Shown here: piece by piece, positions 1 through 64,000 of the stretch | Layout: the number at the start of each line of letters is the position of its first letter | Numbering within the stretch: the first letter of the stretch is position 1 | IMG/VR virus record: IMGVR_UViG_3300028654_000001 | Span: 186,001 to 250,000 of that record | DNA: 64,000 bases | Reading direction: 5' to 3' (one strand) | The notes under the pieces: model-generated | Seen by the model: only the letters and a program-made list of their open reading frames with translations | Database searches by the model: none | What the model was told of the DNA's origin: nothing | Translations under genes and position numbers: made by a program

Positions 1-6
1 GTTCAG

Positions 7-327
7 GTGGGTAGTGTGGTGATCCATCAGGATAATCGGGGGGAGCATATCGCGATCCTACTCGACCTGGATGCTCAGTACGCGATGGCACTATTCTTCA
101 GCTCAGTGGCCTATGGGCTTTGCTCCCGTGAGGCCGCTCTTGAAGAATTAGCTTTAGCCGGATTCGTTTATACCAAGCAGACCTTCTTGTGCTTGGTTCA
201 CCGCCAGGCCAATGAGTTCTACCCTCACCAGGGGCTTGAGTTCCCAGCTCATAGAGTTCAAGCTCTCCGAAAGGAATTCGGGATTGACCGAGAGGCAATC
301 AGTGGGGTTAGGCCTCTTCAGCCTTGA
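7..327 (+). CDS. hypothetical protein (possibly 5'-truncated by the window edge)
   Basis: Frame is open from base 1; its stop overlaps the stop of the convergent gene. Confidence 0.5.
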   Translation: MGSVVIHQDNRGEHIAILLDLDAQYAMALFFSSVAYGLCSREAALEELALAGFVYTKQTFLCLVHRQANEFYPHQGLEFPAHRVQALRKEFGIDREAISGVRPLQP

Positions 328-913
328 TGCGTGCTAAGTAGGCCGCGGCATTCTCAGGGGGTTCAGCTTCGTGGCTCTCGGAGATTACCTTCTTAGCCAT
401 AATGAGGGCCTCATTTTGGGTATCATATGGGATATCATCCCATAATGAGGTTCCGTCAATCTCATCAACGGTCTGAATGTAGATCTTACCTTGGTCATCG
501 TGGACAAGCCGTACTTCAACGTCAATGGCCGCTGGGTGTCCCTGATCTATCTGTTCTTGGTTGCAAGCATAAACGTAAGACCCAACTGTCGACCATTCAC
601 TCTCGATGATGACGGGTTCAGAGCCCTCTTCCTCAATAGTCTCCTCTTGGTACTCTAGGCTGGACTCTGGGACGAACAGACCCCGTTGCGGGCCGTTGTC
701 GGTCTCTATGGTTTCCTCCAGTTCAACAACATAGAACCAGAGGGGTACCAGGAACTGGATACCGAGAACGGTTCCAGGAAATAGTTGCCCTCCGTTGATA
801 ACATTCACGGGCTCATCAATTTCAAACTTTGGGTCGGCCATTAAATCCATATTACGAATGAGGAGGAAGCATCTCAACCACTTTTTGATCTTTGATCGCG
901 TTTTCGTCTCCAA
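308..913 (-). CDS. hypothetical acidic protein
   Basis: 201-aa ORF; true start probably Met at 850 or 841, after the 874 stop of the upstream gene. Confidence 0.7.
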   Translation of the reverse strand: METKTRSKIKKWLRCFLLIRNMDLMADPKFEIDEPVNVINGGQLFPGTVLGIQFLVPLWFYVVELEETIETDNGPQRGLFVPESSLEYQEETIEEEGSEPVIIESEWSTVGSYVYACNQEQIDQGHPAAIDVEVRLVHDDQGKIYIQTVDEIDGTSLWDDIPYDTQNEALIMAKKVISESHEAEPPENAAAYLARIKAEEA

Positions 914-1077
914 GGACTAATGTCAATGAAGGGCCAAAGTGGTATGGCCCCCTCTTCAATACCAACCCTCTCCGCGAATATGCAAGCATTCTCAGAGTAT
1001 ACTTCGTTCACAACCCTTGAAAACTTAGTGTTATCACTGCGTTGGAAGTTAATCTTGAAGGTTCTTATCCTCAACAT
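874..1077 (-). CDS. hypothetical protein
   Basis: Start overlaps the stop of 1071..1292. Confidence 0.5.
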   Translation of the reverse strand: MLRIRTFKINFQRSDNTKFSRVVNEVYSENACIFAERVGIEEGAIPLWPFIDISPWRRKRDQRSKSG

Positions 1078-1292
1078 TTGACAATCCTAGAGAATACAAA
1101 TCCGTCGGTTGATTCTGACAGTAGGAGCTTTTGACCAACAACCAGCTCAGGGTACTTCCGAACATCATCCTCAGTTATGGTGAAACTATATACATTATCC
1201 TCTTGGTTATCGGCTAAGCCCTGAAGGGCTCTGTCCCAAAATTCTGGGACATACCCTGGCTCACCTTCGAACTTACCTGACTCGCTACTCAT
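1071..1292 (-). CDS. hypothetical protein
   Basis: 73-aa ORF in a coupled minus-strand run. Confidence 0.65.
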   Translation of the reverse strand: MSSESGKFEGEPGYVPEFWDRALQGLADNQEDNVYSFTITEDDVRKYPELVVGQKLLLSESTDGFVFSRIVKC

Positions 1293-1372
1293 TTCTAGCT
1301 CCTACCCAAGTATTACGTGTAGAAGATACTTTTCTCAACATTTTTCTCAACTTACCGGTGTTATGAGACACC

Positions 1373-1603
1373 ATGGCTGACCTAGACGATGACGAAGATG
1401 TGGTACTCAAGGTTGGTGATCGGGTAAACCTCAACACAGAGGAGGGTCCCGATATGGTGGTCTCCAAAATAGAGATTGTTAATGGAGTATCAGCAGTATC
1501 CTGTATTTGGTTTGAAGATCATAGACCTGGCGGGAATGAGAGCCCAATCTGGGTTCTAAAAAAAGAAGTCTTCCCTCTTGAGGTATTGAGTATCCTAGAT
1601 TAG
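1373..1603 (+). CDS. DUF2158/YodC-like small beta-barrel protein
   Basis: LKVGDRVxL..GPDMVV..CIWF..EVFP.EVL pattern; GGTGTT variant motif upstream. Confidence 0.7.
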   Translation: MADLDDDEDVVLKVGDRVNLNTEEGPDMVVSKIEIVNGVSAVSCIWFEDHRPGGNESPIWVLKKEVFPLEVLSILD

Positions 1604-1945
1604 TTAGGGTTTCCATCCTTTCGGCGGTTTCCACCCGGCGGCGAGCGCTGTCTTAGCTACAGCCTTGATCCTTGTGAGAGCTGTTCGAGCCCCTGATTGA
1701 CTCTCCCACCAGAAACCGGTAGAATCATGGCCTTGAGTGTCCTGATCTCCTTCTTTGATGACCTGGAAACCGGCCTTCTCATAGGCCCAGTATTCACGGG
1801 AGTCTTGATCCTTCGGGACCTTATTAGAGGGCTCCCTCTTTGATTGACCAAGAAAACCTCCTGTATCAAATATATCATCATCCAATTGCCATTGGATTCG
1901 GAACTCTGCCTGTCGGTCCTCAACAACAACTAACTTATCAGCCAT
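1604..1945 (-). CDS. hypothetical protein
   Basis: 113-aa ORF; CGTGTA variant motif upstream. Confidence 0.7.
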   Translation of the reverse strand: MADKLVVVEDRQAEFRIQWQLDDDIFDTGGFLGQSKREPSNKVPKDQDSREYWAYEKAGFQVIKEGDQDTQGHDSTGFWWESQSGARTALTRIKAVAKTALAAGWKPPKGWKP

Positions 1946-1985
1946 AACCAGTATTACACGCTAGAAGCACGATCCCCACCAAAGT

Positions 1986-2306
1986 TTGCCAATAAAGTGT
2001 ACTACTCATATAGTCAGTATGTCAAATCGGGAAAAGCTAGGCAAGGTTTGGTACAAGAGAGGGCGGGTTCTCAAGGAGAAGGACCTCAAGGACGGTCTCG
2101 TCATTTGGGCCAACCTTCACCTCTACAATCCGTACAACCCAGGCTTCAACTGTCCCATTGCCCTCCTATGGCACCAGAGACCCGGGGGCGGTTTCTGGAT
2201 TCTTGGCAACTTAGACTACGACTACGAGCCCATAGGGGACTCAGAAGAGGACTGTCACGTCGTGTTCCCCGAGGGGGAGCTGACCCTTTTCGAAGCGGTC
2301 AGATAG
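1986..2306 (+). CDS. hypothetical protein
   Basis: Protein-like ORF; likely start at Met 2019. Confidence 0.6.
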   Translation: MPIKCTTHIVSMSNREKLGKVWYKRGRVLKEKDLKDGLVIWANLHLYNPYNPGFNCPIALLWHQRPGGGFWILGNLDYDYEPIGDSEEDCHVVFPEGELTLFEAVR

Positions 2307-2793
2307 CCTTTTTAGAACCATCCAGGTTGAGGGGCAGGTTCTTCTGCTCTGGAGTGTAGCTCCCGAGAGAGCTGCAGAACCGTTCAGCCTTTCGAAGGTT
2401 GTCGTTCAGGTCAGCCAACTCACGTTCTGTTTGCTTAACCCAAGAGAGCCTTAGATTAGACTCCTCTCTCAAGTTATTGGATACTTTACTAAATAAGTCT
2501 GCCACCACACTCGAGTAAACCTTGCCTGTTGTGGCTACTATCATCAGGTCTTCTCTAGTGGGACTCCAGAACTTCAGAGTCAGTTCCCAACAGTTTTGCT
2601 CCCTATCCCGCTTGGTGGTGAGCTGTGGGTATCTCCACTTGCGGTCATCTGGATTAGAAAGCATGTCCACCTGCCGGCTGAGAACCTCCAAAATACGATA
2701 AATAGCCTCTACCGAGGACTCTGCCCCGGGTAGGGTGTCTCGAAATAAATCCCAATACTCTTCAATGCTTTGCTCTTCTTTCGCTTCGTGCAT
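2299..2793 (-). CDS. hypothetical protein with N-terminal IEEYWD motif and C-terminal coiled coil
   Basis: Start moved to 2793: GGTGTA (TACACC 2804-2809) lies 10 nt upstream. Confidence 0.7.
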   Translation of the reverse strand: MHEAKEEQSIEEYWDLFRDTLPGAESSVEAIYRILEVLSRQVDMLSNPDDRKWRYPQLTTKRDREQNCWELTLKFWSPTREDLMIVATTGKVYSSVVADLFSKVSNNLREESNLRLSWVKQTERELADLNDNLRKAERFCSSLGSYTPEQKNLPLNLDGSKKAI

Positions 2794-2859
2794 TTGAGTA
2801 TAATACACCAAAAGCCTATTGAAATTAGGTTGGATTGGTGTCTACTATTGATTATTACG

Positions 2860-3063
2860 ATGAAAGACCCTGGTAACCCTGACTTACTGCAGATGCATGT
2901 ACGGTACCAGTCAGCTTTGAGTGCCTATAAGGCGGCAAAAAGTGTGTTCAGATTAGCTAGGAAGGAGTTAAAATATTCTAGAATCTCTGAGTTGCGAGTT
3001 AAGAGAAAAGCGGCCAAGCGGAATCTTAGAAAAAGTACTGAGAACAGAGAACCTCATACGTAG
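2860..3063 (+). CDS. small basic hypothetical protein
   Basis: Lys/Arg-rich helical ORF from Met 2860. Confidence 0.45.
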   Translation: MKDPGNPDLLQMHVRYQSALSAYKAAKSVFRLARKELKYSRISELRVKRKAAKRNLRKSTENREPHT

Positions 3064-3074
3064 TAGTTAATGAC

Positions 3075-3566
3075 ATGGAAAACTCAAGCCTAAGACAAAC
3101 TAACCCCAATGCAGAACGCAACCCCTTGAACCATCAACCTGATGAATCGGGTATTGCCCAAGTTAGTATTGATGCAAGGGAAACAGTTCCTCCAACAACA
3201 ACCTCGAGGCTTCTAGCTCATGTTGAAGCTCTTCGATTACAGCAGAAGATGGTGGGGAACTTCATTGGAAGAACTCTTATGAAGAGTGTCCGGATTAATC
3301 CAGACTCTTGGAGCTTTGACCTTGTCCTCACACACCTTGATAAACCAGAAATCATCGAAGAGGTGGCTCAACTCATCGAAGCAGATCCTGGTAAGGTATC
3401 CATTCACATCTCACTGTGCTACGGAAGGTTCTTCCACGGCATCTTCGTTGACGGACATATCCAACGCAGTAAGGCTGCCAAGAAAACTCTCCAGACCATA
3501 CCCTGGTCCTACTTAGTCCAGACGATGATCGAAGAGCCGGAGGATACTACTTCGATCCTAGAGTAG
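3075..3566 (+). CDS. hypothetical protein
   Basis: 163-aa ORF. Confidence 0.7.
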   Translation: MENSSLRQTNPNAERNPLNHQPDESGIAQVSIDARETVPPTTTSRLLAHVEALRLQQKMVGNFIGRTLMKSVRINPDSWSFDLVLTHLDKPEIIEEVAQLIEADPGKVSIHISLCYGRFFHGIFVDGHIQRSKAAKKTLQTIPWSYLVQTMIEEPEDTTSILE

Positions 3567-3606
3567 ATCTGAGAGTGTATCTAAAGGGGCCTCTACAAGG
3601 TAACCT

Positions 3607-3948
3607 GTGAAAGACCGATTCGCGGCGGTAGCCGCAGTAACCAGGGCTCTGCTAAAAGGACTAGTAGTTCAAACGGAATACTTCTCCGTTGACCCTAATA
3701 AAGTAGTCCACTGGACTGAGATTGGAGGTGAGATCCTTATTCAGGGGTATGACTCATTTGACATGGCCAGCTTTTTCATAGAAATGCTAGGGTCTGATCG
3801 TCCAGAGTTGGCCCAGATAGCTGCAAGCGAAGCCCTAGAAGGAACAGCCCCCACGTATAAGCGTCCTGAGATTATCCACAACTCAGACCCCAATGAACTG
3901 TTTGAAGAGCCCTCAATCGAAAATATTCGGGTAAGAACTTTCCGATAG
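3607..3948 (+). CDS. hypothetical protein
   Basis: 113-aa ORF, GTG start. Confidence 0.65.
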   Translation: MKDRFAAVAAVTRALLKGLVVQTEYFSVDPNKVVHWTEIGGEILIQGYDSFDMASFFIEMLGSDRPELAQIAASEALEGTAPTYKRPEIIHNSDPNELFEEPSIENIRVRTFR

Positions 3949-3987
3949 TAGCCCTCCAACACTAAGAGTTCACATCAATCACTGAGT

Positions 3988-4560
3988 ATGAGAACCTATC
4001 TCTCAATTGACCTAGACTTCTGGAATGACCTGAATGCAGCTGAGATAACCCTCTCCAGGCTCTTACTTCGGCGCGGAGATATCCCCGCTATAGCTGTGAT
4101 GAATCACCAACAACTACTCCAGAGTATCAACAGGTCTGGTGCAGACTTCCTAGTGAATGTTGACGAACATTCAGATCTGACCAATACCGATGTCAATATC
4201 TTCACATGCGGAACTTGGGTCTCTTACGTGAAGTGGAGAACCCAGGGGCAGTACCTTTGGGTTCGGAATCAACAGGGTACCAACCATGGGAACTGCAACC
4301 ATGGGCAAAAGTCCTGGAACACAGGTTCTGATTGGTACAGTACCAATACAATCTTTGCAACTCAGGAAGTGGATCTCCGTCAATACCTCAAAGACTGTGT
4401 TGGGATCGGTCTGTGTTTGAGCCCGTCATTCTGCGTATTCGGTGCAGAAGACTTGTTCAAGATGCTTGTTAAAGCATTCCACATCCCCTATAGGAAAGGG
4501 CAGGCTAACGAATACAATAACCTCCAATACAGACGCCCTCCGGATATCACAGCAGCATAG
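3988..4560 (+). CDS. UPF0489-like (arginase/deacetylase-fold) protein
   Basis: LSIDLDFW, H, NVDEHSDL and SPxF motifs. Confidence 0.6.
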   Translation: MRTYLSIDLDFWNDLNAAEITLSRLLLRRGDIPAIAVMNHQQLLQSINRSGADFLVNVDEHSDLTNTDVNIFTCGTWVSYVKWRTQGQYLWVRNQQGTNHGNCNHGQKSWNTGSDWYSTNTIFATQEVDLRQYLKDCVGIGLCLSPSFCVFGAEDLFKMLVKAFHIPYRKGQANEYNNLQYRRPPDITAA

Positions 4561-4599
4561 GGCTTGATTTGTAACCCAGGTTCGGTGTAAAGGCTAGCC

Positions 4600-5298
4600 A
4601 TGCCTCAACCCCACGAGTATATCGCCTTTGCTCTTGATGTCCCTGATGCCAGTACGGCGGAGCGTTTCATTACGATCCTCGAGCCTTATGTGGGTGCCTT
4701 TAAGGTAGGTCTGGAATTATTCATAAATACCGGACGAACCTTCATGGAGTTGACCACCAACCCAATCATCCTGGACCTCAAGCTGAATGATATCCCAGAA
4801 ACAGTGGAGCGGGCGGTCAAGACCGGCGGAGACCGTGGTGTCAAGTTCATGACGATCCACGCCCAGCAGAGGAAGGCCCTGGAGAAGGCGGTTAAGGCGG
4901 CCGAACCCTTTGGGATCACACTCTTGATGGTCACCGTTCTTACTTCGATGTCCGAAGAGGACTACAAGGAGTTGGACTTCAACCCAAAGAACAACATCCA
5001 GAGCCGTGTCGGGAGCCTCGGTGCATTTGGGTATGATTGTGGCATACGAGGATTCGTTTGCTCTCCCCATGAAGTTAGGTCTCTGAGTCAGGTGATGCCT
5101 GGAGCCTTTTACCTCGTACCTGGGGTTCGCCCAGTAGGATCCTCAGTAGGTGATCAAAAGCGTGTCGGGACGCCCTCTCAAGCTGTCCTTGACGGAGCTA
5201 AGCTGATCGTTATCGGTCGACCCATTCGAGATGCCCAAGATCCGAAAGCTGCTGCTCAAGCTATTGCCGAAGAGATTCGAATCGGAACTGCTCACTAG
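4600..5298 (+). CDS. pyrF: orotidine 5'-phosphate decarboxylase
   Basis: ALD, KVGLEL, DLKLNDIPETV, VTVLTS, VPGVRP, DQKR, VIGRPI motifs. Confidence 0.96.
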   Translation: MPQPHEYIAFALDVPDASTAERFITILEPYVGAFKVGLELFINTGRTFMELTTNPIILDLKLNDIPETVERAVKTGGDRGVKFMTIHAQQRKALEKAVKAAEPFGITLLMVTVLTSMSEEDYKELDFNPKNNIQSRVGSLGAFGYDCGIRGFVCSPHEVRSLSQVMPGAFYLVPGVRPVGSSVGDQKRVGTPSQAVLDGAKLIVIGRPIRDAQDPKAAAQAIAEEIRIGTAH

Positions 5299-5606
5299 TT
5301 GTTGGTATTGTCCATAATCCTAATCAGAATTTGATTAATCCGAACAAGAATGTCATTGCTAAGCTCATTCTTAGGGAGTTTGCACATGACCTGCATTATA
5401 AGGCGAGGTAACCCAGTCTTCCCTCTCTTGTGGAGGGATACTGCGAAATGATTAGCTTCATCATTGACTACTGATCTACAGATCTCCTCTAGTTGGAAGT
5501 CTGCTATCATGTAATGGCCTCTCGTATCTGCTTGCGCATACATTCCTCCGGGGTAATCCCATCCCTCGGAGTATCCCAGAATTCTGGGAACCCTGTATGA
5601 TTCCAC
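5295..5606 (-). CDS. hypothetical protein
   Basis: 103-aa ORF convergent with pyrF. Confidence 0.5.
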   Translation of the reverse strand: MESYRVPRILGYSEGWDYPGGMYAQADTRGHYMIADFQLEEICRSVVNDEANHFAVSLHKRGKTGLPRLIMQVMCKLPKNELSNDILVRINQILIRIMDNTNN

Positions 5607-5657
5607 AATAGATACCCAGCACTAGCATCGTCTAGGTGTTTGCCAAGCTTGGCAGCT

Positions 5658-6329
5658 TCATCCTTGACCGCTTCGAGCCATGTCATGATCCATTTCTACA
5701 CCGGGTAGCTCCCACGGTGCATACCCGTCGGTGAACTCGAGGTAGGGATCTGGAACCTTGATGCCTGGGTCATGAATGCCTTCAGACTTAATGTAGTAAT
5801 CCATGAACTTCCAGAAGTGGATACTGACTTGCTTTTTATCTAGTTGGCAGATCAACTTCCCTGGCTCATGCCCAACAACATCAAGGAGGGTTCCTGGGGG
5901 TAGACTAATGTCCTCACGATAATCAAAGCCCTGTCCTCGGCGCTCTTCATCCTGGTTGATGATGAACTCCTCCAACTTTCTGATCATCTGAACCTGTTTA
6001 CCCACTGCCTTGGAGAAAGCTATGTCGAGCTCGATGTCTCGAGCCCACTTGGGGAGAACCTTCTCAACCTCAGCATAGGCGGCGGCAATAGCTTCAACCC
6101 TACTCGGTGCAGTCACCCGAATACAACAATCCGTCTCCTCGTGCTCACCCCCTGGGTAGTCTTCCAAAGGGTGCACGTTGATCTCGATGGTCGCTCGAAA
6201 CTCATCGTCATTCCAGTTGGCACCAATCCCATAACCCAGAGTCTCCTCGAGGTGGTACGAAGTAAGACCCCTTCTGACGGGATTTAACAGATCTCGAATA
6301 CGCTTTCTGGCTTCAATAATATCTTGCAT
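5658..6329 (-). CDS. hypothetical protein
   Basis: 223-aa ORF. Confidence 0.75.
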   Translation of the reverse strand: MQDIIEARKRIRDLLNPVRRGLTSYHLEETLGYGIGANWNDDEFRATIEINVHPLEDYPGGEHEETDCCIRVTAPSRVEAIAAAYAEVEKVLPKWARDIELDIAFSKAVGKQVQMIRKLEEFIINQDEERRGQGFDYREDISLPPGTLLDVVGHEPGKLICQLDKKQVSIHFWKFMDYYIKSEGIHDPGIKVPDPYLEFTDGYAPWELPGVEMDHDMARSGQG

Positions 6330-6356
6330 CGGTCTTTTGGTGTATCACTGACCTAT

Positions 6357-6569
6357 ATGGAACGTCAAGACCGGGTTACTATTGTTGAAAAGGCCAAGTC
6401 AGTAGTTCAAATCCGTGAATTGATTCGAACGGGTTCTGACGAGGAGGGTAATCGACCATCCCCTCAAGTTCCTGAGTTTCGATATTCTTTCATTGTGTCT
6501 AGGTTAGATACCCGGTATGCTTCCAAAACTGAGTTCCAGCGGTTCGTGGGAAATAACCTCTCATGGTAA
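6357..6569 (+). CDS. hypothetical protein
   Basis: Start set at 6357: GGTGTA 6339-6344 lies 12 nt upstream. Confidence 0.55.
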   Translation: MERQDRVTIVEKAKSVVQIRELIRTGSDEEGNRPSPQVPEFRYSFIVSRLDTRYASKTEFQRFVGNNLSW

Positions 6570-7029
6570 AACCCAGGGTAACCTTACCAAGGTCTCTAGC
6601 TTGGCTGTCCCGTCTGATCTCGTAGTGACTGTTCCCAAAGCCATCTGGGCTTATTGGGTAGGTGAAGGGGATGCCGCTGAGGAGCCAGAGAGTGGAGAGG
6701 AGTGGGCCTTCTTCGTCGGTGGGGCCAAGCCATCGATTGAATCTGGGGGACGTCTCTACATCGTTGCCTGGGGCAAGCTGAGGGGTTACTCACCGGTGAC
6801 TCGAGTCATCCGTCGAGAGGGAAGGGGTTGGGGAATCTGCCGCAAGGGCGGGGCCGTAGCCTGCACCATCGAAGAGGCTATCCCAGGGTTTCGGGGTTAT
6901 CGAAAGCGGTGGTGGTCAAAGAGTTCCGAGGTTCCCTTCCCCAAGTGGCGCACCGAAGGTGTGGACAAGAAACAGATTGAGATCTTGTTCAAGGCCGAGC
7001 GGGCCACTACTCGAAACTCAAGGTTCTAA
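6517..7029 (+). CDS. hypothetical protein, possibly ASCH/PUA-like
   Basis: Trp/Gly-rich DLVVTVPK..GGRLYIV..GFRGYR; real start likely near 6601. Confidence 0.6.
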   Translation: MLPKLSSSGSWEITSHGKTQGNLTKVSSLAVPSDLVVTVPKAIWAYWVGEGDAAEEPESGEEWAFFVGGAKPSIESGGRLYIVAWGKLRGYSPVTRVIRREGRGWGICRKGGAVACTIEEAIPGFRGYRKRWWSKSSEVPFPKWRTEGVDKKQIEILFKAERATTRNSRF

Positions 7030-7178
7030 TCAGCGGGTAGTTGATGTCGATTCTCAAGTACGTTCGCGACTTTTGATCGTACTTGAATCTGATGTAGTAC
7101 ATGTCCTTGTAGGGTAACAAGGTGGCCTTCGACGACTACGAGAGTGTTAAGGGTCGGTACTTGAACGCAAGCGGGCAT
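7026..7178 (-). CDS. small hypothetical protein (50 aa, below the ORF-track cutoff)
   Basis: MPACVQVPTLNTLVVVEGH...; strong AAGGAGGAGG Shine-Dalgarno upstream of the ATG. Confidence 0.5.
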   Translation of the reverse strand: MPACVQVPTLNTLVVVEGHLVTLQGHVLHQIQVRSKVANVLENRHQLPAD

Positions 7179-7346
7179 AGAATCCTCCTCCTTAGGTACA
7201 CTTAGGAAAGGACTAGTTATTTCTTAGCTCTTAAGAGTCTCAAGTTGAGGACCGGAGAGCCTAATCTCTTGATTTTAGCCGTAATCTACACTATATGCTA
7301 CCCAGCGAAGTCTCAACACAGAAAGTTCTTTTGGTGTAATAGTGGT

Positions 7347-7889
7347 ATGTCCTACAACCGAGTCTACCTAGCAGGCCCGGACGTATTCTTCCCAGATGCG
7401 GCCGAACGAGCAGCCAGGTTGAAAGAAATGTGCAGCAAACGAGGCTTGGTTGGTGTGTTCCCCTTGGATTCTGGGGTTAAGTTGCTCCAACCCGTTGAGC
7501 GAGAAGATAATGGTTACATCATTGCTTTTGAAAACATTAAGCTTATCGAAAGCTGCTGGGCTGTTCTCGCTAACATGTCCCCATTTCGTGGTCCCTCAAT
7601 GGATGTTGGGACAGCCTTTGAAATGGGTTACGGTCGAGCTCTTCGCATGAATGTGGTTGGTTACACTGATTCGAAAACTGAGTATAAAACTCGAGTCAAA
7701 GAAGACGGCCTACTCATTGAAAACTTTGGAATGATCGACAACTTGATGGTTCACTCGGCGGTCGCTGGGGACATCTTCGAGAATGTCGAGGACGCTATTG
7801 AGTATCTGGGTCATCTATTCAATGATGGTGAACCCACACAACCCATCGACAGACATAGCTATGCTTTCCTGCTAGAGACTGATACCTAA
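7347..7889 (+). CDS. nucleoside 2-deoxyribosyltransferase family protein
   Basis: VYLAGPDVF, PFRGPSMDVGTAFEMGY, DNLM motifs; GGTGTA 8 nt before ATG 7347. Confidence 0.9.
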   Translation: MSYNRVYLAGPDVFFPDAAERAARLKEMCSKRGLVGVFPLDSGVKLLQPVEREDNGYIIAFENIKLIESCWAVLANMSPFRGPSMDVGTAFEMGYGRALRMNVVGYTDSKTEYKTRVKEDGLLIENFGMIDNLMVHSAVAGDIFENVEDAIEYLGHLFNDGEPTQPIDRHSYAFLLETDT

Positions 7890-7910
7890 CTTATAGCCAG
7901 GTAAGAGGGT

Positions 7911-8645
7911 ATGTCTTCAGATCTCGAACTAGTAGAGCGAGTCAAGCGACGCTTCTTGGCTCATCAAGATCGCGCTAGTCGACGTCTAATTCCATTCGAT
8001 ATACTCAAAGTAAGCGAGTTAGCCAGAGAGATTACAGAAGAAGCTCTTGACTACTTGGAGCATCGTATCGACCCTGGTTCAACTCTAGGTTCAAGTGTAC
8101 GACCTAATGCCATTTGTGCATCTAAAATCATCAACCTGAAGACTGTCAAAGGGGATGACGTTGACTTCCTAGTTCAGGTTAGAGTTGGAAAGACCGCTCA
8201 TGGCGATAAAGCTACTCACGGGTACTATGATCATAGAGACAACACCATCGTAATTTACCTATCACCTTGGTTGAACTCAGACGATCTAAATGAGACTCGT
8301 AAGTACGATATTGTGAATGAGAACAAGAGTGTACTCATTCATGAAGTGACCCATGCCCTCGATGTCATTGACAACTACAAAAAGGAAGAGGGCACTGCTT
8401 ATTACAACAACCCTCATGAGATACGAGCATTCACCAGACAGATTGTTGATGAAGCTAGTAGGGTGTTGAAGGGTCTTCGCCTCACCTCACGAGCACTGAA
8501 GAGGCCTATGCCTCAAGGGTCTAAACTAGTAGAAGCGCTACTTGATGGATCAAAGACGTGGCGTGAGATTAAGAATAACTTGAACGACGCTAGCAACAAG
8601 TACATTCGTCAAGTGCTCGTCAATGAACTAGACCTCGTGGTGTAA
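7911..8645 (+). CDS. zincin-like metallopeptidase with N-terminal RVxxRF motif
   Basis: LIHEVTHALD (HExxH) and downstream YYNNPHEIRA. Confidence 0.7.
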   Translation: MSSDLELVERVKRRFLAHQDRASRRLIPFDILKVSELAREITEEALDYLEHRIDPGSTLGSSVRPNAICASKIINLKTVKGDDVDFLVQVRVGKTAHGDKATHGYYDHRDNTIVIYLSPWLNSDDLNETRKYDIVNENKSVLIHEVTHALDVIDNYKKEEGTAYYNNPHEIRAFTRQIVDEASRVLKGLRLTSRALKRPMPQGSKLVEALLDGSKTWREIKNNLNDASNKYIRQVLVNELDLVV

Positions 8646-8653
8646 CCATAAGG

Positions 8654-9286
8654 ATGACGAGATACGGTGACTGGTCTCAGACCCTGACGGGTCGTCGATT
8701 CTATGTGTTTGACCCTCACCCGGATGACATCTTCATTGAGGACATTGCAGGATCAAGCTCTAAGATATGTCGTTTTAACGGTCACTCAACAGTTTTCTAC
8801 TCTGTGGCTCAGCATTGCGTTGTTGGTAGTTATATTATCGAAGAACGAACCAAGAACTTGCTGCTAGCCTTTGGGTTCTTGCTCCATGACTCAGGGGAGC
8901 CTTACGTTGGAGACATGACCCGACCTCTGAAGCTGATGCCAGAGATGGAAGCTTACCGGAATGCCGAACACAATATCAACCAAGTCCTAGCAAAGAAGTT
9001 CAAGGTTGATCTAACAGATCCTATCATCAAAGAAGTAGATGATGAGATGCTTGCCACTGAGCGAAAATACTTCATGGTTCCACTTGAAGGGTGGCACCTA
9101 AGGCGAGAACCACTGGACATCAAACTCAAACCGTGGACTTGGCAGAAATCTCAACGAGAGTACCTCAATCGATACTACGAGCTGTGTCTCCGATTGGATG
9201 GGTTCCCCAAGGTGGCCACCACCATTCTCAAGCACACTAAGTTGCTTAAGCTGTCAAACATAGCCTTCTCGTCAAGGAGTGGTTGA
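8654..9286 (+). CDS. HD-domain 5'-deoxynucleotidase (YfbR/YfdR-like)
   Basis: CRFNGH, YSVAQH, LLHDSGEPYVGD, D..MLATE motifs. Confidence 0.88.
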   Translation: MTRYGDWSQTLTGRRFYVFDPHPDDIFIEDIAGSSSKICRFNGHSTVFYSVAQHCVVGSYIIEERTKNLLLAFGFLLHDSGEPYVGDMTRPLKLMPEMEAYRNAEHNINQVLAKKFKVDLTDPIIKEVDDEMLATERKYFMVPLEGWHLRREPLDIKLKPWTWQKSQREYLNRYYELCLRLDGFPKVATTILKHTKLLKLSNIAFSSRSG

Positions 9287-9516
9287 TGTCAAAAGCTTCT
9301 CGTAACAAGAAAGTTGCGTCTGTAAAGACGGTAGGCACTAACGATGTGGGGCTGAAGAAGATTAGTCAGATTGAGTTCCCACAGGCGTGGTTGGAAGCTC
9401 GAGACCGTGATCCTAGTCTACCAGAGACACCCCCGGATGGGATACCAGAGGAGGCCAAGCGGGTCATAACCATTCTTGTTCGCCAAGTGCTCAAACTGGA
9501 ATACGAATGGTCATAG
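9283..9516 (+). CDS. hypothetical protein
   Basis: Start overlaps the stop of the HD gene. Confidence 0.55.
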   Translation: MMSKASRNKKVASVKTVGTNDVGLKKISQIEFPQAWLEARDRDPSLPETPPDGIPEEAKRVITILVRQVLKLEYEWS

Positions 9517-9858
9517 GGGGCTCTTGAGAACTCTCATAATCAAGGATTCAAGGTCTTTGATATGGAACGGCTTTTCTAGTATGAATGGAAAACCCTTTTT
9601 CCCTGCCCAACCTGTTGTCAGAATAAATAGGTTCGTCAACTCAGGGTGATTCGTCTTGATCCAATCATAGAGGGAATCTGCATTCCCATCTGGCAGGCTG
9701 TAATCAGAGATAACTAAGTCGAAAGACTCCGTACTCAGCACTGTCTTAGTTTCAAGCAAGGAGCCAGTACTTCGCACTTCAAAACCATCCGCAGATAGGA
9801 TGGTTGTGAATAACCTCCGAACAACCGGCTCATCTTCGACTAAAAGTATGCGGGTCAC
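9511..9858 (-). CDS. single-domain response regulator (REC/CheY-like)
   Basis: ILLVEDE, DLVISD (phospho-Asp), LPDG, TG and KPF motifs. Confidence 0.9.
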   Translation of the reverse strand: MTRILLVEDEPVVRRLFTTILSADGFEVRSTGSLLETKTVLSTESFDLVISDYSLPDGNADSLYDWIKTNHPELTNLFILTTGWAGKKGFPFILEKPFHIKDLESLIMRVLKSPL

Positions 9859-9944
9859 TCTCTCATATTTTAGAAGTTGTTTAAGGTGGTTAATGTTACA
9901 CTAGGCCACCAATTCATCAGTGTATTCATAACGGTAGGTTAATC

Positions 9945-10064
9945 GTGGAAGTTCCTGAGAAAGTAGTTTCAATTTGCAGAAGACTCGTACGAGCTGGCCA
10001 TCAAGGTTGGCTTGTAGGGGGTGCAGTGCGTGACTCCATCATGGGGGGGCCAAATCTACGATAG
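9945..10064 (+). pseudogene. 5' remnant of a second CCA-adding enzyme gene
   Basis: Translates VEVPEKVVSICRRLVRAGHQGWLVGGAVRDSIMGG then stops; parallels MKVPEKVHLICSTLKQAGFEAWVVGGAVRDSLLG at 11441. Confidence 0.8.
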
Positions 10065-10399
10065 ATGACCCCTCATTGCCAACTTGATGATTTCAATGAG
10101 AGCGTCAATATGAAATGGCTTGGCCAAAAAGTAAGGAAATCCCTCGACCTCGGGCCACCCTGAGATTACAATGAACCTTTCCTTCATTGCCGGGTACTTA
10201 CCCAGAATCCACTTGTACAGGTCATCAGCAGATCCAGATCCAAGCCTCAAGTCTGAGACAACTAAGTCAATCAGCTCGTTATCTAGGAGTAGCTTGGCTT
10301 CGTCGAGGGTCGAAGCCGCCTCGACGATGTAGCCCGAAGAAAGGTGCAGAACATCTTTCTCAAAATGGGCTTGTCTTCCACCAATAGAACGTGTTTCAT
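10056..10399 (-). pseudogene. second REC-domain gene, frameshifted near 10336-10343
   Basis: MKHVLLVEDKPILRKMFCTFL continues in another frame as SGYIVEAASTLDEAK..DLVVSD..KPF; paralogous to 9511..9858. Confidence 0.8.
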
Positions 10400-10428
10400 A
10401 CTCTTTACTTCAGAGAAAATAGTTATGT

Positions 10429-11403
10429 CTAGGTAGTATCGGTTTGGTAAGACCACTGAAATCCCTTATATACCCTACCACTTTTACATAGTGACCTTAG
10501 GGTCATACCTGAGATACCGCATTTAGTGGTGGCTTCTTTGGAGCTTGAATACAACTCCATAGTATCAAGCCCAACTTTCTGAATCCTACGAACTCTGAAC
10601 TTGGCCATCGGGTAGTGAGCATGAGCATGTCTATTGTTTTCACTCTGAGTCGCCCACTCCAAGTTATCAGCCCTATTGTCTATTTTGTTGAGGTTCTGGT
10701 GGTTCACCGTTAGGTCAAGAGAGGTGAATCCTTCAGGAAGTGGTAAGAATGCTAATGCCACAAGACGATGGACTGAAACCTTGGACCCTGCTAGATCTAC
10801 AGTTAGATATGGGTCACCACTACCGTAGGTTACCCTACCGCCTTTCAATCGGACTCGACCTAGGGATGATACCTCAACAGTTTTGTCATTGAATTGTGTG
10901 TTAGCCCACCTCTCACCGGGTAGCTCTTTAGTAGCGTATGCCCACTTAACTCCATACGCTCCTCGAATCCTACCTTGACACGCTAGCCAGATACGGGAGT
11001 AATCATGCGGGATTGACCTTATTGAGGGCCACTCTTTGATAACCTGACCATTCTGATCAAGCTGTAGGACAGCCCTGGAACTAGTTTTTGATCCTGTTGA
11101 GCGGGCAAGCCTTCTGTGATCTCCAGTAGTTGCCCATTCAAGATTTCCTACTCGATTGTCCTTTGTATTCTGGTTCTTGTGGTGGACGATCATATCCTTT
11201 ATCGGAGAATTCCCTAGAAAAGTAAGTGCAACGAGCCTATGTACATGAATCGTGGTTTTCTTTCCGCCTACTGATAGTACAACACTATGGTACCTACCTG
11301 ATTTAGATCCTCTTAGCACATAACTGTCCGGGTTCCGTACTTGACCAGAATCCGATATCTCATACTTTTGAAAGGGTTCTGGTGCGCTTAGCCACTTTTC
11401 CAT
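10429..11403 (-). CDS. NUMOD4/HNH homing endonuclease with two HNH modules
   Basis: YEISDSGQVR, VHRLVALTF..HHKNQNTKDNRVGNLEW and a second VHRLVALAF..NHQNLNKIDNRADNLEW. Confidence 0.9.
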   Translation of the reverse strand: MEKWLSAPEPFQKYEISDSGQVRNPDSYVLRGSKSGRYHSVVLSVGGKKTTIHVHRLVALTFLGNSPIKDMIVHHKNQNTKDNRVGNLEWATTGDHRRLARSTGSKTSSRAVLQLDQNGQVIKEWPSIRSIPHDYSRIWLACQGRIRGAYGVKWAYATKELPGERWANTQFNDKTVEVSSLGRVRLKGGRVTYGSGDPYLTVDLAGSKVSVHRLVALAFLPLPEGFTSLDLTVNHQNLNKIDNRADNLEWATQSENNRHAHAHYPMAKFRVRRIQKVGLDTMELYSSSKEATTKCGISGMTLRSLCKSGRVYKGFQWSYQTDTT

Positions 11404-11440
11404 TGAATCCCTGCATTGAGTTGGGTACACTGGCCCTGCC

Positions 11441-12793
11441 ATGAAAGTCCCAGAGAAAGTTCATTTAATCTGCAGCACCCTAAAACAAGCAGGCTTTGAA
11501 GCTTGGGTTGTTGGTGGCGCAGTGAGAGACTCGCTCCTAGGTAAGGACGCCCATGACTTCGACTTAACTACTAACGCAAGACCTGAACTGATAAGTGGTT
11601 TATTCAGCCATGTCATTGAGACTGGCATTCAACATGGGACGGTTACTGTGATGTTGGAAGGTGAGGCCTACGAAGTCACCACCTTCCGTGGTGAGGGCGT
11701 CTATTCTGATGGTCGTCGACCTGATGAGATTCAATTCCTTGATCGAATAGACCAAGACTTAGCTAGGCGGGACTTCACTATGAATTCCATCGCCTATGAC
11801 CCAATTGGGAATGTATTTTGTGATCCATTCAACGGACGGTCTGACATTAGAACCAGAACCATCCGAGCTGTTGGGGATCCCGTGGAGAGATTCTCAGAGG
11901 ATGGCCTACGAAGTCTTCGAGCCCTGAGATTTATGGTTACCCTGGGTTTTGAGGTGGATTCTCAGACCTACAAGGCTATCCCCATAACCCTCGGGACCTA
12001 CTCAAAAGTAAGTGCTGAACGAGTTCGGGATGAGTGGTTCAAGATCATGACCGCCCATCTTCCTTCAGAAGCTTTTCGAGCTATGGCTTACACAGGGATG
12101 TTGAATATTACAGTCCCTGAGATGATCCCCATGATCAATTGTACCCAAAACCGGTATCATGGGTTCGATGTCTGGGAGCACAGCCTCGCCACCCTTGATG
12201 CCTGTCCAGAAGAGGACCTAGTCCTTCGGTGGGGTGCATTGTTCCATGATATCGGGAAACCAAGATCCAAAGGGGTCCACCCAGAGCACGGGGACGCTAC
12301 CTTCTACAATCATGAGAATATCGGAGCTGATATGGCTATCGATATTCTATCTAGACTGAAGTTGTCCAATGAAGATCAGGAGAGGATCACTCATCTAATC
12401 CGCCACCACTTCATTCGATACAATTCCGAGTGGTCACCGGCTACCATCCGCCGGTGGGTTCGCCGGGTTGGTCTCGATAATGTAACTAGCTTGTGCACCC
12501 TTGCACGCGCCGACATCTTCGGAAAAGGTCATGCCAAAGTTCAGTTGGAAGAAGATCTCATCAACGAACTGGAATCCAAGATTGCCAACATGAGAGTCAC
12601 CGAGGTGCTGCCCACCTCGACCAAAGTCCTTACGGTCAATGGACACGATGTTATGATCCACTTGGGCATTGGCCCAGGGCCAACTATCGGAAAGGTTCTA
12701 ACAGCCCTTCTCGAGCTCGTGACAGACAATCCAGAGGTCAATACTCGAGAGAACCTGTTGACACTGGCCGAGACAATAGTAGCATCTACTTAG
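11441..12793 (+). CDS. cca: CCA-adding tRNA nucleotidyltransferase (class II) with HD domain
   Basis: VGGAVRD, DFDLTT, RRDFTMN, EDGLRSLRALRF, SAERV, HDIGKP motifs. Confidence 0.92.
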   Translation: MKVPEKVHLICSTLKQAGFEAWVVGGAVRDSLLGKDAHDFDLTTNARPELISGLFSHVIETGIQHGTVTVMLEGEAYEVTTFRGEGVYSDGRRPDEIQFLDRIDQDLARRDFTMNSIAYDPIGNVFCDPFNGRSDIRTRTIRAVGDPVERFSEDGLRSLRALRFMVTLGFEVDSQTYKAIPITLGTYSKVSAERVRDEWFKIMTAHLPSEAFRAMAYTGMLNITVPEMIPMINCTQNRYHGFDVWEHSLATLDACPEEDLVLRWGALFHDIGKPRSKGVHPEHGDATFYNHENIGADMAIDILSRLKLSNEDQERITHLIRHHFIRYNSEWSPATIRRWVRRVGLDNVTSLCTLARADIFGKGHAKVQLEEDLINELESKIANMRVTEVLPTSTKVLTVNGHDVMIHLGIGPGPTIGKVLTALLELVTDNPEVNTRENLLTLAETIVAST

Positions 12794-12804
12794 GGCTAAA
12801 CTGA

Positions 12805-13557
12805 ATGCTAATTCTCGGAATAATGGCGATTATACTGGTACTAACCATCTGTGTATCCACCGTTGTTTATTTTCTTGGTAAATACCACAAGGCAAAGGAT
12901 GAGGCTGAGAAACAGAGGTTGAGAGCGGTATCCGCTGAGAATTCTGCTCGAGTGGCTGCTGGACAACGACCGATACCTGGGAGTGGGGTTGATGCTAGTG
13001 AATTAGCAGCTAGGTATAGAACACCTTCCCCACCTGAACCCCCTCCAAACAGAACTGAGTCAGGAAGAGTTTCAACCCGACCAAGGACACGGCCAAGATC
13101 TCGTCAAAGTATGGAGTCCTCTTTCACTGATCTATTCAGTAGCATGAGTGAGCAGATGACCCAAGTCTTTACTGGGGTGTCTCAAGCAGTGAGCGTGGTT
13201 AGTGAGCAAGCTACCCTCTCTGTAGCCATAGCTCGGGATGCTCAATCCCTATTGAATCTTGGGTTTGTTCAAGAAAATATTCAACTTGATCAAAGTCGGA
13301 GGTCTAACTTACAACACCTGAGTCTCATTCCTGGAGTATCCTCTCGAACGGTCACTGCACTACAGAGGCTTGAAACTTCGAATCGTATAGCTGAGCACCT
13401 TAACTGGGGGCGACTAGTAATCCAATTCATGCGTATGATTGACTCTGGTGGGATAACCTTCGAGAACGAGAACAAGGCTCCTGAACCAACTACTGCTAAG
13501 GAACCAGAGCCCGAGAAGCTACCTCCAACAAGGTTTGAGCGCGAGGATGTGATATGA
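12805..13557 (+). CDS. membrane-anchored hypothetical protein with C-terminal TRFER tag
   Basis: N-terminal TM helix; ends EKLPPTRFEREDVI; shares a domain (..NR..WG..MR..SG..) with the next gene. Confidence 0.8.
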   Translation: MLILGIMAIILVLTICVSTVVYFLGKYHKAKDEAEKQRLRAVSAENSARVAAGQRPIPGSGVDASELAARYRTPSPPEPPPNRTESGRVSTRPRTRPRSRQSMESSFTDLFSSMSEQMTQVFTGVSQAVSVVSEQATLSVAIARDAQSLLNLGFVQENIQLDQSRRSNLQHLSLIPGVSSRTVTALQRLETSNRIAEHLNWGRLVIQFMRMIDSGGITFENENKAPEPTTAKEPEPEKLPPTRFEREDVI

Positions 13558-14603
13558 GACCATTGTTTGATGGATGGGCCTTGCTCGCCTTCCTGTTCTG
13601 GATGGGTTTCTGCTGGCTCCTCTGCGTACGAAGATTGTTCTGGGGTTCCTTGGTAAGGAACTTCATCACAAGTGTCTTCTTTGCAATCTCTGGTATTGCA
13701 CTCCTCTTCCTAGCAACTAGGCCTTGGATTAACACGGCCCACATCCCTCATGGAGTCAACTTTCCGCCCCCGAAGTACAATAGTGAGATCCTAAATCTTG
13801 TAGGATCAATGTGCCTGACTCTATCCCTCGCCATCAGGGTAGTAATTCAACCGATCCCTACGCCATGCCCAAGAGTCTTGGTTTCGGATGAGAACATATC
13901 TCACCTTAGAGGTACTTGGCACATCATTGATGAGGTCAGGGTTCGAGTGGGGGACATCGTAATCCTTATAAATCAGAATCGAGCTGTAGATAACGGAGCT
14001 TGGGAAGTCAGAAAGCCACCCTGGCGCAGACCTCAATCAAATCAGAAGGGCTACCATTCCTTTGGTTCTTGGTTCATTGCTAATTGTGGTAACAAGTATG
14101 CTCATACTCTATGGGTGGGATCATTATGCCGCAATGACATCATCGGTGAGGGTGAACTCGAGTGGAAGCAACTCGATCTAAACAGCAGAATACGAACTTT
14201 CGTGAGCCTCGAGATACCCTGCAGTATTGGTGAGACCGCCAAGTTCCTTCTTCGAGTAGGAGTACTTCCATACCAGATTCGATGCAATCTCCAAGAAGAA
14301 GCAGTTAGGGACCTTTTGCAAGCAGGACACATATCACCAACCTCAGTAGGTATCCTACTGCACAAGCCTGACCCTAATCGGAACTCTACTGAGTGGGGTC
14401 CTCGAGTCAAAGCGGTGATGAGGTTGCTCATTCACTCGGGTGAGTTTGAATACCCCAAGGAAGCCTACGAGAGTGCAGTAACTAATGGGTTCGAGCACCG
14501 TATGACTGAGACTGAGGTGAGGGCTGACTTCGAGGTTCGAGTTAGGAACGAAACCCCAGAACCTCGAACCCCGACTAGGTTCGAAAGAGATGAAGTGATA
14601 TGA
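13554..14603 (+). CDS. multi-TM protein with tail-fibre-like domain and TRFER tag
   Basis: Three hydrophobic segments; VGDIVILINQNRAVDNGAW; ends PTRFERDEVI. Confidence 0.75.
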   Translation: MRPLFDGWALLAFLFWMGFCWLLCVRRLFWGSLVRNFITSVFFAISGIALLFLATRPWINTAHIPHGVNFPPPKYNSEILNLVGSMCLTLSLAIRVVIQPIPTPCPRVLVSDENISHLRGTWHIIDEVRVRVGDIVILINQNRAVDNGAWEVRKPPWRRPQSNQKGYHSFGSWFIANCGNKYAHTLWVGSLCRNDIIGEGELEWKQLDLNSRIRTFVSLEIPCSIGETAKFLLRVGVLPYQIRCNLQEEAVRDLLQAGHISPTSVGILLHKPDPNRNSTEWGPRVKAVMRLLIHSGEFEYPKEAYESAVTNGFEHRMTETEVRADFEVRVRNETPEPRTPTRFERDEVI

Positions 14604-14824
14604 GAGCCTCGAAGTCTGTACTTCAGGTTATGTTATTCCTGGTCATACTGCTATTGTTGTACTTGGAATTGCAACATGTTATTTTTAGGATCAACAAAAA
14701 GTCTGTAGCTACCACCACGGTACCGACTCCATCATCTGCCAAGGTAGTACCATGCGCTCCAAGTGCTACTGCTGATGTGAGAACCCAACATGAGGATAAA
14801 ACTAGCCTATCAGAAGATACCTGA
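14600..14824 (+). CDS. small single-pass membrane protein
   Basis: Hydrophobic VMLFLVILLLLYL; ATGA coupling. Confidence 0.6.
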   Translation: MRASKSVLQVMLFLVILLLLYLELQHVIFRINKKSVATTTVPTPSSAKVVPCAPSATADVRTQHEDKTSLSEDT

Positions 14825-15425
14825 TACCCACAACTGCCCGCTCAAGAAATGCATAGCCTTTGAGAAGTACGATGGTACCAACATCCATTGGGTTGCACAG
14901 CCCGAGTGGGGTTGGGTAGACTACGGTACTCGTCGCGATCGATTCCCCTTCAATAACGGTGGAGATCAGAAGTTTGAGGAGGCTCATCCAGAACTATCTG
15001 GGGTTTCTAGGTTGTGGGACCCAGATAGTAAGCTAGAGCATTATTTGAGGGGTAACTACAGCTCTGCCCAAGAGATTGTGGTGTTCACGGAGTACTTTGG
15101 CCCTAACTCGTTTGCTGGGATGCACAAGCCTGGTGACAAAATGCAGCTGGTCATCTTTGATGTCCAGATTGATGGCAACCTTCTCCAACCGGAAGAGTTT
15201 ATCACTGCCTTCAAGGGCTTCAACATCGCTCAGGTTGTCTTCAAGGGCAAGTACTCAGGACAGTTATTTGTTGATGTCCGTAAGGGCAAGTACGGCGTGA
15301 AAGAGGGTGTAGTCGTCAAAGGTGTAGCCGACGGTAATATCTATATGGCCAAAATCAAGACGAACGAGTATCTTGAACGTCTGAAGAGTAAGTTTGGAGA
15401 TTCCTGGCAAGAATATTGGGAGTAG
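14790..15425 (+). CDS. RNA ligase-like covalent nucleotidyltransferase
   Basis: Motif I EKYDGTN, EYFG, IFDV, motif IV EGVVVK, motif V AKIK. Confidence 0.8.
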   Translation: MRIKLAYQKIPDTHNCPLKKCIAFEKYDGTNIHWVAQPEWGWVDYGTRRDRFPFNNGGDQKFEEAHPELSGVSRLWDPDSKLEHYLRGNYSSAQEIVVFTEYFGPNSFAGMHKPGDKMQLVIFDVQIDGNLLQPEEFITAFKGFNIAQVVFKGKYSGQLFVDVRKGKYGVKEGVVVKGVADGNIYMAKIKTNEYLERLKSKFGDSWQEYWE

Positions 15426-15428
15426 GTT

Positions 15429-15779
15429 ATGCCAAAGAAAAGAGCAATTCTGGTTGGAACAGCAGAGCCGTTACCAAACCCACGCCCCCGGAAGAAGGTT
15501 AATCCAACTCCCCCAAGCCCCTTTGCCCCGGTACCTACCCTAGGCCCCTATGGCACCCGGGACAACCGGGAGAAGCTGATGTTATTCCTGCGAGGGTTCA
15601 AGGATGGGGCAGCAGCCACCGCCCACCGGCACCCAACAGAGTTGCCCTACCTAAAAGGGTACGAGGAAGGCTCAAGGGCACGGGCAGGGGCCGTACGAAT
15701 CTTCTGTGACGAGATTGGACACGACCCAATGCAAGACATCCTTCGGTGTAATACCGTGGATGCTACTGAGAATAGATGA
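15429..15779 (+). CDS. hypothetical protein
   Basis: 116-aa ORF directly after the ligase. Confidence 0.6.
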   Translation: MPKKRAILVGTAEPLPNPRPRKKVNPTPPSPFAPVPTLGPYGTRDNREKLMLFLRGFKDGAAATAHRHPTELPYLKGYEEGSRARAGAVRIFCDEIGHDPMQDILRCNTVDATENR

Positions 15780-16179
15780 TAACACCCTAGATCCGTCCGA
15801 GTTCAGAGATACTTTGGCCGTTCGGTTCGCACTTCCCCAGGAATGGGAGATGGAATCACGCGAGGGTATGGCTAGGTGTGGGGTTCTGTTGCGTGACGAA
15901 GTGAGCTTCCGAAGAAACACTTGGCTTCCGTTTGACATAACGGACATGTTTGAGGCCACTGTGTTCCTTCGTCAGGCTGCCCCAGAGGGGACTGATCGTA
16001 TCCAGTCCTGGGTTTACGAGGTCTACACTTGGTACCAGTCGCGGATGATGATCCCTTGGACGGTTACCTTGATCTACCACCCTGAAGGATGGCACTTCTG
16101 CTTTGGCCCTGCAGGACTCATCCAGGGCTTGAGGGTAATTCTTCCAGACTACATTCCACTATCGGGTCCTCAGACATAA
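15760..16179 (+). CDS. hypothetical protein
   Basis: Start set at 15760: GGTGTA 15745-15750 lies 9 nt upstream. Confidence 0.65.
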   Translation: MLLRIDDNTLDPSEFRDTLAVRFALPQEWEMESREGMARCGVLLRDEVSFRRNTWLPFDITDMFEATVFLRQAAPEGTDRIQSWVYEVYTWYQSRMMIPWTVTLIYHPEGWHFCFGPAGLIQGLRVILPDYIPLSGPQT

Positions 16180-16519
16180 CTCTCTGGAACCTGGTTTGGA
16201 CCCCACGTCGGCAATAAGCTGAGATTATCATGCTAGACATCTCATCTACGTGAGTTGCTCCGTGAACTTGCTCCATATGCTGAGCAAGTGGGGACCCAAG
16301 CCGGAGTCCCCACTTGTTGCGCAGGTACCTGCCCAAGGTATGGTGAAGCTCGGTCATTGCTGTCTTCTCGTTAGCCACACTGAGAAACAACCGAGTCTCC
16401 TCATTCAGCATACCATCAATTGCTTCAATTGCTTCATCAAGAGTAGTAGGATTAGGGTGCTCAATCCGAGTTGATGCGTGTAATGGGTAATCCTTGAGAG
16501 CCTTGTACTGAGGGATCAT
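16118..16519 (-). CDS. DUF6794-like protein with TRFQR tag variant
   Basis: HHTLGRYLRNKWGL..H.DEMS..II pattern; QTRFQRVM near the C-terminus. Confidence 0.65.
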   Translation of the reverse strand: MIPQYKALKDYPLHASTRIEHPNPTTLDEAIEAIDGMLNEETRLFLSVANEKTAMTELHHTLGRYLRNKWGLRLGSPLAQHMEQVHGATHVDEMSSMIISAYCRRGVQTRFQRVMSEDPIVECSLEELPSSPG

Positions 16520-17060
16520 CTAGCACCTCAAAAGGTGGATGACTAATGGTGGTAGTTTTTAATGGTTCTTCAATAAGAGGTTCAAACGCCACTCCTGGTG
16601 GATCACAGATGCAAGCCTGAAGTCTCTCTTTACAGGTCGCACAGTAACCACTGTCGCCGATTACCCTTCGAACAGGAGGTGGCGGGGTTATCTTACTCCG
16701 AACCATCTTAGGTAGGGGTTCTCCACAGTACGGACAGAACCTCGCCGGGGGCCGATCGAGGTAGTATCTCTGAGTACCATCCATGAACCACTTGAGTAGC
16801 TCACTGGAAGCATGAACCCTCCAATCACCATCCGCCGTATTGGAGTCGTAGTCCTTTGGAACGTAGAACTTCGTGTCGAGCCCTGAGTCGACTTCGAAGG
16901 TAATGACCGGGTACTTCTGAGCCGCCTCGCAACAGGTTGGTCTGATAGTCTTGCTGATGGCTTCCCAGACTCGCTGATCCACTAAGTGTTCCAGCTCCTG
17001 CTCTTCTTCCGTACTTAGCTCTCTTCGACCACGAAGTTCTTGAATTCTTTCGAAAGACAT
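16461..17060 (-). CDS. Cys-rich hypothetical protein
   Basis: CC, FCPYCG, CATC..CIC; start 17060 supported by a GGTGTA motif 12 nt upstream. Confidence 0.7.
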   Translation of the reverse strand: MSFERIQELRGRRELSTEEEQELEHLVDQRVWEAISKTIRPTCCEAAQKYPVITFEVDSGLDTKFYVPKDYDSNTADGDWRVHASSELLKWFMDGTQRYYLDRPPARFCPYCGEPLPKMVRSKITPPPPVRRVIGDSGYCATCKERLQACICDPPGVAFEPLIEEPLKTTTISHPPFEVLDDPSVQGSQGLPITRINSD

Positions 17061-17078
17061 GGTGTAACAAGGTACACC

Positions 17079-17537
17079 ATGATCCACGAGAAGTCGCCTG
17101 TAGTTTGGGAAAAACGATGGTTTGTTGTCGAGGTTGACGGGGATCTAGTCAAGAAGCAGTTCGAGTCTCACTTTATACAGGATCAGAACGGGTACTCAGT
17201 CAAACTGGGGTGTGTGAGGGACTTCGTGCCCGCCAGCAAGTGTTACGAAACTGAGCAAGCGGCCGACTCTAAGATTGCTGAATTAAAGAGCCTGATGGGT
17301 GTCCGCGAGGAGTTGGCCGAGTATGCTCACAACTGCTGGTCTCGCTGGATGAGGCACCTGTTCGGAAAGGGTGCCAAGAACCAGGATGGGTCACTCACGC
17401 TGCCCAGAGAGGTTGTGGAGCGGTGGCTACGCCAGATGAACACTCCTTACCAAGAGCTCACCGCTGAAGACAGAGTCTCTGATCAGAACGAAGCCCACAA
17501 GATTCTGGACCTAGTGGCAAAGAATGCCTCAATCTAG
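17079..17537 (+). CDS. hypothetical protein with RyR-like domain
   Basis: LAEYAH..W..WM...TPY.EL...D..SD pattern; GGTGTA 12 nt upstream. Confidence 0.65.
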   Translation: MIHEKSPVVWEKRWFVVEVDGDLVKKQFESHFIQDQNGYSVKLGCVRDFVPASKCYETEQAADSKIAELKSLMGVREELAEYAHNCWSRWMRHLFGKGAKNQDGSLTLPREVVERWLRQMNTPYQELTAEDRVSDQNEAHKILDLVAKNASI

Positions 17538-17539
17538 GG

Positions 17540-18058
17540 TCATCTGTGTTGAGACTTCATTAGCTTGACGGTAGCATTGAAGGCTACCAACCAAAACTTG
17601 CTTTTACCAGCCCTCTTGGACTTCACAAGTTGAGATTTGTTGAGCTCTACTGGACTCAAGTCAAGAGCTTCTCGTATGCCATCCACTGTAGCATCAAATT
17701 CGGCTAAGCTTTCCGGAGTAGCTTCGTCGCTGACGGTATACTGTTGAAGGGTTGCCGTTGTCTCCAGGTCACCAATAGTTATGAATGTCTTTAGCTTACC
17801 CCCAATTCGATCTGTGGTGATATTAGCCTGACCTCGATAGTCCCCTGTTGCCTTCTTCTCGTCATCTGTACTATGGAGTTGATACTTCAGAGGCGGTACG
17901 TCGAAGTTCAGCTTTGAGAGATCGTACGCAGAGGATAGGTAATCAAAGTCCTCAGACAGCTTAAACTTCATCAACAGCCCATTCTCAATCACAATTCTTT
18001 GAAGTGAAGAGGCGGCGGTAAACCTACGAACGACGCGGGCTATGATTTCGAGATCCAT
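17540..18058 (-). CDS. hypothetical protein with N-terminal RVxxRF motif
   Basis: MDLEIIARVVRRFTAA. Confidence 0.7.
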   Translation of the reverse strand: MDLEIIARVVRRFTAASSLQRIVIENGLLMKFKLSEDFDYLSSAYDLSKLNFDVPPLKYQLHSTDDEKKATGDYRGQANITTDRIGGKLKTFITIGDLETTATLQQYTVSDEATPESLAEFDATVDGIREALDLSPVELNKSQLVKSKRAGKSKFWLVAFNATVKLMKSQHR

Positions 18059-18109
18059 GGTTTGACCTAGTGGCTCAGGTAGTCCCGAACCACTAGGATC
18101 ATCAAAGGA

Positions 18110-18505
18110 TCATCGAGGGCATGGAATGCCGCTAGCGGCTCGACTCCTCTCGAACTCAAGCTTGGCCTCAGCTTCCTCCTCAGGAGAGAGCTTCCCTCCA
18201 AAACAACCACCGTCCATGAGGTCTTTTACTGTCATGCCATCAGGAAGCATGTCCTCAAGCAAGAACAAGCCCTTGGTCTTGGTACCGTCATCATCTTCGA
18301 GTGTTGACTCAACGTAAAGGTGCGGGTACCCATTCTTGTCGAGGACTAATTGCCATCGACCATCCTCGGGCTTGATGCAGCCCTGAGCTTCAGGATCATT
18401 ATTGTAACGGCCTATTATGACGTTTTGCATCTGAATGACTCTATTCTCGGAAGGTTTGAACCAACCGGAAGTCATCCACTTCACGGTGCCGGTACCATAA
18501 TTCAT
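18110..18505 (-). CDS. hypothetical protein
   Basis: 131-aa ORF; start uncertain. Confidence 0.6.
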   Translation of the reverse strand: MNYGTGTVKWMTSGWFKPSENRVIQMQNVIIGRYNNDPEAQGCIKPEDGRWQLVLDKNGYPHLYVESTLEDDDGTKTKGLFLLEDMLPDGMTVKDLMDGGCFGGKLSPEEEAEAKLEFERSRAASGIPCPR

Positions 18506-18547
18506 TGGGCAGGCCCCGTCAAGAACTTTTTGGTGTACTTAGGACGT

Positions 18548-18925
18548 ATGAAGCCGGGTGAGGTAATCGCAGAAGGTCTACTCGGCTTCTATGCCTGTGC
18601 TGTCCTCAACGATCTCGAGAAGATGGTGGTCTTACCCTCTGTTGTACTCGAGTCCGTCAAGGACAACTCAGGGGTAACCCCCGAATGGCCCCTTGGGGTC
18701 TATGTCCTGTTCACTGAGGATGGGGTCCTTCTTGGAATACACGGTAAGAACAAAGAGGGGGAGATACTCGACAGGTATAGTTTCTTTGACCTCGACGAGG
18801 ACACAATCCCGGATCTTGGTGAAGATATCTGGAACCTGTGGAAGGTCCTTCGTGAGGCCTCTGATGAGTTGGTCGAGGCCAACTATCAGGCTTTACTGAA
18901 GCAGACTCTGGAGTCTGAAAATTGA
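18548..18925 (+). CDS. hypothetical acidic protein
   Basis: Start set at 18548: GGTGTA 18532-18537 lies 10 nt upstream. Confidence 0.7.
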   Translation: MKPGEVIAEGLLGFYACAVLNDLEKMVVLPSVVLESVKDNSGVTPEWPLGVYVLFTEDGVLLGIHGKNKEGEILDRYSFFDLDEDTIPDLGEDIWNLWKVLREASDELVEANYQALLKQTLESEN

Positions 18926-19392
18926 TGCTTACAGTAGCTGACGTCATACCGACTGCAGAGGTTGGACAGTATTGGGTACATACCTTTCCCCTGTACATGT
19001 TTCGAGTTATAGCCGTTGATGTACAACAGTGGCAGTTCACCCTTGTCACTTGGATTGTCGGAGGGGTCCCTGAAGAGGATAGTTACTATATCGGGTATGA
19101 TACTTTTAAGGGATGCCGTAGACTTCACAACTCTGTAGTAATTGATCCCCATGCACTTAGCCTCAAGGAGATCCCTCGAACTGGAGACATTTTAGTTTTC
19201 CCAAGTGGGGAGTTGGTTTTCGTGGTTACCGATGGATCCCTAGTAACCCTGTACCATGATGGGGTTGTACCCAAAGACCCAGCTGTACTTTCCAAGCTTA
19301 AGCTATTTCAACGTGGCCCAGTCGACCCGAACCTAAAACCCACAACCAGATTCGAACGAGTGTTAGGTGATCATGCCCTTGACCCAGACTGA
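18922..19392 (+). CDS. hypothetical protein with TRFER tag
   Basis: Ends KPTTRFERVLGDHALDPD; paralogous to the next gene. Confidence 0.75.
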   Translation: MMLTVADVIPTAEVGQYWVHTFPLYMFRVIAVDVQQWQFTLVTWIVGGVPEEDSYYIGYDTFKGCRRLHNSVVIDPHALSLKEIPRTGDILVFPSGELVFVVTDGSLVTLYHDGVVPKDPAVLSKLKLFQRGPVDPNLKPTTRFERVLGDHALDPD

Positions 19393-19840
19393 TATATTCC
19401 CGGTGATGCAACCCGATCAGTGGTGGGCTCAAACCAGAACCCTTGGATTAGTACATATCTTGGCCATAGATCAACAGGTTGGCCCAGAGAGATGCTTTGA
19501 AATGGAGGTTTGGGCACCTGATGAACTACCTGGGAATAAGTGGCATTGGAATCGGGGACTTGGGCCTCCAAATGAATCACTCCTCTGGTTCAGGTCCAAG
19601 GTGGATGTCAAGCATCCAATTGAAAAGTATAGGATTGGAACGGTCTACATTTCAGCGGTGAACCACCAGCTATTCTTCTTAGCTATCATCCACGGAGAGG
19701 TTTGGATACTCGCCGATTGGGAGGTTACGGACACAGATCTTCAGAAGTCCTATGTGTTTCAACCAGCCCAGAAGGATCCAACTGAGTTGCATGACACTAG
19801 GTTGGAAAGGGTTCTGAACGAGGAGCACTCACCGACTTGA
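19367..19840 (+). CDS. hypothetical protein with TRLER tag
   Basis: LTQTDIFP..DQWW..LAID resembles the previous gene; ends DTRLERVLNEEHSPT. Confidence 0.75.
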   Translation: MIMPLTQTDIFPVMQPDQWWAQTRTLGLVHILAIDQQVGPERCFEMEVWAPDELPGNKWHWNRGLGPPNESLLWFRSKVDVKHPIEKYRIGTVYISAVNHQLFFLAIIHGEVWILADWEVTDTDLQKSYVFQPAQKDPTELHDTRLERVLNEEHSPT

Positions 19841-20082
19841 CACCTGTAGTTATAAGTGGTACTGCCACCTACATGGATATACCCCAAAGAGGCGTTCACC
19901 ACCTTCTCCACACGCTGTGGACAAAAGCCGTAGGTACTGAGAATTACAACAAGAATGAGTGGAAGCAGCTGGCTGCTTACCTGTATGCTCTTATGGCCGA
20001 CCCTATGGCTTCCCAGAATATCATTGAAGTCGACAGGATACTTCAACCACCGACGCGGTTCGAGCGGGAGCCGGTGATCTAA
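19837..20082 (+). CDS. small protein with TRFER tag
   Basis: LHTLWTKAVG..Y.K.EW core; ends PPTRFEREPVI. Confidence 0.7.
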   Translation: MTPVVISGTATYMDIPQRGVHHLLHTLWTKAVGTENYNKNEWKQLAAYLYALMADPMASQNIIEVDRILQPPTRFEREPVI

Positions 20083-20621
20083 GTTAGCTCCACCTGATCA
20101 TATAGCTTGAATCTCGGGTCAGTATAGGACGTAATCGAAGCCATTTCTTCAGGGAAAGGCTTCCTCGATACTGTCAAGAAGTCTGTGTAGCAGATGAGAG
20201 TGTTGCGGCGATCTGGAAGATACTCTGCTTTTCTTTTGAGTAGGTATTGGAACATCTCCGGTGTCCCGCACGCGGTACCATCAGTGTTTTTTCCTAAGTA
20301 GATAACCACTCGCGACCGCTTCAGGATCGGAACAAGACCTGTGTCATGATTAGGGGGCCAGCTGATGAAGGCAACATCAATAGGGTCGTCCTGGACATCT
20401 CGGAAGAGAACCTGACGAAACTCTATCCCCTCTGGGATACTCATGAATCTTACTGGATCCTTGTCAATAGCTATAACCTTCGAGGCTCCAAGACGTAGAA
20501 GCTCGCAAGATACATATAGGTTAGCGGCTCCGAAATCGTGAACTACCTGTCCACGTACGAAGTGTTCAACGAGTTGTGCTTGGGCTTGATTCAGGACACC
20601 GTACGGCATGGAGCTGTCCAA
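20079..20621 (-). CDS. class I SAM-dependent methyltransferase-like protein
   Basis: VHDFGA, VIAID, DVAFISWP motifs. Confidence 0.65.
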   Translation of the reverse strand: MDSSMPYGVLNQAQAQLVEHFVRGQVVHDFGAANLYVSCELLRLGASKVIAIDKDPVRFMSIPEGIEFRQVLFRDVQDDPIDVAFISWPPNHDTGLVPILKRSRVVIYLGKNTDGTACGTPEMFQYLLKRKAEYLPDRRNTLICYTDFLTVSRKPFPEEMASITSYTDPRFKLYDQVELT

Positions 20622-20679
20622 TTAGACAGGAAGATGTCTCCCAAATCAAGATATTTTAGGTTCCAAATCTGCTCTAGGA

Positions 20680-21039
20680 CTACTTTTGTTGATGATCTGC
20701 AGTCCCCATAGGCGGAAGATCATCTAAGTCACAGTCATCGCAATCTTTCTGACCGGACTCTATACAGTGGAGGGCAAGAAACTTACGCTCTATTCTGACT
20801 ATCCTTGAACTCTGTTGACCTATTGCAGTGATTATCTGAACCTGACTATCCAATACATTAGTGACCAATGCTCGCATGTCCCCTAACGCTGAAAGGTCTG
20901 CTCGAATCCCCTTAAGTTCGGCTATTATTGTTCGAAGGAGTGTATTCCCAGCAAGTGAGCTGAGCTCTGAATCATTGAAGGTAGCAGAGTCTGGTGCCTC
21001 CAACTCAGACGGATCTGTTTTTTTGTCGTTTTCCGGCAT
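20680..21039 (-). CDS. hypothetical coiled-coil protein
   Basis: 119-aa ORF with heptad pattern and Cys cluster. Confidence 0.6.
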   Translation of the reverse strand: MPENDKKTDPSELEAPDSATFNDSELSSLAGNTLLRTIIAELKGIRADLSALGDMRALVTNVLDSQVQIITAIGQQSSRIVRIERKFLALHCIESGQKDCDDCDLDDLPPMGTADHQQK

Positions 21040-21160
21040 AATGTGTCGGCGAACCCAATCCTAGGGGATGGTTAGAAAAGCCGTCTCCTACCCTATAAAA
21101 ACCCATCGGGAATTTATCAAGTCCTACGGTAGTTTAGAGGTGGTTGGTGTAGCTGTAGGT

Positions 21161-21538
21161 ATGGCTGAATGGATCGATTTAGTGGCTATGATCATCGACA
21201 TCCAAGTTCATGTTCAAGAGACCGGAGACAAGATCCTAGCTTGGGATCACTTTGAGACCATGGAAAACCCTACCAACCCCCTAATCCCAGGGTATCCAGT
21301 CATGGGATTCATCGCCAGTAAGTCCTATCAAAAAGTGGAGACCGACTTCAATGGGGACTGGATGATATCTAACCATAACGTGAAAAGAAGTCTAGACTCA
21401 CTTGATGACGATGGAAAGGAGTTATTAGATCAGATCCGCTCCCAATGCACTGGACGATTTAACACGCGCAATATATGCAAGTTTCTGAATGGTGAGCCTT
21501 TAGCTGAAACTGTGAGTAGAATGAACGCAGAGTACTAA
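21161..21538 (+). CDS. hypothetical protein
   Basis: Start set at 21161: GGTGTA 21146-21151 lies 9 nt upstream. Confidence 0.7.
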   Translation: MAEWIDLVAMIIDIQVHVQETGDKILAWDHFETMENPTNPLIPGYPVMGFIASKSYQKVETDFNGDWMISNHNVKRSLDSLDDDGKELLDQIRSQCTGRFNTRNICKFLNGEPLAETVSRMNAEY

Positions 21539-21705
21539 GATATTAGCTGGTGCTTGTAATAACAGTATATCTAACTTAATAACTAATTGAGCTTCTTTAA
21601 GGTAGTCTAGTATCGCTCCTTGGGGTATATAGCCATTGAATCAGGTTACTGCCTACCGCTGTAGCCATGGCTTGATTCAAACTTCCGACGCTTCGGAAGT
21701 CTGCT

Positions 21706-22710
21706 GTGAAGTGCTGTGAAGGAGCTAATTACATGACTAAAGATCCCTCTGATAAGGATCCATCGTTTGGCAGTGAGGCCGCCAGGGTTGCTTCAAGCTA
21801 TCTAGTTCAAAGGGTAGCCCCTGAAATCTGTAAAGGATTTGTAGACCACCTGCTTAAACACGGTGAGTTGGATGTTACGACTCACAATAATAAGGCGGCC
21901 AGGAGTAGGGCCAGGAACAACTACATTCGCTGGGCTCATTGGATGGAGCTAGCAATGTTCTCTCAAGTGGTACCCAATGAGACCGCTTCAGATAAAAGCT
22001 CTGAGCTTGTGAAGAATTCGGTTCCGACTGACCCTATTGAAGCTGAGATCCACAGGGAGAAACATTCTAGATCCGATACTAAGCTCAAAGTAGTAAGCTC
22101 CACTCCCCCACCACCTAAAGAAACCGAGCAAAGTTACGATAATGACCCCTCTTTAGGTTTAGAGATTGATAAGTCGAACCAAGCTCTAATCAATCAGCGT
22201 AACTTCTTGACGGAACTCTGCAAAGAAGCTTCCTCTCTTTTGGATTCCCTTATCGAGGATAGTGGTAAGTTGGGGATCTCTGAACTCAGATACCCCCCAA
22301 TAATCATCACACACAGCGGTCTACGAGCTGTCTTGGTCCGATCCATCACTGTGGTAAAAAATGGAACGGTATACAAGTGTGACTACAAAACAGGGGGTAA
22401 TGCAATCACCCGTCACAACTCTGATATGATCGTACTGAGAGACAACAAGAAACTCATTAGGTCTAATCAAAAACAGCCAGGGTATATCGAAGGTAGAAAC
22501 GAACAATTTGTCAAGGGGATGGAGTACAAGAATGGGGCTGTCTACAGTGGCTACTTGATGGCTGATGGAAAGGAACAGTTCAAGTATGCTGTTCACTATC
22601 AGCTTCAAGACGGTGAAGTTGTACAGGTAGATGCCAAGCGGTGTCGAGAGGTGGAAGACCTTCTTTCCACTGGACAAGACCCAGCTCTGTCATTTAAGAA
22701 GGCCAGTTAG
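21706..22710 (+). CDS. hypothetical protein
   Basis: 334-aa ORF; AAGGAG precedes the likely start at 21733. Confidence 0.8.
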   Translation: MKCCEGANYMTKDPSDKDPSFGSEAARVASSYLVQRVAPEICKGFVDHLLKHGELDVTTHNNKAARSRARNNYIRWAHWMELAMFSQVVPNETASDKSSELVKNSVPTDPIEAEIHREKHSRSDTKLKVVSSTPPPPKETEQSYDNDPSLGLEIDKSNQALINQRNFLTELCKEASSLLDSLIEDSGKLGISELRYPPIIITHSGLRAVLVRSITVVKNGTVYKCDYKTGGNAITRHNSDMIVLRDNKKLIRSNQKQPGYIEGRNEQFVKGMEYKNGAVYSGYLMADGKEQFKYAVHYQLQDGEVVQVDAKRCREVEDLLSTGQDPALSFKKAS

Positions 22711-22735
22711 TTAGTAAAAGGTGTAGGATACCCGC

Positions 22736-23020
22736 ATGGGTATCCCTGTAAAGAAAAGCAGAAGTCTCGAGGTCGATAAGGTTCGGTTCCGTTTCATGAT
22801 CAAAGATGGACCGATCACCCCAAACCCATCCGACCGAGAGATCTTCCTTACCGTGCAGGAGGACGCAGACTCCCCAGGACGCGTCCTCCGTGTTACCCTG
22901 CCTCATGGACATGAAGTGACCCCTGAGACCGTCCGTAGGCTCGTACGTCAAGCACTAACCTCCGGTTGGAAACCCTCCGACCGTGGCGGTCCCTTCACCC
23001 TTGAGAAGTACGTTCTGTGA
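22736..23020 (+). CDS. hypothetical protein
   Basis: VTP..VR.LV..AL..GWKP C-terminal pattern; GGTGTA 10 nt upstream. Confidence 0.75.
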   Translation: MGIPVKKSRSLEVDKVRFRFMIKDGPITPNPSDREIFLTVQEDADSPGRVLRVTLPHGHEVTPETVRRLVRQALTSGWKPSDRGGPFTLEKYVL

Positions 23021-23676
23021 GTACTAAAGTATACATAGCCTACAAGGTACATAAAAGTGCCAACATGTGGGATATAGTACATGACATTCGAATACAGGGC
23101 ACCGAGAATGTAAAAGCAGCCCTCATCAAGTTTGGCAATATCCATCTACCGGAGGTTCAAGAAGACACAGATCTGTTCAAGGCAGCACTTGAGCGTTGCT
23201 CTCATTACGGCCGCTCTAAAGAGGTAACCTGGTGGATAGCCAGGACTCAGGTCGCAACTGAGATCATCAAGCGTTGCTACAGAATTAACTCGACCAGCTC
23301 TCTTAGGGGTCCCTACAACTTTGATGTCTCAGTAGGTTTTCGTCAGTATAAAGGCCGAATATACGTCATCCCTTATTGCGATTGGACTATGGGGAAGGTA
23401 CTAGACTTTCTGAAACATGACCCAAGACTTACAGATTTCCACTATCAAAATCAGACGGACAAACCAAAGTCCATATCTGAGAAGTCTTGGGATCGAAGAG
23501 CAGAAGTTTGGGATGGAATGGACAAAGAAGGAAGGTTTCAAGACGTTCTTTGCCTGGATATCTGCAGGTTCGATATGTACTGGCAGTTTGACCCCTATCA
23601 TAGTCTAGTCGAAGAAATATTGAGAAGGGACACAGCCAAAGGTGTAGATCCAGAGCCTACCGGGAGTAACCAATGA
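23017..23676 (+). CDS. hypothetical phage protein
   Basis: MSTKVY start and DFHYQNQTDKP..W..R..VWD pattern. Confidence 0.75.
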   Translation: MSTKVYIAYKVHKSANMWDIVHDIRIQGTENVKAALIKFGNIHLPEVQEDTDLFKAALERCSHYGRSKEVTWWIARTQVATEIIKRCYRINSTSSLRGPYNFDVSVGFRQYKGRIYVIPYCDWTMGKVLDFLKHDPRLTDFHYQNQTDKPKSISEKSWDRRAEVWDGMDKEGRFQDVLCLDICRFDMYWQFDPYHSLVEEILRRDTAKGVDPEPTGSNQ

Positions 23677-24206
23677 GAGTCGGACGTCTGCGTGTACTAA
23701 CTGGCCCAATGTTCTCAAATAAGACAGAGAACCTGATTGCCATGGCAAGATCCATGAACGAGGATGAGCGAGGAATCTACAAGCCCATCACCGATACTCG
23801 ACATGGGGACGGAATAATCGAGTCTCATAAAGGCACCACTATCCCAGCTCTCTGGACTGACTTGGATTTATTAGACGTCGAAACTGATGGGGTTTCACAG
23901 ATATTTGTTGATGAAGCTCAGTTCCTGAATGAGTCAGCTGTAAAGCAGATTCAGACCTTTCTAAGAGCTGGAATCAACATCACCCTCTCAGGTTTAGATC
24001 TGGATTACAGGGGGCTCCCATTTGGGATAATGCCGGTGCTTCTAGCCTATGCTGATGTTGTTCTGAAACTAACAGCTACCTGTTCAATCTGTGGTGGCGT
24101 TTCTAATAGAACCCATCGTAAAGTTCAATCAGACGAGCTAATACTGATCGGTGGAGATGAGTCCTACGATACTCGTTGCCTGATCTGCTATCCGATTGAA
24201 TCTTGA
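23673..24206 (+). CDS. tdk: thymidine kinase
   Basis: GPMFSNKT, DTR, VDEAQF, GLDLDYRGLPF, CxxC..IGGDESY..RC..C. Confidence 0.95.
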   Translation: MRVGRLRVLTGPMFSNKTENLIAMARSMNEDERGIYKPITDTRHGDGIIESHKGTTIPALWTDLDLLDVETDGVSQIFVDEAQFLNESAVKQIQTFLRAGINITLSGLDLDYRGLPFGIMPVLLAYADVVLKLTATCSICGGVSNRTHRKVQSDELILIGGDESYDTRCLICYPIES

Positions 24207-24424
24207 CTTGGAGGGAACCTAGTCACACACGGGCCAGGTAGGCTACTGTCGTTAGTGATTCGTTCGACCCTCACTTTTAACTTGCTCACCTCGCTTGATT
24301 CTGGCATCTCAGCATACACAGATTCAAGATGAGGCAGGCAGAATACTACCTCAATGCGGTGATCTCCTAGGTCATAGATCAATAAGTAATCCGCTGGCTG
24401 ACCGCAGAGAATACACGTTGGCAT
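24188..24424 (-). CDS. small Zn-finger protein
   Basis: CILCG..FCLPH. Confidence 0.55.
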   Translation of the reverse strand: MPTCILCGQPADYLLIYDLGDHRIEVVFCLPHLESVYAEMPESSEVSKLKVRVERITNDSSLPGPCVTRFPPSQDSIG

Positions 24425-24443
24425 TTGTTAACTGACAGGCTAA

Positions 24444-24767
24444 TTAGGAGTTATTGATCCGATCAAACCGAGTAGGTGGCTTATCCGTATACATAGTGGA
24501 CTGCGTGGTCCTTGCCACGTCTACGGAGGGTGGCTCTTCCTCCTCAACCTCTTCCTCCTCCACCTCAGGTTCCACTTGGTTGATGATCATAGGTTGTTGC
24601 GCAAAATTTGCGAGTAAGGCTTTCCACCCAAGAAGAATGTGGTTGGAGATAGTAGCTAGCAGATTGTAGGTAGATCCAATAACAACAATCACTATAAATG
24701 TAGCTAATCCTGGGTTGGCATGAACCCATATCCAGACCTGACTCATCACGGGGACAGTATACCCCAA
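24444..24767 (-). CDS. small membrane protein with TRFDR tag
   Basis: TM segment, acidic linker, ends KPPTRFDRINNS. Confidence 0.7.
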   Translation of the reverse strand: MGYTVPVMSQVWIWVHANPGLATFIVIVVIGSTYNLLATISNHILLGWKALLANFAQQPMIINQVEPEVEEEEVEEEEPPSVDVARTTQSTMYTDKPPTRFDRINNS

Positions 24768-24806
24768 TTTGGGTATCGGTGTAACTAGATTGCTGGACCA
24801 ACTAGC

Positions 24807-26780
24807 ATGGATAAGATTGAACTTAGAAAAGTAGGGGACTTAGTTCCGCACCCATTCAATTTGAAGTACTTCTTGGAACCATCAGCTGATCCAAGCTTCT
24901 TGGCAATTCGAGAGTCCATTGCAAGGGAAGGAATTCAAGAGCCGCTTATAATCAAGGCTGATGGGACCATCCTCTCAGGTAACCTACGGTATGCAGGGTT
25001 AGTTTGGTCTCTCGCTGAAAAGTTTAAGAATGCTCCTAATATCAAGAAGCTCGTTAATGAGTCTCTGGTTCCAATTAGGATACACGCTGAATTTGCCAGT
25101 GAAGCTGATGAGGTTCTCTATCTTATCAGGTCAAACTTGGATCGACGCCAATTCACTCAGGAGCGAAAAGCAGCCATCTGGGACTTGTGGAGAAGCGAGT
25201 ATGAATCCCTAACTAAGAGGAAGCCTGGGCGACCAAAGGCTGATGCTCCAAAGGTTGAGAGCCCAAAGGATGTAGCTGCAAAGCTAGGGATCACAGTAAA
25301 GTCTGCTGATGCTCTAGTCGTTGTCAAGAACAGTCCGCTTGTTCCTCAATCGATCCGAATGAGGGTGTTCAATGAAAAGATTTCAGCAAACATCGTAGCT
25401 AAAGCTGTTGCATTCGCCGAAGAGGAAGCCGCTAGAGAACAGAGGGATCCTGTTCAAGTTGATGTGCTTAGGTATCTAGAGAACCCGCCTCCCAAGAAAT
25501 TCTCAGATACCCTTCAAGAGACCATCTCCAAACCTACTCCTGAAAAGCCTACTGTAGTCAAACCCGTCATTGAGAAACCTACTGAAAAGCCTACTGTAGT
25601 CAAGAAAGCTATCCCTGTAGAACCCGCTCCTATCCCTGACCCTGAACCTTCCTTCGAAGACGTTCTGGTTCAAGTAGAGGAACCCCAGGTATCTACTGTA
25701 GAGGTTGTTGAAACCTCCCCTGACGAGTCAGAGATTGCTGCCTCTGTACCTCCTGCCGTCGAGACTGACGAGCCCTCAGTTAGCGAGCCTGAATTACCTG
25801 AGTACTACCCAGCAACAGATGAGATTGACGAATCCGAGCTATTGTTCGACGCTGGGTTAGACCCCACTGATCCTTCTGGAAGCGGAACCCCAGATCCGCT
25901 TCAGTTACCAGAGACCCCCGGGTTTATAGATCTCCACACTGAGTACCCCATCAGTGAGATCAAAATCGATAACAACCCGGAGAAGCTGGAATCTTGGAAA
26001 GAAGCCTTCCTCAGAGACCAGCTAGCTCCAGCGAATACCCCGGAGCCCTCCAACTACGACAAGGCTATCGAAGTTCTAACCGAGCAGGCCGTTGAGAATC
26101 GTGTGGCCAGCGCTAGGAAGATCATCGAAGCCTTGCTTGGGGAAGTCATTCTCAATGAGAACATTACTGGCAATCTTGTAGGGCTCCACAAGAGCCTGGA
26201 TACCTTCCTTAAAGATATTGGAGCCATCTCCAACGTAGCACCAGCCGAGCAGAACCCCTACCTCTCTGGCTTGCCAACGGACATCAAAGGGCAACTCCTT
26301 CTAAGCCAGTCCTTCGTCAGTGGCATCACCGAGGTGGATGATCCAGAGGAGACTCGAGACTTACTATTGAACATTATTCAAGATGCCAAAGTCTCCGTCA
26401 ACAACCTGACCAACTCCAAACGCTCCCTTGAGCCCAATGGGTTGTTCTGTGTGGATTGTCTAGCACCTCAATTCAAGACAATTCACGGAGATGTCTGTGA
26501 GAACGGTCATGGTGGAGCCCCTGGGATCACAGATGCCCAGATGCAGCAGGAGAAAGCTAAGAGACAAGCTAAGAGTGAGCCTCCTAAAGTGACCCCTGTC
26601 GAAGATATTGACTTCGACAATATTGACTTGAGCGATGACCCCGTACCCACCTCCTCAGATCTGAAAGAATCAGATCTGGACGATCTTGCAACAAGCATCC
26701 TGTCATCACACCCACCGAAGGGGGACCCTGTGGTAGATATCCTTGAAGAATTCTCGGATGTACTTGGCGGATTGGTGTAG
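24807..26780 (+). CDS. ParB/Srx-like N-terminal domain protein with long acidic/Pro-rich region
   Basis: LVPHPFN..ESI..GIQEPLII..ILSGNLRY..SNLDRRQ; late CxxC..CxxGH. Confidence 0.75.
   Translation: MDKIELRKVGDLVPHPFNLKYFLEPSADPSFLAIRESIAREGIQEPLIIKADGTILSGNLRYAGLVWSLAEKFKNAPNIKKLVNESLVPIRIHAEFASEADEVLYLIRSNLDRRQFTQERKAAIWDLWRSEYESLTKRKPGRPKADAPKVESPKDVAAKLGITVKSADALVVVKNSPLVPQSIRMRVFNEKISANIVAKAVAFAEEEAAREQRDPVQVDVLRYLENPPPKKFSDTLQETISKPTPEKPTVVKPVIEKPTEKPTVVKKAIPVEPAPIPDPEPSFEDVLVQVEEPQVSTVEVVETSPDESEIAASVPPAVETDEPSVSEPELPEYYPATDEIDESELLFDAGLDPTDPSGSGTPDPLQLPETPGFIDLHTEYPISEIKIDNNPEKLESWKEAFLRDQLAPANTPEPSNYDKAIEVLTEQAVENRVASARKIIEALLGEVILNENITGNLVGLHKSLDTFLKDIGAISNVAPAEQNPYLSGLPTDIKGQLLLSQSFVSGITEVDDPEETRDLLLNIIQDAKVSVNNLTNSKRSLEPNGLFCVDCLAPQFKTIHGDVCENGHGGAPGITDAQMQQEKAKRQAKSEPPKVTPVEDIDFDNIDLSDDPVPTSSDLKESDLDDLATSILSSHPPKGDPVVDILEEFSDVLGGLV
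25540..25603 (+). repeat. intragenic 22-bp direct repeat (EKPTVVK x2)
   Basis: ctgaaaagcctactgtagtcaa occurs twice. Confidence 0.8.
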
Positions 26781-26803
26781 TCATCTAGGCACAGAAGCCT
26801 AAA

Positions 26804-28042
26804 ATGACTACAGCTCTTGCACGACCTAAGTTTTCGTGGAGGAAAGTTCTCGCTTTCGCGACTGATATCCTCCAAAAGCTTCCGAATCGAAGTGATGGGG
26901 TTCTGGCTATCATTGTCAAGTCTCTTTCCATTGTTGACTCATTCAACGTCCAAATGAACAAGGGTAAGTCAACTGCCCTGTTCGACTTCTTCGGCGATCT
27001 AGACTTGATTGAGGTAACCAATGCCCAGTTTGTCAGCTTGTTCTACTCAACAGGACTGAGGGACAGCTTCAAGATCATCAAATTCGAGATGGGGGATTAT
27101 GTAGAGATCGTGAGAGCCGAACACACTGGGATCGGTACTCTCTACTTCGTTGAGTGGCACTGGGGAAGTAAACCAGAACCTTCTGCTGACTTCTGGCATA
27201 CCAAGGGGTTCAACTTTGAGAAAGCTCTCGAGGTACTTTGGGACAAGTTCCACGGACGCCTCCATCTAGGGATCACCCAAGACCGAAGTGGGGAGCTCAA
27301 GTCAACCTATTCGGAGATTCCCGAGCCAAAAGATCCACTCTTAGGGAAGACCGCGGCCGTCCTTGACGAGTTCAAGGAGCAACACCTACTCTACATGAAG
27401 GATAAGATCCCGAGAACCTATCTGTTCTGCGGAAAGCAGGGGATCGGTAAGACATGCTTCTGTCTTCGACTCTCTCAACTCACCGGCGGTCGAACTCTGC
27501 GCATTGATGCCTGTGGGATCACCTCGGTTGGAGTCAAGGACCTAGACTTCATCATCAATGGTCTGTGCCCTAACTTCCTAATCGTGGATGACATCGACCG
27601 AGCTCCGGAATTGGAGAAGTCCCTCCCAACCCTGTTCTCAATCCTCTCAGACTTCAAGTGCAAGCACCCCAATGTCACCGTGGCCTTGACCATCAATGAC
27701 ATCACTAAACTTGACCCAGCCCTTCTGAGGCCAGGTCGTATTGATGAGATCATCGAGTTTGAACCACCCGATGAAGAAGAGCGTAGTCAAATTCTTGAGG
27801 GGTATCTGAAAGAGTTCGAGGTAGCCACTGAGGTAGACCTGAAGAGGATCGCTGAGTCTACTGAGGGGTTAACCGCCGCCTACCTTCGAGAAGTAGCCCT
27901 TCAACTCCGGTATCGCCCCCAAGAGAGAGTATTGAAGGTCATCAACCGGATGAACGATCTTGCCAGCGCCAAAGAGGAAAAGAAGAAAGAAACTAAGTGT
28001 AGCGAACCCGTTGGAAACTCGGCCCGCGCGACTCCGGTGTAA
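26804..28042 (+). CDS. AAA+ ATPase
   Basis: Walker A GKQGIGKT, Walker B IVDDID, SRH LDPALLRPGRID. Confidence 0.9.
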   Translation: MTTALARPKFSWRKVLAFATDILQKLPNRSDGVLAIIVKSLSIVDSFNVQMNKGKSTALFDFFGDLDLIEVTNAQFVSLFYSTGLRDSFKIIKFEMGDYVEIVRAEHTGIGTLYFVEWHWGSKPEPSADFWHTKGFNFEKALEVLWDKFHGRLHLGITQDRSGELKSTYSEIPEPKDPLLGKTAAVLDEFKEQHLLYMKDKIPRTYLFCGKQGIGKTCFCLRLSQLTGGRTLRIDACGITSVGVKDLDFIINGLCPNFLIVDDIDRAPELEKSLPTLFSILSDFKCKHPNVTVALTINDITKLDPALLRPGRIDEIIEFEPPDEEERSQILEGYLKEFEVATEVDLKRIAESTEGLTAAYLREVALQLRYRPQERVLKVINRMNDLASAKEEKKKETKCSEPVGNSARATPV

Positions 28043-28050
28043 TTAGGGCC

Positions 28051-28344
28051 ATGACTCCCGATAAGATTATGACGGCTTGTCATAAGTACAAGGAACTCCT
28101 CTTTGGATACCAGCCCATTAGCTTCCCAACAGCAGAGATGATCCCAGCCCTTGAAAGGGATTGCCGAGACTACAACAGGGAAAGTAGTCTTCAACACGCC
28201 ATGTGGATGTGCACTGCCATAGAGGAGCAGGTGAAAAATGGTAAGTGCTCCAAAGCCGAACGCTGGCTATGCTTCATTCAAGGGGTTCTCTGGATGAACG
28301 GGATCTGCAGCATCGATGAGATGAGAGACGATAATCGGGATTAG
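28051..28344 (+). CDS. hypothetical phage protein
   Basis: HAMWM..KAERWLCFIQGVL pattern; GGTGTA 9 nt upstream. Confidence 0.75.
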   Translation: MTPDKIMTACHKYKELLFGYQPISFPTAEMIPALERDCRDYNRESSLQHAMWMCTAIEEQVKNGKCSKAERWLCFIQGVLWMNGICSIDEMRDDNRD

Positions 28345-29567
28345 GTAGCAGCTGCTATAGCTGATTTCCTGCTTTTACCCCTACGAATTAGGGAGATATT
28401 AGAGTGATGAGTCTTGTATATCTTTGCAAGGTGAGTTCCCGGTAAGGAACTGGCTAGTATCTCCTGAACCTCATTATCTGTAAGTTTGGTGGCATAGTGG
28501 GTTTCACCACGAGGTCGACTCTCAGGGTGCAAACGAGACCCAGAGCGATCCCCACGTGGGACTCGCTCTGGGTTGGTAATAGAACTATGTCTCCCTTTCC
28601 TAGACATATCTATCATATTGTCTAGTTGAGTCCCCTCAAATAAGTGGTCTGGGTTGGCACAGCTCCTATTATCACACTTGTGGAGCGCAAACATTCCTGG
28701 GAGCAACTTACGCCCAAGCTTGGCTTCTAGTACTATACTGGTGACCCTACGTGTCTTTCTATTCACCCCTATCAAACCATACCTGTCATTACTTGAACCA
28801 GTACAAGTCCAACAACGGCCTAATTCCTCACGTAGTGTAGGCCCATTAATGTTCAGGTGCTGGATCAAAACTTCCGCAATTCGCATTCCGTGGAAGTATG
28901 CTGATTGTTCTTTCAAAACTTGAAGCTCCGCTGACACAACTACTTGCGGATTCAGAAGGTGCTTCCAAGTTAAACCCTTACAGATCTTTTGAATACAACT
29001 CTTGTTTACTCCAAACTTAGTGGCAAGCCACTGATAGCTCTCATGACTAATACGAATTTCCTGAATCATGTCTGCAGTGAGCTTAGAGTTCGAATTACCA
29101 GACCCACCCCTACTTTGAAGCACTTGCCTACAACACCTGCCCTTGGTGACCTTATCCACCATATTGTCTCTTGTTGTGCCTTCGAACAAGTGACTCGGTT
29201 CAAAACATGAGGGGTTGTCGCACCTGTGACATGAGAGCATACCAGAAGTAAGAGGGCGTTTTAGCTTGGCTTCCAATACCAAACGACTAGCCTGGTAGTG
29301 ATTTCTACCGATCATTACCCGGTAACGCTCACCGATCCGACTACTAGACTTTTCTAAGCACGGGCCTAAATCCTGTCGTACAACTACCTCAATCAGATTG
29401 TAAGTGATCCGATCCGCCAGAGCACGACCATGATAGATCATGGTCATATTGTAAATGTTTTGGATACTCATTGGCTCTAATAGATAGACATTAAATGAAG
29501 TATATGGTTTAGGGGTACCTAAACCATATACCACACTGCCGATTTTACTACAATGCTTCGGTAACAA
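28341..29567 (-). CDS. HNH endonuclease with tandem HNH modules and HTH-like tails
   Basis: CHRCDNPSCFEPSHL..N..D and LHKCDNRSCANPDHL..N..D; true start probably downstream (~29471-29447). Confidence 0.88.
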   Translation of the reverse strand: MLPKHCSKIGSVVYGLGTPKPYTSFNVYLLEPMSIQNIYNMTMIYHGRALADRITYNLIEVVVRQDLGPCLEKSSSRIGERYRVMIGRNHYQASRLVLEAKLKRPLTSGMLSCHRCDNPSCFEPSHLFEGTTRDNMVDKVTKGRCCRQVLQSRGGSGNSNSKLTADMIQEIRISHESYQWLATKFGVNKSCIQKICKGLTWKHLLNPQVVVSAELQVLKEQSAYFHGMRIAEVLIQHLNINGPTLREELGRCWTCTGSSNDRYGLIGVNRKTRRVTSIVLEAKLGRKLLPGMFALHKCDNRSCANPDHLFEGTQLDNMIDMSRKGRHSSITNPERVPRGDRSGSRLHPESRPRGETHYATKLTDNEVQEILASSLPGTHLAKIYKTHHSNISLIRRGKSRKSAIAAAT

Positions 29568-30561
29568 TCACCCAGAAGTCTGAACACAGGTTTGTGTTCT
29601 TGATGTAGTCATAACTGGCCCAATAATAGCCATTTAGCCCCCAATCAACTCCCCATGAATTGCGTACCAAGAAGGCACCCTTGGAGTTCGCTCTAAAGGG
29701 GTTGATCATGTTATCATTATATCCGACAAGGCATTGCGCGTGTCCGCCTTGGAGTTGCTCAGACGAACTTGGGAGATCCAAGAAGCCCTTAGTAGCCATG
29801 TCCTGGGACATGAAGTAGTCATAAACCTGAAACCCATAACCCACGAGCAAACCAGAGGCAATAGAGGCCTTCATTGTCGCTAGATCACCATCCGTAATAG
29901 AGTGGTAACTAGTGATCTTCTTGGCTGAGGCTGCTGTCCAGATTGCTTGAGGGGGCTTGACCGTAAACTTGGTAATATCATACGGCCAGGATGCCTCATC
30001 TGCGCAACCGTACTGGGCACCAGCTTTGATAGTGTCACGAATTGTCGCCCCTGAGTCCTCATTGACTGTGTTTTCTATAGTCCTAGTAACGTAGTACTCA
30101 AACAACCTGCTGACCTGGATCAGCTTCGTGGGAGTCGGCGTTGGGGTTGGTGTAGGAGTCGGCGTTGGAGCTGGTGTAGGAGTCGGCGTTGGAGCTGGTG
30201 GGGGTGTAACCGTTGTTAGGTAAGAGATCACCCCAGATGCAGATACTGTAATACCAGATACTGTAACCGTTGCCCCTGCTGCCATAGCGGAGCCAACAAT
30301 GGACTTTTTAGCACCCTTGCTGATCTCATCCGCTTCAACCATTCCGGCGAACATATTGGCGGTACAAGATCCAAGTTGCCCTTGATCCTCAATCGTGCTG
30401 CAGCCTGACCTGAGGTCAACAGAAGTAGGGGCTGCTGTTAGCAACCCTTGAGGTAATTTAACTCGGAATGCTTCATCCCGAGCGTCAAAGGTTTGTTTTC
30501 TCCATCCACCAAGGTGAACTTGGCGAACAGAACCGTCATGAGTGTGGTGTGCTCTGAGCAT
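29548..30561 (-). CDS. papain-like C1 cysteine peptidase
   Basis: DQGQLGSCTAN, GGHA, VRNSWG..WG..GY; Pro/Thr insert. Confidence 0.92.
   Translation of the reverse strand: MLRAHHTHDGSVRQVHLGGWRKQTFDARDEAFRVKLPQGLLTAAPTSVDLRSGCSTIEDQGQLGSCTANMFAGMVEADEISKGAKKSIVGSAMAAGATVTVSGITVSASGVISYLTTVTPPPAPTPTPTPAPTPTPTPTPTPTPTKLIQVSRLFEYYVTRTIENTVNEDSGATIRDTIKAGAQYGCADEASWPYDITKFTVKPPQAIWTAASAKKITSYHSITDGDLATMKASIASGLLVGYGFQVYDYFMSQDMATKGFLDLPSSSEQLQGGHAQCLVGYNDNMINPFRANSKGAFLVRNSWGVDWGLNGYYWASYDYIKNTNLCSDFWVIVTEAL
30130..30200 (-). repeat. tandem repeats encoding a PTPTP linker
   Basis: ggagtcggcgttgg unit repeated three times. Confidence 0.8.
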
Positions 30562-30595
30562 ACCCCAGAGGGGTAATAAGTGGATTAGTATCTGA

Positions 30596-31156
30596 CTATT
30601 TTTTCACGTTTGAGCTAACCTCAAAGGCTGCCCACGCCTCACTCAGCCCCATGAGTTCCGGATGGAACCCGAGCTCCAACATCTCATCATAAGCATCGTC
30701 TTTTGGCATATCCCCAGAGAGAACTCGATGTCGACCAATCAAGTACCCAGTTCGGTCATGGCCATGGGTGCAATGAACTAGAACCCCATCCCTCTTCAGG
30801 ATGATGAAATCGGCTTGAGCCACCTTCTCTGGATCAGGCTTTAGAAATGTATTCGTGAAGTCATTGATGATATCCTTGTCCCCATCAGGTTGAATACTCA
30901 GGACGTAGACCCACAACCCAACAGAAGTAGCGCCAGAGTCACTACCCTCGGATTCGAAGTTCAGTTTGACAACTACGTTGATCCCTAGCCCCTTTAGATA
31001 CCTCCAATCATCGATACTCTGAGGCTGCCCTGATCTCCAAACCCCTGGCTTCACCTGAATTAGGTTCGGAATGTTGTGCGAGTAAACTGTCTTTTTCCCG
31101 ATGACAGCTAAGATCCAAATCCAGATAGTGTGAAAGAACTTCTTGATGCTTGCCAT
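30596..31156 (-). CDS. dual-specificity/tyrosine phosphatase
   Basis: VWRSGQP and CX5R loop VHCTHGHDRTG. Confidence 0.9.
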   Translation of the reverse strand: MASIKKFFHTIWIWILAVIGKKTVYSHNIPNLIQVKPGVWRSGQPQSIDDWRYLKGLGINVVVKLNFESEGSDSGATSVGLWVYVLSIQPDGDKDIINDFTNTFLKPDPEKVAQADFIILKRDGVLVHCTHGHDRTGYLIGRHRVLSGDMPKDDAYDEMLELGFHPELMGLSEAWAAFEVSSNVKK

Positions 31157-31185
31157 TCCATGGCATTTTGATAAGAATATTAGTA

Positions 31186-31434
31186 ATGAACCGGTTTACC
31201 CGAATCCTGAGTGAGAGTCACCTGCCCTATGATATGAGGCAAACAAGGATTGTCTACCTCAAGCTATACGATGATTGTAGGGTAGGGGACCCCGGAGTTA
31301 GAGATACACTCAACCCATGTGACTACTTCAAATATGGTACCGCCAGCGGTGATTGTGAATCCGATGGCCACTACATGTGCAAGGAATGTAAGTGTCTGAC
31401 ACCACTCAAGGCAGGGCGAGCACTTTCAGAGTAG
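31186..31434 (+). CDS. small Cys-rich protein with degenerate N-terminal tag (NRFTRIL)
   Basis: C..CESDGHYMCKEC; start taken at the internal Met. Confidence 0.55.
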   Translation: MNRFTRILSESHLPYDMRQTRIVYLKLYDDCRVGDPGVRDTLNPCDYFKYGTASGDCESDGHYMCKECKCLTPLKAGRALSE

Positions 31435-31951
31435 GCTCAATGTGGGTTGAGGATAAACCCCTTGCATAGTCGGTCTTGATCAGATGATCCTTCAAGTAAT
31501 CCATATCATCATCATCGTCAAGAATGACAAAATGATCGACTGGATTCCGGTCCATCCACTCTTGGATCTCGTGCCCTCGACAGGTATGGTCCCACCGATC
31601 TAGGTTGGTGGCCGTCATATCAACGATATCGCCTTGAAACCCCTTGAACTTCAGTATCCTTTCAAGGGCTTCCAAAGGATGACTGTATCTCCACGAAGAT
31701 GAGATCACTACTTTAGCCCCAGACTTAGCTAGGATCTCATTAAGAACAACGACTGCCTTTGTGTCGATGCTGAGGATACTATTTAGGATTGTCGACCGAG
31801 GACAAGGTGGATCAAAGAGATATCCAAGGTCACACGCTAATTCGAACTCAACTGGATTCGGAGTGGTGTCCGCTTTGATAGTCTTTAGGTGCTTTGATGA
31901 GTTGAGTACCCCGTCCAGATCAAGAAATAGTATACTAGTGTACTGTGCCAT
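31406..31951 (-). CDS. HAD-superfamily phosphatase (Swiss-Army-knife RNA-repair HAD type)
   Basis: FLDLDGVLN, ISSSWR, RGHEI..W, FVILDD. Confidence 0.88.
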   Translation of the reverse strand: MAQYTSILFLDLDGVLNSSKHLKTIKADTTPNPVEFELACDLGYLFDPPCPRSTILNSILSIDTKAVVVLNEILAKSGAKVVISSSWRYSHPLEALERILKFKGFQGDIVDMTATNLDRWDHTCRGHEIQEWMDRNPVDHFVILDDDDDMDYLKDHLIKTDYARGLSSTHIEPTLKVLALP

Positions 31952-32003
31952 CTAGTAATCAAGTACACCTCACATCAGAAAGTTTTTATGACAAACACTT
32001 GGC

Positions 32004-32141
32004 ATGAAGACTATAATTGTTACAGTGCTACTTTCCTGCTCTTTACTTAGTTGCTCAAAAACCAAAGCACCTGAAAGCCCAGTAACCGCTCAAACACAAA
32101 GGTCTGATGCTGATGCTGGTGCTGACGCTGACGTTGAGTAA
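32004..32141 (+). CDS. small lipoprotein (45 aa, below the ORF-track cutoff)
   Basis: MKTIIVTVLLSCSLLS-C signal peptide and lipobox. Confidence 0.6.
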   Translation: MKTIIVTVLLSCSLLSCSKTKAPESPVTAQTQRSDADAGADADVE

Positions 32142-32147
32142 TAAACA

Positions 32148-32184
32148 ATCGGGTCAGGGGAGCCACAACATCCCCCCTGACCCG
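32148..32184. terminator. GC-rich hairpin between convergent genes
   Basis: tcgggtcagggg...cccctgacccga inverted repeat. Confidence 0.6.
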
Positions 32185-32195
32185 ACCGAGAGCTT

Positions 32196-32564
32196 CTAGC
32201 GTCGACGAGAAGATCTACTACGAGCCTTCGGCTCTGCCTTTGCTCTTGGGGCCACAGGAAGTTTTACGGCTCTCTTCTGATGAGACCGTCTTGGGGAAAC
32301 TTCAGCCTCTGGTTCAGTTGTTGGAGCAAATGGAATCTTTGGAGTTCGTCGAGCTATAGAAACTGGATCAGTACCAATATTGACTCGAGATCCAGCTTTA
32401 CTACCTCTACGTTCCTCCCCTATGAGCCTAGCTATCTGAATGGTTAGAGCAACCGGATCCAAGACATTTGGAGAACTTACGGGACTAATCTTTCGCTCCC
32501 GATATACGTCCACAGCTTCGGCTAAATCTTGGGAAACTTGTTGCGCTTCTCGACTCAACGGCAT
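32196..32564 (-). CDS. hypothetical protein with basic C-terminus
   Basis: AGGAGG SD before Met 32564; ends RSRSSRRR. Confidence 0.65.
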   Translation of the reverse strand: MPLSREAQQVSQDLAEAVDVYRERKISPVSSPNVLDPVALTIQIARLIGEERRGSKAGSRVNIGTDPVSIARRTPKIPFAPTTEPEAEVSPRRSHQKRAVKLPVAPRAKAEPKARSRSSRRR

Positions 32565-32668
32565 GATTCCTCCTACTATACTCTTTAGAATCCGGTGGAA
32601 ACTACACCAGAAGCACCGAGTTTGCATCAAGTTTTTGCAAGACCACCAAAAAGGTGTAAGCTTAGCTC

Positions 32669-33076
32669 GTGGCTTCCCCTCTTTTCAACTCTCAGAATCG
32701 CCCTCGGGCGGCTTCCCACTTAGCCGAGATTGACTTCGGCCGACTGGAAAAGTCTCGTAAAGAGAGCGGGAACGTCATCATAACCTACGAGACTTGCCCG
32801 GGTATTTTCCTACTGGCCTATGAGCAGGTTCATAATAGGAGCATCACATTTGCTCCGTTCCCAGTACCGAAGTACTGGGAACGACATGTGACCAGGGTTC
32901 ACTTACTGGTACCCGCTCCAGGCTCAATCAATCTCAAGAATGGGTCCCAAGTTACAACTATACCGGAGGATAGTGTAGCCCATGTTCTAGGGGCCATCCA
33001 GTATGTGCTAGAACAAGGTGGGTTCCAGGTAGTACTAGGTGCTCCAACTCGATTTGAACGAGCCGACGTGATTTAG
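32669..33076 (+). CDS. hypothetical protein with TRFER tag
   Basis: Ends APTRFERADVI; GGTGTA 10 nt upstream. Confidence 0.75.
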   Translation: MASPLFNSQNRPRAASHLAEIDFGRLEKSRKESGNVIITYETCPGIFLLAYEQVHNRSITFAPFPVPKYWERHVTRVHLLVPAPGSINLKNGSQVTTIPEDSVAHVLGAIQYVLEQGGFQVVLGAPTRFERADVI

Positions 33077-33598
33077 ACGAATAATCTTACGGACTGCCAT
33101 GAGAATCTTCCCCAACCGATTGACTCCAGTCTTTGAGCTTCCCCATCCCCAATAGGGATCGTGGACAGTACTCTCGATAATTGGACTTTCTCCGGTGCTC
33201 AAAAGAACCAACTGGCAGCTCTCATTCTGATCGAACTTGGATAGAACTACCCCGAACATTGCCCAATCTTTGACAAGGTTAATGACCTTGCTCGGACCAC
33301 GTCCATCATCTACAAGGTTATCGAAGTCCGGGTGCTCGTTTGTCCTGATAAATGGAGAATCCCAATCTTCCCGTAAGGGAAGGGTCCTATCTCGTCCGAT
33401 GGTGGCTGCAGCCATAGGATTGGCAGCGTTATGAATCCGATCAACTAAGTCCATCCGATGTGGGAAGAACTTCATTGCCTGAAAAGAAGCTTCTGAGGTC
33501 TTCCACTTACGACCCATAAACATAAGGCCATGCCTTGAAAAGTTTGAGAAACATCCGTAGGGTATCTCCTTTGGTGAATAAAATAGTACTAGTTCCAT
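33035..33598 (-). CDS. NADAR (YbiA-like) family protein
   Basis: YGCFSNF, TSEASFQAMKF, LREDW, KF.Q, LLSTG, DPYWG..G.NRLGKILM.VR. Confidence 0.9.
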   Translation of the reverse strand: MELVLFYSPKEIPYGCFSNFSRHGLMFMGRKWKTSEASFQAMKFFPHRMDLVDRIHNAANPMAAATIGRDRTLPLREDWDSPFIRTNEHPDFDNLVDDGRGPSKVINLVKDWAMFGVVLSKFDQNESCQLVLLSTGESPIIESTVHDPYWGWGSSKTGVNRLGKILMAVRKIIRLNHVGSFKSSWST

Positions 33599-33790
33599 AT
33601 TTTTGAGTACACCGAGTAGAAAGTTGTTTACTTCAGCCTACCGTTGATGTACACCTAGACCTTAGGCGGCTCTAGAGAGGACCTTCTGCTCCGCCCCCCT
33701 CAAGACAGAGGGTCTCCTAGGGCCGTCAATTATTTTGGTATTTAGAGGGATACATTTGTCCAGAAATGAGTGTACCCTGATTTAGGTAAA

Positions 33791-34276
33791 ATGCTCTGCG
33801 TCGGATTATTCGGAACTTGTGACAAGCATAAATGGAGAGATCCATTTATGGAGAAGTACGATGAGCTGGGAATCCCCTACTTCAATCCGATGGTCGACAA
33901 TTGGCACGCGGGGCTTGTACCACTTGAAGCTCAGCACTTGGCCGAAGATGAGATCATCATGTTCCCGATCCTCGGGTGGTCCTATGCTGAGGGCAGCCTT
34001 TCAGAGATGGGTTTTGGACCATTGAAGGCTATGCGCCAGAACAGTAATCGAAGCTTTGTGTACTTCATCGAGACAGTTCTCCACGAGAGGTTAACTGATC
34101 CAGAGCGATGTGAGGCATCACTCCGAGCTAGGGAGCTCCTCATTGGTCACCTAAAAGAGTTGGGTGCACCCAACATCTACCTTGTGCAGAGTCTCGAGCA
34201 AGCTCTCGAGACCACCATTGATCTCTATGGTGTACACAAGAAGATGAGTGAGTTGCACAATGCCTCAGCTGGATAG
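33791..34276 (+). CDS. nucleoside deoxyribosyltransferase-like protein
   Basis: GLFGTC..WR..YFNP.V..W..E..SLSEMG Rossmannoid pattern. Confidence 0.55.
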   Translation: MLCVGLFGTCDKHKWRDPFMEKYDELGIPYFNPMVDNWHAGLVPLEAQHLAEDEIIMFPILGWSYAEGSLSEMGFGPLKAMRQNSNRSFVYFIETVLHERLTDPERCEASLRARELLIGHLKELGAPNIYLVQSLEQALETTIDLYGVHKKMSELHNASAG

Positions 34277-34377
34277 ACTAGGTCAAGACCTAGAAGATCA
34301 GCGCCAACTCTGTAAACGCCCGATGACTTAAGAGACAGCGCGGACGAAACGGATAAGGCCTCGGTGTACTTGGGGGA

Positions 34378-34845
34378 GTGGCAACCCCTAGCATCGACGA
34401 TCCTTACCGTATACTAGCTTCATACGCTCTCCGTAAGCCACCTGAGGTTCTACCTAGCTCTGTTATTTTCGAGGCTAGGAAGAGGGCAAAGCAAGTATGT
34501 GGTTATGACCCACCACTATTGGATAGATTTCTCAGCTTCTATACAGACGTTGAACCTCACATAAGTGTCACAGCTGAGGATGCCGTACGGGCTGAGAAAC
34601 TACTTCGGTGTATCTGGAGGGGTGATGTCGATGAGGCCTATGATCCAACCCCTGGTACCTACCAGCATTTCAAGGGAAACTTCTACACAGTACAATCGAT
34701 AGCCAAGCTCCTACAAGGGCCAAAAGAAGAGCTGGCTGTTGTGTACGGAAATGATGATGGAACGTTTGTTAGACCCCTACGAGAGTGGGTTGAGTTAGTA
34801 CTTTGGCCTGATGGTGAATACCATCCTAGATTCAAGAGACAGTAG
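34378..34845 (+). CDS. DUF1653-domain protein
   Basis: GTYQHFKGNFYTV..VVY..FVRPL..PRF. Confidence 0.8.
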   Translation: MATPSIDDPYRILASYALRKPPEVLPSSVIFEARKRAKQVCGYDPPLLDRFLSFYTDVEPHISVTAEDAVRAEKLLRCIWRGDVDEAYDPTPGTYQHFKGNFYTVQSIAKLLQGPKEELAVVYGNDDGTFVRPLREWVELVLWPDGEYHPRFKRQ

Positions 34846-34847
34846 TT

Positions 34848-35597
34848 ATGCCAGCTGGAGCCTTTTGGCGCCTTCAGTACAGAGATGGCCTAGATCACAG
34901 AATTCAAGCTCGGGCTGATAGGCAAAGGTTTGCCCAAGACAGGAACGTCCTCACAGCCATTACTCGCTACCACGAGGGCGCTTTCGTTCTGGAGGTTCAG
35001 CTTGTCGATGATGCGGAGTCTACCTTCGATGGGAGTCTTCACGAGCTCTACAATCGACAGCAGTCCATTCGAAACCCACCGCCAGTGACTAGGACCATCT
35101 CCTCCTTAGCTAGATGGGGAAACACACCTGATTCAAATGGGATGGTCATAGATCCCCAAGTCAGGGAGAACATCATCAGTCAGTACATCCAAAGCTCAGG
35201 GGGTCGTCAACGATTGGCCCAGGCGATGGTAGCCCCTCTCCGAACACGACTAGACTACTCGGGGATGGCAAGACGGGTATTCATGGTTGAACCTCTCCAA
35301 GGAGGGGCCTTGCCCACCTACGACAAGGACATGGTCAGTGACTTCAACCCGCCCGACTGGGTCGACGCTGGCACGTGGGTCAAGAGTGACGATAAATACG
35401 CGATTATTGTGGCCACCGAGCCGAAGAATACCGAAAGCCTACCCTTCAACTCGGCTATAGTTGAATACCAGGTCTGGAGGGATTACGGGCCTCCAAAGAG
35501 GCTTGACGCGGAAACCTTCTGTAAGTACTGGTTACCATCCGAGACTCCAGCAGAGCCTAGAACCCGATTCGAACGAATTCTGATGGACGATGATTGA
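34848..35597 (+). CDS. mosaic protein: capsid-like segment + PxW domain + TRFER tag
   Basis: IISQYI..GRQRLAQAMVAPLR.RLDY...RRVFMVEPL..GALPTYDKD; ends PRTRFERILMDDD. Confidence 0.75.
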   Translation: MPAGAFWRLQYRDGLDHRIQARADRQRFAQDRNVLTAITRYHEGAFVLEVQLVDDAESTFDGSLHELYNRQQSIRNPPPVTRTISSLARWGNTPDSNGMVIDPQVRENIISQYIQSSGGRQRLAQAMVAPLRTRLDYSGMARRVFMVEPLQGGALPTYDKDMVSDFNPPDWVDAGTWVKSDDKYAIIVATEPKNTESLPFNSAIVEYQVWRDYGPPKRLDAETFCKYWLPSETPAEPRTRFERILMDDD

Positions 35598-35931
35598 AAC
35601 CCCACTTATCGATCTACCTACCGTGAGTAAGGGAAGACGGTTGGTTCAGGTCATCCTGGCCATACTAAAAACCCATCCCGAGGGGATCACAGAGGTTGGT
35701 CTCCACAAGGATGACTTCTGGATCTTGCTGGACATGCTCGGGTATTCATGTTCAACTGCAGTCGTGACCCTGCACAAGGTCAAGGTGTTTACTGATAATA
35801 CCAAGCAGGATATGCTTAGTATCCGAGCAAGTGGTGGTAGTTCCAAGGTCTTTATCGAGGATATCTGGGTGATCCTACATCCAGAAGAGGAAACCCGACT
35901 TCACCGCGTACTGAGGGAGGGAGTAATTTGA
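35590..35931 (+). CDS. hypothetical protein with TRLHR tag variant
   Basis: Ends ETRLHRVLREGVI. Confidence 0.7.
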   Translation: MIETPLIDLPTVSKGRRLVQVILAILKTHPEGITEVGLHKDDFWILLDMLGYSCSTAVVTLHKVKVFTDNTKQDMLSIRASGGSSKVFIEDIWVILHPEEETRLHRVLREGVI

Positions 35932-36297
35932 ATGATGAGGGTTCTGATCATTGATTCATACGCCAAGGAAGAAGCAGACAAGGTAGTCAAGTTTGCGTTC
36001 CGCCCAGAGAATCTTTACCGTCCAGGGACTACCGCCAGGATCCCAGGAAATGTGAGGAAGCATATCCTTGTACTCGGGGACTACAAGATAGTCTTCTCGT
36101 TGACACGAGATCCTCAAACTGGTGAGGTTTTCAGACACCTCTCAATGTCGGTTCCAACTCTAGGGGCCTTCCCACACCCTGCAGCGATAACCGAGGTCAT
36201 CGACCTATTTGGATTCAAGGGGGGTTTGTGTAACTGTCAACTCGATGCAAATAGAGTTGATAATTGCATCACAGTAGCTCAGAACCTCGAATCTTAG
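35932..36297 (+). CDS. hypothetical protein
   Basis: VFS..RHLSMSVP..PHP pattern. Confidence 0.75.
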   Translation: MMRVLIIDSYAKEEADKVVKFAFRPENLYRPGTTARIPGNVRKHILVLGDYKIVFSLTRDPQTGEVFRHLSMSVPTLGAFPHPAAITEVIDLFGFKGGLCNCQLDANRVDNCITVAQNLES

Positions 36298-36680
36298 ATC
36301 ACATCCTCCCTCTCAAATCGAGTTGGAGGGAGTTTTTCTTCTACCACCTTCTCTCTTTTGCGACTTAGGACCTGTGGCTTTGGGGCTGGACGCCACTTAT
36401 CTAGGACATCTTTTAACCAACGAGAGATGGCTGACTTCGGGTTACCTTCACGTTCGAAGTGGATGTAGTTGTTCCCACCTGAAACTACCCGTATACCTGT
36501 TATTACGAACACAGGCATATCATAGGGTGTAGGGTTTTCGGGCAGGTTACGACAAACCCAATCAGGTCCTTCAGGGAATAGTGAGGTAATCTTGGATGGT
36601 GGAAGTGGGATTATCTTACTCCCCACTGCAACCCAACTATCATCCTTTGGAGCTTTCCAGGGGTCTTTGATCCGAGGCAT
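36294..36680 (-). CDS. PxW-domain protein with TRFER tag
   Basis: Ends EKLPPTRFEREDVI. Confidence 0.75.
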   Translation of the reverse strand: MPRIKDPWKAPKDDSWVAVGSKIIPLPPSKITSLFPEGPDWVCRNLPENPTPYDMPVFVITGIRVVSGGNNYIHFEREGNPKSAISRWLKDVLDKWRPAPKPQVLSRKREKVVEEKLPPTRFEREDVI

Positions 36681-36718
36681 TAGTTACCACTACACCGGTG
36701 TAAGTGGTAACTAATGCC
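36676..36718. promoter_or_regulatory. palindromic divergent promoter region (two back-to-back GGTGTA motifs)
   Basis: ggcattagttaccactacacc|ggtgtaagtggtaactaatgcc; perfect inverted repeat except one extra A. Confidence 0.7.
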
Positions 36719-37754
36719 AACGTGGAGGATTGAGTACCCTAGCCTACTTGCAAACGATAGAACACAGCTATACGCCGAGTGGGCTCTCATCCGAAACGAT
36801 CCTATGCTGACAAACTGTGAGACTACAGAAAGTCAGGACAACCCAATAACGATACTTACAGCCTCTTTCCTTGGGTTTGGCCCTGAGAACCCCGCGGTCT
36901 CAGAGATTATCCGAAGGCGAGGGATCCTACAACTTCCTGTCAACATCCAGATGCCGCTTATAGTATCCCGTCTGGCATCCAACAGTGAAGGTAGGTATGA
37001 GGTCGTTAGGGATGACCAACCCAGGTTCGGTGATGGCAGGCATTCGAGACCAGACAGGTTGCGAGGACACACCATTAACGCGATCATGTTTGATGTTGAG
37101 GCTTCGTTCAATAGTGGGATCCCACTACATCCTGGGGATCTTGTCGGAGTGGATCCCGCTACTGGATTAGTTATCCGTGAGGGTTTGTCCTTACTCTCGA
37201 CTCCTCCCGTTGGGATTGTAGCTGGGGTTGATATCGCAGTTGGTAGTGATCGATCTGAGATTACCCTGGCTCGGAGAAGGTTCCCAGAAGATGCTGATAG
37301 AGCTTTCAGGCAAGAGTTCATGGGGGAATTCCCAGAAGAAGGCTCCCCGGTTAGAACTGAGCTGACAGTCCTCGCTGCGGATCCCCCAAGAGCCCCCATT
37401 GGGTTCACGGTGCATGAGCGGATTGGAATGGCAGTCATCAACCCACGTACAATCGAACGGATTCAGGCAACTAGGGTTAACGTACCCCTATTCGAACTTG
37501 AGAATAACCCACAAATCAACCTGAGTGACATACGAGAACGAAGACTTGACCTGATCGAGCGTTCGGTGCACTCGATCCAAGAACAAGAGGATCGGGAGAT
37601 CTTGGCCGCACTCGAGGGTACCTTCACGAACCAGCCGAGGCCTCCAGTGACCCCGACCCCAGTGGTGGCACCTGAACCTGTGGAGGAGAACTTCATCCGT
37701 AGAACCCGCTTCGAGCGTATCCTTGATGATACAGATGAACTGTACCCACTCTAA
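36714..37754 (+). CDS. mosaic protein with terminase-like and capsid-like fragments + TRFER tag
   Basis: LRGHTINAIMFD, GVDIAVGSDRS, FRQEFMGEF, RTELTVL, PLFELENNPQI..I.ERR.DLIER; ends RTRFERILDDTDELYPL. Confidence 0.75.
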   Translation: MPTWRIEYPSLLANDRTQLYAEWALIRNDPMLTNCETTESQDNPITILTASFLGFGPENPAVSEIIRRRGILQLPVNIQMPLIVSRLASNSEGRYEVVRDDQPRFGDGRHSRPDRLRGHTINAIMFDVEASFNSGIPLHPGDLVGVDPATGLVIREGLSLLSTPPVGIVAGVDIAVGSDRSEITLARRRFPEDADRAFRQEFMGEFPEEGSPVRTELTVLAADPPRAPIGFTVHERIGMAVINPRTIERIQATRVNVPLFELENNPQINLSDIRERRLDLIERSVHSIQEQEDREILAALEGTFTNQPRPPVTPTPVVAPEPVEENFIRRTRFERILDDTDELYPL

Positions 37755-38290
37755 GTAGGATTTAGGATCGATCCTTCTGCAACAGCTTCAGTAGCCTCCA
37801 GAGCTTCCTTGGCTACCCCTCTAGATTTGATGGTAATTAAACCGGTGGCTGTACGGGTACCCGTTCTATGAACTCGATGCATCACCCCCTTGTGCACGTA
37901 AGTTCGTTCGGGTAGCATTCGAGTCCAAACCGCGATAAGTCTCTCTCCGAGCCCCCTGACGGTCAGGGTTGACCCTTTGAGGAGTTCTTGGTCAAGAGGT
38001 TCAATCCCAGGGCACTCGCCTTCTATGTCCTCCAGAGGTTCACCATTGAGTGCTTCCCCCAATGAGATTAACCCAACCTCAATGGTTGGATACTTACCAG
38101 ACGGTCCAGTTGGAGTTAGAACTAGAGCGATTCTTTTTCCTTCTGCTCGTACTTCCAGTGTAGATCCTTGTAGAATGGCCCTGTCAACGAGATCAACCTC
38201 TCGGTCAAGACGATCGAACCTAGAAGTTACCTGGCCTGTAGCAGGCTCGGTAACCTCAATGTCGTGGTCAAAACGGGTCATTTCAGGCAT
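37751..38290 (-). CDS. hypothetical protein with two N-terminal tag copies and an internal duplication
   Basis: TRFDH..SRFDR; LQGSTLEVR..RIAL / LKGSTLTVR..RLIA repeat. Confidence 0.7.
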   Translation of the reverse strand: MPEMTRFDHDIEVTEPATGQVTSRFDRLDREVDLVDRAILQGSTLEVRAEGKRIALVLTPTGPSGKYPTIEVGLISLGEALNGEPLEDIEGECPGIEPLDQELLKGSTLTVRGLGERLIAVWTRMLPERTYVHKGVMHRVHRTGTRTATGLITIKSRGVAKEALEATEAVAEGSILNPT

Positions 38291-38302
38291 TTTGGCTCAC
38301 TA

Positions 38303-38734
38303 ATGGCAACACCCTACTGCCCACAGCCGACGGATCAACCGGTGGACCCTAGCACACTACCGTGGATTCTGAACTTGAATGACATGAGATTCTCGCATGT
38401 TGAGGAGTTAGTATTTGTATGCTGGGCTAATACTATAGAAGAATTGAAGGAATTCGTCAATCGGGAAACCGTTGAGTACTACAAGGATGATAAGTGGGGG
38501 AAAACATTCAGAAAATACGGACCCATTGAGTGGTTTAATCGACCCTGGGACTATGATGAGAGCAAGCACTTTCTGCAAGTACCACCAACCTTAATTGCAT
38601 ACGGAGTCATGGAGTACCGAAACCCGATAGTTGTGAACCTCCCGAGTATCCAAGACCTGGTTTCTAGAGCTCAGTATGAAAACCCACAACCGGCTACGCG
38701 GCTCGAACGAATAGCCTTCAATATGGTGGAATAA
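38303..38734 (+). CDS. hypothetical protein with TRLER tag
   Basis: LNLNDMR..W.KTFRK.GP.EWFN.P; ends PATRLERIAFNMVE. Confidence 0.75.
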   Translation: MATPYCPQPTDQPVDPSTLPWILNLNDMRFSHVEELVFVCWANTIEELKEFVNRETVEYYKDDKWGKTFRKYGPIEWFNRPWDYDESKHFLQVPPTLIAYGVMEYRNPIVVNLPSIQDLVSRAQYENPQPATRLERIAFNMVE

Positions 38735-38735
38735 T

Positions 38736-39611
38736 ATGCCACTTCCAGATTGGGCTATCCTTGGATCCGTTATCTACCCACGGCCGCGTGATTCATATAT
38801 TAGAATCATAAGGGAATCTGGGGCTATCATAGTATATGCACTTCGAGAAGAGGTGCAGTTGAATCAGAACCATGTGGTATTCAGCGTAGACTCTGAAACT
38901 CTAGAGCATAACTGGATGCCACTTTCAGAAGCTGCACCCTTGTTTTCTGACTCAACTTATGGGCCAATGCCCTCCTGGTTTACAATTGGCTCGCGAATTA
39001 TTCAAAACCACAACAATCTGACTTACATAATCCTCTCTTTTGACCCTATCCGCTGGTCAATGACTGCAACATTAGAAGACGAAGTGAGTCCAACCAACTT
39101 CACGGTGACAAACTTCATTAGACATTGGAGACCCGCTAGCTCAATCACAGAGCAGAAACCCACTACGAATGTCACTAATATCGTTCAAGGTAGGGTTCAA
39201 GTTGCCCCAGATTGGTTGTATCCGGGGAAGTTCCTTAGAAGGAAAGTGAATCCAAATCACGTGTTTGTGGTCTCAAGCCTAGACCCAAGACGTTTCGTTG
39301 CAGTACTGACTAGACTGGATAGCCTAAGGCCGATGGTTCTTGGATCGATCTTTGAAGAAGCTGATTATTGCCGTATCGATGAACAGTTCACTCAAGTCGA
39401 CAGTACAGGGAGCCCAGCAGCTGAGTATACGTGCAAGAAGTGCGGTGAAACCGGCGAGAGAGACTACGACGCTGAGGAGAGACGAGCCAGCATCGACACT
39501 GTTAGGGCTTATACCTGCAAGAGGGGTCACACCTGGTACTTCGTGGCGGGTACCGATCAAGATGGTAAGCCAGCCAATCCAAGTAGATTTGAGCGTGATA
39601 TCGGCATTTAG
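38736..39611 (+). CDS. triple PxW-domain protein with Zn ribbon and SRFER tag
   Basis: LPDW/MPSW/APDW repeats, CKKC..CKRGH, ends PSRFERDIGI. Confidence 0.8.
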   Translation: MPLPDWAILGSVIYPRPRDSYIRIIRESGAIIVYALREEVQLNQNHVVFSVDSETLEHNWMPLSEAAPLFSDSTYGPMPSWFTIGSRIIQNHNNLTYIILSFDPIRWSMTATLEDEVSPTNFTVTNFIRHWRPASSITEQKPTTNVTNIVQGRVQVAPDWLYPGKFLRRKVNPNHVFVVSSLDPRRFVAVLTRLDSLRPMVLGSIFEEADYCRIDEQFTQVDSTGSPAAEYTCKKCGETGERDYDAEERRASIDTVRAYTCKRGHTWYFVAGTDQDGKPANPSRFERDIGI

Positions 39612-39653
39612 TAGTATTCTTTTTATAGTTTTGGTGTAGTGTTCACTGCCATT

Positions 39654-40838
39654 ATGCAAAAGAAGCCGATTGTGAAGTCCACACCGAACAAGAAACCTAG
39701 CTGGTGGAACGCCCTTAACCTAGAATCACTAGATAGGTACAGTGATATGGCCCGGATGGTCATAGATCACGCTGTAACATCCGGAAAAACGGTATTCTCT
39801 GGGAATTGTAAGGGCAACCTGGAAGATGCTGATCAGGAAGACGCTTTCGAAGCTTTCGTTCAGGCATTGGTAGACGGCATTCAGGGTTACGTCAGCTTCA
39901 CCCATGCTCCTCCATTCGGCCGTGGGGCACTTGAAACTTGGGTGCTATGGGAAGGTGGATCGATTACCATCAAAATGGGTCTTGACAAAAAGGTCATGGT
40001 CAGTGTTGTAGCCCTTGGTTCCGAGGATTATGCAAATATTGCAGGGATTCTTGGTGGGTACCTGATTCCAGATAATGTCCGTCAACCGGTATACTCCCTG
40101 GCTAACGGAAATAATGGGATCGAAATCATGGAAGTCGGTCTAGCAGGAGAGTATCTAGAACGAGAGAACTACGTGCAGGAAGTTCTCGACGGTTTCGAGT
40201 ACATCATTGAGGAGATCAGAAGAGAGAGTCCAATCGGTCGTCTATCCATTATCTATGGGGATCCTGGTAGCGGGAAAACATACTTGATTCGTGGAATTAT
40301 CAACGAAATTCCAGATGCTATCTTCGTCCTAGTACCCTGCCACCTCGTTGAAGACTTGGCTGGCCCTCAACTGGTACCTATGTTGATTAGGGCGAGAAGC
40401 TTAGCAGGTACCAATAACCCCATTGTCCTGATTATCGAAGACGCGGACAGGGCCCTAGTACCTAGAGAAGAAGGTTCCCTGGCGGCTATCTCCTCTTTGT
40501 TGAATGTATCGGATGGTATCCTTGGCCGTACCCTAAATCTCAGGGTAATCTGTACAACCAATGCAAAGTTGGAGGATATCGATCCAGCCTTAAAACGGGC
40601 AGGTCGTCTATCTGTACAACTCAACATCGGACTTCTACCACTTGAAAAGTGTCAGGAGATCTACAGTAGACTCATGGACGGAGCTGAAGCATTATTCAGC
40701 GAACCCTTACCACTAGCTGAGATCTACCGATTTGTGAGTACCGAAAAGTTCGCCGACTCCGACGAGGACACTGACGAGAGTGAGGACGATGATGACGAGG
40801 ACGATGATGACGAGGACGATGATGATGACGAGGAATAA
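39654..40838 (+). CDS. AAA+ ATPase with poly-Asp/Glu tail
   Basis: GDPGSGKT, IIEDAD, LLN.SDG, TTN, DPALKRAGR; GGTGTA upstream. Confidence 0.9.
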   Translation: MQKKPIVKSTPNKKPSWWNALNLESLDRYSDMARMVIDHAVTSGKTVFSGNCKGNLEDADQEDAFEAFVQALVDGIQGYVSFTHAPPFGRGALETWVLWEGGSITIKMGLDKKVMVSVVALGSEDYANIAGILGGYLIPDNVRQPVYSLANGNNGIEIMEVGLAGEYLERENYVQEVLDGFEYIIEEIRRESPIGRLSIIYGDPGSGKTYLIRGIINEIPDAIFVLVPCHLVEDLAGPQLVPMLIRARSLAGTNNPIVLIIEDADRALVPREEGSLAAISSLLNVSDGILGRTLNLRVICTTNAKLEDIDPALKRAGRLSVQLNIGLLPLEKCQEIYSRLMDGAEALFSEPLPLAEIYRFVSTEKFADSDEDTDESEDDDDEDDDDEDDDDDEE

Positions 40839-41138
40839 GTGGCCCCAAGGAAGATCACTGACCTAACCCTTCTGAACTCACTCCTTGATGCCGGAAAGTC
40901 TAGGCTAACCCAAGGCGAACTCAAGGCCTTCTCATCCATGTTGGAAGGCCTTGAAGGAGGCCAGTTCGTTAACCTATCCAAGGGCCAGCGCGAGTGGGTT
41001 GAGAAAAAGTATTACGAACTCGGAATGGATCGGGCGTACCTCAGCCAGGCCCCACCTATCCGTAAACCAGTCATTAGGTTCAAGACCACCACACCTATTT
41101 GGGAACAACCTAAACAATTGAGACCGCCTGGTAGGTAA
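40839..41138 (+). CDS. hypothetical protein
   Basis: LT..E..AF..M...LS..QR.W pattern. Confidence 0.7.
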   Translation: MAPRKITDLTLLNSLLDAGKSRLTQGELKAFSSMLEGLEGGQFVNLSKGQREWVEKKYYELGMDRAYLSQAPPIRKPVIRFKTTTPIWEQPKQLRPPGR

Positions 41139-41142
41139 GCCC

Positions 41143-41718
41143 GTGGGTTGTTCACTCCTCTTTAGAAGAGCAATACTAGTTGAGGTAGCCCCTTGGTTAC
41201 ACAGTAGTTGCCAGCTTGTGGTTGCTTATGGCGGTGGTCAAATCACTGTCCATAGGTATGACCCCTACAGCATGATTGAAGAGGATTCCAGGATAGTAGG
41301 GAGATCTATCAACCTCCCTATTCGTCACTACTACTACGTTGACACTACAGAACAGGGGTACTACTTCTATGTTGACATTCAGGGTAACATACTCGAGTTC
41401 GATAACTCAACGTTTTTTGACTTAGCTCGAATGAGCAATGACCCAAGTCTAGGGTATGGTCACGAACCGATAATAGGAGTCCTTAGATCAAACCCTGTTA
41501 GGCCAACGAGGTTCGAGCGAATCCTTAGAGAGAATGAAATCTGGGAAGATTACCGCCCCACCCCAAAGCCAATCCAAGAAACCAGGAAAACTGAAGTCAC
41601 TGAAGCTGATCTAGCAGCTATCTTCAACAAGCCCCAAAAGTTGATTGCAGATGCTCCTAAACCCATGGACATTGATATCCTCAAGTGCATGGAAGAGGTA
41701 TTAGGTAAGACCTCTTAG
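41143..41718 (+). CDS. hypothetical protein with internal TRFER tag
   Basis: PVRPTRFERILRE. Confidence 0.7.
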   Translation: MGCSLLFRRAILVEVAPWLHSSCQLVVAYGGGQITVHRYDPYSMIEEDSRIVGRSINLPIRHYYYVDTTEQGYYFYVDIQGNILEFDNSTFFDLARMSNDPSLGYGHEPIIGVLRSNPVRPTRFERILRENEIWEDYRPTPKPIQETRKTEVTEADLAAIFNKPQKLIADAPKPMDIDILKCMEEVLGKTS

Positions 41719-41734
41719 GTGTAATGAGGGTGCT

Positions 41735-42670
41735 ATGTTGTTCAGATTAGATAACCCACGCTTCATTATGAATGCGCAGGAATTTCCTGCGAATGTGGTT
41801 TTCTATTGCCTGGCTTACCAGGATTGCACAGGAGATCTGATTGTAAACTACACTGAACCGTCTACCTCCAGACGAGTAACTGACTCTATTACTCCAACTA
41901 GGAGTCTTCCTATATTCCCTGGGATGACCGTTCACGAGTATGTAGCCCCCTTCACTGACTTACATGACAATCTAGGAAGGCGCGGATCCACTATCGGATT
42001 CAACTTCGTGGCTCGGAGTTCATTCAGGGCCGCGGGGGCTAATTACGGTGTCAGAACCCTGGACATCATAATGATCTTCCCTGTCATTGGCGGGGGGATC
42101 ATCAGAATTCAAGCTGGTGGACAGGATTGGGATGTAGCCAACCCAACGTTTGACCCTCATGCTCCAGTACCGGGTCTTAGCACCCGATATGACGGCTCTG
42201 GAAGAATGGACGAATATGTCAGTGGGCCAGCTGGTATCGACAATCGAAGAGTCCCAGACGATGTCATGATTAATGCATACCAGAGGTCCCACCGCGGGTA
42301 TGTAGGGAACACAGATGAGATTGAACGTCGAAGGACTGCACGGTTGGCCAACTTTGACCTACAAGAGGTCACCGAAGAGCAACGGATACAAGAGGCTCAG
42401 ACTCCTCCACAAGAAGCTGGACCGCGGATAGCCTTGTCAGCTACCGAGATTCGAAGACAGGAACGGCTAGCTCAGATTCAGGCCGCTGAAGCTCGACAAT
42501 TAGGTCAGTTAGCAAACCCACTGACACCGGCGGTATCCGGACTGATACTCGGGAATGAACCACGCCCACAACGTGAAGTTAATCTAGTCATGCCGGTAGA
42601 ACGAGCTCCTAAGGCTCCCCCAAAGACTAGGCTCGAGAGAGCTGCAGCCGATGATGAAGATGAAGATTGA
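41735..42670 (+). CDS. hypothetical protein with TRLER tag
   Basis: Ends PPKTRLERAAADDEDED; GGTGTA 11 nt upstream. Confidence 0.8.
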   Translation: MLFRLDNPRFIMNAQEFPANVVFYCLAYQDCTGDLIVNYTEPSTSRRVTDSITPTRSLPIFPGMTVHEYVAPFTDLHDNLGRRGSTIGFNFVARSSFRAAGANYGVRTLDIIMIFPVIGGGIIRIQAGGQDWDVANPTFDPHAPVPGLSTRYDGSGRMDEYVSGPAGIDNRRVPDDVMINAYQRSHRGYVGNTDEIERRRTARLANFDLQEVTEEQRIQEAQTPPQEAGPRIALSATEIRRQERLAQIQAAEARQLGQLANPLTPAVSGLILGNEPRPQREVNLVMPVERAPKAPPKTRLERAAADDEDED

Positions 42671-42721
42671 TTGAATTCCATATTCGTGTTATCTGATTCA
42701 GTCTTTCCGGTGGAGTGAAAA

Positions 42722-43240
42722 ATGAGACTTCCAAGAGGGTTGTACCCACTACTAGCTGAAATCAGGATCACCATCCGACACATCATCGGGGTCAGCTTAC
42801 GTAAGATCTCAGACCTTCTCTTGTACGACTTAGAAACACCTTCTAAAGTCAATACCCAGCCTGAGGTTACCGTAGACACCGCTCCTGCTGAGGCTGGACC
42901 ACCCCCGACAAGGGTCAGGGATAGGAGCGGGTATGATCCCATGAATCATGGGGCAGTACCCTCAGCTCTCTACGGTGCACTGACCATCCTACGCCGACAT
43001 GGTCATGAAACATGCCTAACCGTCAATCAAATCCTTGAGGAAATAGAGGCTACTGATTCAACTCTTCGCAAGGGTTTGAAGGTAATGGAGGAAAAAGGCG
43101 TTATGGGGCATCGAGGTGCCCCAGCAGAGTTCTATATTCTAGATGAAGAGAAGGCTACTGCCTACCTCCAAGAGTTCGAAGAGCGTGGTGTACCTCTTTT
43201 CTTAAAGGATCCCAGGGAAGAGAACCTGGGCCTGCACTAA
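42722..43240 (+). CDS. putative winged-HTH protein
   Basis: LTVNQILEEI..TDSTLRKGLK.MEEKG.M..G. Confidence 0.6.
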   Translation: MRLPRGLYPLLAEIRITIRHIIGVSLRKISDLLLYDLETPSKVNTQPEVTVDTAPAEAGPPPTRVRDRSGYDPMNHGAVPSALYGALTILRRHGHETCLTVNQILEEIEATDSTLRKGLKVMEEKGVMGHRGAPAEFYILDEEKATAYLQEFEERGVPLFLKDPREENLGLH

Positions 43241-43245
43241 CTCTC

Positions 43246-43773
43246 TCAAGTCTGGTGAGGGTTTTCATCTTGGGTAACCCTCTCAAATATTGTAAAATGA
43301 ATCCTAGGGGCCTGTGGTCCCCTTAGGGTCAAAAGTTGATTAAGGCTTTCAGTTAGGTGGTTAATTCCATCTACTAGCCCTCTGCGCTCCTCATTATTAA
43401 CTATCAAACCCCTACGGATAACATCTTCAGCTTCTCTGAAAATGTTGACCGCCCTTAGGTTACTCTGCACTTCGATCACATTTCCGAGTAGGGCACTGTA
43501 GCTAGACCCAACATAAGCAGGAAGACACTCGATGTCACCTACACATTCTTTACACTCTTCATCACCCCTATTCTCAAAGTAATCAATGATTACTTGAGGG
43601 GTTGGAGCTTTCAAAGTCGAGTGGAAGTAGAGCTTCAAAAACTCGAATATTCTATAATCAGCCGGCCGATCCCACTCAATGTTTGAACTCAAAAGTTCCA
43701 GGATGTTCGCTATCAGGTCCTCTTGAGAGGGGCTCCCAAAGTCGATAACTGAACGGAGCGCTCTTCTTGGCAT
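43246..43773 (-). CDS. hypothetical helical protein with degenerate tag (TIFERV)
   Basis: GGTGTA 10 nt upstream; tentative resemblance to a phage helicase N-terminal region. Confidence 0.7.
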   Translation of the reverse strand: MPRRALRSVIDFGSPSQEDLIANILELLSSNIEWDRPADYRIFEFLKLYFHSTLKAPTPQVIIDYFENRGDEECKECVGDIECLPAYVGSSYSALLGNVIEVQSNLRAVNIFREAEDVIRRGLIVNNEERRGLVDGINHLTESLNQLLTLRGPQAPRIHFTIFERVTQDENPHQT

Positions 43774-43782
43774 AGAAAAGTA

Positions 43783-44343
43783 CTACACCAAAAATGGAAA
43801 GCGTACTCTAGCTTGCACTAACTTACGATATAGAGCTTCTTTACCAGGCATTGAGAACGGTAGCGTGGTGAATATCTTGTCGTCACCAGAGTCACCACCC
43901 CACAGTACCATCTCGTATGCGGCCCATTCAAATGGTCCAACAGCCACTGACTCTATGGGCTCTTCTGCGTAAGCTAGACACACATGAGGCTTGTAAGTTG
44001 GGTACTTCTTAGAGTACCCAACTTTTGCTTTATCCAAAGAACTGCATAGATCCTCTTGAAAACTCATTAACTCTGAGCTAACAACAGATCCAATGATTGG
44101 AACACCCTCATCGCCTTTCGGAAAGCAGATAACCTCTTCAATGAGTAGTTGAATAGGTTTGGTGCGAGCTGCCACTTCATAGGCCACTACAATAGCTTTT
44201 GAGATGTGATCAATAGGAACTTTACTGCCCAAGTGTACGCAGGTTATGTGTTTTTCGTCCCGAGGTACGGGCTCTCCAGGAACCTGAATCTGGCTCAGGA
44301 GACGCGATACTTCGTGAGGAACTTTAATCCCGATGAAGGCCAT
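43783..44343 (-). CDS. 2H phosphoesterase (LigT/Acb1-like)
   Basis: KHITC and YKPHVCLAY histidine motifs. Confidence 0.85.
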   Translation of the reverse strand: MAFIGIKVPHEVSRLLSQIQVPGEPVPRDEKHITCVHLGSKVPIDHISKAIVVAYEVAARTKPIQLLIEEVICFPKGDEGVPIIGSVVSSELMSFQEDLCSSLDKAKVGYSKKYPTYKPHVCLAYAEEPIESVAVGPFEWAAYEMVLWGGDSGDDKIFTTLPFSMPGKEALYRKLVQARVRFPFLV

Positions 44344-44402
44344 TCACTACCTCAACTTGATAAGAGGAATTTCTCACTCTAACTTCAGGTGTAATAAACG
44401 AC

Positions 44403-44951
44403 ATGTCAGAATCACAAGTAACTAAGATCCTTCAAAAACATTCAGTCTTACGAACAACCCCTGACAAGCCCTTCATACTAAAGTCTGGGAAGCAATCTCT
44501 TGTCTACGTCGACGTTAGAATCACTGCCCTCAGTCATGAAGGGATCTGGGTACTAGCCCCCTTCATCTATGAGTACGTAGTCCGGTTCCCAAACGTTGGT
44601 TTGGTAGCTGGTGTTGCCATTGGCGGATGCCCCTTGGCCACCGGAGTCTCAATGTACTCCTCCACTCGAGGACAGAACTTGAACGCGCTCTACGTGAGGC
44701 CTGAGGCCAAGGACCATGGAACCGGCAAGCTTGTCGAGGGATCCTTCAAACCCGGCGACGAGGTTATCCTTGTCGAGGATGTGGTCACCTCTGGAGGGTC
44801 CTCCGTGAAAGCTATCAAAGCACTTCAGGAAGCCGGACTTCAGGTCAAAGCGGTGGTGGCCGTTCTTGACAGAGAAGAGGGGGGCAGAGCTCTCATCGAA
44901 CCACTCTGTGAGTTTCACTCTCTTACAACTCTAATTCAATTAACGTCCTAA
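44403..44951 (+). CDS. pyrE: orotate phosphoribosyltransferase
   Basis: FILKSGKQS.VYVD, R..KDHG, VILVEDVVTSGGS, VLDR. Confidence 0.95.
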   Translation: MSESQVTKILQKHSVLRTTPDKPFILKSGKQSLVYVDVRITALSHEGIWVLAPFIYEYVVRFPNVGLVAGVAIGGCPLATGVSMYSSTRGQNLNALYVRPEAKDHGTGKLVEGSFKPGDEVILVEDVVTSGGSSVKAIKALQEAGLQVKAVVAVLDREEGGRALIEPLCEFHSLTTLIQLTS

Positions 44952-45002
44952 TGGATAACCTACCCTAGTGCACCAAGTAGCTAAACCTAGGGGGTCGCAC
45001 AC

Positions 45003-45050
45003 ATTTTTTTAGGGCCGATACATGGAAAGTTAGGTACCGGCCCTAAAAAT
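45003..45050. terminator. hairpin flanked by T and A tracts
   Basis: tttttagggccg...cggccctaaaaa. Confidence 0.6.
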
Positions 45051-45084
45051 AGCTGAGAATCAGGGTCCTCAAACGTAGTACTTT

Positions 45085-45306
45085 TTGAGGCACATGAGCT
45101 CAGAAAGTATCATAAGTTTCCGCGCAGTTAGACGAATAGCTAAGCTTTGGGGAGTCCCCCCTTACCGCGTGGATGTCAGAGTTGACCTGGCCAACTGTAG
45201 ATTGATGGCCACTCTCGATGGAAACCCTCCAGATCAAGAAAAGATATCTATATTAGAAAATGACGTCCTTGAATCCACTAGACAAATGAGAAAGTCGATG
45301 AACTAA
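45085..45306 (+). CDS. hypothetical protein
   Basis: Coupled to the next gene (TAATG). Confidence 0.6.
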   Translation: MRHMSSESIISFRAVRRIAKLWGVPPYRVDVRVDLANCRLMATLDGNPPDQEKISILENDVLESTRQMRKSMN

Positions 45307-45566
45307 TGCCCACGAAACCCTCTAAGGCTTTTCGAGTAGAAACCCGAGTTGACACGTTCGATGCCTCTTACCAGACATTTCGAGTCAAGTTAGGTATCCG
45401 TAATGCAGCAATAGAAGCCCTCCGAGAAGCCGTAGGCCCTACTACGATAACACCAGTGCTCGGTGGGTTCGAGATAGTTTGCAGAGGGGTATTAGAGATG
45501 TCGGACGATAATGAAAACTCTTTCCTGGAAGCTGCGCGTAGAGTAGCCTCCAAGTTTAGAAGGTGA
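45306..45566 (+). CDS. hypothetical protein
   Basis: Coupled to coaD; ends RRVASKFRR. Confidence 0.6.
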   Translation: MPTKPSKAFRVETRVDTFDASYQTFRVKLGIRNAAIEALREAVGPTTITPVLGGFEIVCRGVLEMSDDNENSFLEAARRVASKFRR

Positions 45567-46087
45567 GCACTATGCCAGAAAAGTCTGCTGAACTGTTGGA
45601 ATTTGATCCACATATCGCGGTTTACGCTGGCAGTTTTGATCCACCTACCAATGGGCACCAAGATCTCATCCTTAGGGCTAGTCGTCAATTCAGTACAGTT
45701 TACGTAGGTATTGGCATAAATTCGGCGAAGAAACCCTTCTTCATACCAGGAGACCGCAAACGGCTCCTCGAGATACTTTGCTCAGGACTAAGCAATGTGA
45801 AGGTAGACCTCTTCAATGGACTCCTAGTCAAGTACTGCGAGCAAGTTCGAGCTGGCGTTATTATCCGCGGGTTCAGGTCAGTCTCAGACTTTGAGGCTGA
45901 GTTAGCCATTGCACATGTAAATGCCCAACAACAACCTAGAATCGAAACCTTCTTCTTAGCTGCTAAGCCTGAGCATACCTTCATCTCTTCCTCCGTAGTC
46001 CGTGAGCTGGATAGACATGACGGGAATCTCGAGTACTATGTTCACCCTGAAGTGGCTCAAGCCATGAGGAAGAAGGCTAGTGGGTAA
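45563..46087 (+). CDS. coaD: phosphopantetheine adenylyltransferase
   Basis: AVYAGSFDPPTNGH, NSAKKP, IIRGFR..DF..E, ET.FL, FISSS.VRE. Confidence 0.93.
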   Translation: MSTMPEKSAELLEFDPHIAVYAGSFDPPTNGHQDLILRASRQFSTVYVGIGINSAKKPFFIPGDRKRLLEILCSGLSNVKVDLFNGLLVKYCEQVRAGVIIRGFRSVSDFEAELAIAHVNAQQQPRIETFFLAAKPEHTFISSSVVRELDRHDGNLEYYVHPEVAQAMRKKASG

Positions 46088-46382
46088 TAAGCCTCTGACT
46101 GAACGTGACTATGAGGTCCTTGGTGAACTCGTGCATCAGTCCAAGGACGGTGAGTGGTTGCGCCCAATGGATGTAGGTGGTTTTGACGGATCTCACCACT
46201 CAGCTACCCTGAACAATCTTGTCAGCCACGGTATGGCTGAACTAACGTGGTTCGGAAAACCTTGGCAGCCTCGCTTACACAAAAGGTACAGGGTAACCAA
46301 AAATGGAGAAGCTCTGTACCAAGAGTACAAGTTGAAGAAGCAAGCGGCTAGATCAGATCCTCTTCATCTAGTAAAGCGTTGA
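46080..46382 (+). CDS. putative winged-helix protein
   Basis: RPMDVGG...SHHS.TL..LV..G..YRVT..G. Confidence 0.65.
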   Translation: MGNKPLTERDYEVLGELVHQSKDGEWLRPMDVGGFDGSHHSATLNNLVSHGMAELTWFGKPWQPRLHKRYRVTKNGEALYQEYKLKKQAARSDPLHLVKR

Positions 46383-46842
46383 TTCTATCAAAGCGAGTGG
46401 GTTGAACACTTGGGTTAACCCCATTAAATAGTGGGGTTTGGGTTCCTAGATTAGAGAAAACCCATCGAACTGGAGTACTCGGGTTTACCAGGATAGAGGT
46501 GCCAAATACGATGAAAGTAACCTCAAAGTTTACCCTCAGGATCTCTAGAACGAGATTGTCCCAACCTTTACCCTCTTTAATTATGGTAAAGTCAAAGGCA
46601 AAGGCGGTCCCTCTTTTTGAGTCTAGATATGAACGAGCCTCATACTCACCTGGTGCATAGATTCTAATCGGTTTTGATTCCTTGATACCACTTACGCGCC
46701 ACTTGCGGGTGGGGTTGCGATCAACCCTGACGATAGATGGAGTCCAGGTCGGTTCAGGCCCTCTCCCTAATATGATCTGTGGAGTGTTCCACTTGATCTT
46801 ATCAACCCAGACATCTGGACGGGATAGGTCAATTTGAATCAA
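46348..46842 (-). CDS. hypothetical protein with TRFDR tag
   Basis: Ends QPTRFDRINALLDEEDLI. Confidence 0.75.
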   Translation of the reverse strand: MIQIDLSRPDVWVDKIKWNTPQIILGRGPEPTWTPSIVRVDRNPTRKWRVSGIKESKPIRIYAPGEYEARSYLDSKRGTAFAFDFTIIKEGKGWDNLVLEILRVNFEVTFIVFGTSILVNPSTPVRWVFSNLGTQTPLFNGVNPSVQPTRFDRINALLDEEDLI

Positions 46843-47756
46843 GTGTGTCCCTTACCGGAGGGTTTGCTCCAGGCTGCACCCTTCTTGAATCGAACTAGCA
46901 ATCTTGGATGAACCTCCTTTAGCTGAGCTTTATCCTCATCCGAGCCACGCCAACCAAGGAGTAGATTCAGAGGGCATCCAATAGAAACCCAACGATCCAA
47001 AGCTAGGATTATTTCGTTGATCCCTTCTGCCTTATCTAGAGTCAGTTTTCCGATCTCACCGAGGAATAGGATGAATTCTTCTATGAGTTGGTTGTCCTTG
47101 GCTAGACTGAGAATGAACAACAGTAGATCCATCCGCTCGTTACTCTGGACGTCCCCCTTCACACCTGTCTTCAACTTAAAGCTAGTCGGGTCACTCAAAG
47201 TACCCTCAACCCATCGACCGAGTGCCTCAATATTCTCTTCTATTGAGGGTATTGACTGTCGCTCCTGAGCCTCAAATCTAATCTCCACGAGGGCCGTGTA
47301 AAATTCAGTCAGACGCGAGGATTTCCTTCCAACAAGGTCTTTGAGGTATGAGGTCAGTACTAGCTCTCTATGAGCCACTAGGCACCAAAGGAGGTCCCAT
47401 CCAAATGGGTTCATACTAGGATGCGGAGGTCGGAAAGACAAGGTGTTTCTCACACGAAACTTTGATGGAACTCGCATCTGACGGATACTGTTCAGCAGAT
47501 GTCCGACCGGATCTCCAGAACCCTGTAATCCAGGATCCCTTAGTAAGGTCTCACTCGGCAAACCTAGTTCTAAAGCCTCTACAGTTAGACTCGCGTTAGC
47601 ACCAGGGATCACCCTAAAGGTTTCCCTTGAGGTAGACTGAAGGTTGGTACCCCATTCAATCAAGCGATCTATTGTGTAAGATGGGTTTTTCAAGTACTTA
47701 GCCCGTTCCGGCTTTATCCGGATATCATCCCAGTACTCTTCGACTGAATGGGTCAT
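46839..47756 (-). CDS. hypothetical protein with N-terminal VEEYWD motif
   Basis: 305-aa ORF in a coupled operon. Confidence 0.75.
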   Translation of the reverse strand: MTHSVEEYWDDIRIKPERAKYLKNPSYTIDRLIEWGTNLQSTSRETFRVIPGANASLTVEALELGLPSETLLRDPGLQGSGDPVGHLLNSIRQMRVPSKFRVRNTLSFRPPHPSMNPFGWDLLWCLVAHRELVLTSYLKDLVGRKSSRLTEFYTALVEIRFEAQERQSIPSIEENIEALGRWVEGTLSDPTSFKLKTGVKGDVQSNERMDLLLFILSLAKDNQLIEEFILFLGEIGKLTLDKAEGINEIILALDRWVSIGCPLNLLLGWRGSDEDKAQLKEVHPRLLVRFKKGAAWSKPSGKGHT

Positions 47757-48361
47757 ATCGTGAATAACTCTCTCAATCGAAAACTAATGGGGCCGTCGTT
47801 CCTGTGTCTATCAAGCTGGAATGAGATGATTAACTTTCCATCTGAGTCTCTCTCTAAAACATAATCATGGTCTAGGTCGCTGTCTCGATACAGAGCCTCA
47901 AGAGTCAACAACGCTTGCAGACCTGTCCCTCTACTTCCGTTACTTTCGATCAGCCGTGCAAGGATCCTATCAATAATTGACCTAGGTAGAGCTCGAAGGA
48001 ACTCCTTCACCTCAACAGCTGGCATCGAAGGAACCTCAAGAAATAGCTGAATCAGTACACTCGAGTCCTTCTTCCGTTGTTCCACCATCAAAGTCTTCAG
48101 TAACTCGCGGGAGAACTCGGTCAGGATCTGCGTGAGATAGTAGACGAAGTTACCCCTTGAGTTGGGGTCTGGGGCTAGGTGATCAAGTGCCTGGTTGCAC
48201 TTGGTGTACATAGTACTCGGAAACTTAACCACCATCTCTGCGATGGCATCACTGATCACTGACTCTGGTCCGCTATCCTCCTCTATGGGTTTGACTTGGA
48301 TTCGTTCAAGTCGAATAGCATCCCAAAACTCTTCTATCTCCTCTATGTTTTGAACCGGCAT
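47753..48361 (-). CDS. hypothetical protein with N-terminal IEEFWD motif
   Basis: 202-aa ORF in a coupled operon. Confidence 0.75.
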   Translation of the reverse strand: MPVQNIEEIEEFWDAIRLERIQVKPIEEDSGPESVISDAIAEMVVKFPSTMYTKCNQALDHLAPDPNSRGNFVYYLTQILTEFSRELLKTLMVEQRKKDSSVLIQLFLEVPSMPAVEVKEFLRALPRSIIDRILARLIESNGSRGTGLQALLTLEALYRDSDLDHDYVLERDSDGKLIISFQLDRHRNDGPISFRLRELFTI

Positions 48362-48362
48362 C

Positions 48363-48818
48363 TCAAGTTAGCCCCTTACTCAACCATTCAGGGAGTGGGT
48401 CTTGAGATGAGTAACCGATCGCCACCCACCTATTCGGTTCTGGTATGGAAAATATATGGTTCACTCGAGTTTCTGGCAAGTGAAGTGACTCAAGTAACTT
48501 TCTGGCAATGATACTGGACTTCTTTCGGCTATCCAGATTAGGTAGCTTCTTCACACATCCTGTGAAGTTCTTAGCCATCAGATGAACTCTCTCAATTACT
48601 GCTTTACGTAGATCTTTAGGTACGATCACATGTACTCGATTACAAGAACCGTTATCAGCTACACGTGAGATAGCTAGGATGAGGGTTGCATCAATACTCT
48701 CTGGATCATTCTCCTTCGAGGATACACCATGGGTTTTTGGATTCTGATACAGAGACGTCTGTAACTCTGTTACAACAGGGCCTACAAACAGCTGGTGCAA
48801 CTTCAGTGGTGTCATCAT
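48363..48818 (-). CDS. hypothetical protein
   Basis: First gene of the operon; GGTGTA 14 nt upstream. Confidence 0.7.
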   Translation of the reverse strand: MMTPLKLHQLFVGPVVTELQTSLYQNPKTHGVSSKENDPESIDATLILAISRVADNGSCNRVHVIVPKDLRKAVIERVHLMAKNFTGCVKKLPNLDSRKKSSIIARKLLESLHLPETRVNHIFSIPEPNRWVAIGYSSQDPLPEWLSKGLT

Positions 48819-48865
48819 GCTCCCAAAGGGGATACACCAGAGACCGTCTAAGGCATCGACTTGTG

Positions 48866-49114
48866 CTAATTTTTTGGCAAACTTCTAACTGGGAAGACCG
48901 TTAGTGCCGGCAAGTCTTTTGATTCAACCCATTCTTCAAAGGCTCGATATAATGCAGTAAACGCGATTGGAGAGGCTCGTTCTAGGGTCAACCGAATCCT
49001 GAGAACTTGAAGATCTTCAGTTGGTATCCAATTGCGACGAACTACTTGCTCAGCAAAGTCCCCAATTAGGTCAGTTCGATATCGTTGAACCGATAGCCAA
49101 GAGAGGAAGTTCAA
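48866..49114 (-). CDS. YozE SAM-like protein
   Basis: FLSWL..RTDLIGDFA..P...AF.EW. Confidence 0.65.
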   Translation of the reverse strand: MNFLSWLSVQRYRTDLIGDFAEQVVRRNWIPTEDLQVLRIRLTLERASPIAFTALYRAFEEWVESKDLPALTVFPVRSLPKN

Positions 49115-49821
49115 GCCTCGCCCCTTTTCGGCTCGGTTAGAGAAAAGATTCGTTCTCTATGAAGTTGGAAGATAGGCTTCACAGGGTCCTTCTTCGCCCC
49201 TTCATGATCTATCCAACGTAACCACTTTGCCTCATCTGATCTGAAACTAGTAGCACACCACTTAGCTAGAAGCTCAGCTGACCCGAAAGTTGTGGAAACT
49301 GGACGACCCTCAGGGGGTTCGAACTCCCAAAGCTGCCAAGCATCTCCAGACGGAGGTTCAATTGGTTGCCATTCTTCGTATAGGTTGATCCCTCTGTAGA
49401 GGCGCTGAACAGCTGGGTTCTGATTGGGGATTGTTTGAGTTCCTGCGCAGAGATCACACAAACCCCATACACCTCTTCGTCGAGCTCGGATCTCAATGAG
49501 GTAGGACCTAATCAATGGGGAGTCAGCTGACCAATTTCTATTCTGAAGTTTGGTAACTTCAGTCAAGTCCATTCCACTTTGCTTAGCTGCTACGAGTTCT
49601 AGTTTTGTAAGTCGACTAGCCCATTTCTTGAATGTGAAGTACAGTTTAGTACACTCTTCGTTCAGCCCAGTACCGTGACAGAGGGGACATGGAATTGGAC
49701 CAGGCCACGGGTTGATGTACCCGTTCCAAACCTGACCTATAGGCCAATCGAATTCAAATGGAACTCGTTTTATGAACCATCGCTGACTCACAACTGGCTT
49801 CAAATATAAGGGCTTTTTCAA
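49111..49821 (-). CDS. hypothetical protein with DnaJ-type CxxCxG zinc motifs
   Basis: CPLCHGTG, CDLCAGT; EPPSG..WQLWE..EG.P.S. Confidence 0.75.
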   Translation of the reverse strand: MKKPLYLKPVVSQRWFIKRVPFEFDWPIGQVWNGYINPWPGPIPCPLCHGTGLNEECTKLYFTFKKWASRLTKLELVAAKQSGMDLTEVTKLQNRNWSADSPLIRSYLIEIRARRRGVWGLCDLCAGTQTIPNQNPAVQRLYRGINLYEEWQPIEPPSGDAWQLWEFEPPEGRPVSTTFGSAELLAKWCATSFRSDEAKWLRWIDHEGAKKDPVKPIFQLHRERIFSLTEPKRGEA

Positions 49822-49852
49822 TGAATACTGATCTCGGTGTAGTTAGCAGTAC

Positions 49853-50032
49853 GTGAGAACCTTCTCAAATTATACCAACCCTATAATTGTAGCCAAGTGT
49901 AACCTTAGGTACTACCTAATCTGTCGCTTAGGGTTCCGGCCTGTGTCTATGAGAATACAGGGTGTAAGTTTTGTTAGCAGCCTAATTGAGCAAGAGGCTG
50001 AATCGGTGATCTTTAATAAGTTCTATCAGTAG
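49853..50032 (+). CDS. small hypothetical protein (59 aa, below cutoff)
   Basis: GTG 11 nt after GGTGTA 49836-49841; frame is open to TAG 50030-50032. Confidence 0.4.
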   Translation: MRTFSNYTNPIIVAKCNLRYYLICRLGFRPVSMRIQGVSFVSSLIEQEAESVIFNKFYQ

Positions 50033-50302
50033 CAATTACTAACTGAATATGATGACTTCCCACTGGTGGCTTGTTAGATCTATCTATAATTAGGCTTGGT
50101 GCTCTAGTGAGTTAGGTTGACCAAAGGTCAGGGGGCCTAATTACTTTTTGATTGACTGCAGCTATTATGTGACTATCGTGCAGGACTATTTCAAGGAGGG
50201 CTGAACATATCCAGATAACTGCTCCGAATCCCTTTATTCTATGGAACTAACCAGTGTGGCTCTCACCGAGATGGGGGGCTACCTGAAAAAGGAGTCAATG
50301 CC

Positions 50303-51100
50303 TTGGAACAGGTAATTGCTTGGATCGTATCACTCATCACCTCTGTGGCCCCAGTGGGTCGAAAACAATTCATCCCTGAAGCTACAGAAAGCACCGAAGA
50401 AACCGAAGCCCGCTACTATTCGATTGCCTCCGATGCAATGAGTGTGGCTTATGATCCACAAGAAAAACCGCTGTTTTCAGGCAGTCACGGTAGGGCCCGT
50501 ACAATTACGGTTCTGCTAGCGACAGACCTGTATGAGAGCTCATTCAGGAAAGATGTAGACTTCGGTCTCGGAAAGCTTTCCAAGGGCGACGGTGGTAAGT
50601 CATGGTGCTTGAATCAAATTAACCTTGGCAAAGCTGATGCAGAAGGGAACACTCCGTACAGAATCATCGTCACTGTTGGGGGTGGGTACAAGTTCACAAC
50701 AAAACCTGACGAAGGTTGGAGTGGAACTGACTTAGTACAAGATCGTAAAAAGTGTTTCTACGCAGCTCTAGCTATCATCAGGTCCTCGTTTGCTGCTACC
50801 TCCAGTTTACCACTTGAGGATAGATTGAAGGTTTACGCAAGTGGCAGTCTTGACAAGGGTGAGGAAGCTAGCCGTCGTAGAATGGGTTTAGCTATGAGGT
50901 GGATGACGGTAAAAGCACCAAACTTCCGTGATGCTGATGTGCTTCAGTGGGTTGAGTCACAGCAAGATCAAGATAACCAGCCAAGTGGTATCGACATGAA
51001 CTTGCCAGTAGCGGAGATCACAAGGCACCCTATGCTCGTAGCCACTGGCGTGTACATGGCAGTCCCTCGGTTACCATCATTTGGCGGTACGGCTCTGTAG
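50303..51100 (+). CDS. lysozyme/lytic transglycosylase-like protein
   Basis: YESSFR.DV..GDGGKSWCL.QI (catalytic Glu, GxxQ-like); AAGGAG SD. Confidence 0.55.
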   Translation: MEQVIAWIVSLITSVAPVGRKQFIPEATESTEETEARYYSIASDAMSVAYDPQEKPLFSGSHGRARTITVLLATDLYESSFRKDVDFGLGKLSKGDGGKSWCLNQINLGKADAEGNTPYRIIVTVGGGYKFTTKPDEGWSGTDLVQDRKKCFYAALAIIRSSFAATSSLPLEDRLKVYASGSLDKGEEASRRRMGLAMRWMTVKAPNFRDADVLQWVESQQDQDNQPSGIDMNLPVAEITRHPMLVATGVYMAVPRLPSFGGTAL

Positions 51101-51102
51101 TA

Positions 51103-51654
51103 GTGATTCCTTTTATCTGCAAGTCCGATAGGAGAACTTCAATGGCTATGCCGAGTCAGGAACTGTCAGAACTAAAGTCTAGAGTACTCGTTGCAGTACG
51201 AACTGGAACCAACATTGCTCGAGTATCGGACTACCTCATCAGTCTCATTCGAGAAGCTGGATCCTCCTTACCAGAGCGGCCAAAGAGCGATACTGACACT
51301 GAGTACTTGTACTCAGTAATCATTGCAATCGAGTCGAAGAGGAAGAATCAAGAGTTATCACAGGTTCAGGTGACAGAAGATCCTGAGCCAACCATTGTAG
51401 AAGATGTAGCTCCTGTCATCCCAGAACCTATCAAGGCGACAGAATCTGAAGATGTTACTGTCACTCCAGAACCTATCGAACTGGAAGAGACTCCTGTTGC
51501 CTCAGAGATCACAACAGTAGAAGAACTGGACTCAGCAGAAGTTAATCCAACTGACAACAAAGAAGCGGTGGAGTTAGCTCCAGAACACTCCGAAAGTACC
51601 CACAAGACCAAGGGTGGGAAACAACCTAAGAAGAATAAGAAGCAACTCTCTTAG
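51103..51654 (+). CDS. hypothetical protein with acidic low-complexity region and basic tail
   Basis: AGGAG precedes the likely start near 51142. Confidence 0.7.
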   Translation: MIPFICKSDRRTSMAMPSQELSELKSRVLVAVRTGTNIARVSDYLISLIREAGSSLPERPKSDTDTEYLYSVIIAIESKRKNQELSQVQVTEDPEPTIVEDVAPVIPEPIKATESEDVTVTPEPIELEETPVASEITTVEELDSAEVNPTDNKEAVELAPEHSESTHKTKGGKQPKKNKKQLS

Positions 51655-52373
51655 GCTACTGTCTCAGCCCCATTCGAATCATCTTCAATGTTGAATGGGG
51701 CTTGGATCACATCATCAAGACTCTGATCCATTGTGAGTGCTACCAAGTTTGAGATCCGAGTCTTCTGATCATCGGTTAGTTCTGGAGGAGTCGTATAGTC
51801 CACATTCAATTGCGAAATGGTGTGGAACACCGATGTTAGGGTCTTAGTATAGGCCAACTCATCGGCCGTATAGTATCCTTGGGAACGCAGTAGGTGAGAG
51901 AACTGAGCTGGATCACCAGTAAGCACCGCTGGCCATGACCTAGCAAACCGCTTGTTGAGTAACCCTATGTAGTCGACAGCCCCATCAACTAGAGTGTTGA
52001 AGGCCCTAAATCGACATCCTGGGTGCTTTGGGTAGAACCAGATGATGGACGTCCCATCACCACGATCCTGAGTCACCCTGGCAGTAGCAGGGGCCGCAGT
52101 GGCCATTGCATGAGCTGTGGCTGTCTTCAGAATCTCGTTGCAGGCAAAGTAGCAATAGTCGTGGCCATCCCCCTCGACCGACTTCACATTTCCGAAATTA
52201 AAATTCCACATTGCCTTACACCAGCCAGTTTCCAAAGCAACCTGGCTAGCTAACACCCAAACGGACTCTTTTTTTGGGACTTCTCCAAACAAGTGAATCC
52301 AAGCCTCGTACAGAGCTCGAATAAACAGTTCTTTGCTGACAGGAGTCTTCTCGGCAATGAGTTCGGAGGGCAT
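51651..52373 (-). CDS. glucosaminidase/FlgJ-like (GH73) peptidoglycan hydrolase
   Basis: QVALETGW, N.NFG.VK, FRAF, GYYTA..Y. Confidence 0.75.
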   Translation of the reverse strand: MPSELIAEKTPVSKELFIRALYEAWIHLFGEVPKKESVWVLASQVALETGWCKAMWNFNFGNVKSVEGDGHDYCYFACNEILKTATAHAMATAAPATARVTQDRGDGTSIIWFYPKHPGCRFRAFNTLVDGAVDYIGLLNKRFARSWPAVLTGDPAQFSHLLRSQGYYTADELAYTKTLTSVFHTISQLNVDYTTPPELTDDQKTRISNLVALTMDQSLDDVIQAPFNIEDDSNGAETVA

Positions 52374-52430
52374 ACCCAAGAGCGGGTATAGATAGACTAC
52401 CTATCGGTTTGACATAAGAGAGGCCCTCTT

Positions 52431-52934
52431 ATGTCAAATTCAAGTGACACCTTCGTTACACTAGTCAAAAAGTACGTTGGCTGCTCGCTTCACGTACGGA
52501 AGGACGACCTTGCAACTTTAGTATGTCGAGGGGTGGATGACCCGGATTAATCGGTTCTCATCAAGACGAACTGTGGTATGTTCGCCTTAGGAGTCATGCA
52601 TGAAGCTGGGGTTGTTCATGACTTACTAGGCCAAAAGTACAAGTCAGGAATGGCCATCTCCTGGGTACGAACCATCGGCAAAGACTTGAAGGCTCTCAAC
52701 AAGTATGTCAGTGGTACAGCCCTCAAGGCTGGGTGTCTGATGCACTACTACACACCCGGGAAAAATGACAACCACGTTGAGTGGCTCCTCTCGGACATGG
52801 ATGACCAGGGTTGTGCTGAGCATGGAGGTGGTGGTAGGACCGACAACGCTATCACCACCGGAGAAGGTGACGTACTCGTCAACTACGGGAGGGCTCTTCA
52901 GGAGTGGTTAGATCCGGACATGCTACTCCCGTAG
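52431..52934 (+). pseudogene. NlpC/P60/CHAP-like amidase gene with an in-frame TAA at 52548-52550
   Basis: ATG 52431 is in frame with 52578..52934; ..KYVG..D*SVLIKTNCGMF..NHVEW..GGG. Confidence 0.55.
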
Positions 52935-53121
52935 CCTCAACTCTAGCTCGGGCCTCCCTCATCCTTGGTAGCAGGTAGTCTTCAACATAAGTTGCTACGA
53001 AGTTCACAAGCAACAGCCCGGAGACCCAAAGCTCTTGCCCTTTACTGTTGACGATCTGGACCTCTCCAGACAAGTCAGAGTTGTAGTTGATGTGACCATC
53101 TGGATGCTCGAAGTGATGCAC
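52879..53121 (-). CDS. hypothetical protein
   Basis: INYNSDLSGEVQI pattern; last gene of the minus-strand NAD operon. Confidence 0.65.
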   Translation of the reverse strand: MHHFEHPDGHINYNSDLSGEVQIVNSKGQELWVSGLLLVNFVATYVEDYLLPRMREARARVEATGVACPDLTTPEEPSRS

Positions 53122-53138
53122 TTTTAGAACCCCTCAAG

Positions 53139-54278
53139 TTAGGAAGCGGTCTTGTACCGCTTCCCCTCTCGGATATCGGTTGAGCTGATATCAAAGTCAC
53201 ATTGAAGTCTATGACACCTGAGGTTTGGTGGACAGGGAAAGTCCATCAAGGTCTTCATAACCCCGTCCAATCGACGGTCAGCTATAGTCAGACCTGTACA
53301 AGTTTCTGTGAAGATCTTGGCCTGCTCCTCGATAGTGATCCCCCATCGTTTAGCATCAAAAAGAGTTTCTAAGCTATCGGCACCCAAGAGGATCTCTATT
53401 CCAGGGAGATGTTTTGCCTTGTCCACATAGTAAGGGGCGCCCCAAGTTATGTAGACATTCCTACCCTGCAGCATCTTGGCTCGCTTGAGGATGTCCCAAG
53501 GCTTGAGAGGATTCTTGTGCGGGGGCTCGGCTTCCAGGGTGAAGGCAACAGGGCCTCCTACCTGGTCAATGTACCCGTCAGCCAGACCAAAGTGCCCAAA
53601 GTGTGGTGGGTTGAAAGATCCCGGAAGCAAGGCCCCGCGCCTCCGATACTCATCCTTGGGAAACTCCAGGAGTCTCTTGCCTGTACTCGAGAAGTAAGGT
53701 CGGCGACGAAGTCGTTCTTCAGACAGGACTTCAGCCCTACCATTGCGGAACTCTTCGATGCACCCCTCAGGTAGGTCTAGGCCAGTGATGAAAGTATTGG
53801 TGGCATCCTTGATGGAACTGATCAGGAGAGCGTTACAGATCTGACCGTCCAGGTGCCTTCTTTCGGCTCCAACTCCCTTAACCAGCTTGACATAGGTCAA
53901 GGTAGCTTTGTACTCTTGGAAGGTTGCCACGAAGATTCGGTGGTCTCCCTTATGGGCTGTAGTGCTCGCTGTGACCGCACAGACTCCGATCCCAATAGCT
54001 GGGGCCCCTTCATATTGGTACGCTCTGTAGAAGGCATCCATAGCGAAGTCCATGGCCGTCCCTTCGTTGGCATAACCGTCTGGAGAGAACCCAAGAAAGT
54101 TGTCAATGTCCTCCTTGGCATACGGCATATGACAACCAACTAGTACATCTGAGACCCCCGGTACATCCCAAATGTGACCAAAAGTCCCGGCACCCGCCAT
54201 ACCGGCAATGCAGAGCCGTACTTTCTTGGTTGGAAGGAAGTCTACTGAATCAAGTGATTGTAGTTGGGGTAGTGGCAT
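53139..54278 (-). CDS. CinA-like N-domain fused to a nucleotidyl (NMN adenylyl)transferase
   Basis: PGSFNPPHFGH (HxGH), LGAD, DISSTDIR; N-terminal GAG..VPG.S..PY. Confidence 0.75.
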   Translation of the reverse strand: MPLPQLQSLDSVDFLPTKKVRLCIAGMAGAGTFGHIWDVPGVSDVLVGCHMPYAKEDIDNFLGFSPDGYANEGTAMDFAMDAFYRAYQYEGAPAIGIGVCAVTASTTAHKGDHRIFVATFQEYKATLTYVKLVKGVGAERRHLDGQICNALLISSIKDATNTFITGLDLPEGCIEEFRNGRAEVLSEERLRRRPYFSSTGKRLLEFPKDEYRRRGALLPGSFNPPHFGHFGLADGYIDQVGGPVAFTLEAEPPHKNPLKPWDILKRAKMLQGRNVYITWGAPYYVDKAKHLPGIEILLGADSLETLFDAKRWGITIEEQAKIFTETCTGLTIADRRLDGVMKTLMDFPCPPNLRCHRLQCDFDISSTDIREGKRYKTAS

Positions 54279-54282
54279 ACTT

Positions 54283-55326
54283 TCAGCTTCCTGCTGCTAC
54301 GAGTTTAGGTTCAGCATTCTTCCTCAAAAGACTGCAAAAAGAACCTGGTACCTCAAATGGCCTGAAGGTAGGCTTCCCGACGAGGCTCTTGAGCAGGTTG
54401 TCAAAAGCCTCGTGAACATCATCTGCCTTGGAGGGCCTCATTCTTCTCTCTGGGTTCAGACAGATCTTGAGTAGGTTTTGGATCTCTCGGGGTACCGCAT
54501 CAGGCATCTCGTTGGTTTTAACGTCTCCGCCGAGAATAGCAACCATACACTTGACGGCCATATAGATGTCGGTCGCTTCCGAAGCTTCCTTTTTTTCTGG
54601 TACCTCAGGCGGGTAGTAGTCAGCATACCTAGTGATGAGTACGCGAATTCTGGTCATACCAGAGTAGATTGAATCAGCGGGATCAGGCTCGCCAACGGGT
54701 CTACTCCCATGAGGAGTGTCCTCTAGTGCCCGCTCTCTAGTAGAGGCCGAGTAGCACCAATCGATGAGCTTGGCGCCGTGGTTCTGACCAAACAACAGGA
54801 TGTGAGGGGGGAGAACTGCCCCATGCAGGAAACCATTCTTGTGCGCCCACCATAGGCCAACCAGGGTTCTCTTGAACATCCAAGCCATGTCCCGATAGTC
54901 AATCCCTTTTGGGTAGGCTCTAAGAACATCATCAATGGTGAAGTAGTCGGGTATCAATGAAAGGATGTTCCCCCTCTGTCCCCGAGAGTCAAACCCTCCG
55001 TAGCTAGTTGGATAGTAGAGGTTGAACTTGGACCAATCCGGATCCGTTGATGTTAGTCCATTCAGGACTTGGCTCTCCCTGATCAATAAATCGTTGTTAC
55101 TTGGATCCGAGCAGATCCTAACGATGACCGGAACCTCAACCACATCATCATCGTCATCCTCTAGAATGTGATCAAAGCGAGTCCGAGGCCCTGCGTGCTT
55201 GACAGGAGTTTTTGGAGCTGGGTTCTCATCCTTGTAAGTCCCCTGGTAAAGGTTGCAGAGATCACCCTCCATCAACCGAGCCCCAAACGTCACGCTCTTC
55301 TTGTCACCAAGAGCTAGCGTCGGCAT
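54283..55326 (-). CDS. atypical Ser/Thr kinase-like protein with an inserted TRFDH tag
   Basis: N.DL..RE, AWMFKR.L..L..AH..G.LHGAVLPPHIL, LIDWCYS, YPPE, DIYM. Confidence 0.8.
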   Translation of the reverse strand: MPTLALGDKKSVTFGARLMEGDLCNLYQGTYKDENPAPKTPVKHAGPRTRFDHILEDDDDDVVEVPVIVRICSDPSNNDLLIRESQVLNGLTSTDPDWSKFNLYYPTSYGGFDSRGQRGNILSLIPDYFTIDDVLRAYPKGIDYRDMAWMFKRTLVGLWWAHKNGFLHGAVLPPHILLFGQNHGAKLIDWCYSASTRERALEDTPHGSRPVGEPDPADSIYSGMTRIRVLITRYADYYPPEVPEKKEASEATDIYMAVKCMVAILGGDVKTNEMPDAVPREIQNLLKICLNPERRMRPSKADDVHEAFDNLLKSLVGKPTFRPFEVPGSFCSLLRKNAEPKLVAAGS

Positions 55327-56693
55327 GTTAGTTCTTTGTCATCAGCGGTTGACCCATACGAGAAAATAGTGACAGGAGCTCTCATAGTTTTAGTTATTCC
55401 AGATATTAGACGATCTGTATTCTTAAGGGTAGTGAAAACTGGCTCAGCATAGATATCTAAGAAGTGAGAGTAGGGGATCCCATCCTTATCGAAGTACTTT
55501 TTGAGGTATTGGTAGGCTTCCCAAGTATTTGCGTCGAGGAGTATCTTGTAGAAAGGCTTGGTCGAACAGTCGTACCGTAAGCAGACTTTTTGTGGGCCGT
55601 GGATGTGGTCGAGGTGATTGAGGGCTATCTCATCCAACCCACCAAGAACTTCGCGGGCGTATCTGGCCATAACGAAGTCGTAGTAACCTACCCGGAAGGC
55701 ACCTTGCCACTCTCCTTGAGTGTTATGCTCTACTAATCTGGCATCTGGGTCCTCCGATGGGAAGGGTCCAGTCCCGTGCCGCGTAAGATAGGTTCGAGTA
55801 ACCCACATCCTGGTCACCTTTCCAGAGAACCCCTTGAGTAGTTCTAGGGCGTTGTGGAAAGTGCAGTTGCTCCAAGTAGAGTGAGGGTGGAACCCGTACT
55901 CCTCGTCCAGAAGTACTCCTTGAGCCCCCTCGAATAGGGTGACCCCTGATTCGAGAGCCTTGGTTAGGTAGTCTTGGTTGACTACCCTGACCCCTGCCTT
56001 GTCGATTAGGTGGTAGTAGTTCTCCATGAAGTACTCGACCAAAGTTCTGTCCCTGAGCATGTCATATTCGAACATGAGCCTTCGAGTCATATCCACGGAT
56101 AACTCAACGGGTAGGTCGTCCAAAAGGGGGGTCGTCTCCTCCAACTTTCTCTGACGAATAACTTCAAGTTTGTCCTTGATGACTGATGGCTTTCGGAAGT
56201 CCCTCATCCGAATAGCACCCTCCGGATCTTGTATTGAGTCTGAGACAGTTTCCCCAATACCCATGCCACATGACCCGTGGCGCCCAAACCCAACACTCTT
56301 ACAGGTAAAGAGAGCCTCTCGGTGCAGCTCTCGAAGGCGGTTAGTCGCCATGTGGAAAGGAGTGGTGACTAGGGCCATCTCATCAATGGCCAACCTTTGG
56401 TAGGCGTCGGTCACCCCAAGAGTTTCAAGGTGCTCCTCTTCGTATTGGAGAAGAAGCGGGTTCACCACCATGTAACGGCTAAGGTAAGTCTCCGCGCCGG
56501 CAAGAGTACCCGAACTAAACTGGGAAAAACAATGAGTTTTACCGTCTCTTAGGACTACATGATGGGCAGCTTGAGCACCACCATTAAAACGAACTACAGT
56601 GTGAGACCCCTCCCTACGAGTAAGGTAGTCTACTACACTACCCTTCCCTTCGTCCCCAAACCCCAATCCAACAACGATCCATACCTTAGCCAT
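55314..56693 (-). CDS. purA: adenylosuccinate synthetase-like protein
   Basis: GLGFGDEGKG, RFNGGAQAAH, HGSCGMGIG, FEGAQG.LLD, TRHGTGPFP, FRVG. Confidence 0.85.
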   Translation of the reverse strand: MAKVWIVVGLGFGDEGKGSVVDYLTRREGSHTVVRFNGGAQAAHHVVLRDGKTHCFSQFSSGTLAGAETYLSRYMVVNPLLLQYEEEHLETLGVTDAYQRLAIDEMALVTTPFHMATNRLRELHREALFTCKSVGFGRHGSCGMGIGETVSDSIQDPEGAIRMRDFRKPSVIKDKLEVIRQRKLEETTPLLDDLPVELSVDMTRRLMFEYDMLRDRTLVEYFMENYYHLIDKAGVRVVNQDYLTKALESGVTLFEGAQGVLLDEEYGFHPHSTWSNCTFHNALELLKGFSGKVTRMWVTRTYLTRHGTGPFPSEDPDARLVEHNTQGEWQGAFRVGYYDFVMARYAREVLGGLDEIALNHLDHIHGPQKVCLRYDCSTKPFYKILLDANTWEAYQYLKKYFDKDGIPYSHFLDIYAEPVFTTLKNTDRLISGITKTMRAPVTIFSYGSTADDKELTCRR

Positions 56694-56726
56694 GGAATTT
56701 CACCGAAGTGCTTCAAATAAATGAGC

Positions 56727-56761
56727 AGTAGTTCGATATAAAGAGAAATACCGAACTACTG
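56727..56761. terminator. intergenic hairpin between the vWA and purA-like genes
   Basis: cagtagttcg...cgaactactg inverted repeat. Confidence 0.5.
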
Positions 56762-56775
56762 TTATGTTATGCAAA

Positions 56776-57744
56776 TTACAGTCTTTGGATCTTCGGGGGT
56801 TTTCCTGGGTCCACTCCCTTGGCCTTGGCCAAGTCCACCAATGAGGATGCTATCTTGTTCGAGACCAATTGAGAGGTTCCGGTAGCCTCGAGAGCTGCCT
56901 TGGCCCCATCAACGGTTACGACCTTCTCACAGACACCCATCGTGGTTGCAATGAGCTCACAGATGTCCTCCTCATCTTGAAGGAGCAGGACATTCTCTGG
57001 CCCAAGTAACTTCTTCCAAGCATCCTGGATCTTGGTATCACGACCATGGTTGGTGTGCTGGGGTATGATGTAGAAGACGTTGTACCGTTGCTGACACTCC
57101 TTGATGATGTCAGCAGTTGGTATCTCAGCTACTTCCATTGTCTCTCCGAAGAGAGTTTTGACCGACTCACGTCTTACCGCCGGATGCGCGTACTCATCAC
57201 CAATGATGAATAAGTAGCCCTTTTTCTGTCGTTTCTCCCAACAGTCGATCTTGGTATGTCGAGCGAAGAAGTAGATGGCATTCTGGTAGGACTCACCGTT
57301 GTTACCCCCACCGTTACCCTCGAGCCAGAAGGACTCGAGGTCTTCATCCATCCGGTTGTCACTCTCGAATTGACCAAACTGAGCTGAGCCTCGGTCTGAG
57401 AACTCATCCCCGACAGCCCCAAACAAGATCTGAGTATCTGGAATACCAACTTTGCCAATTAGGCCGTGTAGCTTAGGGAGTTTCCCGTGAGCTACACGAG
57501 GTACCGACTCCATTGACCCAGTGACATCCAGGATAATCCCAACTGCAATTGAGTTTGGGTGCTCCAATGAGTCACAAGACTCGCGTATTGCCACCCCAAG
57601 TGGATTCAGACGTGGGTGAACATTCTGCTGGTCCCGTGGTTTTGACGCCTGTGCAGCGTGGTGTGCAAAGGTTGGCTGACCAGTCTGTTGACGAGTCGTG
57701 CTCCTTTGTTGATAGAAATCATGACTCCAACTTCCGCCTCCCAT
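56776..57744 (-). CDS. vWA-domain protein
   Basis: MIDAS ILDVTGSM, AVGD, QFESD, EGNGGG..ESY, LFIIGDE. Confidence 0.85.
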   Translation of the reverse strand: MGGGSWSHDFYQQRSTTRQQTGQPTFAHHAAQASKPRDQQNVHPRLNPLGVAIRESCDSLEHPNSIAVGIILDVTGSMESVPRVAHGKLPKLHGLIGKVGIPDTQILFGAVGDEFSDRGSAQFGQFESDNRMDEDLESFWLEGNGGGNNGESYQNAIYFFARHTKIDCWEKRQKKGYLFIIGDEYAHPAVRRESVKTLFGETMEVAEIPTADIIKECQQRYNVFYIIPQHTNHGRDTKIQDAWKKLLGPENVLLLQDEEDICELIATTMGVCEKVVTVDGAKAALEATGTSQLVSNKIASSLVDLAKAKGVDPGKPPKIQRL

Positions 57745-57800
57745 GAGAGACCTCTACTTTCCTTCATGTTTACTGTTAGAACAACTCGTTGTGGTCTGAT

Positions 57801-58046
57801 CTAATCTTCATCGTCTCTAAGAATCCGATCGAACCGAGTACTCCCAAGAAGCGTTGTACTCGGTTTACTAGACACCGATGGCACTTCATCGGTGTCTAGA
57901 ATTCGATCGAATCGAGTTGGTCGAGAAGTACTTTGGGTATCTGGTACTTGACTCCGAATAGGCTCTACACCCGCTTGACTTTTAGGCTCTTGTTTTCTAC
58001 GAGACATAAGAGTGTAGAAGTCATCTGTCCAAAAACCGCCGCCCAT
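57801..58046 (-). CDS. mini-protein: copy of the vWA N-terminus + two TRFDR tags
   Basis: MGGGFWTDDFY vs MGGGSWSHDFY; PTRFDRIL and STRFDRIL. Confidence 0.8.
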   Translation of the reverse strand: MGGGFWTDDFYTLMSRRKQEPKSQAGVEPIRSQVPDTQSTSRPTRFDRILDTDEVPSVSSKPSTTLLGSTRFDRILRDDED

Positions 58047-58053
58047 AAGCCTC

Positions 58054-59442
58054 TTAGACCCGTGAAAGATTCTTCTCTGAATTCTTTCGAACTTCTGAGA
58101 ACTTCATGTCACGTATGAGCTTGCCGTTTTCGAAGACAACCTGAAGCACGTCTGACTTGGTTGACCCAGCTGGAACCGACTTGAACTCCCCACCTTCCAT
58201 AATGAGGCTCAGTCGCCCCGACTTTGAAACCTTGCCTGGATCAGTAACAGGATCTTTGAACACGGGCACGGTTGCCCCTGTATCAGTTGTGATCTCCGAG
58301 CACTTCAGAGCCCACTTCTGGGTATCGCGATCCAACTGCTGAAGTAAGCCGCCGCCCATACCGAAGGCAATGTTCGAGGTTGAGTACTTGTGAGCCGTTA
58401 TTGTGGCAAGGATCTCACGAAGTGAGTCAATGTTGATGCCGTCACCTTGAATGAGCTTGAAGTAGGGGGGAAGAACCTTGAACCCACGCATGTTCCTGGT
58501 CATCCCAAGCTTGTTCTCAAGTGTCTGTAGGCACCGAAGAACCATTGCGGGTGGATCCCCTGAATCAGGTCGGATCACCAAGCAACCACCAGAATTCTTT
58601 ACCTGATCAAGGAGCTCTCCGCACCACATGTTCTCGATAACATTGAAGATATCGTAACTATCCGACACACAGGCAACGACCTTGTCCTTTTTCAGGAACT
58701 GAGTGATCATGTTGCGGTAGGCGAGGAGCTCTCGTTCACGGCCCCACGAAGTAATGCTCGAATGCTCAGCCGCTGGGATTGAGAATCCGGCCATGGGCTC
58801 ACCATAGAAAGCCCTAGCAAACATGATCCCTTCGAGGGTATCGGTACCCCTGAAGTTCACGAGATGGCTCATACCTCCGATGCCAGCCGATTCATGTGAG
58901 CTGACCCCTCGGGCTCCGAAGTCGTGCAGCTTGAAGTAGATCTCGGCCCAAGGATCGTTGGCTGTCTCCAATAGGTGCTCGAGAATGACTCGCTTGCAGT
59001 AGTAGGACTGGGTGGCCACCGTACTCGGGTACCATGTGCGAACAATCTGAGCTTCTAACCAACTGGCTGCCCAGAAGGTATCAGCGCCGCCGGTGCTCTC
59101 CAATGATAGGACAATGTTCCGGGTTGGAACCTCCAGACCCTCAGGCACCGCCTTGATCCTCACAGGCCAGTACCCACCGTTGGCCACTATTTTCCCAAAA
59201 CCTTCTGCATTGAATGGCTCCCCATGAGCCTCCAGAACCTCCTTGGCTTCGACAACATCCGCGTCCGTGATGGGTGTCGTAAGGTATTCCTTGATCAGGT
59301 ACTGCAGTCCAAAGAAAATTGTAGATCCGAACTTACCACCCCGTGACTCCATGTAATCGTACATCCCAGTGGTGCTCGGTGGGTAAGTCAGCCAATGGGC
59401 TGACTTATAACTGTCTGTATTTAATATTGGATTGAATCTCAT
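58054..59442 (-). CDS. nadV: nicotinamide phosphoribosyltransferase (NAMPT)
   Basis: TDSYK, FFGLQY, WYP.TVAT, LHDFGARG, PAAEHS, VSDSYD, IRPDSGDP, QGDG, FGMGG.LLQ, KDP.TD.GK.SK.GR. Confidence 0.95.
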   Translation of the reverse strand: MRFNPILNTDSYKSAHWLTYPPSTTGMYDYMESRGGKFGSTIFFGLQYLIKEYLTTPITDADVVEAKEVLEAHGEPFNAEGFGKIVANGGYWPVRIKAVPEGLEVPTRNIVLSLESTGGADTFWAASWLEAQIVRTWYPSTVATQSYYCKRVILEHLLETANDPWAEIYFKLHDFGARGVSSHESAGIGGMSHLVNFRGTDTLEGIMFARAFYGEPMAGFSIPAAEHSSITSWGRERELLAYRNMITQFLKKDKVVACVSDSYDIFNVIENMWCGELLDQVKNSGGCLVIRPDSGDPPAMVLRCLQTLENKLGMTRNMRGFKVLPPYFKLIQGDGINIDSLREILATITAHKYSTSNIAFGMGGGLLQQLDRDTQKWALKCSEITTDTGATVPVFKDPVTDPGKVSKSGRLSLIMEGGEFKSVPAGSTKSDVLQVVFENGKLIRDMKFSEVRKNSEKNLSRV

Positions 59443-59451
59443 CTTGTCCTC

Positions 59452-60183
59452 TCATAACTCGAAGTTAAAACCGCTTTGAACTGCTTTATCGTACTTCTTC
59501 TGGTCAAATCTGTAAAGTTGGGCAGGCCTGCCTAGTTTAGGATGGATTGCACCACCGACCCCAACTAGGATGCCCATGAGGATAATTCGGCGTCTGAAGT
59601 TACCCTTATCAAGCTTCTTCTGAAGGATCGCTTCGTATAACTGTTGCAACTGCCCGAGAGTGAACGTCGTCGGTAGCAGGTTGAAACCTATTGGAGCGTA
59701 TCTGATCTTCCCTTGAAGTCGGTTAAGGGCTAACTCTAGGATCTTCTTGTGATCAAAAGCCAACTTCATTCGACTCAGCTTATTAACTGAAGTCCAGACA
59801 GCCAGGTCTGCATCGTCCCCGCCGACGATATCTTCGTAGTCGGTTTTTCTAACCAAGGCGAAGTAAGCAACTGAGATGACTCTCCCGCGTGGATCACGAA
59901 ATGGATCTCCAAAGGTATAGAGTTGTTCCAGATACTCGAAACGGGCTCCGGTCTCCTCTTCTACCTCGCGTACAACAGCTGCTTCTAAGCTCTCATTACC
60001 CCCAATGTTGACGTAACCCCCTGGAAGTGCCCAGTGATGTTTGAAAGGGTCCCTAGCCCGTCGAATTAGAAGAACCTTGAGTGGGTTGTCCTCGTCACTT
60101 GGATCAAAGCCGAATACAATTCCATCTACGGTAAGGGCTGACATCGGCCAATCGTAAACGAACCTCTTCTTTTCTTTGGTCAC
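59452..60183 (-). CDS. nrtR: NrtR-type Nudix-wHTH transcriptional regulator
   Basis: WALPGG..RE..EETG Nudix box, LEQLYTF..RDPRGR, LAFDH, FTL..LQ..YE.IL..NFRR..GRPA.LY. Confidence 0.9.
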   Translation of the reverse strand: MTKEKKRFVYDWPMSALTVDGIVFGFDPSDEDNPLKVLLIRRARDPFKHHWALPGGYVNIGGNESLEAAVVREVEEETGARFEYLEQLYTFGDPFRDPRGRVISVAYFALVRKTDYEDIVGGDDADLAVWTSVNKLSRMKLAFDHKKILELALNRLQGKIRYAPIGFNLLPTTFTLGQLQQLYEAILQKKLDKGNFRRRIILMGILVGVGGAIHPKLGRPAQLYRFDQKKYDKAVQSGFNFEL

Positions 60184-60524
60184 TTGTCAATCCCCAGAAA
60201 CTTCTTAGTAATTGATGCAGCCTCAACCATTGGAATCTTTCTGTGTGAAACGGTTCTGTTGAGCTTTGGCCTGAAGTACACGATGCAGGCCATCTCTAGC
60301 AGGTCTAAGTCAGCCTCTGGGTCAACTCTTCGTATGAAGATCTGATCGAATTCCTTTGACTTATGCCTGACTATAGCTGAATGAACGCTAATTGATTGAC
60401 CTATATACATCAACTCCCCTAATAGGAATAGAAAATAAATCACAGAGGTTCTATACACCTCGACTTCTTCAAGGAGTTTTGCCTCAACCTCCTCGGTTAC
60501 TACCTTCCGTATGATCTTGGCCAT
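60180..60524 (-). CDS. GIY-YIG-like small protein
   Basis: VIYFL..MYIGQS..H..E..I..P.LN. Confidence 0.6.
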   Translation of the reverse strand: MAKIIRKVVTEEVEAKLLEEVEVYRTSVIYFLFLLGELMYIGQSISVHSAIVRHKSKEFDQIFIRRVDPEADLDLLEMACIVYFRPKLNRTVSHRKIPMVEAASITKKFLGIDK

Positions 60525-60538
60525 CCGTGGTCGGATAC

Positions 60539-60559
60539 TTATAGTAGAAGTGACAATAA
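60539..60559. promoter_or_regulatory. candidate NrtR operator
   Basis: TTATAGT-N7-ACAATAA imperfect palindrome (GT-N7-AC core) just upstream of the nrtR-nadV operon. Confidence 0.65.
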
Positions 60560-60656
60560 GTCAAGGTAGAAAAGAATATTTCTGTAACCAGTTGTAATCA
60601 TTACGGTTAACCAAATGACTCTCACATTTTTGACATACTTGGTGTAAAGGTGCCAA

Positions 60657-61118
60657 ATGCCAGTGCAAAGGCGAGGGCGTGCGGTTGACTTTGTAAAGGA
60701 AATCCTGAACCACGAGCACAGAGACTGGGTTCGATCCGATGACCCAAGCACTTCCAGTTGGGGCTTCGAGTGTCGGATTTGCAAATCCCGCTACCTAATA
60801 GCCATCGAAGCCTTCCGATACCAAGGGGGCGACCGCTACTCGAATGCTCTCCGAGATTGTGCAATGGATCCGAGAAAGGATCCATTGGAGACAGTTCTTG
60901 GGTTCGATTGTATCGCCTGTCATACGACTGAGGGCGTCAAACTGGAACCTTCAAGAACTCAATATGGTACAACGTATCCTCGAACGAGGTTCGAACGAAT
61001 ACTTGACCCTGAGCCAGAAGATCCTAACATCGACATCCCTCTCTGCCGAAGTTGCGCAGAGGATCATCATTCGTACTGGGATGAAATGTGGCAGATGGTT
61101 CGATATGATCAGATGTGA
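60657..61118 (+). CDS. Zn-finger protein with internal TRFER tag
   Basis: CRIC, CIAC, CRSC..H; YPRTRFERIL; GGTGTA 10 nt upstream. Confidence 0.75.
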   Translation: MPVQRRGRAVDFVKEILNHEHRDWVRSDDPSTSSWGFECRICKSRYLIAIEAFRYQGGDRYSNALRDCAMDPRKDPLETVLGFDCIACHTTEGVKLEPSRTQYGTTYPRTRFERILDPEPEDPNIDIPLCRSCAEDHHSYWDEMWQMVRYDQM

Positions 61119-61468
61119 GGAAGCAAATGAAAGAAGTTAGGTATTTCACCTGCGAAACTGTCAGTGAGGCTAAGTGGTCCCTAATCGCAGAGGATCACCG
61201 ACCTCGCCTTGATGTCCGCTTCTTCGGACTGAGACGGGACATCGAGGGTCGCCCCGAGGAAGAGGTCTACCAGGTCAAAGACCCAAACTATGCAAAACTT
61301 TACCAGGAGATCAACAACCAAACTCCTGGCAGCTACGTCTTCAGGAAGTTCAAACTTACCCAAGCCGAGTGGTGCTGGATTCGCGGCGTCATCCACAGCC
61401 TGATGTGTGACAACGCTACCTCGGTACCAATCGAGGCTATCTTAGTGGGGGACTCAAAGGCTCTTTAG
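61115..61468 (+). CDS. hypothetical protein
   Basis: Coupled to the previous gene. Confidence 0.65.
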   Translation: MRKQMKEVRYFTCETVSEAKWSLIAEDHRPRLDVRFFGLRRDIEGRPEEEVYQVKDPNYAKLYQEINNQTPGSYVFRKFKLTQAEWCWIRGVIHSLMCDNATSVPIEAILVGDSKAL

Positions 61469-62236
61469 TCCTTCAACCATCTTGTCGACCCGAGCCCAAA
61501 GATCGGTGAGGGTCGAGTTGTTGTCCAATACCCAATCGAAGTCATCGTCATGTAGGGAAAGTAAATCATTCTCACTCTTGTGATCTGGGGATACTTTGAT
61601 CTCTTTGACCTTCCGCTTCACACGGACAAGCTTTCCACCAGCTTTGCGAACGGCCTCAGCTTCATTCTGATATCGTAGGTCGGTGAGTACCACGTCTGTA
61701 CGAGGTACTCCAATGAGGACCGGGCCTCCCTTGATCCCAGAGCAATGAAAGTTTGGGTTACTTGAGTGACGGGCTTCAGCAAGTTGGTAGAGTCCCAGCT
61801 TCTGGTCGTACCCAAACTTGCCGGTAGCCAGCCTGTTGGTCATACGGATAGCGTACTCCGCCCAGATAGGCTCGTAGCACTCATTGCGCCCCCACCCGTC
61901 ACCCAAGGTTTGGAGAGCGTGCCTGACCGTCAAGCAAACTTGAGTATGGTCCTCAGCGGAATGAACTAAGGGACTTCCTCCGAAGATAGTTCTGGGGTAC
62001 CTCGGATCTTCCTTGTTCCGATTCTCACTCGGACCCCACAACTGGTCATCAGTGAAATCAAACACATCTTTCAGGATACGCTTAAGGGGATCAGCAAAAG
62101 CAATCGGAACATAGTTGTGGGCTTGAACTAGCTGTCTAGCAGCTTCGTCCTTACCCGCACCGGCGCTACCTCTCTTACGGGAGAGCCCATTGAACCAACC
62201 AGCCTCAGTGGTGAGACCCGAGATAGCTATCAACAT
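61454..62236 (-). CDS. deoxynucleoside monophosphate kinase
   Basis: GAGKD, FADPLK, R..LQ.LG..WGR, DLRY.NE, H.SE. Confidence 0.88.
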   Translation of the reverse strand: MLIAISGLTTEAGWFNGLSRKRGSAGAGKDEAARQLVQAHNYVPIAFADPLKRILKDVFDFTDDQLWGPSENRNKEDPRYPRTIFGGSPLVHSAEDHTQVCLTVRHALQTLGDGWGRNECYEPIWAEYAIRMTNRLATGKFGYDQKLGLYQLAEARHSSNPNFHCSGIKGGPVLIGVPRTDVVLTDLRYQNEAEAVRKAGGKLVRVKRKVKEIKVSPDHKSENDLLSLHDDDFDWVLDNNSTLTDLWARVDKMVEGLKSL

Positions 62237-62245
62237 GTACTCGGA

Positions 62246-63493
62246 CTACACCGAGTAAGGGACGAGGCCTTCGTCTGAGTTCAATATAGACCAAAGGATC
62301 ATTCCTAGTGTAGACCAATCTACACTAGTCTTATCTATAGACGAGGAATCATTGACCAAGTCCCTAAGCTTGATTACCTCAACGTAGGTTTTCTCTGTGT
62401 CAACCTCTATACCGAAAGTCTCTCCGGATTGAGCTATTCCCATAAGGTGGTCTCGCTCAGCCTTAGTGATCCTCCCGTAGAACAACGTGCTTGTGTGAGC
62501 TGATAGAGTACCTGCCAGCTGCAAGGTACCCAGCTCCTTGAGTCGAGCTGGGTCTATGGTGAAAGAGGTTTCCTCGTGGAGCTCTTCGAGGGCCACTTTC
62601 TTGGTCTCCCCTTTATCTTCCTTGGCGCTCCCACCTGGTAGCTCAATAATATACCCTGTATTAGTCCTAGCCGGGCTTCTAAACTCTTTTACCAAGAGAA
62701 CCTCAGTATCCCACAGATGCTTGAGACCCTCTTCCTCAGGACGGTAGAGAAGCGCTACAGATGAGACGTCTGAACGTCCGAACACGAACTCATTTTTCTT
62801 GGCCCTTTGTTCGGCTGCAATCCAAACATTGACATGAAGGCACCAGCAAAAGACTTTGTCCATCTGCTGTCCCACCCGGAATGTCCAAAGGACTCGAGCA
62901 CTGTCCAGGCGGTTGCCAGCGGCCGTCTGGGACTTATACCACCTCTGGAAGGTGGTGTCCTTCCAGACGAGCAAGGGTACCTGAGCTTCGCCGCCGACTC
63001 GTAGGGAACCCTCTCCCAGGCTCTTGACGGCATCCTCGAGGGTGGTGTCCAGTGTCGAGTAGTTGGCCACCTTCAACTTGGTAGCCATGTGCTGAATGTA
63101 TTGAACCTTCTGAGCATCAGGTGGGGTACCAAGAATCACCTTCCCTGTGTCTGCCCAGACTCCGAATTCGACATTGGTTGTAAGACCTGGGAGAGTATTC
63201 AGATCTCGAGGAATCCAGAAAACAATCACATCAGCCATATTCAGTGCGGAGGTTTCCCACTCAACCTGGTCGACGTAATCTCCGAACACTTTTCCATCAC
63301 GAGGTTCCGGAACAAATACGTGACCATCGAACCCAAGCTTCTCAAGTAGTTCGAGGGCTTCGGGTCTCCAACTCTTGGTTTCCTTATCCCTAGGTGTAGG
63401 CCCCGCCAAAAACAGACTCTTCACAACCTCTGTGGGAAGATCCTCTTTAGCATAGACCACCTTCATGCCCGACTTCCATGTCTCTGGATTCAT
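62246..63493 (-). CDS. nucleoside deoxyribosyltransferase-like domain fused to a Nudix hydrolase
   Basis: LFLAGPTPR..SWR..WE..ADVIVFW..TTNVEFG; EFRSP..ELPGGS..ALEELHEET. Confidence 0.8.
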   Translation of the reverse strand: MNPETWKSGMKVVYAKEDLPTEVVKSLFLAGPTPRDKETKSWRPEALELLEKLGFDGHVFVPEPRDGKVFGDYVDQVEWETSALNMADVIVFWIPRDLNTLPGLTTNVEFGVWADTGKVILGTPPDAQKVQYIQHMATKLKVANYSTLDTTLEDAVKSLGEGSLRVGGEAQVPLLVWKDTTFQRWYKSQTAAGNRLDSARVLWTFRVGQQMDKVFCWCLHVNVWIAAEQRAKKNEFVFGRSDVSSVALLYRPEEEGLKHLWDTEVLLVKEFRSPARTNTGYIIELPGGSAKEDKGETKKVALEELHEETSFTIDPARLKELGTLQLAGTLSAHTSTLFYGRITKAERDHLMGIAQSGETFGIEVDTEKTYVEVIKLRDLVNDSSSIDKTSVDWSTLGMILWSILNSDEGLVPYSV

Positions 63494-63557
63494 GGTCCAG
63501 AATTACACCGGAAGTTGGGTACCTAGTTTACTAAACCCCTTATCGGAGTGTTCAAGC

Positions 63558-64000
63558 ATGGCATCGGACCTCCACCTAATCCAACGGGTAGCATCAAAGT
63601 GGTCGAGTAAGGATTTTGAGTCAAGGTATGCCCGCCTTCTGCTTTCGATGTCAAGGGATCAAGCCAAAAAGGTCCTTGGTTTCCCTCCAAATGCTAACCC
63701 ATCAGAAAGTGAAATTACCAAGAACTATAGGGAGTTGGCTCTTAGGAACCACCCTGATCGTGGTGGTGATCTTGACACAATGGTGGAGATCAATGTTGCC
63801 AAGGATGTGCTGACCGGAAAGGCTCAGGAACGTTGGCAACCAGAGCCGAGCCCAGAGCGTACTAAATACAAGCCACCCCCACGTCCAGAGGCAGCCTACA
63901 CAGTGAAAGGGGTTCCATTTGCCGCCGCTTGGTCTGGAGCAGGGGTCCCAAGTGGCACTGATTGGAAGTTCGTCAGTGAGCAAGTTAGCTTGTACAGTAA
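63558..64000 (+). CDS. J-domain protein (3'-truncated by the window edge; absent from the ORF track)
   Basis: MASDLHLIQRVASKW..AKKVLGF..EITKNYRELALRNHPDRGGD..M.EIN.A.D.L; frame open to the end. Confidence 0.85.
   Translation, partial: MASDLHLIQRVASKWSSKDFESRYARLLLSMSRDQAKKVLGFPPNANPSESEITKNYRELALRNHPDRGGDLDTMVEINVAKDVLTGKAQERWQPEPSPERTKYKPPPRPEAAYTVKGVPFAAAWSGAGVPSGTDWKFVSEQVSLYS

Follow-up and report, generated by a model that had tools for sequence, protein, structure and literature searches.

A short peptide tag shared by mostly unrelated proteins in a stretch of a megaphage genome

In the current study, we asked why about one in five proteins in a stretch of a 512-kb phage genome, otherwise unrelated to each other, carry the same short peptide (P-T-R-F-E-R plus a short tail), usually at their very end. 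The stretch, termed the window here, comprises 64,000 nt of the record IMGVR_UViG_3300028654_000001 (positions 186,001 to 250,000). An initial annotation, made from the sequence alone, had listed 23 occurrences in 21 ORFs and proposed that the peptide docks many accessory proteins onto one partner. The listed observation was confirmed in full. The motif [TS]R[FL][EDQH][RH] occurs 23 times in the coding frame of 21 of about 99 genes, and the coordinates given in the annotation differ from ours only in pointing to the preceding Pro or, on the minus strand, to the low coordinate. The other five frames hold only 3 matches, which is at chance level. Per-protein shuffles of our 99 gene calls (19,456 aa), a comparison the annotation had set as a test, gave a mean of 0.32 loose matches (maximum 3 in 2000 shuffles) against 23 observed, and for strict TRF[ED]R the mean was 0.02 against 14 observed. 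As claimed, 17 of the 23 copies lie within 25 residues of the stop, and 7 lie exactly 4 residues before it. Both of the described flavours exist, namely TRFER-xx-[VG]I-stop (flavour 1) and TRF[ED]R-[IV]L followed by acidic residues (flavour 2), and composite tails such as ...REGVI also occur. Pro is 2.6-fold enriched in the 20 residues before the tag, in keeping with the Pro-rich linker that had been noted. Likewise, the enzymes recognised by Pfam in the window lack the tag, including OMP decarboxylase, thymidine kinase, the CCA-adding enzyme, NAMPT, adenylosuccinate synthetase and cytidylyltransferases.

When the carriers were examined individually, flavour 1 was found on six proteins. It occurs at 13528..13557 (+) (PP-TRFER-EDVI-stop) on the 250-aa protein 12805-13557, which has an N-terminal hydrophobic segment, and at 14574..14603 (+) (TP-TRFER-DEVI-stop) on the 349-aa protein 13554-14603, which has three N-terminal hydrophobic segments and weak "virion structural / head decoration" PHROG hits. 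It is also present at 20053..20082 (+) (PP-TRFER-EPVI-stop) on the 81-aa protein 19837-20082, at 33047..33076 (+) (AP-TRFER-ADVI-stop) on 32669-33076, at 36294..36323 (-) (PP-TRFER-EDVI-stop) on 36294-36680, whose last 14 residues are identical to those of 12805-13557 but are encoded by different codons, and at 39582..39611 (+) (NP-SRFER-DIGI-stop) on the Cys-rich 291-aa protein 38736-39611. Flavour 2 occurs at 16118..16195 (-) (TRFQR-VMSED..., 20 aa before the stop) just after the DUF6794 domain of 16118-16519, at 35562..35597 (+) (PR-TRFER-ILMDDD-stop) on 34848-35597, and at 37704..37754 (+) (RR-TRFER-ILDDTDELYPL-stop) on 36714-37754.

Other terminal or near-terminal copies lie at 19345..19392 (+) (PT-TRFER-VLGD..., 10 aa before the stop) on 18922-19392, at 19796..19840 (+) (TRLER-VLNEE..., 9 aa before the stop) on 19367-19840, a weak paralog of 18922-19392, and at 24444..24473 (-) (PP-TRFDR-INNS-stop) on the 107-aa protein 24444-24767, which has one hydrophobic segment and whose tail is invariant in orthologs while the linker diverges. 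Further copies are a composite tag at 35893..35931 (+) (TRLHR-VLREGVI-stop) on 35590-35931, and tags at 38696..38734 (+) (PA-TRLER-IAFNMVE-stop) on 38264-38734, at 42626..42670 (+) (PK-TRLER-AAADDEDED-stop) on 41735-42670 and at 46348..46398 (-) (QP-TRFDR-INALLDEEDLI-stop) on 46348-46842. Two tags (RP-TRFDR-ILDTDE and GS-TRFDR-ILRDDED-stop) lie within 57801..57917 (-) on the 81-aa, low-complexity protein 57801-58046, a possible bivalent ligand or competitor. The remaining copies are N-terminal or internal: two N-terminal copies within 38210..38278 (-) (TRFDH at residue 5 and SRFDR at residue 23) on 37751-38290, an internal tag at 41506..41520 (+) (RP-TRFER-ILRENE, 65 aa before the stop) on 41143-41718, an N-terminal-region tag at 55168..55182 (-) (PR-TRFDH-ILEDDDDD at residue 49) ahead of the kinase domain of 54283-55326, and an internal tag at 60984..60998 (+) (PR-TRFER-ILDPEPED, 39 aa before the stop) between Cys clusters of 60657-61118. 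The two degenerate copies that had been noted are also real. NRFTR-IL at 31189..31203 (+) sits near the N-terminus of 31150-31434, and its ortholog in L110, a relative, has a canonical TRFDR-ILSED, while TIFER-VTQDE... at 43279..43293 (-) lies 10 residues before the stop of 43246-43773 (-).

Several lines of evidence indicate that the peptide itself is under selection. All four Thr codons, all six Arg codons, both Phe codons and both Glu codons are used, and every position uses several synonymous codons, so selection acts on the peptide and not on the DNA. Once the tag is masked, the carriers in the window share no similarity by BLAST, except for one weak pair. In orthologs from related contigs, the five-residue core is 91% identical and the tail 72%, against 59% for the 20 residues upstream and 61.5% for the protein body. 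Of 131 in-frame hits in 325 kb of clade DNA, 125 lie within 25 aa of a stop and 79 are exactly 4 aa from it. Among 173 distinct tagged tails, the core is nearly invariant and Pro occupies position -1 in 117.

The distribution of the tag is narrow. Degenerate DNA patterns for both flavours, scanned over 2.9 million viral contigs, hit only one clade of huge phages, and a profile search of 1.84 billion representatives gave 9 significant hits, all ending at a C-terminus. In 185,579 reference genomes, the only clustered hits are two P4-like islands in one deltaproteobacterial MAG (MFD01476.bin.3.99), in which five tagged genes share only the tag with the phage. A further island-like fragment is also tagged. 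No published description of such a tag was found.

Two of the carriers have an additional history, in that they are remnants of an HK97-fold capsid protein. Residues 99-161 of 34848-35597 are homologous to the N-arm (residues 10-72) of a 299-aa HK97-fold capsid protein. The protein 36714-37754 holds a circularly permuted capsid-protein P-domain, with residues 209-254 matching capsid residues 253-299 and residues 255-304 matching capsid residues ~94-145, and has no A-domain. Neither these remnants nor the tagged bacterial islands had been anticipated by the initial annotation. Ten of the 13 genes in 34.8-42.7 kb are tagged, and inside this densest cluster, in conserved synteny with tagged genes, lies an untagged AAA ATPase at 39639..40838 (+) (AAA2), a candidate reader or loader with a clade-specific N-domain and a poly-acidic C-tail. 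The AAA2 N-domain has only 11 homologs in 5.8 billion proteins, all on contigs of this phage group.

What, then, does the tag do? The proposal of the initial annotation is partly supported. Its core idea, that a short linear motif grafted onto unrelated accessory proteins addresses them to something shared, is supported by the synonymous codon variation, the lack of paralogy among carriers, the conservation of the core relative to its linker, the restriction to one clade and the Pro-rich linker. However, no partner was identified, and docking onto one partner remains an inference. Of the partners that had been listed, an FHA-type (phospho-Thr) binder is disfavoured, because position 1 is S in about 10% of copies and S, G, D or N in distant relatives (AAA2 43-49% identical) that keep the tag. 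Acceptance of S, T, N, D and G at this position, with Pro before it and Glu at +3, is instead a helix N-cap signature. A PDZ-type binder can only fit the strictly C-terminal flavour. As for an AAA unfoldase or protease, neither AAA ATPase in the window shows an aromatic pore loop, and no protease domain accompanies them. A virion-loading or compartment reading fits best, as an inference from sequence alone.

We therefore favor a short linear docking motif of 9-12 residues, placed at the end of a flexible, Pro-rich linker, which would fold into a short helix upon binding one common receptor. In this model, Pro sits at N', Thr/Ser at the N-cap, and the pair T-x-x-E forms a capping box; two Arg and one Phe are taken as invariant; and the core is followed either by a hydrophobic pair and acidic residues or by two acidic residues and a terminal V-I carboxylate "hook". 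The helical hydrophobic moment of flavour 2 is 0.65. Because about 45-60 unrelated proteins per genome carry the tag, we read it as a sorting or cargo-loading signal rather than a regulatory contact. Peptide-level selection, independence from protein family, terminal position, clade restriction, presence in the islands and the capsid-protein ancestry of two carriers are shown by our analyses; the helical binding mode, the existence of a single receptor and the destination are inferred. An addressing or docking motif for a shared receptor is in our view very likely, while loading into a phage-built structure, most likely the procapsid interior or else a conserved module of AAA ATPase and capsid remnants, is a tentative suggestion that we hold at less than even confidence. 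The capsid ancestry of two carriers and the weak head-decoration hits of a third point in this direction, and loading may be helped by the conserved module of a Bcs1-like AAA ATPase and capsid-protein remnants. In contrast, no receptor was found, the head module of this phage was not located, and tagged genes sit among accessory, early-looking genes and not in a structural block. About 50 different cargo proteins would be many for a phage head, the N-terminal and internal tags (31150, 37751, 54283, 41143 and 60657) would not be needed by a strictly terminal loading peptide, and three carriers have hydrophobic N-termini. Moreover, 726 kb from other huge phages with the same capsid-protein family carry no tags, AAA ATPases of the same fold occur in jumbo phages in which no such tag has been reported, and the island proteins look like small DNA-binding regulators next to a primase rather than head proteins. 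The AlphaFold2 model of the carrier 36714-37754 was too poor (pLDDT 41) to show any docking in cis.

A close precedent is the C-terminal helix-and-hook (RIIK) motif shared by the phage 80alpha scaffolding protein and the SaPI1 satellite protein CpmB, which binds the N-arm of an HK97-fold capsid protein (PMC5644958). Both are short motifs at the extreme C-terminus with basic and hydrophobic residues, the amphipathic helix and hook of 80alpha is the form we infer here, both are shared between a phage and a genetic element that may parasitise it, and the present phage keeps a tagged N-arm remnant. However, the sequences differ (TRFER vs. RIIK), the 80alpha motif is carried by one scaffold and one satellite protein whereas this tag is on dozens of unrelated proteins far from any head module, and capsid binding is only an analogy in the present case. 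Encapsulin cargo-loading peptides (PMC11866011; PMC8229669) are likewise terminal and modular. Such peptides follow a flexible linker and suffice to address unrelated cargo to the inside of an HK97-fold shell, independent of protein family. No intact encapsulin or shell gene lies next to the carriers, though, the consensus differs from the Gly/Ser/Leu-rich loading peptides, and encapsulins usually load one to a few cargo types compared to about 50 proteins marked here. The T4 capsid targeting sequence of internal proteins and the disordered N-terminal cargo signals of PVC/eCIS particles, which need the AAA ATPase Pvc15, also load diverse, often host-directed proteins into a phage or phage-like particle via a short shared peptide. 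Those signals are N-terminal, that of T4 is cleaved off by the prohead protease, and they show no sequence similarity to the tag, the comparison being one without particle data for this phage. In eukaryotes, PTS1 (SKL-COOH, read by Pex5) and the SLiMs that bind the p97 N-domain (VIM, VBM, SHP) are very short terminal or disordered motifs on many unrelated proteins that are read by one receptor, with classical-clade AAA ATPases working in the same pathway; the organisms and sequences are different, and no TPR, PUB or UBX-like reader was found in the window. Finally, Bcs1, a heptameric AAA ATPase that moves a folded protein across a membrane (PMC10567702; PMC12219900), is the best structural match of the AlphaFold2 model of AAA2 over its whole length (N-domain plus AAA, 375-405 aligned columns), and like Bcs1, AAA2 shows no obvious aromatic pore loop. 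TM-scores are only about 0.4, p97 N-D1 scores nearly as well, and AAA2 has no transmembrane helix and no Pfam BCS1_N hit.

Among alternative explanations, the one that survives best, although we consider it unlikely, is that the tag docks onto a host protein or machine, such as a chaperone, protease, polymerase, replisome part or membrane complex, which both the phage and other mobile elements of the same host exploit, so that the host factor is recruited to each carrier or each carrier to the host factor. The two P4-like islands, which are integrated in a bacterial chromosome, share nothing but the tag with the phage and carry no homolog of the AAA2 N-domain, and the tag is conserved across phage relatives whose G+C ranges from 46% to 58%. 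Carriers include a kinase, a RecA-like ATPase, Zn-ribbon proteins and probable DNA-binding proteins, which could each need access to one host hub, and the two-tag 81-aa protein could act as a competitor. However, the flavour-1 pattern occurs nowhere in the MAG outside the two islands, so no native host ligands of this kind are evident. Fifty different proteins competing for one site on a host protein is unusual, unless that protein is a processing machine, the islands could be satellites that are active only alongside the phage, and the host is only inferred.

Less likely still, the tag might glue together one multi-protein assembly, as a self-association or complementation element derived from the capsid protein. 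It would bind the A-domain-less remnants (34848-35597 and 36714-37754) and build with AAA2 a phage-specific scaffold, condensate or nanocompartment, which other tagged proteins would join as clients. The remnants keep exactly the N-arm and P-domain, the parts that bind scaffold or cargo peptides in 80alpha and in encapsulins, and are conserved with AAA2 in synteny down to 41-49% identity. In the alignment, the tag of 36714-37754 falls under the capsid segment LRVARVYMNARD, which shares the pattern R-hydrophobic-x-R-hydrophobic-hydrophobic, but this may be forced by the aligner. The remnants themselves carry tags, there is no evidence that they assemble, and this hypothesis overlaps with the favored one rather than excluding it.

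A degron, read by a phage or host AAA+ machine so that a class of accessory or early proteins is removed or remodelled at a set time in infection, is also unlikely but not excluded. Flavour 1 sits at a fixed distance from a free, non-polar C-terminus (V-I), as in C-terminal degrons of the ssrA type, two classical-clade AAA ATPases whose best sequence matches among solved structures are p97/Cdc48 lie in the window, a papain-like protease is encoded at 29548-30561, and the carriers are accessory proteins, not housekeeping enzymes. In contrast, flavour 2 ends in acidic residues, some copies are internal or N-terminal, neither AAA protein shows an aromatic-hydrophobic-Gly pore loop or is joined to a protease domain, and the second AAA ATPase of the window (AAA1) is missing from two relatives that keep the tags. 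Marking about 10% of the proteome and the proteins of an integrated island for destruction also seems costly. Lastly, a mobile DNA element, a promoter or terminator overlapping gene ends, or one expanded paralog family can be rejected, since, although many copies lie at gene ends next to the following gene and some clusters of small tagged genes in relatives do look like local families (e.g., the Cys-containing 60-100-aa proteins in the relatives L098 and L085), the codon usage, reading frame, lack of similarity among masked carriers in the window and identical tails encoded by different DNA all speak against it.

Taken at its present strength, the tag looks like a protein address label of a kind not described for phages. 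If the favored destination is correct, tagged proteins would be packed into the procapsid and delivered with the DNA, and on this reading the P4-like islands in the presumed host use the same code as pirates.

The 64-kb window (positions 186,001-250,000) belongs to a 512,571-bp viral contig, IMGVR_UViG_3300028654_000001, also named Ga0265322_10000002, and the same genome was assembled independently as a 512,069-bp contig. G+C content of the window is 48.6% and about 92% of it is coding under the bacterial code. No close relative was found among deposited phage genomes when the GenBank phage collection was searched by DNA or by protein. Recognizable genes are mostly for nucleotide, NAD and tRNA metabolism, whereas most of the others are orphans. 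Among the former is an NAD salvage cluster on the minus strand (53139-60183) comprising NAMPT (58054-59442), a Nudix/NrtR-like protein (59452-60183) and a protein with a cytidylyltransferase-like, possibly NMNAT, domain (53139-54278). These genes lie beside adenylosuccinate synthetase (55314-56693), and the arrangement resembles phage NAD-reconstitution pathways. The minus strand also encodes a 2H phosphoesterase (43783-44343) that matches the Pfam family Acb1, an anti-CBASS protein, at about 25 bits, just below the family cut-off, and that is conserved in three relatives (L110, L111, and L112). Two paralogous small proteins are encoded at 9511-9858 and 10056-10250 (minus strand), the longer of which has a response-regulator receiver domain by Pfam, an unusual cargo for a phage. 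In addition, a 657-aa protein (24807-26780) has a ParB-like N-terminal region (judged by eye and without a Pfam hit), a very long acidic Pro-rich middle and a Cys cluster near the end, and is 61-68% identical in relatives. A J-domain protein is encoded just outside the window.

A six-frame search of the window for [TS]R[FL][EDQH][RH] returned 26 matches, of which 23 lie in the frame of 21 of our 99 gene calls and only three in other frames. Composition does not account for this number, since shuffling each protein 2000 times gave a mean of 0.32 matches with a maximum of 3, and for the strict form TRF[ED]R a mean of 0.02 against 14 observed. Seventeen copies lie within 25 residues of the stop. 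The initial annotation had also described two flavors of tail and two degenerate copies, both of which were found as described, and its observation is confirmed in full. The motif is not a DNA-level repeat, mobile element or regulatory DNA motif, because synonymous codons vary at every position: all four Thr codons, all six Arg codons, both Phe codons and both Glu codons are used, and two identical 14-residue tails are written in different DNA. Nor do the carriers form a single paralogous family, as an all-against-all BLASTP comparison with the tag masked gave one weak pair (18922/19367) and nothing else. Taken together, these results indicate that the motif is selected as a peptide and was acquired by unrelated proteins. 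A recurring GGTGTA[AC]T-like sequence, possibly a phage promoter or leader element, was seen in intergenic regions about 10-20 nt upstream of many start codons (for example, before 33035-33598, 34378, 44403, 31406-31951, 62246-63493, and 60657), but it occurs before both tagged and untagged genes and does not separate the two.

Conservation among relatives points in the same direction. Relatives about 67% identical keep the tag while the linker changes; for example, the tail TRFDR-INNS is invariant behind three unrelated linkers. Over 38 ortholog pairs, the five core residues are 91% identical, the tail 72%, the preceding 20 residues 59% and the rest of the protein 61.5%. In 325 kb of clade DNA there are 131 in-frame hits, 125 of which lie within 25 residues of a stop and 79 exactly four residues from it. 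Among 173 distinct tagged tails the core is almost invariant, i.e., T (S), R, F (L), E (D/Q/H), R (K/H), and Pro precedes it in 117 of them. Together with a 2.6-fold enrichment of Pro upstream of the tag and the lack of relatedness among carriers, these features fit a short linear motif in a disordered region.

The tag is narrowly distributed. A degenerate DNA pattern for P-TRFER-xx-VI-stop (flavor 1) found 35 stretches in 2.9 million viral contigs, all of them in ten contigs of one clade from five metagenomes, and a pattern for flavor 2 (TRF[ED]R-[IV]L followed by acidic residues) found six stretches, all in the same clade. A profile search of the tag against 1.84 billion proteins gave only nine significant hits, all from the clade, although 10 residues carry too little information for such a search. 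The 512-kb genome has 13 matches to the flavor 1 pattern, all between about 17 and 318 kb, and 45 tags of any flavor in the 27% of the genome that was examined, a fraction biased toward tagged regions. From these data we estimate 45-60 tagged proteins per genome. More distant relatives, in which the AAA ATPase encoded at 39639-40838 (AAA2) is only 43-49% identical and G+C content is 55-58%, still tag the orthologous and other proteins, but mostly with Ser at position 1, and also with Gly or Asp. A 4,951-bp contig binned with a Candidatus Omnitrophota MAG (JBAYMG010000053.1) is identical in name and content to a metagenome contig carrying a tagged gene of the phage clade, and is probably a mis-binned phage fragment.

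Outside the phage, the pattern gave eight stretches in one genome per species for 185,579 species, which is within the chance expectation. However, two of these stand out, since both occur in one MAG labeled "uncultured delta proteobacterium MFD01476.bin.3.99", with three and two tagged genes close together. Both lie in integrated, P4-like islands of lower G+C content inside ordinary chromosomal context, and their small early-operon proteins end in the phage's tag. One island (CAWEUH010000027, about 149.6-153.4 kb) has a VapE-type primase-helicase, while the other (CAWEUH010000040, from tRNA-Leu at locus position 7674 onwards) abuts tRNA-Leu and has a P4 cII-like gene; one of the two also carries FRG and Ymh-like genes. 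The island proteins share nothing with the phage but the tag, and a related tagged fragment occurs in another metagenome. Consequently, either the reader of the tag is a host protein, or these islands are satellites that copy the phage's code. A precedent for the second case is the 80alpha/SaPI1 pair, in which the phage scaffold and the satellite protein CpmB share a C-terminal helix-and-hook that binds the capsid protein N-arm (PMC5644958). A helper relation between the islands and this phage would be an inference by analogy.

The residues accepted at each position allow the shape of the tag to be inferred. Position 1 accepts T, S and, rarely, N, D or G, Pro is usual just before it, and Glu (or D/Q) lies three residues after it, which is the classical helix N-cap and capping-box pattern. 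As a helix, flavor 2 is strongly amphipathic (moment 0.65), with F, I and L on one face, whereas flavor 1 is less so (0.30) and ends in a V-I carboxylate at a fixed distance from the core. Composite tails (TRFER-IL-x-DD-IL-stop) suggest two determinants, a core helix and a terminal hydrophobic hook. In contrast, a phosphothreonine site read by an FHA domain (pT-x-x-D/E/I/L) is rejected, because threonine is not obligatory: Ser occurs in 12 tails against 125 with Thr and exchanges with Thr in orthologs, and distant relatives have mostly S, and also G, D or N. With regard to a PDZ-type or ssrA-type signal, in which the free C-terminal carboxylate takes part, flavor 1 always lies exactly four residues from the stop (103 of 173 distinct tails), while flavor 2 ends 5-20 residues later, often in acidic residues, and five copies in the window are internal or N-terminal.

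Few carriers have any family match. Those found were DUF6794, a protein kinase and, elsewhere in the genome, a RecA-like P-loop protein. Others are Cys-rich or Zn-ribbon-like proteins, three have hydrophobic N-termini, and one 81-residue low-complexity protein is little more than two tags. Two carriers, neither of which gave a Pfam hit, are pieces of a 299-aa HK97-fold capsid protein that survives here as two separate, conserved genes. Residues 99-161 of 34848-35597 match the N-arm (residues 10-72) of the capsid protein with 98% probability. The second, 36714-37754, holds the last 47 residues of the capsid protein followed directly by its residues ~94-145, i.e., a circularly permuted P-domain with the A-domain replaced by a Pro linker and the tag. 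An AlphaFold2 model of this tagged remnant family, built to see whether the tag docks in cis, was too poor to be informative (pLDDT 41). The family is the capsid protein of at least 440 viral contigs, many of 240-620 kb, but the tag is not a general property of phages that possess it, as no tag was found in a head module with the same capsid-protein family in another phage or in 726 kb of flanks from 80 related loci. The phage's own full-length capsid gene and head module were not located in the 27% of the contig examined.

Two classical-clade AAA ATPases in the window were considered as candidate readers. AAA1 (26804-28042) is missing from two relatives that keep the tags (007264 and 013511) and was therefore rejected as the universal reader. 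One of two HNH-type homing endonuclease genes (10429-11442 and 28341-29567, minus strand), the second, lies next to AAA1, and together with the absence of AAA1 from two relatives this suggests local gene flux there. In contrast, AAA2 lies inside the densest cluster, where 10 of the 13 genes in 34.8-42.7 kb are tagged, and is syntenic with the capsid remnants even in the most distant relatives. AAA2 always ends in a 25-40-residue poly-Asp/Glu tail, and its clade-specific alpha/beta N-domain has only 11 homologs among 5.8 billion proteins, all on contigs of this phage group. Its AlphaFold2 model (pLDDT 70) matches Bcs1, a translocase of folded proteins, best over its full length, but with a TM-score of only about 0.4 and with p97 N-D1 close behind; no transmembrane segment and no BCS1_N Pfam hit were found. 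AAA ATPases of similar fold are common in jumbo phages and giant viruses. This evidence is one of association only, and does not show binding.

Like encapsulin cargo-loading peptides, the tag is a terminal peptide after a flexible linker on otherwise unrelated proteins. However, only a split capsid remnant without an A-domain, rather than an intact encapsulin shell gene, is present, and the consensus is unrelated to known loading peptides. The tag also departs from a scaffold/CpmB-type capsid-docking C-terminus, in which the carrier is a scaffolding or size-determination protein encoded beside the capsid gene, since its carriers are diverse and lie among accessory genes.

Keeping this in mind, the tag is real, strongly selected, modular and confined to one group of huge phages plus island elements of a probable host, and these points rest directly on the analysis. 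The helical shape, any binding to AAA2, a capsid N-arm or another receptor, and the destination of the carriers are inferred. The interpretation in the initial annotation was thus partly supported, in that its central inference of a docking or address motif is well supported while a partner and purpose have yet to be established. We tentatively favor a sorting or loading signal into a phage-built structure, although this falls short of an even chance. A hub on a host protein is a less likely alternative, and an assembly built around the capsid remnants is more doubtful still. A degron is the least likely of these, as no aromatic-hydrophobic-Gly loop was seen by eye between Walker A and B in either AAA protein, neither has a peptidase domain, and AAA1 is absent from two tag-bearing relatives, even though a 337-aa protein with a papain-family cysteine protease domain (Peptidase_C1, E 6e-13) is encoded at 29548-30561 (minus strand) and has a homolog in the distant relative L112.

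A more far-reaching, although unlikely, possibility is that a huge phage runs its own protein-addressing code. In this view, a 9-12-residue helix-and-hook label would route roughly a tenth of the proteome, including a kinase, a RecA-like ATPase, membrane proteins and Zn-ribbon proteins, into a phage-built container or assembly. A clade-specific Bcs1-like AAA ATPase and a capsid protein stripped down to its peptide-binding N-arm and P-domain would read and load the label, and satellite-like islands in the host would have copied it to smuggle in their own proteins.

Terminal targeting peptides are known for encapsulins, for single scaffold proteins and for a few injected phage proteins. In contrast, a proteome-wide label is not known to us in a phage, and literature searches on the TRFER motif and on motifs of huge phages found no prior description. 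If the label is a loading or sorting signal, it gives a direct handle on an open question about huge phages, as it would show what their hundreds of orphan genes do together and whether these phages sort proteins into a particle or compartment. In practical terms, it is a sequence rule that picks out a functional class of orphan proteins, a candidate portable tag for loading foreign proteins, and a possible marker linking these uncultured phages, satellite-like islands and a host lineage.

What the first reader, a model, noticed from the sequence alone, without database searches (positions are those of the whole stretch)
13513..36338. Identical 14-aa tail encoded by divergent codons shows the tag is selected as protein
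12805..13557(+) and 36294..36680(-) are unrelated yet both end EKLPPTRFEREDVI. Their DNA differs synonymously at 7 of 14 codons (GAG/GAA, AAG/AAA, CTA/CTC, ACA/ACT, AGG/CGA, CGC/AGG, ATA/ATC) and at the stop codon. Other copies also mix Arg codons (AGG, CGA, CGG, AGA, CGC). This argues against a mobile DNA repeat or recent duplication and for selection on the peptide.
Basis: seen in the sequence. Interest (0 to 1): 0.7.

Follow-up and report, generated by a model that had tools for sequence, protein, structure and literature searches.

The report
Shared peptide tag on megaphage proteins
About 55 otherwise unrelated proteins of a 512-kb soil megaphage carry the same short peptide (…P-T-R-F-E-R…), nearly always at their tail; it is conserved as protein while its DNA drifts freely, which points to a virus-wide recognition tag whose receptor is still unknown.

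Summary
Both ORFs end EKLPPTRFEREDVI, 7 of 14 codons differ synonymously, the stops differ and the flanks are unrelated.

It is one pair out of a genome-wide system. The window lies in a complete 512,571-bp phage genome from rhizosphere or soil. About 55 ORFs in about 45 BLAST-unrelated families carry [ST]-R-F-[ED]-R.
- Class A is …RFER[ILV]L followed by acidic residues. Its position is flexible and it is sometimes internal.
- Class B is …RFER[ED][DP]V[IL], always at the exact C-terminus.

In 27 orthologue pairs with related phages, the six core residues change in 9% of positions, against 44-50% in body and linker. Synonymous change is the same in all three (53% vs 44-52%). Deep relatives (58% GC, 27-50% protein identity) keep the tag and its class.

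Function is inferred. The tag is most likely a short docking motif displayed on a Pro/Glu-rich linker that recruits tagged proteins to one common partner. Candidate partners are a conserved phage J-domain protein (with host Hsp70), a Bcs1-like AAA ATPase in the window, and an intein-bearing phage ClpX. None is shown; the one complex prediction gave no answer. I found no published precedent.

The parts
12805..13557 (+). Tagged ORF, 250 aa, N-terminal transmembrane helix, class B tag PTRFEREDVI* encoded at 13525-13557. First ORF of the finding.
   Evidence: orthologue in L004 keeps the tag
13554..14603 (+). Tagged ORF, 349 aa, two N-terminal hydrophobic helices, class B tag PTRFERDEVI* at 14571-14603. 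Its start overlaps the previous stop (ATGA).
18922..19392 (+). Tagged ORF, 156 aa, class A-like tail TTRFERVLGDHALDPD* (19342-19392).
19837..20082 (+). Tagged ORF, 81 aa, class B tag PTRFEREPVI* (20050-20082).
24444..24767 (-). Tagged ORF, 107 aa, hydrophobic N-terminal half, tail PTRFDRINNS* (24444-24476).
   Evidence: orthologue tail HPTRFDRINNS
26804..28042 (+). AAA-1: 412-aa classical AAA ATPase with an unknown N-domain. Absent from the deep tag-bearing relative G002, so a weak receptor candidate.
32669..33076 (+). Tagged ORF, 135 aa, class B tag PTRFERADVI* (33044-33076). Orthologues at 31-42% identity keep PTRFERPDVI / PSRFDRRPVI.
34848..35597 (+). Tagged ORF, 249 aa, class A tag RTRFERILMDDD* (35559-35597).
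36294..36680 (-). Tagged ORF, 128 aa, class B tag PTRFEREDVI* (36294-36326). Second ORF of the finding.
36714..37754 (+). Tagged ORF, 346 aa, class A tag RTRFERILDDTDELYPL* (37701-37754).
38736..39611 (+). Tagged ORF, 291 aa, zinc-ribbon-like C-terminal part, class-B-like tag PSRFERDIGI* (39579-39611). Lies directly upstream of AAA-2, also in G002.
39639..40838 (+). AAA-2: 399-aa Bcs1-like AAA ATPase with a poly-Asp/Glu tail. Found in six tag-bearing records (G000, G002, G004, G006, G007, G011) and in none of the three fragments G001, G003, G005. Candidate receptor, not shown.
41143..41718 (+). 191-aa ORF with an internal class A copy RPTRFERILRENE (about 41503-41541), 65 residues before the C-terminus. 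The copy is kept in the G007 orthologue.
46348..46842 (-). Tagged ORF, 164 aa, class A tail PTRFDRINALLDEEDLI* (46348-46401).
54283..55326 (-). Ser/Thr-kinase-like protein, 347 aa, with an internal variant of the motif PRTRFDHILEDDDDD (about 55144-55188) between strands beta2 and beta3.
57801..58046 (-). 81-aa low-complexity protein carrying two class A copies (PTRFDRILDTDE and STRFDRILRDDED*).
60657..61118 (+). 153-aa Cys-rich ORF with an internal class A copy RTRFERILDPEPED (from 60981), 39 residues before the end. Kept in the L023 and G002 orthologues.
63465..64000 (+). 5' part of a 466-aa J-domain protein (continues to G000 250865, read as L037:465-1865). Has the HPD motif and a 320-aa C-domain of unknown fold. 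A full-length copy is found in all seven other tag-bearing records checked. Candidate receptor, not shown.

Best explanation
The tail is a short linear peptide motif selected at the protein level. Its core is P-[ST]-R-F-[ED]-R.

Class A continues [ILV]-L-x-acidic. It tolerates further residues downstream and is occasionally internal. Class B continues [ED]-[DP]-V-[IL] and always ends the protein.

The tag sits at the end of a Pro/Glu-enriched linker on about 55 otherwise unrelated proteins of a 512-kb soil megaphage. Most of them are small, fast-evolving and lineage-specific.

The most likely mechanism is that the tag is a docking peptide and all tagged proteins are recognised by one common partner. 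T-x-x-E is a helix capping box, so the peptide probably forms a short amphipathic helix that presents Phe, Ile and Leu flanked by two Arg, followed by an acidic run. Class B probably also uses the free C-terminus.

The best current guess for the partner is a chaperone or AAA+ hand-over machine. The three candidates are the conserved phage J-domain protein (which would bring in host Hsp70), the Bcs1-like AAA ATPase encoded among the conserved tagged genes, and the phage ClpX.

Shown: peptide-level purifying selection, the two classes, clade-wide conservation, and modular presence on unrelated proteins, including membrane proteins. Inferred: binding to a single hub. Speculative: the identity of the hub and what happens to a tagged protein after recognition.
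For: Peptide selection:
- Codon usage at the tag is spread over synonymous codons.
- Information content has a 3-base periodicity and the flanks carry no signal.
- In orthologues the core changes in 9% of positions against 44-50% elsewhere, with an equal synonymous rate.

Modularity:
- 55 tagged ORFs fall into 46 BLASTP components.
- 50 of 55 have no Pfam family at E<=0.001.
- The linker is enriched in E and P: 10.9% and 10.8%, against 6.6% and 5.3% genome-wide.

Behaviour typical of a docking motif:
- Class A copies work at variable distance from the end (4-11 residues), internally (window 41143-41718 and 60657-61118), and twice in an 81-aa protein that is little more than two tags.
- In the phage kinase family, a generalised form [ST]-x-[WFY]-[ED]-x-[IL]-[ILM]-acidic sits at the N-terminus, in the beta2-beta3 insert or in an activation-loop insert, depending on lineage.

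A conserved partner is implied by clade-wide conservation:
- G006 has about 55 copies in 228 kb and G002 about 25; G001, G003, G004 and G011 have 2-3 matches each to the class-A pattern and 1-3 to the P-T-R-F-[DE]-R pattern (G011 not run), against 0 in the controls.
- Class is mostly kept between orthologues.
- Position 1 of the motif is S, T or, in the tag-like segment of the J-protein, D. All are helix N-cap residues.

Candidate partners:
- J-domain protein: a full-length copy is present in every other tag-bearing record checked (G001, G002, G003, G004, G006, G011). G005, which has no tags, has only a diverged partial copy. Kinase homologues carry either the motif or an N-terminal J-domain: 56 against 34, with 5 carrying both by a crude pattern match.
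- Bcs1-like AAA-2: the AlphaFold2 model has pLDDT 89.5 and its top Foldseek hits are Bcs1 and YjoB. It is flanked by tagged genes in G000 and G002.
- ClpX: meets the NCBIfam equivalog cut-off (442 bits against 359). It has an MGF loop and a GYVG loop, while the RKH loop is replaced.
Against: - No binding is shown. The single complex prediction (AAA-2, ClpX zinc-binding domain, N-domain of the third AAA, and the tail peptide) returned 'no answer', which is neither support nor refutation.
- The J-domain versus motif anticorrelation rests on only 3-5 independent contrasts on the kinase tree (sign test p = 1). One genome with a J-fused kinase (G014) also has a stand-alone J-protein.
- The J-protein C-domain has no recognisable peptide-binding fold.
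- The AAA-2 family is very large (1023 representatives at E<1e-30), and distant members have no tags within 10 kb on either side.
- ClpX also occurs in Atu_ph07, which has no tags.
- The partner could be a host protein, and the host is unknown.
Confidence: 0.6

Rival explanations
1. Degron. The tag marks phage proteins, mainly lineage-specific accessory ones, for timed unfolding and degradation by the phage ClpX working with host ClpP, or by another AAA+ protease. The 81-aa two-tag protein would act as a competitor or regulator.
For: The phage encodes a true ClpX with a ClpP-docking MGF loop, a GYVG pore loop and a changed RKH specificity loop, but no ClpP. Class B is strictly C-terminal, as many ClpX degrons are. 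Membrane proteins carry the tag too, which suits an AAA+ protease. Most class A genes lie in the 20-200 kb accessory region.
Against: Neither class resembles the known ClpX C-terminal motifs (LAA-like, or basic plus hydrophobic). Class A ends in acidic residues and also occurs internally or near N-termini. Conserved core proteins also carry the tag, including a RecA/KaiC-like ATPase and a kinase. ClpX occurs in Atu_ph07 without tags. There are no expression-timing data.
Confidence: 0.2
2. Sorting signal. The tag directs proteins into a compartment or particle, for example loading into the procapsid for co-injection (as with encapsulin cargo-loading peptides or the HK97 protease tail), or import and translocation by the Bcs1-like AAA.
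For: The architecture is a flexible linker followed by a roughly 10-residue terminal motif on many unrelated cargos. One tagged protein has a Tad2-like anti-defence domain, which would benefit from early delivery. AAA-2 resembles Bcs1, a translocase of folded proteins, and many class A proteins look like small zinc-binding folded domains.
Against: At least three tagged proteins have N-terminal membrane helices. Tagged genes lie almost entirely outside the 300-460 kb block of long co-oriented genes (one isolated copy near 318 kb); whether that block is the virion-structural module was not checked. There is no sequence likeness to known cargo peptides. AAA-2 has no membrane anchor. Chimallin and other phage-nucleus markers were not searched for.
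Confidence: 0.1
3. Modification site. The conserved Ser/Thr is phosphorylated by the phage Ser/Thr-kinase-like protein, or the Arg residues are modified, and the tag is a substrate or phospho-switch motif.
For: Position 1 is almost always T or S (52 T and 2 S in G000; S is common in G002). The phage encodes a kinase-like protein that carries a variant of the motif itself.
Against: The tag-like segment of the J-protein has D at this position in G002. T/S-x-x-E is a classical helix capping box, which explains S/T/D without phosphorylation. In the kinase family the motif moves between loops, as a client motif would. The Pkinase match of the window protein is below Pfam's cut-off.
Confidence: 0.06
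4. Nucleic-acid element. The repeat is a DNA or RNA signal at gene 3' ends (terminator, recombination site or mobile cassette) and the shared peptide is a by-product.
For: Position at gene ends. Mild excess of ACT for Thr (33 of 54).
Against: Synonymous sites are as free as elsewhere. CGN and AGR codons are mixed at both Arg positions. There is no conservation after the stop or upstream. Copies lie on both strands, always in frame. No Rfam family is hit in the window. A relative with 58% GC keeps the peptide.
Confidence: 0.02

Closest known systems
Encapsulin cargo-loading peptides and the C-terminal capsid-targeting tail of the HK97 maturation protease (from my own knowledge)
   Same: A roughly 10-residue motif at the extreme C-terminus, displayed on a flexible linker, appended to unrelated proteins and read by one receptor surface. 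The setting is HK97-fold viruses.
   Different: No sequence likeness. The tag is also found on membrane proteins, on a kinase and on a RecA-like ATPase. Genes are not adjacent to capsid genes. There are two classes, and one tolerates internal positions. Packaging is not shown.
ClpX recognition signals: the ssrA tag, MuA-type C-motif 2, and the SspB XB tail that binds the ClpX zinc-binding domain (from my own knowledge)
   Same: Short C-terminal peptides recognised by an AAA+ unfoldase. This phage encodes its own ClpX with a changed specificity loop.
   Different: The sequence is unlike LAA, RRKKAI or LRVVK. The motif has an acidic end or internal placement in class A. About 8% of the proteome carries it. 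No degradation is shown.
Hub-binding motifs of sliding clamps: PCNA PIP box, bacterial beta-clamp QL[SD]LF (from my own knowledge)
   Same: One short motif, usually at a disordered terminus, shared by many unrelated proteins that dock on one hub. It contains aromatic and aliphatic residues.
   Different: The consensus is different. Most carriers are small ORFans and some are membrane proteins, not replication or repair enzymes. A clamp was not examined.
Hsp70/Hsp90 C-terminal EEVD motif read by TPR co-chaperones and class B J-proteins, and J-domain client recruitment (from my own knowledge)
   Same: Class B ends in acidic-acidic-V-hydrophobic-COOH. A conserved phage J-domain protein co-occurs with the tags. 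Kinase homologues carry either a J-domain or the motif.
   Different: The direction is reversed, since here the clients carry the tail rather than the chaperone. EDVI is not EEVD. The J-protein C-domain has no known fold. The association has little phylogenetic power.
Eukaryotic terminal sorting signals such as PTS1 (SKL) and KDEL, and LIR/AIM motifs ([WFY]-x-x-[ILV] with acidic flanks) (from my own knowledge)
   Same: A proteome-wide terminal code read by one receptor. The generalised motif [WFY]-[ED]-x-[IL] followed by acidic residues formally fits the LIR pattern.
   Different: No Atg8-like, Pex5-like or comparable receptor is known or was found here. This is resemblance of pattern only.

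Membership tests
ClpX/ssrA-type C-terminal degron | Located at the extreme C-terminus with a free carboxylate | tested here: inconclusive
   Class B always has exactly 4 residues after the second Arg and then a stop, in G000, G002 and G006. Class A has 4-11 residues after it and is internal in several proteins.
ClpX/ssrA-type C-terminal degron | Sequence of a known class (…LAA, or basic plus hydrophobic as in MuA RRKKAI) | tested here: not met
   The tails are …EDVI or …ILxDD.
ClpX/ssrA-type C-terminal degron | ClpXP-dependent degradation of the tagged protein | not testable with these tools
   A phage ClpX is present and a phage ClpP is absent.
Encapsulin/HK97-type capsid cargo-targeting peptide | C-terminal peptide on a flexible linker attached to unrelated cargo | tested here: met
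Encapsulin/HK97-type capsid cargo-targeting peptide | Cargo is soluble and encapsidated; genes are linked to shell genes | tested here: not met
   Three carriers have membrane helices. Tagged genes lie almost entirely outside the 300-460 kb block of long co-oriented genes, which was not confirmed as the structural module. Encapsidation itself cannot be tested.
Clamp-binding motif (PIP box / QL[SD]LF) | Consensus Q-x-x-[ILM]-x-x-[FY][FY] or QL[SD]LF | tested here: not met
   The motif is P-[ST]-R-F-[ED]-R.
Twin-arginine (Tat) signal | N-terminal [ST]-R-R-x-F-L-K followed by a hydrophobic h-region | tested here: not met
   The motif is C-terminal, the two Arg are not adjacent, and no h-region follows.
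C-terminal cell-surface sorting signals (LPXTG, PEP-CTERM and similar) | Motif followed by a transmembrane helix and a basic tail; N-terminal signal peptide | tested here: not met
   Nothing hydrophobic follows the motif, and most carriers have no signal peptide.
EEVD-type chaperone tail / J-protein client motif | Binding to a TPR or J-protein client-binding domain | not tested
   There are only indirect leads: co-occurrence with a J-domain protein and the J-domain versus motif alternation in kinases (no statistical power).
Repeated DNA element (MITE/REP, terminator or recombination cassette) | Conservation at nucleotide level independent of reading frame, extending into the flanks | tested here: not met

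The most novel reading that the evidence does not exclude
A megaphage clade has evolved its own proteome-wide protein-addressing code. Two related terminal peptides are grafted onto dozens of rapidly evolving accessory proteins (anti-defence, zinc-ribbon and membrane proteins) and onto a few core enzymes. These peptides route the proteins to a phage-encoded machine, either a J-domain adaptor that commandeers host Hsp70 or a Bcs1-like translocase or unfoldase of folded proteins. New genes would then become functional 'clients' simply by acquiring the tag.
Probability: 0.2. Interest if true: 0.9.

Novelty: new variant of a known kind. Interest (0 to 1): 0.74.

Why it matters
Shared terminal peptides that address many unrelated proteins to one receptor are well known in cells, and in encapsulins and a few phage head proteins. 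To my knowledge nothing like an 8%-of-proteome tag has been described for a phage. Full-text searches for the motif string and for related concepts found nothing.

If the tag is a docking code, several things follow:
- It gives a single handle on about 55 ORFans of a megaphage and about 55 more in a relative.
- It predicts a hub protein that should be essential and easy to find by peptide pull-down.
- It suggests how huge phages integrate a large, fast-turning accessory gene pool, namely by adding a 10-residue tail.
- It offers a portable tag for biotechnology.

The finding also shows that codon-level comparison alone can separate peptide selection from DNA repeats in raw sequence.

Tried and rejected
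- Literature search for the peptide strings gave only accidental matches. Concept searches gave nothing relevant.
- blastn of the window against GenBank phages found no match.
- Pfam and PHROG scans of the tagged proteins left almost all without a family.
- Looked for a phage PDZ domain or ClpP as reader of a C-terminal tail. Both are absent.
- The complex prediction with three candidate receptor domains and the class B tail gave 'no answer'. It is not usable as evidence either way.
- Looked for a shared promoter-like word upstream of tagged genes. Nothing convincing.
- Neighbourhoods of distant AAA-2 homologues were either too short to judge or had no tags.
- Checked Atu_ph07, a cultured 490-kb phage with ClpX, as a possible experimental relative. 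It shows no tag enrichment: 12 matches against 11 in the control.
- Protein searches of GenBank phages found only distant AAA homologues, the best being Myxococcus phage Mx1 at 30%. The ClpX hits were uninformative.
- A Rosetta-stone argument (kinase with J-domain versus kinase with motif) was tested on a tree and has only 3-5 independent contrasts. The genome-level 2x2 comparison is not clean.
- Fold and atlas searches of the J-protein C-domain found no informative neighbour.
- Considered and rejected by motif anatomy: Tat signal, sortase-type signals, PIP box or clamp motif, and the T4 N-terminal capsid-targeting sequence.

Full report
**1. The observation**

Window 12805-13557(+) encodes a 250-aa protein and 36294-36680(-) a 128-aa protein. 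Both end EKLPPTRFEREDVI*.
- The stops are TGA and TAA.
- The 60 nt on either side are 17-18% identical, i.e. unrelated.
- The protein bodies share no BLASTP similarity.

**2. Scale and context**

The window is bases 186001-250000 of a single 512,571-bp contig.
- The contig is an IMG/VR virus record with direct terminal repeats, rated 100% complete by CheckV.
- GC content is 49%.
- It carries 42 tRNAs and a tmRNA in one array.
- It encodes HNH endonucleases, NAMPT, a PurZ-like adenylosuccinate synthetase and a CCA-adding enzyme.
- Near-identical DNA is held by rhizosphere and soil metagenomes.
- It is therefore an uncultured soil megaphage.

[ST]RF[ED]R occurs 65 times in the six-frame translation. 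Of these, 53 lie within 12 residues of a stop behind an open frame of at least 40 codons. Reversed and triplet-shuffled genomes give 1-4 and 0.

After curation, 55 ORFs carry the motif out of about 676 called genes (about 8%). Their median length is 135 aa. They fall into 46 BLASTP components. The largest component has 5 members and 39 are singletons.

About 18 of the small class A proteins share a CxxC…C(x2)H…C pattern. They may be very diverged paralogues, so the number of truly independent families is lower than 46 but still large.

**3. Two classes of tag**
- Class A, about 39 copies: P-T-R-F-E-R-[ILV]-L-x-[DE]-[DE], with 4-11 further residues before the stop.
- Class B, about 15 copies: P-T-R-F-E-R-[ED]-[DP]-V-[IL], followed immediately by the stop.

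Class A also occurs internally, in 41143-41718 (65 residues before the end) and 60657-61118 (39 residues before the end). It occurs twice in the 81-aa protein 57801-58046.

The 15 residues before the tag are enriched in Glu and Pro: 10.9% and 10.8%, against 6.6% and 5.3% genome-wide.

**4. Peptide or DNA?**
- Within the genome, both Arg positions use all six codons, and Phe and Glu codons are split evenly.
- Per-base information shows strict 3-base periodicity, with nothing in the flanks or after the stop.
- Degenerate-pattern scans of IMG/VR found the tag in only a handful of contigs from five samples. These contigs are syntenic with this genome at 65-83% nt identity.
- Orthologues keep the tag even when the proteins are only 27-45% identical.

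Over 27 orthologue pairs the result is:

| Region | Residues changed or gapped | Synonymous change among identical residues |
|---|---|---|
| Protein body | 44% | 44% |
| 12-residue linker | 50% | 52% |
| Six-residue core | 9% | 53% |
| Next four residues | 25% | 32% |

So there is strong purifying selection on the amino acids and no detectable constraint on the DNA.

A deeper relative is G002: 407 kb, terminal repeats, 58% GC. It was reached through its ClpX. It has about 25 copies of both classes, often with S for T and D for E, for example LSRFDREDVV* and PSRFERILNED*. In 10 of 12 orthologue pairs a recognisable tag is kept, 9 with the class unchanged.

G006 is a 228-kb fragment with about 55 copies. 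G001, G003, G004 and G011 gave 2-3 matches each to the class-A pattern, and G001, G003 and G004 gave 1-3 to the P-T-R-F-[DE]-R pattern. The controls gave 0 and no class-B match was found.

The cultured Agrobacterium phage Atu_ph07 shows no enrichment.

The 'EKL' part of the 14-residue identity is not conserved in orthologues. The selected unit is the last 10-11 residues.

**5. Who carries the tag**

Most carriers have no family. The exceptions and notable cases are:
- a Tad2-like (anti-Thoeris) domain protein;
- a RecA/KaiC-like ATPase next to ThyX;
- an Ig-like or virion-like weak hit;
- three proteins with N-terminal membrane helices, including the first ORF of the finding;
- a Ser/Thr-kinase-like protein with an internal variant, PRTRFDHILEDDDDD.

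Most class A genes lie in G000 20-200 kb. That region shares almost no orthologues with G002: 0-3 of 27-42 genes in each 20-kb bin from 20 to 180 kb, and 7 of 33 in the 180-200 kb bin. The tag is therefore mainly on a fast-turning accessory gene pool, plus about a dozen conserved proteins.

**6. How it probably works**

P-[ST]-x-x-[ED] is a helix N-capping box (established structural knowledge). In a helix, F, I and L of class A fall on one face (positions i, i+3, i+4), with the two Arg beside them and an acidic run after.

Taken together, four features are the signature of a short linear docking motif read by one partner:
- display on a flexible linker;
- tolerance to position;
- duplication in a tag-only protein;
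- appearance at three different places in the kinase family (N-terminus, beta2-beta3 insert, activation-loop insert).

Class B's fixed distance to the stop suggests that the free C-terminus is also read. This step is inference; no binding is shown.

**7. Candidate partners**

*(a) J-domain protein.* This is a 466-aa protein with a J-domain (HPD motif present) and a 320-aa C-domain of unknown fold. It starts at window 63465.
- It is one of only 58 proteins shared by G000, G002 and G006.
- A full-length copy is present in every other tag-bearing record checked. The tag-free fragment G005 has only a diverged partial copy.
- In the kinase family, members carry either the motif (56) or an N-terminal J-domain (34). 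Five carry both by a crude pattern match.
- This would fit 'tag = J-protein recruited in trans'.
- However, the tree gives only 3-5 independent contrasts (p = 1). One genome with a J-fused kinase also has a stand-alone J-protein.
- No phage Hsp70 exists, so host DnaK would be the effector.

*(b) AAA-2 (39639-40838).*
- The AlphaFold2 model has pLDDT 89.5, and its best Foldseek matches are Bcs1 and B. subtilis YjoB.
- Its pore loop is degenerate and it has a poly-acidic tail.
- It is found in G000, G002, G004, G006, G007 and G011 but in none of the three fragments G001, G003 and G005.
- It is flanked by conserved tagged genes in G000 and G002.
- Its family is very large, and distant members show no tags in the 10 kb on either side.

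*(c) Phage ClpX.*
- It has an intein, an MGF loop and a GYVG loop, and its RKH loop is replaced.
- There is no phage ClpP.
- ClpX is also present in Atu_ph07, which has no tags.

*(d) AAA-1 (26804-28042).* It is missing from G002.

The single complex prediction returned 'no answer' and is not used as evidence.

**8. Rival explanations**

A ClpX-type degron, a capsid or compartment sorting signal, a phosphorylation site and a nucleic-acid element are each weighed in the rival section. The last is effectively excluded. The membrane-anchored carriers argue against capsid loading. The internal and acidic class A copies argue against a classical pore-engaged degron.

**9. Novelty and verdict**

The principle of shared terminal tags is known. 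A tag that covers about 8% of a phage proteome, comes in two conserved variants and spans a clade of huge soil phages was not found in the literature searched.

I rate it a new variant of a known kind. The function is open, but peptide pull-down would test it directly.

Noticed in passing
G000 277071-279446 (L038:9071-11446, minus strand), outside the window: Phage-encoded ClpX, above the NCBIfam equivalog cut-off. It is interrupted by a Hint-type intein near the Walker A motif. It keeps a ClpP-docking MGF loop and a GYVG pore loop, but the RKH specificity loop is replaced. No ClpP gene is found in the phage.
   Followed up: partly
G000 291481-294426 (L039:4481-7426, minus strand): A 981-aa classical AAA ATPase (PAN/Cdc48-like) carrying a LAGLIDADG intein. 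The G002 orthologue is about 525 aa, consistent with lacking the intein (not checked directly).
   Followed up: partly
window 39639-40838 (+): Soluble Bcs1-like AAA ATPase (confident AlphaFold2 model; Foldseek top hits Bcs1 and YjoB). It ends in about 27 consecutive Asp/Glu-rich residues. It belongs to a very large uncharacterised family of phage and metagenome proteins.
   Followed up: yes
window 53139-60183 (-): Nucleotide and NAD module. It contains a PurZ-like adenylosuccinate synthetase (55314-56693; PHROG family named '2-aminooxy adenylosuccinate synthetase', E 3e-75), NAMPT (58054-59442), a cytidylyltransferase/NMNAT-like protein (53139-54278) and a Nudix-NrtR regulator (59452-60183). 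The PurZ-like gene raises the question of a modified-adenine genome.
   Followed up: no
window 54283-55326 (-) and its 113 homologues: A Ser/Thr-kinase-like family of huge phages. It carries an aromatic-acidic-x-I/L-L/M-acidic motif at moving positions, or instead an N-terminal J-domain. The alternation is striking in raw counts but rests on few independent events.
   Followed up: yes
window 63465-64000 (+), continuing to G000 250865: J-domain protein with a conserved N-terminal helix FE[SD]RYARLLLSMS that resembles the tag. Its 320-aa C-terminal domain has no structural neighbour in the PDB or the AlphaFold DB clusters.
   Followed up: partly
window 57801-58046 (-): An 81-aa low-complexity protein that consists of little more than two class A tags. 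The L023 relative has a single-tag version. It could be a bivalent ligand or a competitor for the tag's receptor.
   Followed up: partly
G000 about 316928-318145 (L040:10928-12145): An isolated tag-coding segment (…APTRFEREEVI*) lies just downstream of a LAGLIDADG-like ORF, with a 62-aa ribbon-helix-helix-like ORF upstream. This may be a tagged gene split by an intron or homing-endonuclease insertion.
   Followed up: no
G000 457935-479593 and 498602-498674: An array of 41 tRNAs plus a tmRNA with the unusual tag peptide VADLPRDSLGSG. A separate tRNA with a CUA anticodon (amber-reading, called tRNA-Pyl by ARAGORN) lies apart from the array.
   Followed up: no
window 13554-13557: The two tagged membrane-protein genes 12805-13557 and 13554-14603 overlap by ATGA, which suggests translational coupling.
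   Followed up: no
window 10429-11442 (-) and 28341-29567 (-): Two free-standing HNH homing-endonuclease genes. The second lies next to AAA-1 and has no orthologue in G002.
   Followed up: no
G000 10102-10578 (L027:10102-10578, minus strand): A tagged 158-aa protein whose N-terminal 60 residues match the Tad2-like (Thoeris anti-defence 2) Pfam domain just below the cut-off (22.5 bits against 25).
   Followed up: no

What the first reader, a model, noticed from the sequence alone, without database searches (positions are those of the whole stretch)
13554..14603. Tail-fibre-like domain inside a tagged membrane protein
NISHLRGTWHIIDEVRVRVGDIVILINQNRAVDNGAWEV..PWRR..WFIANCG...TLWV resembles, from recall, the common virion fibre/decoration segment N(I)xLSG.Q.IDGV....GDRVLVKNQ.....NG.Y.V....W.R. 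Here it lies between three TM helices and a helical domain shared with upstream 12805..13557; both genes end in the tag. This would be another virion fragment in a non-virion context, possibly membrane-displayed.
Basis: partly seen in the sequence, partly recalled or inferred. Interest (0 to 1): 0.6.

Follow-up and report, generated by a model that had tools for sequence, protein, structure and literature searches.

The report
Tail-fibre module in a membrane protein
A 0.5-Mb soil phage makes a conserved membrane-anchored protein. It holds one copy of a domain normally found in tail fibres and capsid decoration proteins, facing the cytoplasm, and it ends in a 10-residue tag shared by about 50 other proteins of this phage.

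Summary
Window 13554-14603 (+) encodes a 349-aa protein (P0001) with four parts:
- three N-terminal TM helices;
- a ~105-aa beta domain (residues 105-210);
- a ~110-aa helical domain (residues 220-332);
- the C-terminal decapeptide PTRFERDEVI.

The beta domain is a true homologue of a module repeated in phage tail fibres and capsid decoration proteins. The evidence is PHROG matches at E 5e-7, 768 hits in a 1.8-billion-protein search, PDB 9NX3 at E 2e-24, the LME-1 tail fibre 9EFK, and BFVD fold matches at rmsd 1.7-3 A.

The helical domain is shared with the upstream, translationally coupled gene product P0002 (hhalign E 8e-6 with the tag removed).

The tag is real. There are 65 six-frame matches against about 3 expected by chance. 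51 of them lie within 9 residues of a stop. All synonymous codons are used.

The window belongs to a complete 512,571-bp phage genome from rhizosphere metagenomes. The gene lies among tRNA-repair genes, about 200 kb from the capsid module, and is under strong purifying selection (dN/dS ~0.09).

By charge distribution, the domain and the tag face the cytoplasm, not the outside. So "virion fragment in a non-virion context" holds, and "displayed" holds only for the inner face of the membrane.

Neither the function of the protein nor the reader of the tag has been identified.

The parts
13554..14603 (+). P0001, 349 aa: TM anchor, fibre-type beta module, helical domain and tag
   Evidence: ORF and translation. 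Seven orthologues at 67-81% identity, conserved along the whole length. dN/dS 0.08-0.10 against the L001 and L002 orthologues.
13572..13628 (+). TM helix 1 (residues 7-25)
   Evidence: Kyte-Doolittle 19-residue window, score 2.03.
13662..13718 (+). TM helix 2 (residues 37-55). It is preceded by the basic loop RRLFWGSLVRN.
   Evidence: Score 2.23. Loop 1 holds 3-4 K/R in all eight orthologues.
13788..13844 (+). TM helix 3 (residues 79-97)
   Evidence: Score 1.90.
13866..14183 (+). Fibre or decoration-type beta module (residues 105-210)
   Evidence: PHROG 2824 and 2647 matches. 768 relatives in the large protein search. PDB 9nx3_A at E 2e-24 and 9efk_AE at E 9e-6 by profile. AF2 block-mean pLDDT 90-97 over most of the module. 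BFVD: 80 matches at E<=1e-3 over about 105 residues, rmsd 1.7-3 A.
14211..14549 (+). Helical domain (residues 220-332), shared with P0002
   Evidence: AF2 predicts six helices; block-mean pLDDT is mostly 79-96, with lower stretches at the domain's two ends. hhalign against the P0002 family with the tag removed: 83.6%, E 8e-6. It occurs as a stand-alone domain plus tag in P0012, 137 aa. No convincing PDB fold match, best Z 4.4.
14571..14603 (+). C-terminal tag PTRFERDEVI plus the stop codon. Its last codon and the stop (ATA TGA) create the ATG of the next ORF.
12805..13557 (+). P0002, 250 aa: one N-terminal TM, a Pro/Arg-rich linker, a helical domain homologous to that of P0001, and the tag PTRFEREDVI. 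It overlaps the P0001 start by ATGA.
   Evidence: The same order, CCA-adding enzyme then P0002-like then P0001-like, is found in L001, L002 and the distant L144.
14600..14824 (+). 74-aa ORF with a hydrophobic N-terminal segment and no tag, coupled to P0001 by an ATGA overlap. It is not conserved in the relatives.
11441..12793 (+). Context: CCA-adding tRNA nucleotidyltransferase (PolyA_pol, HD and tRNA_NucTran2_2 domains)
14790..15425 (+). Context: RNA ligase (PF09414)

Best explanation
P0001 is a conserved, non-virion protein of a clade of roughly 0.4-0.6 Mb soil phages. It is anchored in the host cytoplasmic membrane and faces the cytoplasm.

Its parts:
- An N-terminal anchor of three TM helices (one in distant relatives) holds the rest at the inner face of the membrane.
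- Next comes one copy of a beta module otherwise found, often in tandem, in tail fibres and capsid decoration proteins.
- Then a helical domain that it shares with P0002, the product of the translationally coupled upstream gene.
- Then a flexible linker and the decapeptide PTRFER[DE][ED]VI.

I read the decapeptide as a short docking peptide recognised by one common reader. About 50 otherwise unrelated proteins of this phage carry it.

Proposed mechanism:
- P0001, probably together with P0002 through the shared helical domain, is the membrane-bound member of this tagged set.
- The borrowed fibre module serves as a binding or oligomerising head next to the membrane.
- The tag connects the protein to the same reader as the other tagged proteins.

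Shown: the architecture, the homology of the module, the homology of the C-domain, the reality and peptide-level selection of the tag, conservation and synteny.

Inferred: the topology, the P0001-P0002 pairing, the docking role of the tag, and what the module binds.
For: - Architecture and conservation.
- Module homology by sequence. By fold: model pLDDT 86.1, BFVD matches, Atlas rows with Phage_tail_fib and Mtd families.
- 9EFK orf22 has 18 chains. The paper describes the LME-1 tail fibres as six trimers (PMC12407071).
- C-domain shared with P0002. A stand-alone C-domain plus tag exists as P0012.
- Cytoplasmic orientation.
- Tag frequency: 65 six-frame matches against 1-5 in shuffles, 51 of them within 9 residues of a stop.
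- Tag selection at peptide level: all six Arg codons, both Phe codons (28 and 28) and all four Pro codons are used.
- Tag carriers: unrelated proteins, including a RecA-like P-loop protein and two proteins that hold pieces of the phage's own MCP.
- Concerted shift of the tag: in a distant relative it reads [ST]RY[EK]R.PVI on four neighbouring proteins, including the P0001 and P0002 homologues. This fits a co-evolving reader.
- Non-virion neighbourhood, conserved over about 30% protein identity.
Against: - No reader has been identified, and no expression or localisation data exist. All nine sequencing runs found are DNA runs from rhizosphere metagenomes.
- P0001-type proteins are absent from five complete or near-complete relatives. 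One of them carries 25 matches to the tag core. So P0001 is not a core part of the tag system.
- The topology rests on the positive-inside rule only. In the three-TM form loop 2 also holds 2-3 K/R.
- The C-domain homology with P0002 is moderate (83.6% probability) and rests on shallow alignments of 8 and 3 sequences.
- The helical domain has no informative fold match.
- What the module does in virions is itself unknown, so its role here cannot be transferred from them.
Confidence: 0.45

Rival explanations
1. The tag is a degradation or remodelling signal read by the phage's own ClpX, working like a genetically encoded ssrA-type tag. In this reading PTRFER is an adaptor- or N-domain-binding part and the terminal hydrophobic pair enters the pore. 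P0001 would then be one of about 50 phage proteins that are unfolded, extracted or degraded on schedule.
For: - G000 encodes a ClpX homologue with zf-C4_ClpX, AAA_2 and ClpB_D2-small domains, interrupted by a Hint/intein.
- All five relatives tested also carry a single Clp-type AAA_2 ATPase gene, and the N-termini of these ORFs align with the Cys-rich N-terminus of the G000 ClpX.
- From my own knowledge: ClpX reads C-terminal signals such as ssrA LAA and the MuA RRKKAI class, and its zinc-binding domain docks the C-terminal tail of SspB.
- The variant tags VSRYKRKPVI and VSRYKRDPVI resemble the basic-then-hydrophobic MuA class.
Against: - No ClpP was found in G000.
- The ClpX-like gene is present in relatives that have no tags above the control count. 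Its N-domain shows no obvious difference by eye between tag-rich and tag-poor phages.
- The second tag flavour (PTRFERIL followed by an acidic tail of variable length) does not end in a hydrophobic pair.
- A strictly conserved 6-10-residue motif is more specific than typical ClpX degrons.
- Binding was not tested.
Confidence: 0.2
2. The tag is a capsid-docking peptide. It would resemble an encapsulin cargo-loading peptide, or the shared C-terminal coat-binding end of phage 80alpha scaffolding protein and SaPI1 CpmB. Tagged proteins would bind the inside of the procapsid. Soluble ones would be packaged. Membrane-anchored P0001 and P0002 would tether assembling capsids or capsomers to the membrane.
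For: - The phage MCP (P0163, 289 aa, phrog_2522 at E 4e-52) lies next to a prohead protease and a Gln-rich scaffold-like protein.
- Its family also matches in Thermotoga maritima among the control genomes. I take that match to be the encapsulin, which is an inference.
- The tags are short, C-terminal, and several follow Pro/Glu-rich linkers on diverse proteins.
- Two tagged proteins contain pieces 47-56% identical to this MCP.
- Integrated low-GC elements in one deltaproteobacterial MAG encode small proteins with the same tag. This recalls satellites that copy a helper's capsid-binding motif.
Against: - An integral membrane protein cannot be luminal cargo.
- The tag does not resemble known encapsulin loading peptides.
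- The putative scaffold P0162 does not end in the tag.
- Relatives whose MCP is 92-98% identical range from 25 tags to none.
Confidence: 0.15
3. P0001 faces the periplasm and acts at the envelope. It could be a superinfection-exclusion or receptor-masking protein that uses a fibre-derived domain, or it could be a lysis (holin-like) protein.
For: - Fibre modules normally act outside the cell.
- Class I holins also have three TM helices.
- In the three-TM form, loop 2 is mildly basic.
Against: - In the single-TM relatives scanned, a strong basic cluster follows the TM and the N-terminus is uncharged.
- No TM segment separates the module from the tag. The tag sits on many proteins in which the hydropathy scan finds no hydrophobic N-terminal segment.
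- At 349 aa the protein is far larger than a holin, and no lysin gene is adjacent.
Confidence: 0.08
4. Proteins made of a virion fragment plus the tag (P0001 with a fibre module; window 34848-35597 and 36714-37754 with MCP pieces) are baits. The fragment would co-assemble with the matching virion protein, of this phage or of a competitor. The tag would hand the complex to the reader, for ordered assembly at the membrane or to poison a co-infecting phage.
For: - Three tagged proteins carry virion-derived pieces.
- The fibre module is widespread in other phages. G000 has at most one other, divergent copy.
Against: - This is purely inferential, and no interaction was tested.
- Most tagged proteins show no virion similarity.
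- The module may be a monomeric bead that has no homotypic contacts.
Confidence: 0.07

Closest known systems
Fibre / decoration beta module of tailed phages (PHROG 2647, 2824, 11518, 27782, 16867; PDB 9NX3 'capsid decoration protein' residues 24-131; Legionella phage LME-1 tail fibre, PDB 9EFK orf22 residues 261-388)
   Same: - About 105-residue beta domain with the motif LSG..IDGV....GD.VLL..Q.....NG.W.V....W.R.
- All near-invariant residues are kept.
- The predicted fold superposes on BFVD tail-fibre and decoration models at rmsd 1.7-3 A.
   Different: - The listed hits are mostly much larger proteins that often carry several copies, and the ten of them that I scanned are virion-type. Here there is a single copy directly after a membrane anchor, followed by a helical domain and the tag.
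- No other fibre domains are present.
- The gene sits among tRNA-repair genes.
- No Pfam model matches the module.
Encapsulin cargo-loading peptides, and the shared C-terminal coat-binding end of 80alpha scaffolding protein and SaPI1 CpmB (my own knowledge)
   Same: A short C-terminal peptide, in several cases after a flexible linker, is appended to unrelated proteins. An HK97 / encapsulin-like shell protein is present in the genome. The same motif also occurs on small proteins of integrated elements.
   Different: The sequence is unrelated to known loading peptides. About 50 proteins carry it rather than a few. Some carriers are integral membrane proteins. Binding to the MCP has not been shown.
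ssrA / SspB / ClpX recognition tags (my own knowledge)
   Same: A C-terminal tag of about 10 residues with a conserved inner part and a hydrophobic end. A ClpX with a zinc-binding N-domain is encoded by the phage.
   Different: The tag is encoded in the genes, not added by tmRNA. The sequence is different. The phage has no ClpP. The second tag flavour ends in acidic residues.
Peroxisomal PTS1 and similar C-terminal address signals of eukaryotes (my own knowledge)
   Same: A strictly C-terminal short motif is shared by many unrelated proteins.
   Different: This is an analogy only. No compartment or receptor is known here.

Membership tests
Phage fibre/decoration beta module (PHROG 2647/2824; 9NX3 N-terminal domain) | Significant profile match over the whole module | tested here: met
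   PHROG E 4.8e-7 and 5.1e-6. Reverse search: 768 proteins at E<=1e-3, the best module-only hits at about 1e-35. PDB profile hit 9nx3_A at E 2.1e-24.
Phage fibre/decoration beta module (PHROG 2647/2824; 9NX3 N-terminal domain) | Conserved core residues (G, D, Q, N-G, W, R, G) | tested here: met
   These are the near-invariant columns of the 82-sequence alignment A5. P0001 keeps G120, D126, Q141, N147, G148, W157, R159 and G179.
Phage fibre/decoration beta module (PHROG 2647/2824; 9NX3 N-terminal domain) | Same fold | tested here: met
   AF2 block-mean pLDDT 90-97 over most of the module. BFVD: 80 matches at E<=1e-3, about 105 columns, rmsd 1.7-3 A. Atlas rows aligned over model residues 10-115. 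Foldseek against PDB found nothing, and 9NX3 was reached by sequence only.
Tail fibre or capsid decoration protein (whole protein) | Virion attachment domain, further shaft or tip domains, or capsid-binding domain | tested here: not met
   Outside residues 105-210 there is no significant Pfam or PHROG match (best E 0.17). The rest is three TM helices and a helical domain with no virion match.
Tail fibre or capsid decoration protein (whole protein) | Gene lies in the structural module and the product is in the virion | tested here: not met
   The neighbours are a CCA-adding enzyme, an RNA ligase, an HNH endonuclease and a DUF6794 protein. The protease-scaffold-MCP module is at G000 about 403-408 kb, against 199.5 kb for P0001. 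Presence in virions cannot be tested with these tools.
Encapsulin-type cargo (cargo-loading peptide) | Short C-terminal peptide on cargo, plus an encapsulin / HK97 shell gene | tested here: met
   Tag at the extreme C-terminus. MCP of phrog_2522, whose control-genome match is Thermotoga maritima.
Encapsulin-type cargo (cargo-loading peptide) | Peptide binds the luminal face of the shell protein | not testable with these tools
The one in-silico attempt gave no verdict and is listed only under Tried and rejected.
ClpX substrates or adaptor-tethered substrates | A cognate ClpX is present | tested here: met
   zf-C4_ClpX (E 1e-8), AAA_2 (E 3e-24) and ClpB_D2-small in L145:3072-5447 (-).
ClpX substrates or adaptor-tethered substrates | Tag-dependent binding, unfolding or degradation | not tested
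   This needs biochemistry. The phage has no ClpP. ClpX-like genes also occur in relatives without tags.
Class I holin | About 100 aa with three TM helices, a short charged C-terminus, and a position next to an endolysin | tested here: not met
   The protein is 349 aa with a 250-aa folded C-terminal part. Distant homologues have a single TM. No lysin is adjacent.

The most novel reading that the evidence does not exclude
Some huge soil phages run a peptide-address system of their own.
- A genetically encoded C-terminal decapeptide, [ST]R[FY]xRxxVI-COOH, and a near-C-terminal variant, PTRFERIL followed by an acidic tail, mark about 50 proteins for one dedicated reader.
- P0001 and P0002 would be its membrane station.
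- Virion-derived pieces (the fibre module, the MCP N-arm and the MCP P-domain) would have been recruited as binding heads, to bring virion parts or a competitor's parts to that station.
- Integrated elements in the host lineage would have copied the address.
Probability: 0.15. Interest if true: 0.85.

Novelty: new variant of a known kind. Interest (0 to 1): 0.6.

Why it matters
- The fibre or decoration module is common in phages, with 768 relatives found here. It has no Pfam model and no assigned activity. A conserved single copy on the cytoplasmic side of a membrane protein shows it can work outside the virion, and it gives a simple protein in which to find its ligand.
- P0001 is also a convenient entry point to the C-terminal tag. 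This short motif is under peptide-level selection, sits on about a tenth of the phage's small proteins, and shifts in concert between lineages.
- I found nothing on such a proteome-wide C-terminal motif in phages in the papers searched.
- Finding its reader would explain how a 0.5-Mb phage sorts or times a large set of proteins.

Tried and rejected
- Whole-protein AF2 with the 8-sequence alignment failed, with pLDDT 36. It was replaced by residues 96-349 with an 82-row alignment.
- Foldseek against PDB gave no match at E<=1e-3. VIA-align against 48,161 chains gave a best Z of 4.4, below the noise level quoted by the tool. So the helical domain has no assigned fold.
- tblastn of P0001 against 50,697 deposited phage genomes found no match.
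- Pfam found nothing for P0001 or its parts.
- The language-model atlas returned only unnamed viral clusters.
- Paper searches for the tag strings, for jumbo-phage targeting signals, for phage ClpX and degrons, and for capsid targeting peptides found nothing on this motif.
- Complex prediction of the MCP (A6) with the last 45 residues of P0001 (A7) returned 'no answer', score 0.00.
- Idea rejected: the tag is a DNA-level repeat. All synonymous codons are used.
- Idea rejected: the tag is a feature of the host proteome. Of 185,579 species genomes, only one 8-Mb MAG holds it, at three loci of lower GC, and none of that MAG's 40 relatives does.
- Idea rejected: P0001 is a core part of the tag system. 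It is absent from G042-G046, although G044 has 25 matches to the tag core.
- Idea rejected: the module is a recent copy of this phage's own fibre gene. The only other copy in G000 is divergent.
- Read laying was not used, because no RNA run holds the locus.
Full report
**What the window is.** The window is bases 186,001-250,000 of a single 512,571-bp contig. IMG/VR classes it as a virus with direct terminal repeats, and CheckV estimates it 100% complete. GC content is 0.49. The locus occurs only in rhizosphere metagenome runs, and no RNA run holds it. The major capsid protein P0163 is an HK97-type protein of 289 aa. It is 85-98% identical to about 120 listed relatives, out of 2,031 hits, found on contigs up to 620 kb. 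It is also found on IMG/VR records of 286-529 kb. This is therefore a member of a large clade of huge soil phages.

**The observation.**
- 13554..14603 (+) is an ORF of 349 aa, P0001.
- Hydropathy gives three TM helices at residues 7-25, 37-55 and 79-97.
- P0001 has seven orthologues at 67-81% identity, conserved from the first to the last residue.
- dN/dS against two orthologous genes is 0.08-0.10 for the gene as a whole and 0.05-0.22 for the TM part, the beta module and the C-domain taken separately. Synonymous sites are close to saturation.
- The gene is real and constrained.

**The fibre-like segment.**
- Pfam has no match.
- PHROGs matches residues 110-210 to 'virion structural protein' (phrog_2824, E 4.8e-7 for the domain alone) and 'head decoration' (phrog_2647, E 5.1e-6). 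There is a weaker match to a 'tail fiber protein' family.
- Because the word search and the family scans left the protein open, I used the one large HMMER search, with the orthologue alignment. It gave 768 proteins at E<=1e-3. Almost all match profile positions ~103-210, in proteins of 500-4,800 aa with up to 11 copies each.
- Ten of these proteins were scanned. All match PHROG families that include ones labelled tail fiber, head decoration or virion structural protein. One carries the Mtd_N domain plus a tail-protein C-terminus. Two carry a tail-fibre C-terminal family.
It shows that P0001 keeps every near-invariant residue.
- A profile of that alignment hits two solved structures. One is 9NX3 'capsid decoration protein', residues 24-131, E 2.1e-24. 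The other is 9EFK orf22, residues 261-388, E 9e-6, with 18 chains. 9EFK is the portal-tail complex of Legionella phage LME-1, whose tail fibres are six trimers (PMC12407071).
- With the deep alignment, AF2 gives a confident model of residues 96-349: mean pLDDT 86.1, and block means of 90-97 over most of the module.
- That model matches 80 BFVD models at E<=1e-3 over about 105 residues, at rmsd 1.7-3 A. The named matches include tail fibre proteins, capsid decoration proteins and Mtd_N proteins.
- The ESM Atlas search returns Phage_tail_fib and Mtd clusters.

**The rest of the protein.**
- Residues 220-332 fold as six helices, with block-mean pLDDT mostly 79-96 and lower stretches at the two ends. 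No convincing structural relative was found, best Z 4.4.
With the tag removed, hhalign gives 83.6% probability and E 8.2e-6 over 80 columns. It lines up SIGETAKFLLRVGV..WGPRVKAVMRLLIHSGEF with SIARDAQSLLNLGF..WGRLVIQFMRMIDSGG. BLASTP sees only the tag.
- The domain also exists alone with the tag, as P0012 of 137 aa.
- P0002 (12805..13557) has one N-terminal TM, a Pro/Arg-rich linker, this helical domain and PTRFEREDVI.
- Its stop overlaps the P0001 start, and the P0001 stop overlaps the next ORF's start. Both junctions read GTGATATGAGA. The last tag codon plus the stop (ATA TGA) provides the next ATG.

**Topology.**
- More distant relatives of the same architecture are P0031, P0043, P0051, P0054, P0063, P0120, P0159 and P0160 (264-335 aa, about 30% identity). 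All but P0043 have a single TM. It is followed directly by a basic cluster such as RRVRRRKPR or RDRMKRRTPR, with 3-7 K/R and at most one acidic residue. The short N-terminus has 0-1 K/R.
- In the three-TM form, loop 1 carries 3-4 K/R in 11 residues.
- By the positive-inside rule the module, the helical domain and the tag are cytoplasmic.
- The tag itself points the same way. It sits on many small proteins in which the hydropathy scan finds no hydrophobic N-terminal segment.
- The protein is therefore 'displayed' on the inner face of the membrane, not outside. This is an inference.

**Genomic context.**
- The order CCA-adding enzyme, then P0002-like, then P0001-like is kept in L001 (NCBI GCA_043956535.1) and L002 (Logan ERR4702564). 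It is also kept in the distant L144, whose P0001 homologue P0159 is about 31% identical.
- An RNA ligase follows within 1.5 kb in the close relatives.
- The prohead protease, a Gln-rich scaffold-like protein, a 210-aa protein and the MCP lie about 200 kb away.
- In G000 the module has no other clear copy. One divergent candidate lies in a 464-aa ORF at L151:2400-3794, hhalign 70.6% and E 3.9e-5.
- Relatives G042 and G046 carry the module in ORFs of 2,657 and 492 aa.

**The tag.**
- [TS]RF[ED]R occurs 65 times in the six-frame translation of G000, against 1-5 in shuffles. For 51 of the 65 the stop codon follows within 9 residues.
- There are two flavours. PTRFER[ED][DEP]VI sits at the exact C-terminus. 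PTRFER[IV]L is followed by a short acidic tail.
- Codon usage is free, with Phe TTC and TTT at 28 each, all six Arg codons and all four Pro codons. Selection is therefore on the peptide.
- Carriers are unrelated to one another. They include tandem arrays of small Cys-rich proteins, a RecA-like P-loop protein, a weak Tad2-like match, two further proteins with an N-terminal hydrophobic segment, and two proteins with pieces of the phage's own MCP.
- In L144 four neighbouring proteins, including the P0001 and P0002 homologues, end in [ST]RY[EK]R.PVI. Other distant homologues end in RSRY[ED]REPVI. This is a concerted shift, as expected if one reader co-evolves with the tag.
- A back-translated tag pattern finds 24 loci on eight IMG/VR contigs.
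- Among 185,579 species genomes it finds one 8-Mb MAG labelled 'uncultured delta proteobacterium'. There it marks small ORFs in stretches of lower GC next to chromosomal genes. None of that MAG's 40 relatives has it.
- Among complete relatives whose MCP is 92-98% identical, counts of the tag core are 25, 14, 3, 2 and 2, with the last two at control level. Strict C-terminal tags number 8, 2, 0, 0 and 0.
- P0001-type proteins are absent from all five.
- The tag system is thus patchy, and P0001 is one of its clients rather than its core.

**Who reads the tag?** This is not known. There are two candidates.
- ClpX. G000 encodes a ClpX with a zinc-finger N-domain, an intein, and AAA_2 and D2-small domains, and has no ClpP. 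All five relatives carry a single Clp-type AAA_2 ATPase gene whose N-terminus looks the same. This includes the relatives without tags, and the N-domains show no obvious difference.
- The MCP. It belongs to a family that also matches in Thermotoga maritima. I take that match to be the encapsulin, whose cargo carries C-terminal loading peptides. However, membrane proteins cannot be luminal cargo, and the scaffold-like protein lacks the tag.

**Conclusion.**
This is a virion-type module in a non-virion, membrane-anchored, tagged protein, but it faces the cytoplasm.
- My best reading is that P0001, probably with P0002, is the membrane-bound member of a tagged protein set. The borrowed module would act as a binding or oligomerising head, and the tag as the link to a shared reader.
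- The rivals are a ClpX degron, capsid docking, periplasmic action and a bait function. They are listed with the tests that would separate them.

Noticed in passing
whole genome G000. In the window: 12805-13557, 13554-14603, 18925-19392, 19873-20082, 32669-33076, 34848-35597, 36714-37754, 38736-39611, 60657-61118 (+), and 24444-24746, 36294-36680, 57801-58046 (-): About 50 ORFs end in a C-terminal tag. It has two flavours, PTRFER[ED][DEP]VI-stop and PTRFERIL followed by an acidic tail. There are 65 six-frame matches against about 3 by chance, and synonymous codons are used freely. The 81-aa ORF at 57801-58046 carries two tags in tandem.
   Followed up: partly
window 34848-35597 (+) and 36714-37754 (+): Two tagged proteins contain pieces of the phage's own major capsid protein (P0163, G000 403,571-404,440). 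In the first, residues 101-161 match MCP 1-61 at 49% identity, E 4e-19. In the second, residues 212-255 match MCP 244-288 at 56%, and are directly followed by residues 254-302, which match MCP 84-136 at 47%. This is a permuted junction. I infer that it could form a P-domain without the A-domain. Both proteins also hit PDB 6wkk_A.
   Followed up: partly
G000 277,072-279,447 (-), locus L145:3072-5447 (outside the window): A phage-encoded ClpX with a C4 zinc finger, a Hint/intein insertion, and AAA_2 and ClpB_D2-small domains. No ClpP was found in the genome. A single Clp-type AAA_2 gene with a matching N-terminus is present in all five relatives tested. One of those ORFs (G042, 775 aa) is about as long as the intein-bearing G000 gene.
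   Followed up: partly
L016, L017, L055 (MAG 'uncultured delta proteobacterium MFD01476.bin.3.99', contigs CAWEUH010000027.1, CAWEUH010000040.1 and one more): This is the only one of 185,579 species genomes with the tag. At least seven ORFs of 86-377 aa end in [PR]TRF[EN]RE[DEP]VI. They lie in stretches of GC 0.51-0.53 next to chromosomal DNA of GC 0.58-0.63, beside primase-like genes. These may be integrated elements of the host lineage, which would be a possible host lead.
   Followed up: partly
window 13551-13560 and 14597-14606: Both tag-ending genes are joined to the next gene by the same GTGATATGAGA. The last tag codon ATA plus the TGA stop forms the next start codon.
   Followed up: yes
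window 24444-24746 (-): A third tagged protein with a strongly hydrophobic N-terminal segment: 100 aa, with an acidic linker, ending PPTRFDRINNS.
   Followed up: no
G000 288,766-289,425 (-), locus L006: A 219-aa RecA / DnaB-C / KaiC-like P-loop protein ending in PTRFEREDVI. It matches phrog_97 'UvsX-like recombinase' at E 6e-8, and its Pfam matches are below the family cut-offs.
   Followed up: partly
G000 491,399-492,793 (+), locus L151:2400-3794: A 464-aa ORF with a divergent copy of the fibre module at residues 240-325 (hhalign 70.6%, E 3.9e-5). The next ORF, of 607 aa, has a weak 'virion structural protein' match. This may be the phage's real fibre or decoration gene.
   Followed up: partly
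window 10429-11442 (-); L061:8111-11486 (G000 about 400.1-403.5 kb): Homing-type endonucleases are frequent. There is an HNH_3 / NUMOD4 protein next to the CCA-adding enzyme. Two LAGLIDADG / HNH proteins lie directly beside the MCP gene.
   Followed up: no
G000 10,102-10,578 (-), locus L012: A tagged 158-aa protein with a weak Tad2-like (Thoeris anti-defence 2) match, E 0.0027, below the Pfam cut-off.
   Followed up: no
window 16118-16519 (-): A DUF6794 protein (E 6e-19), conserved near the locus in L001 and L002.
   Followed up: no
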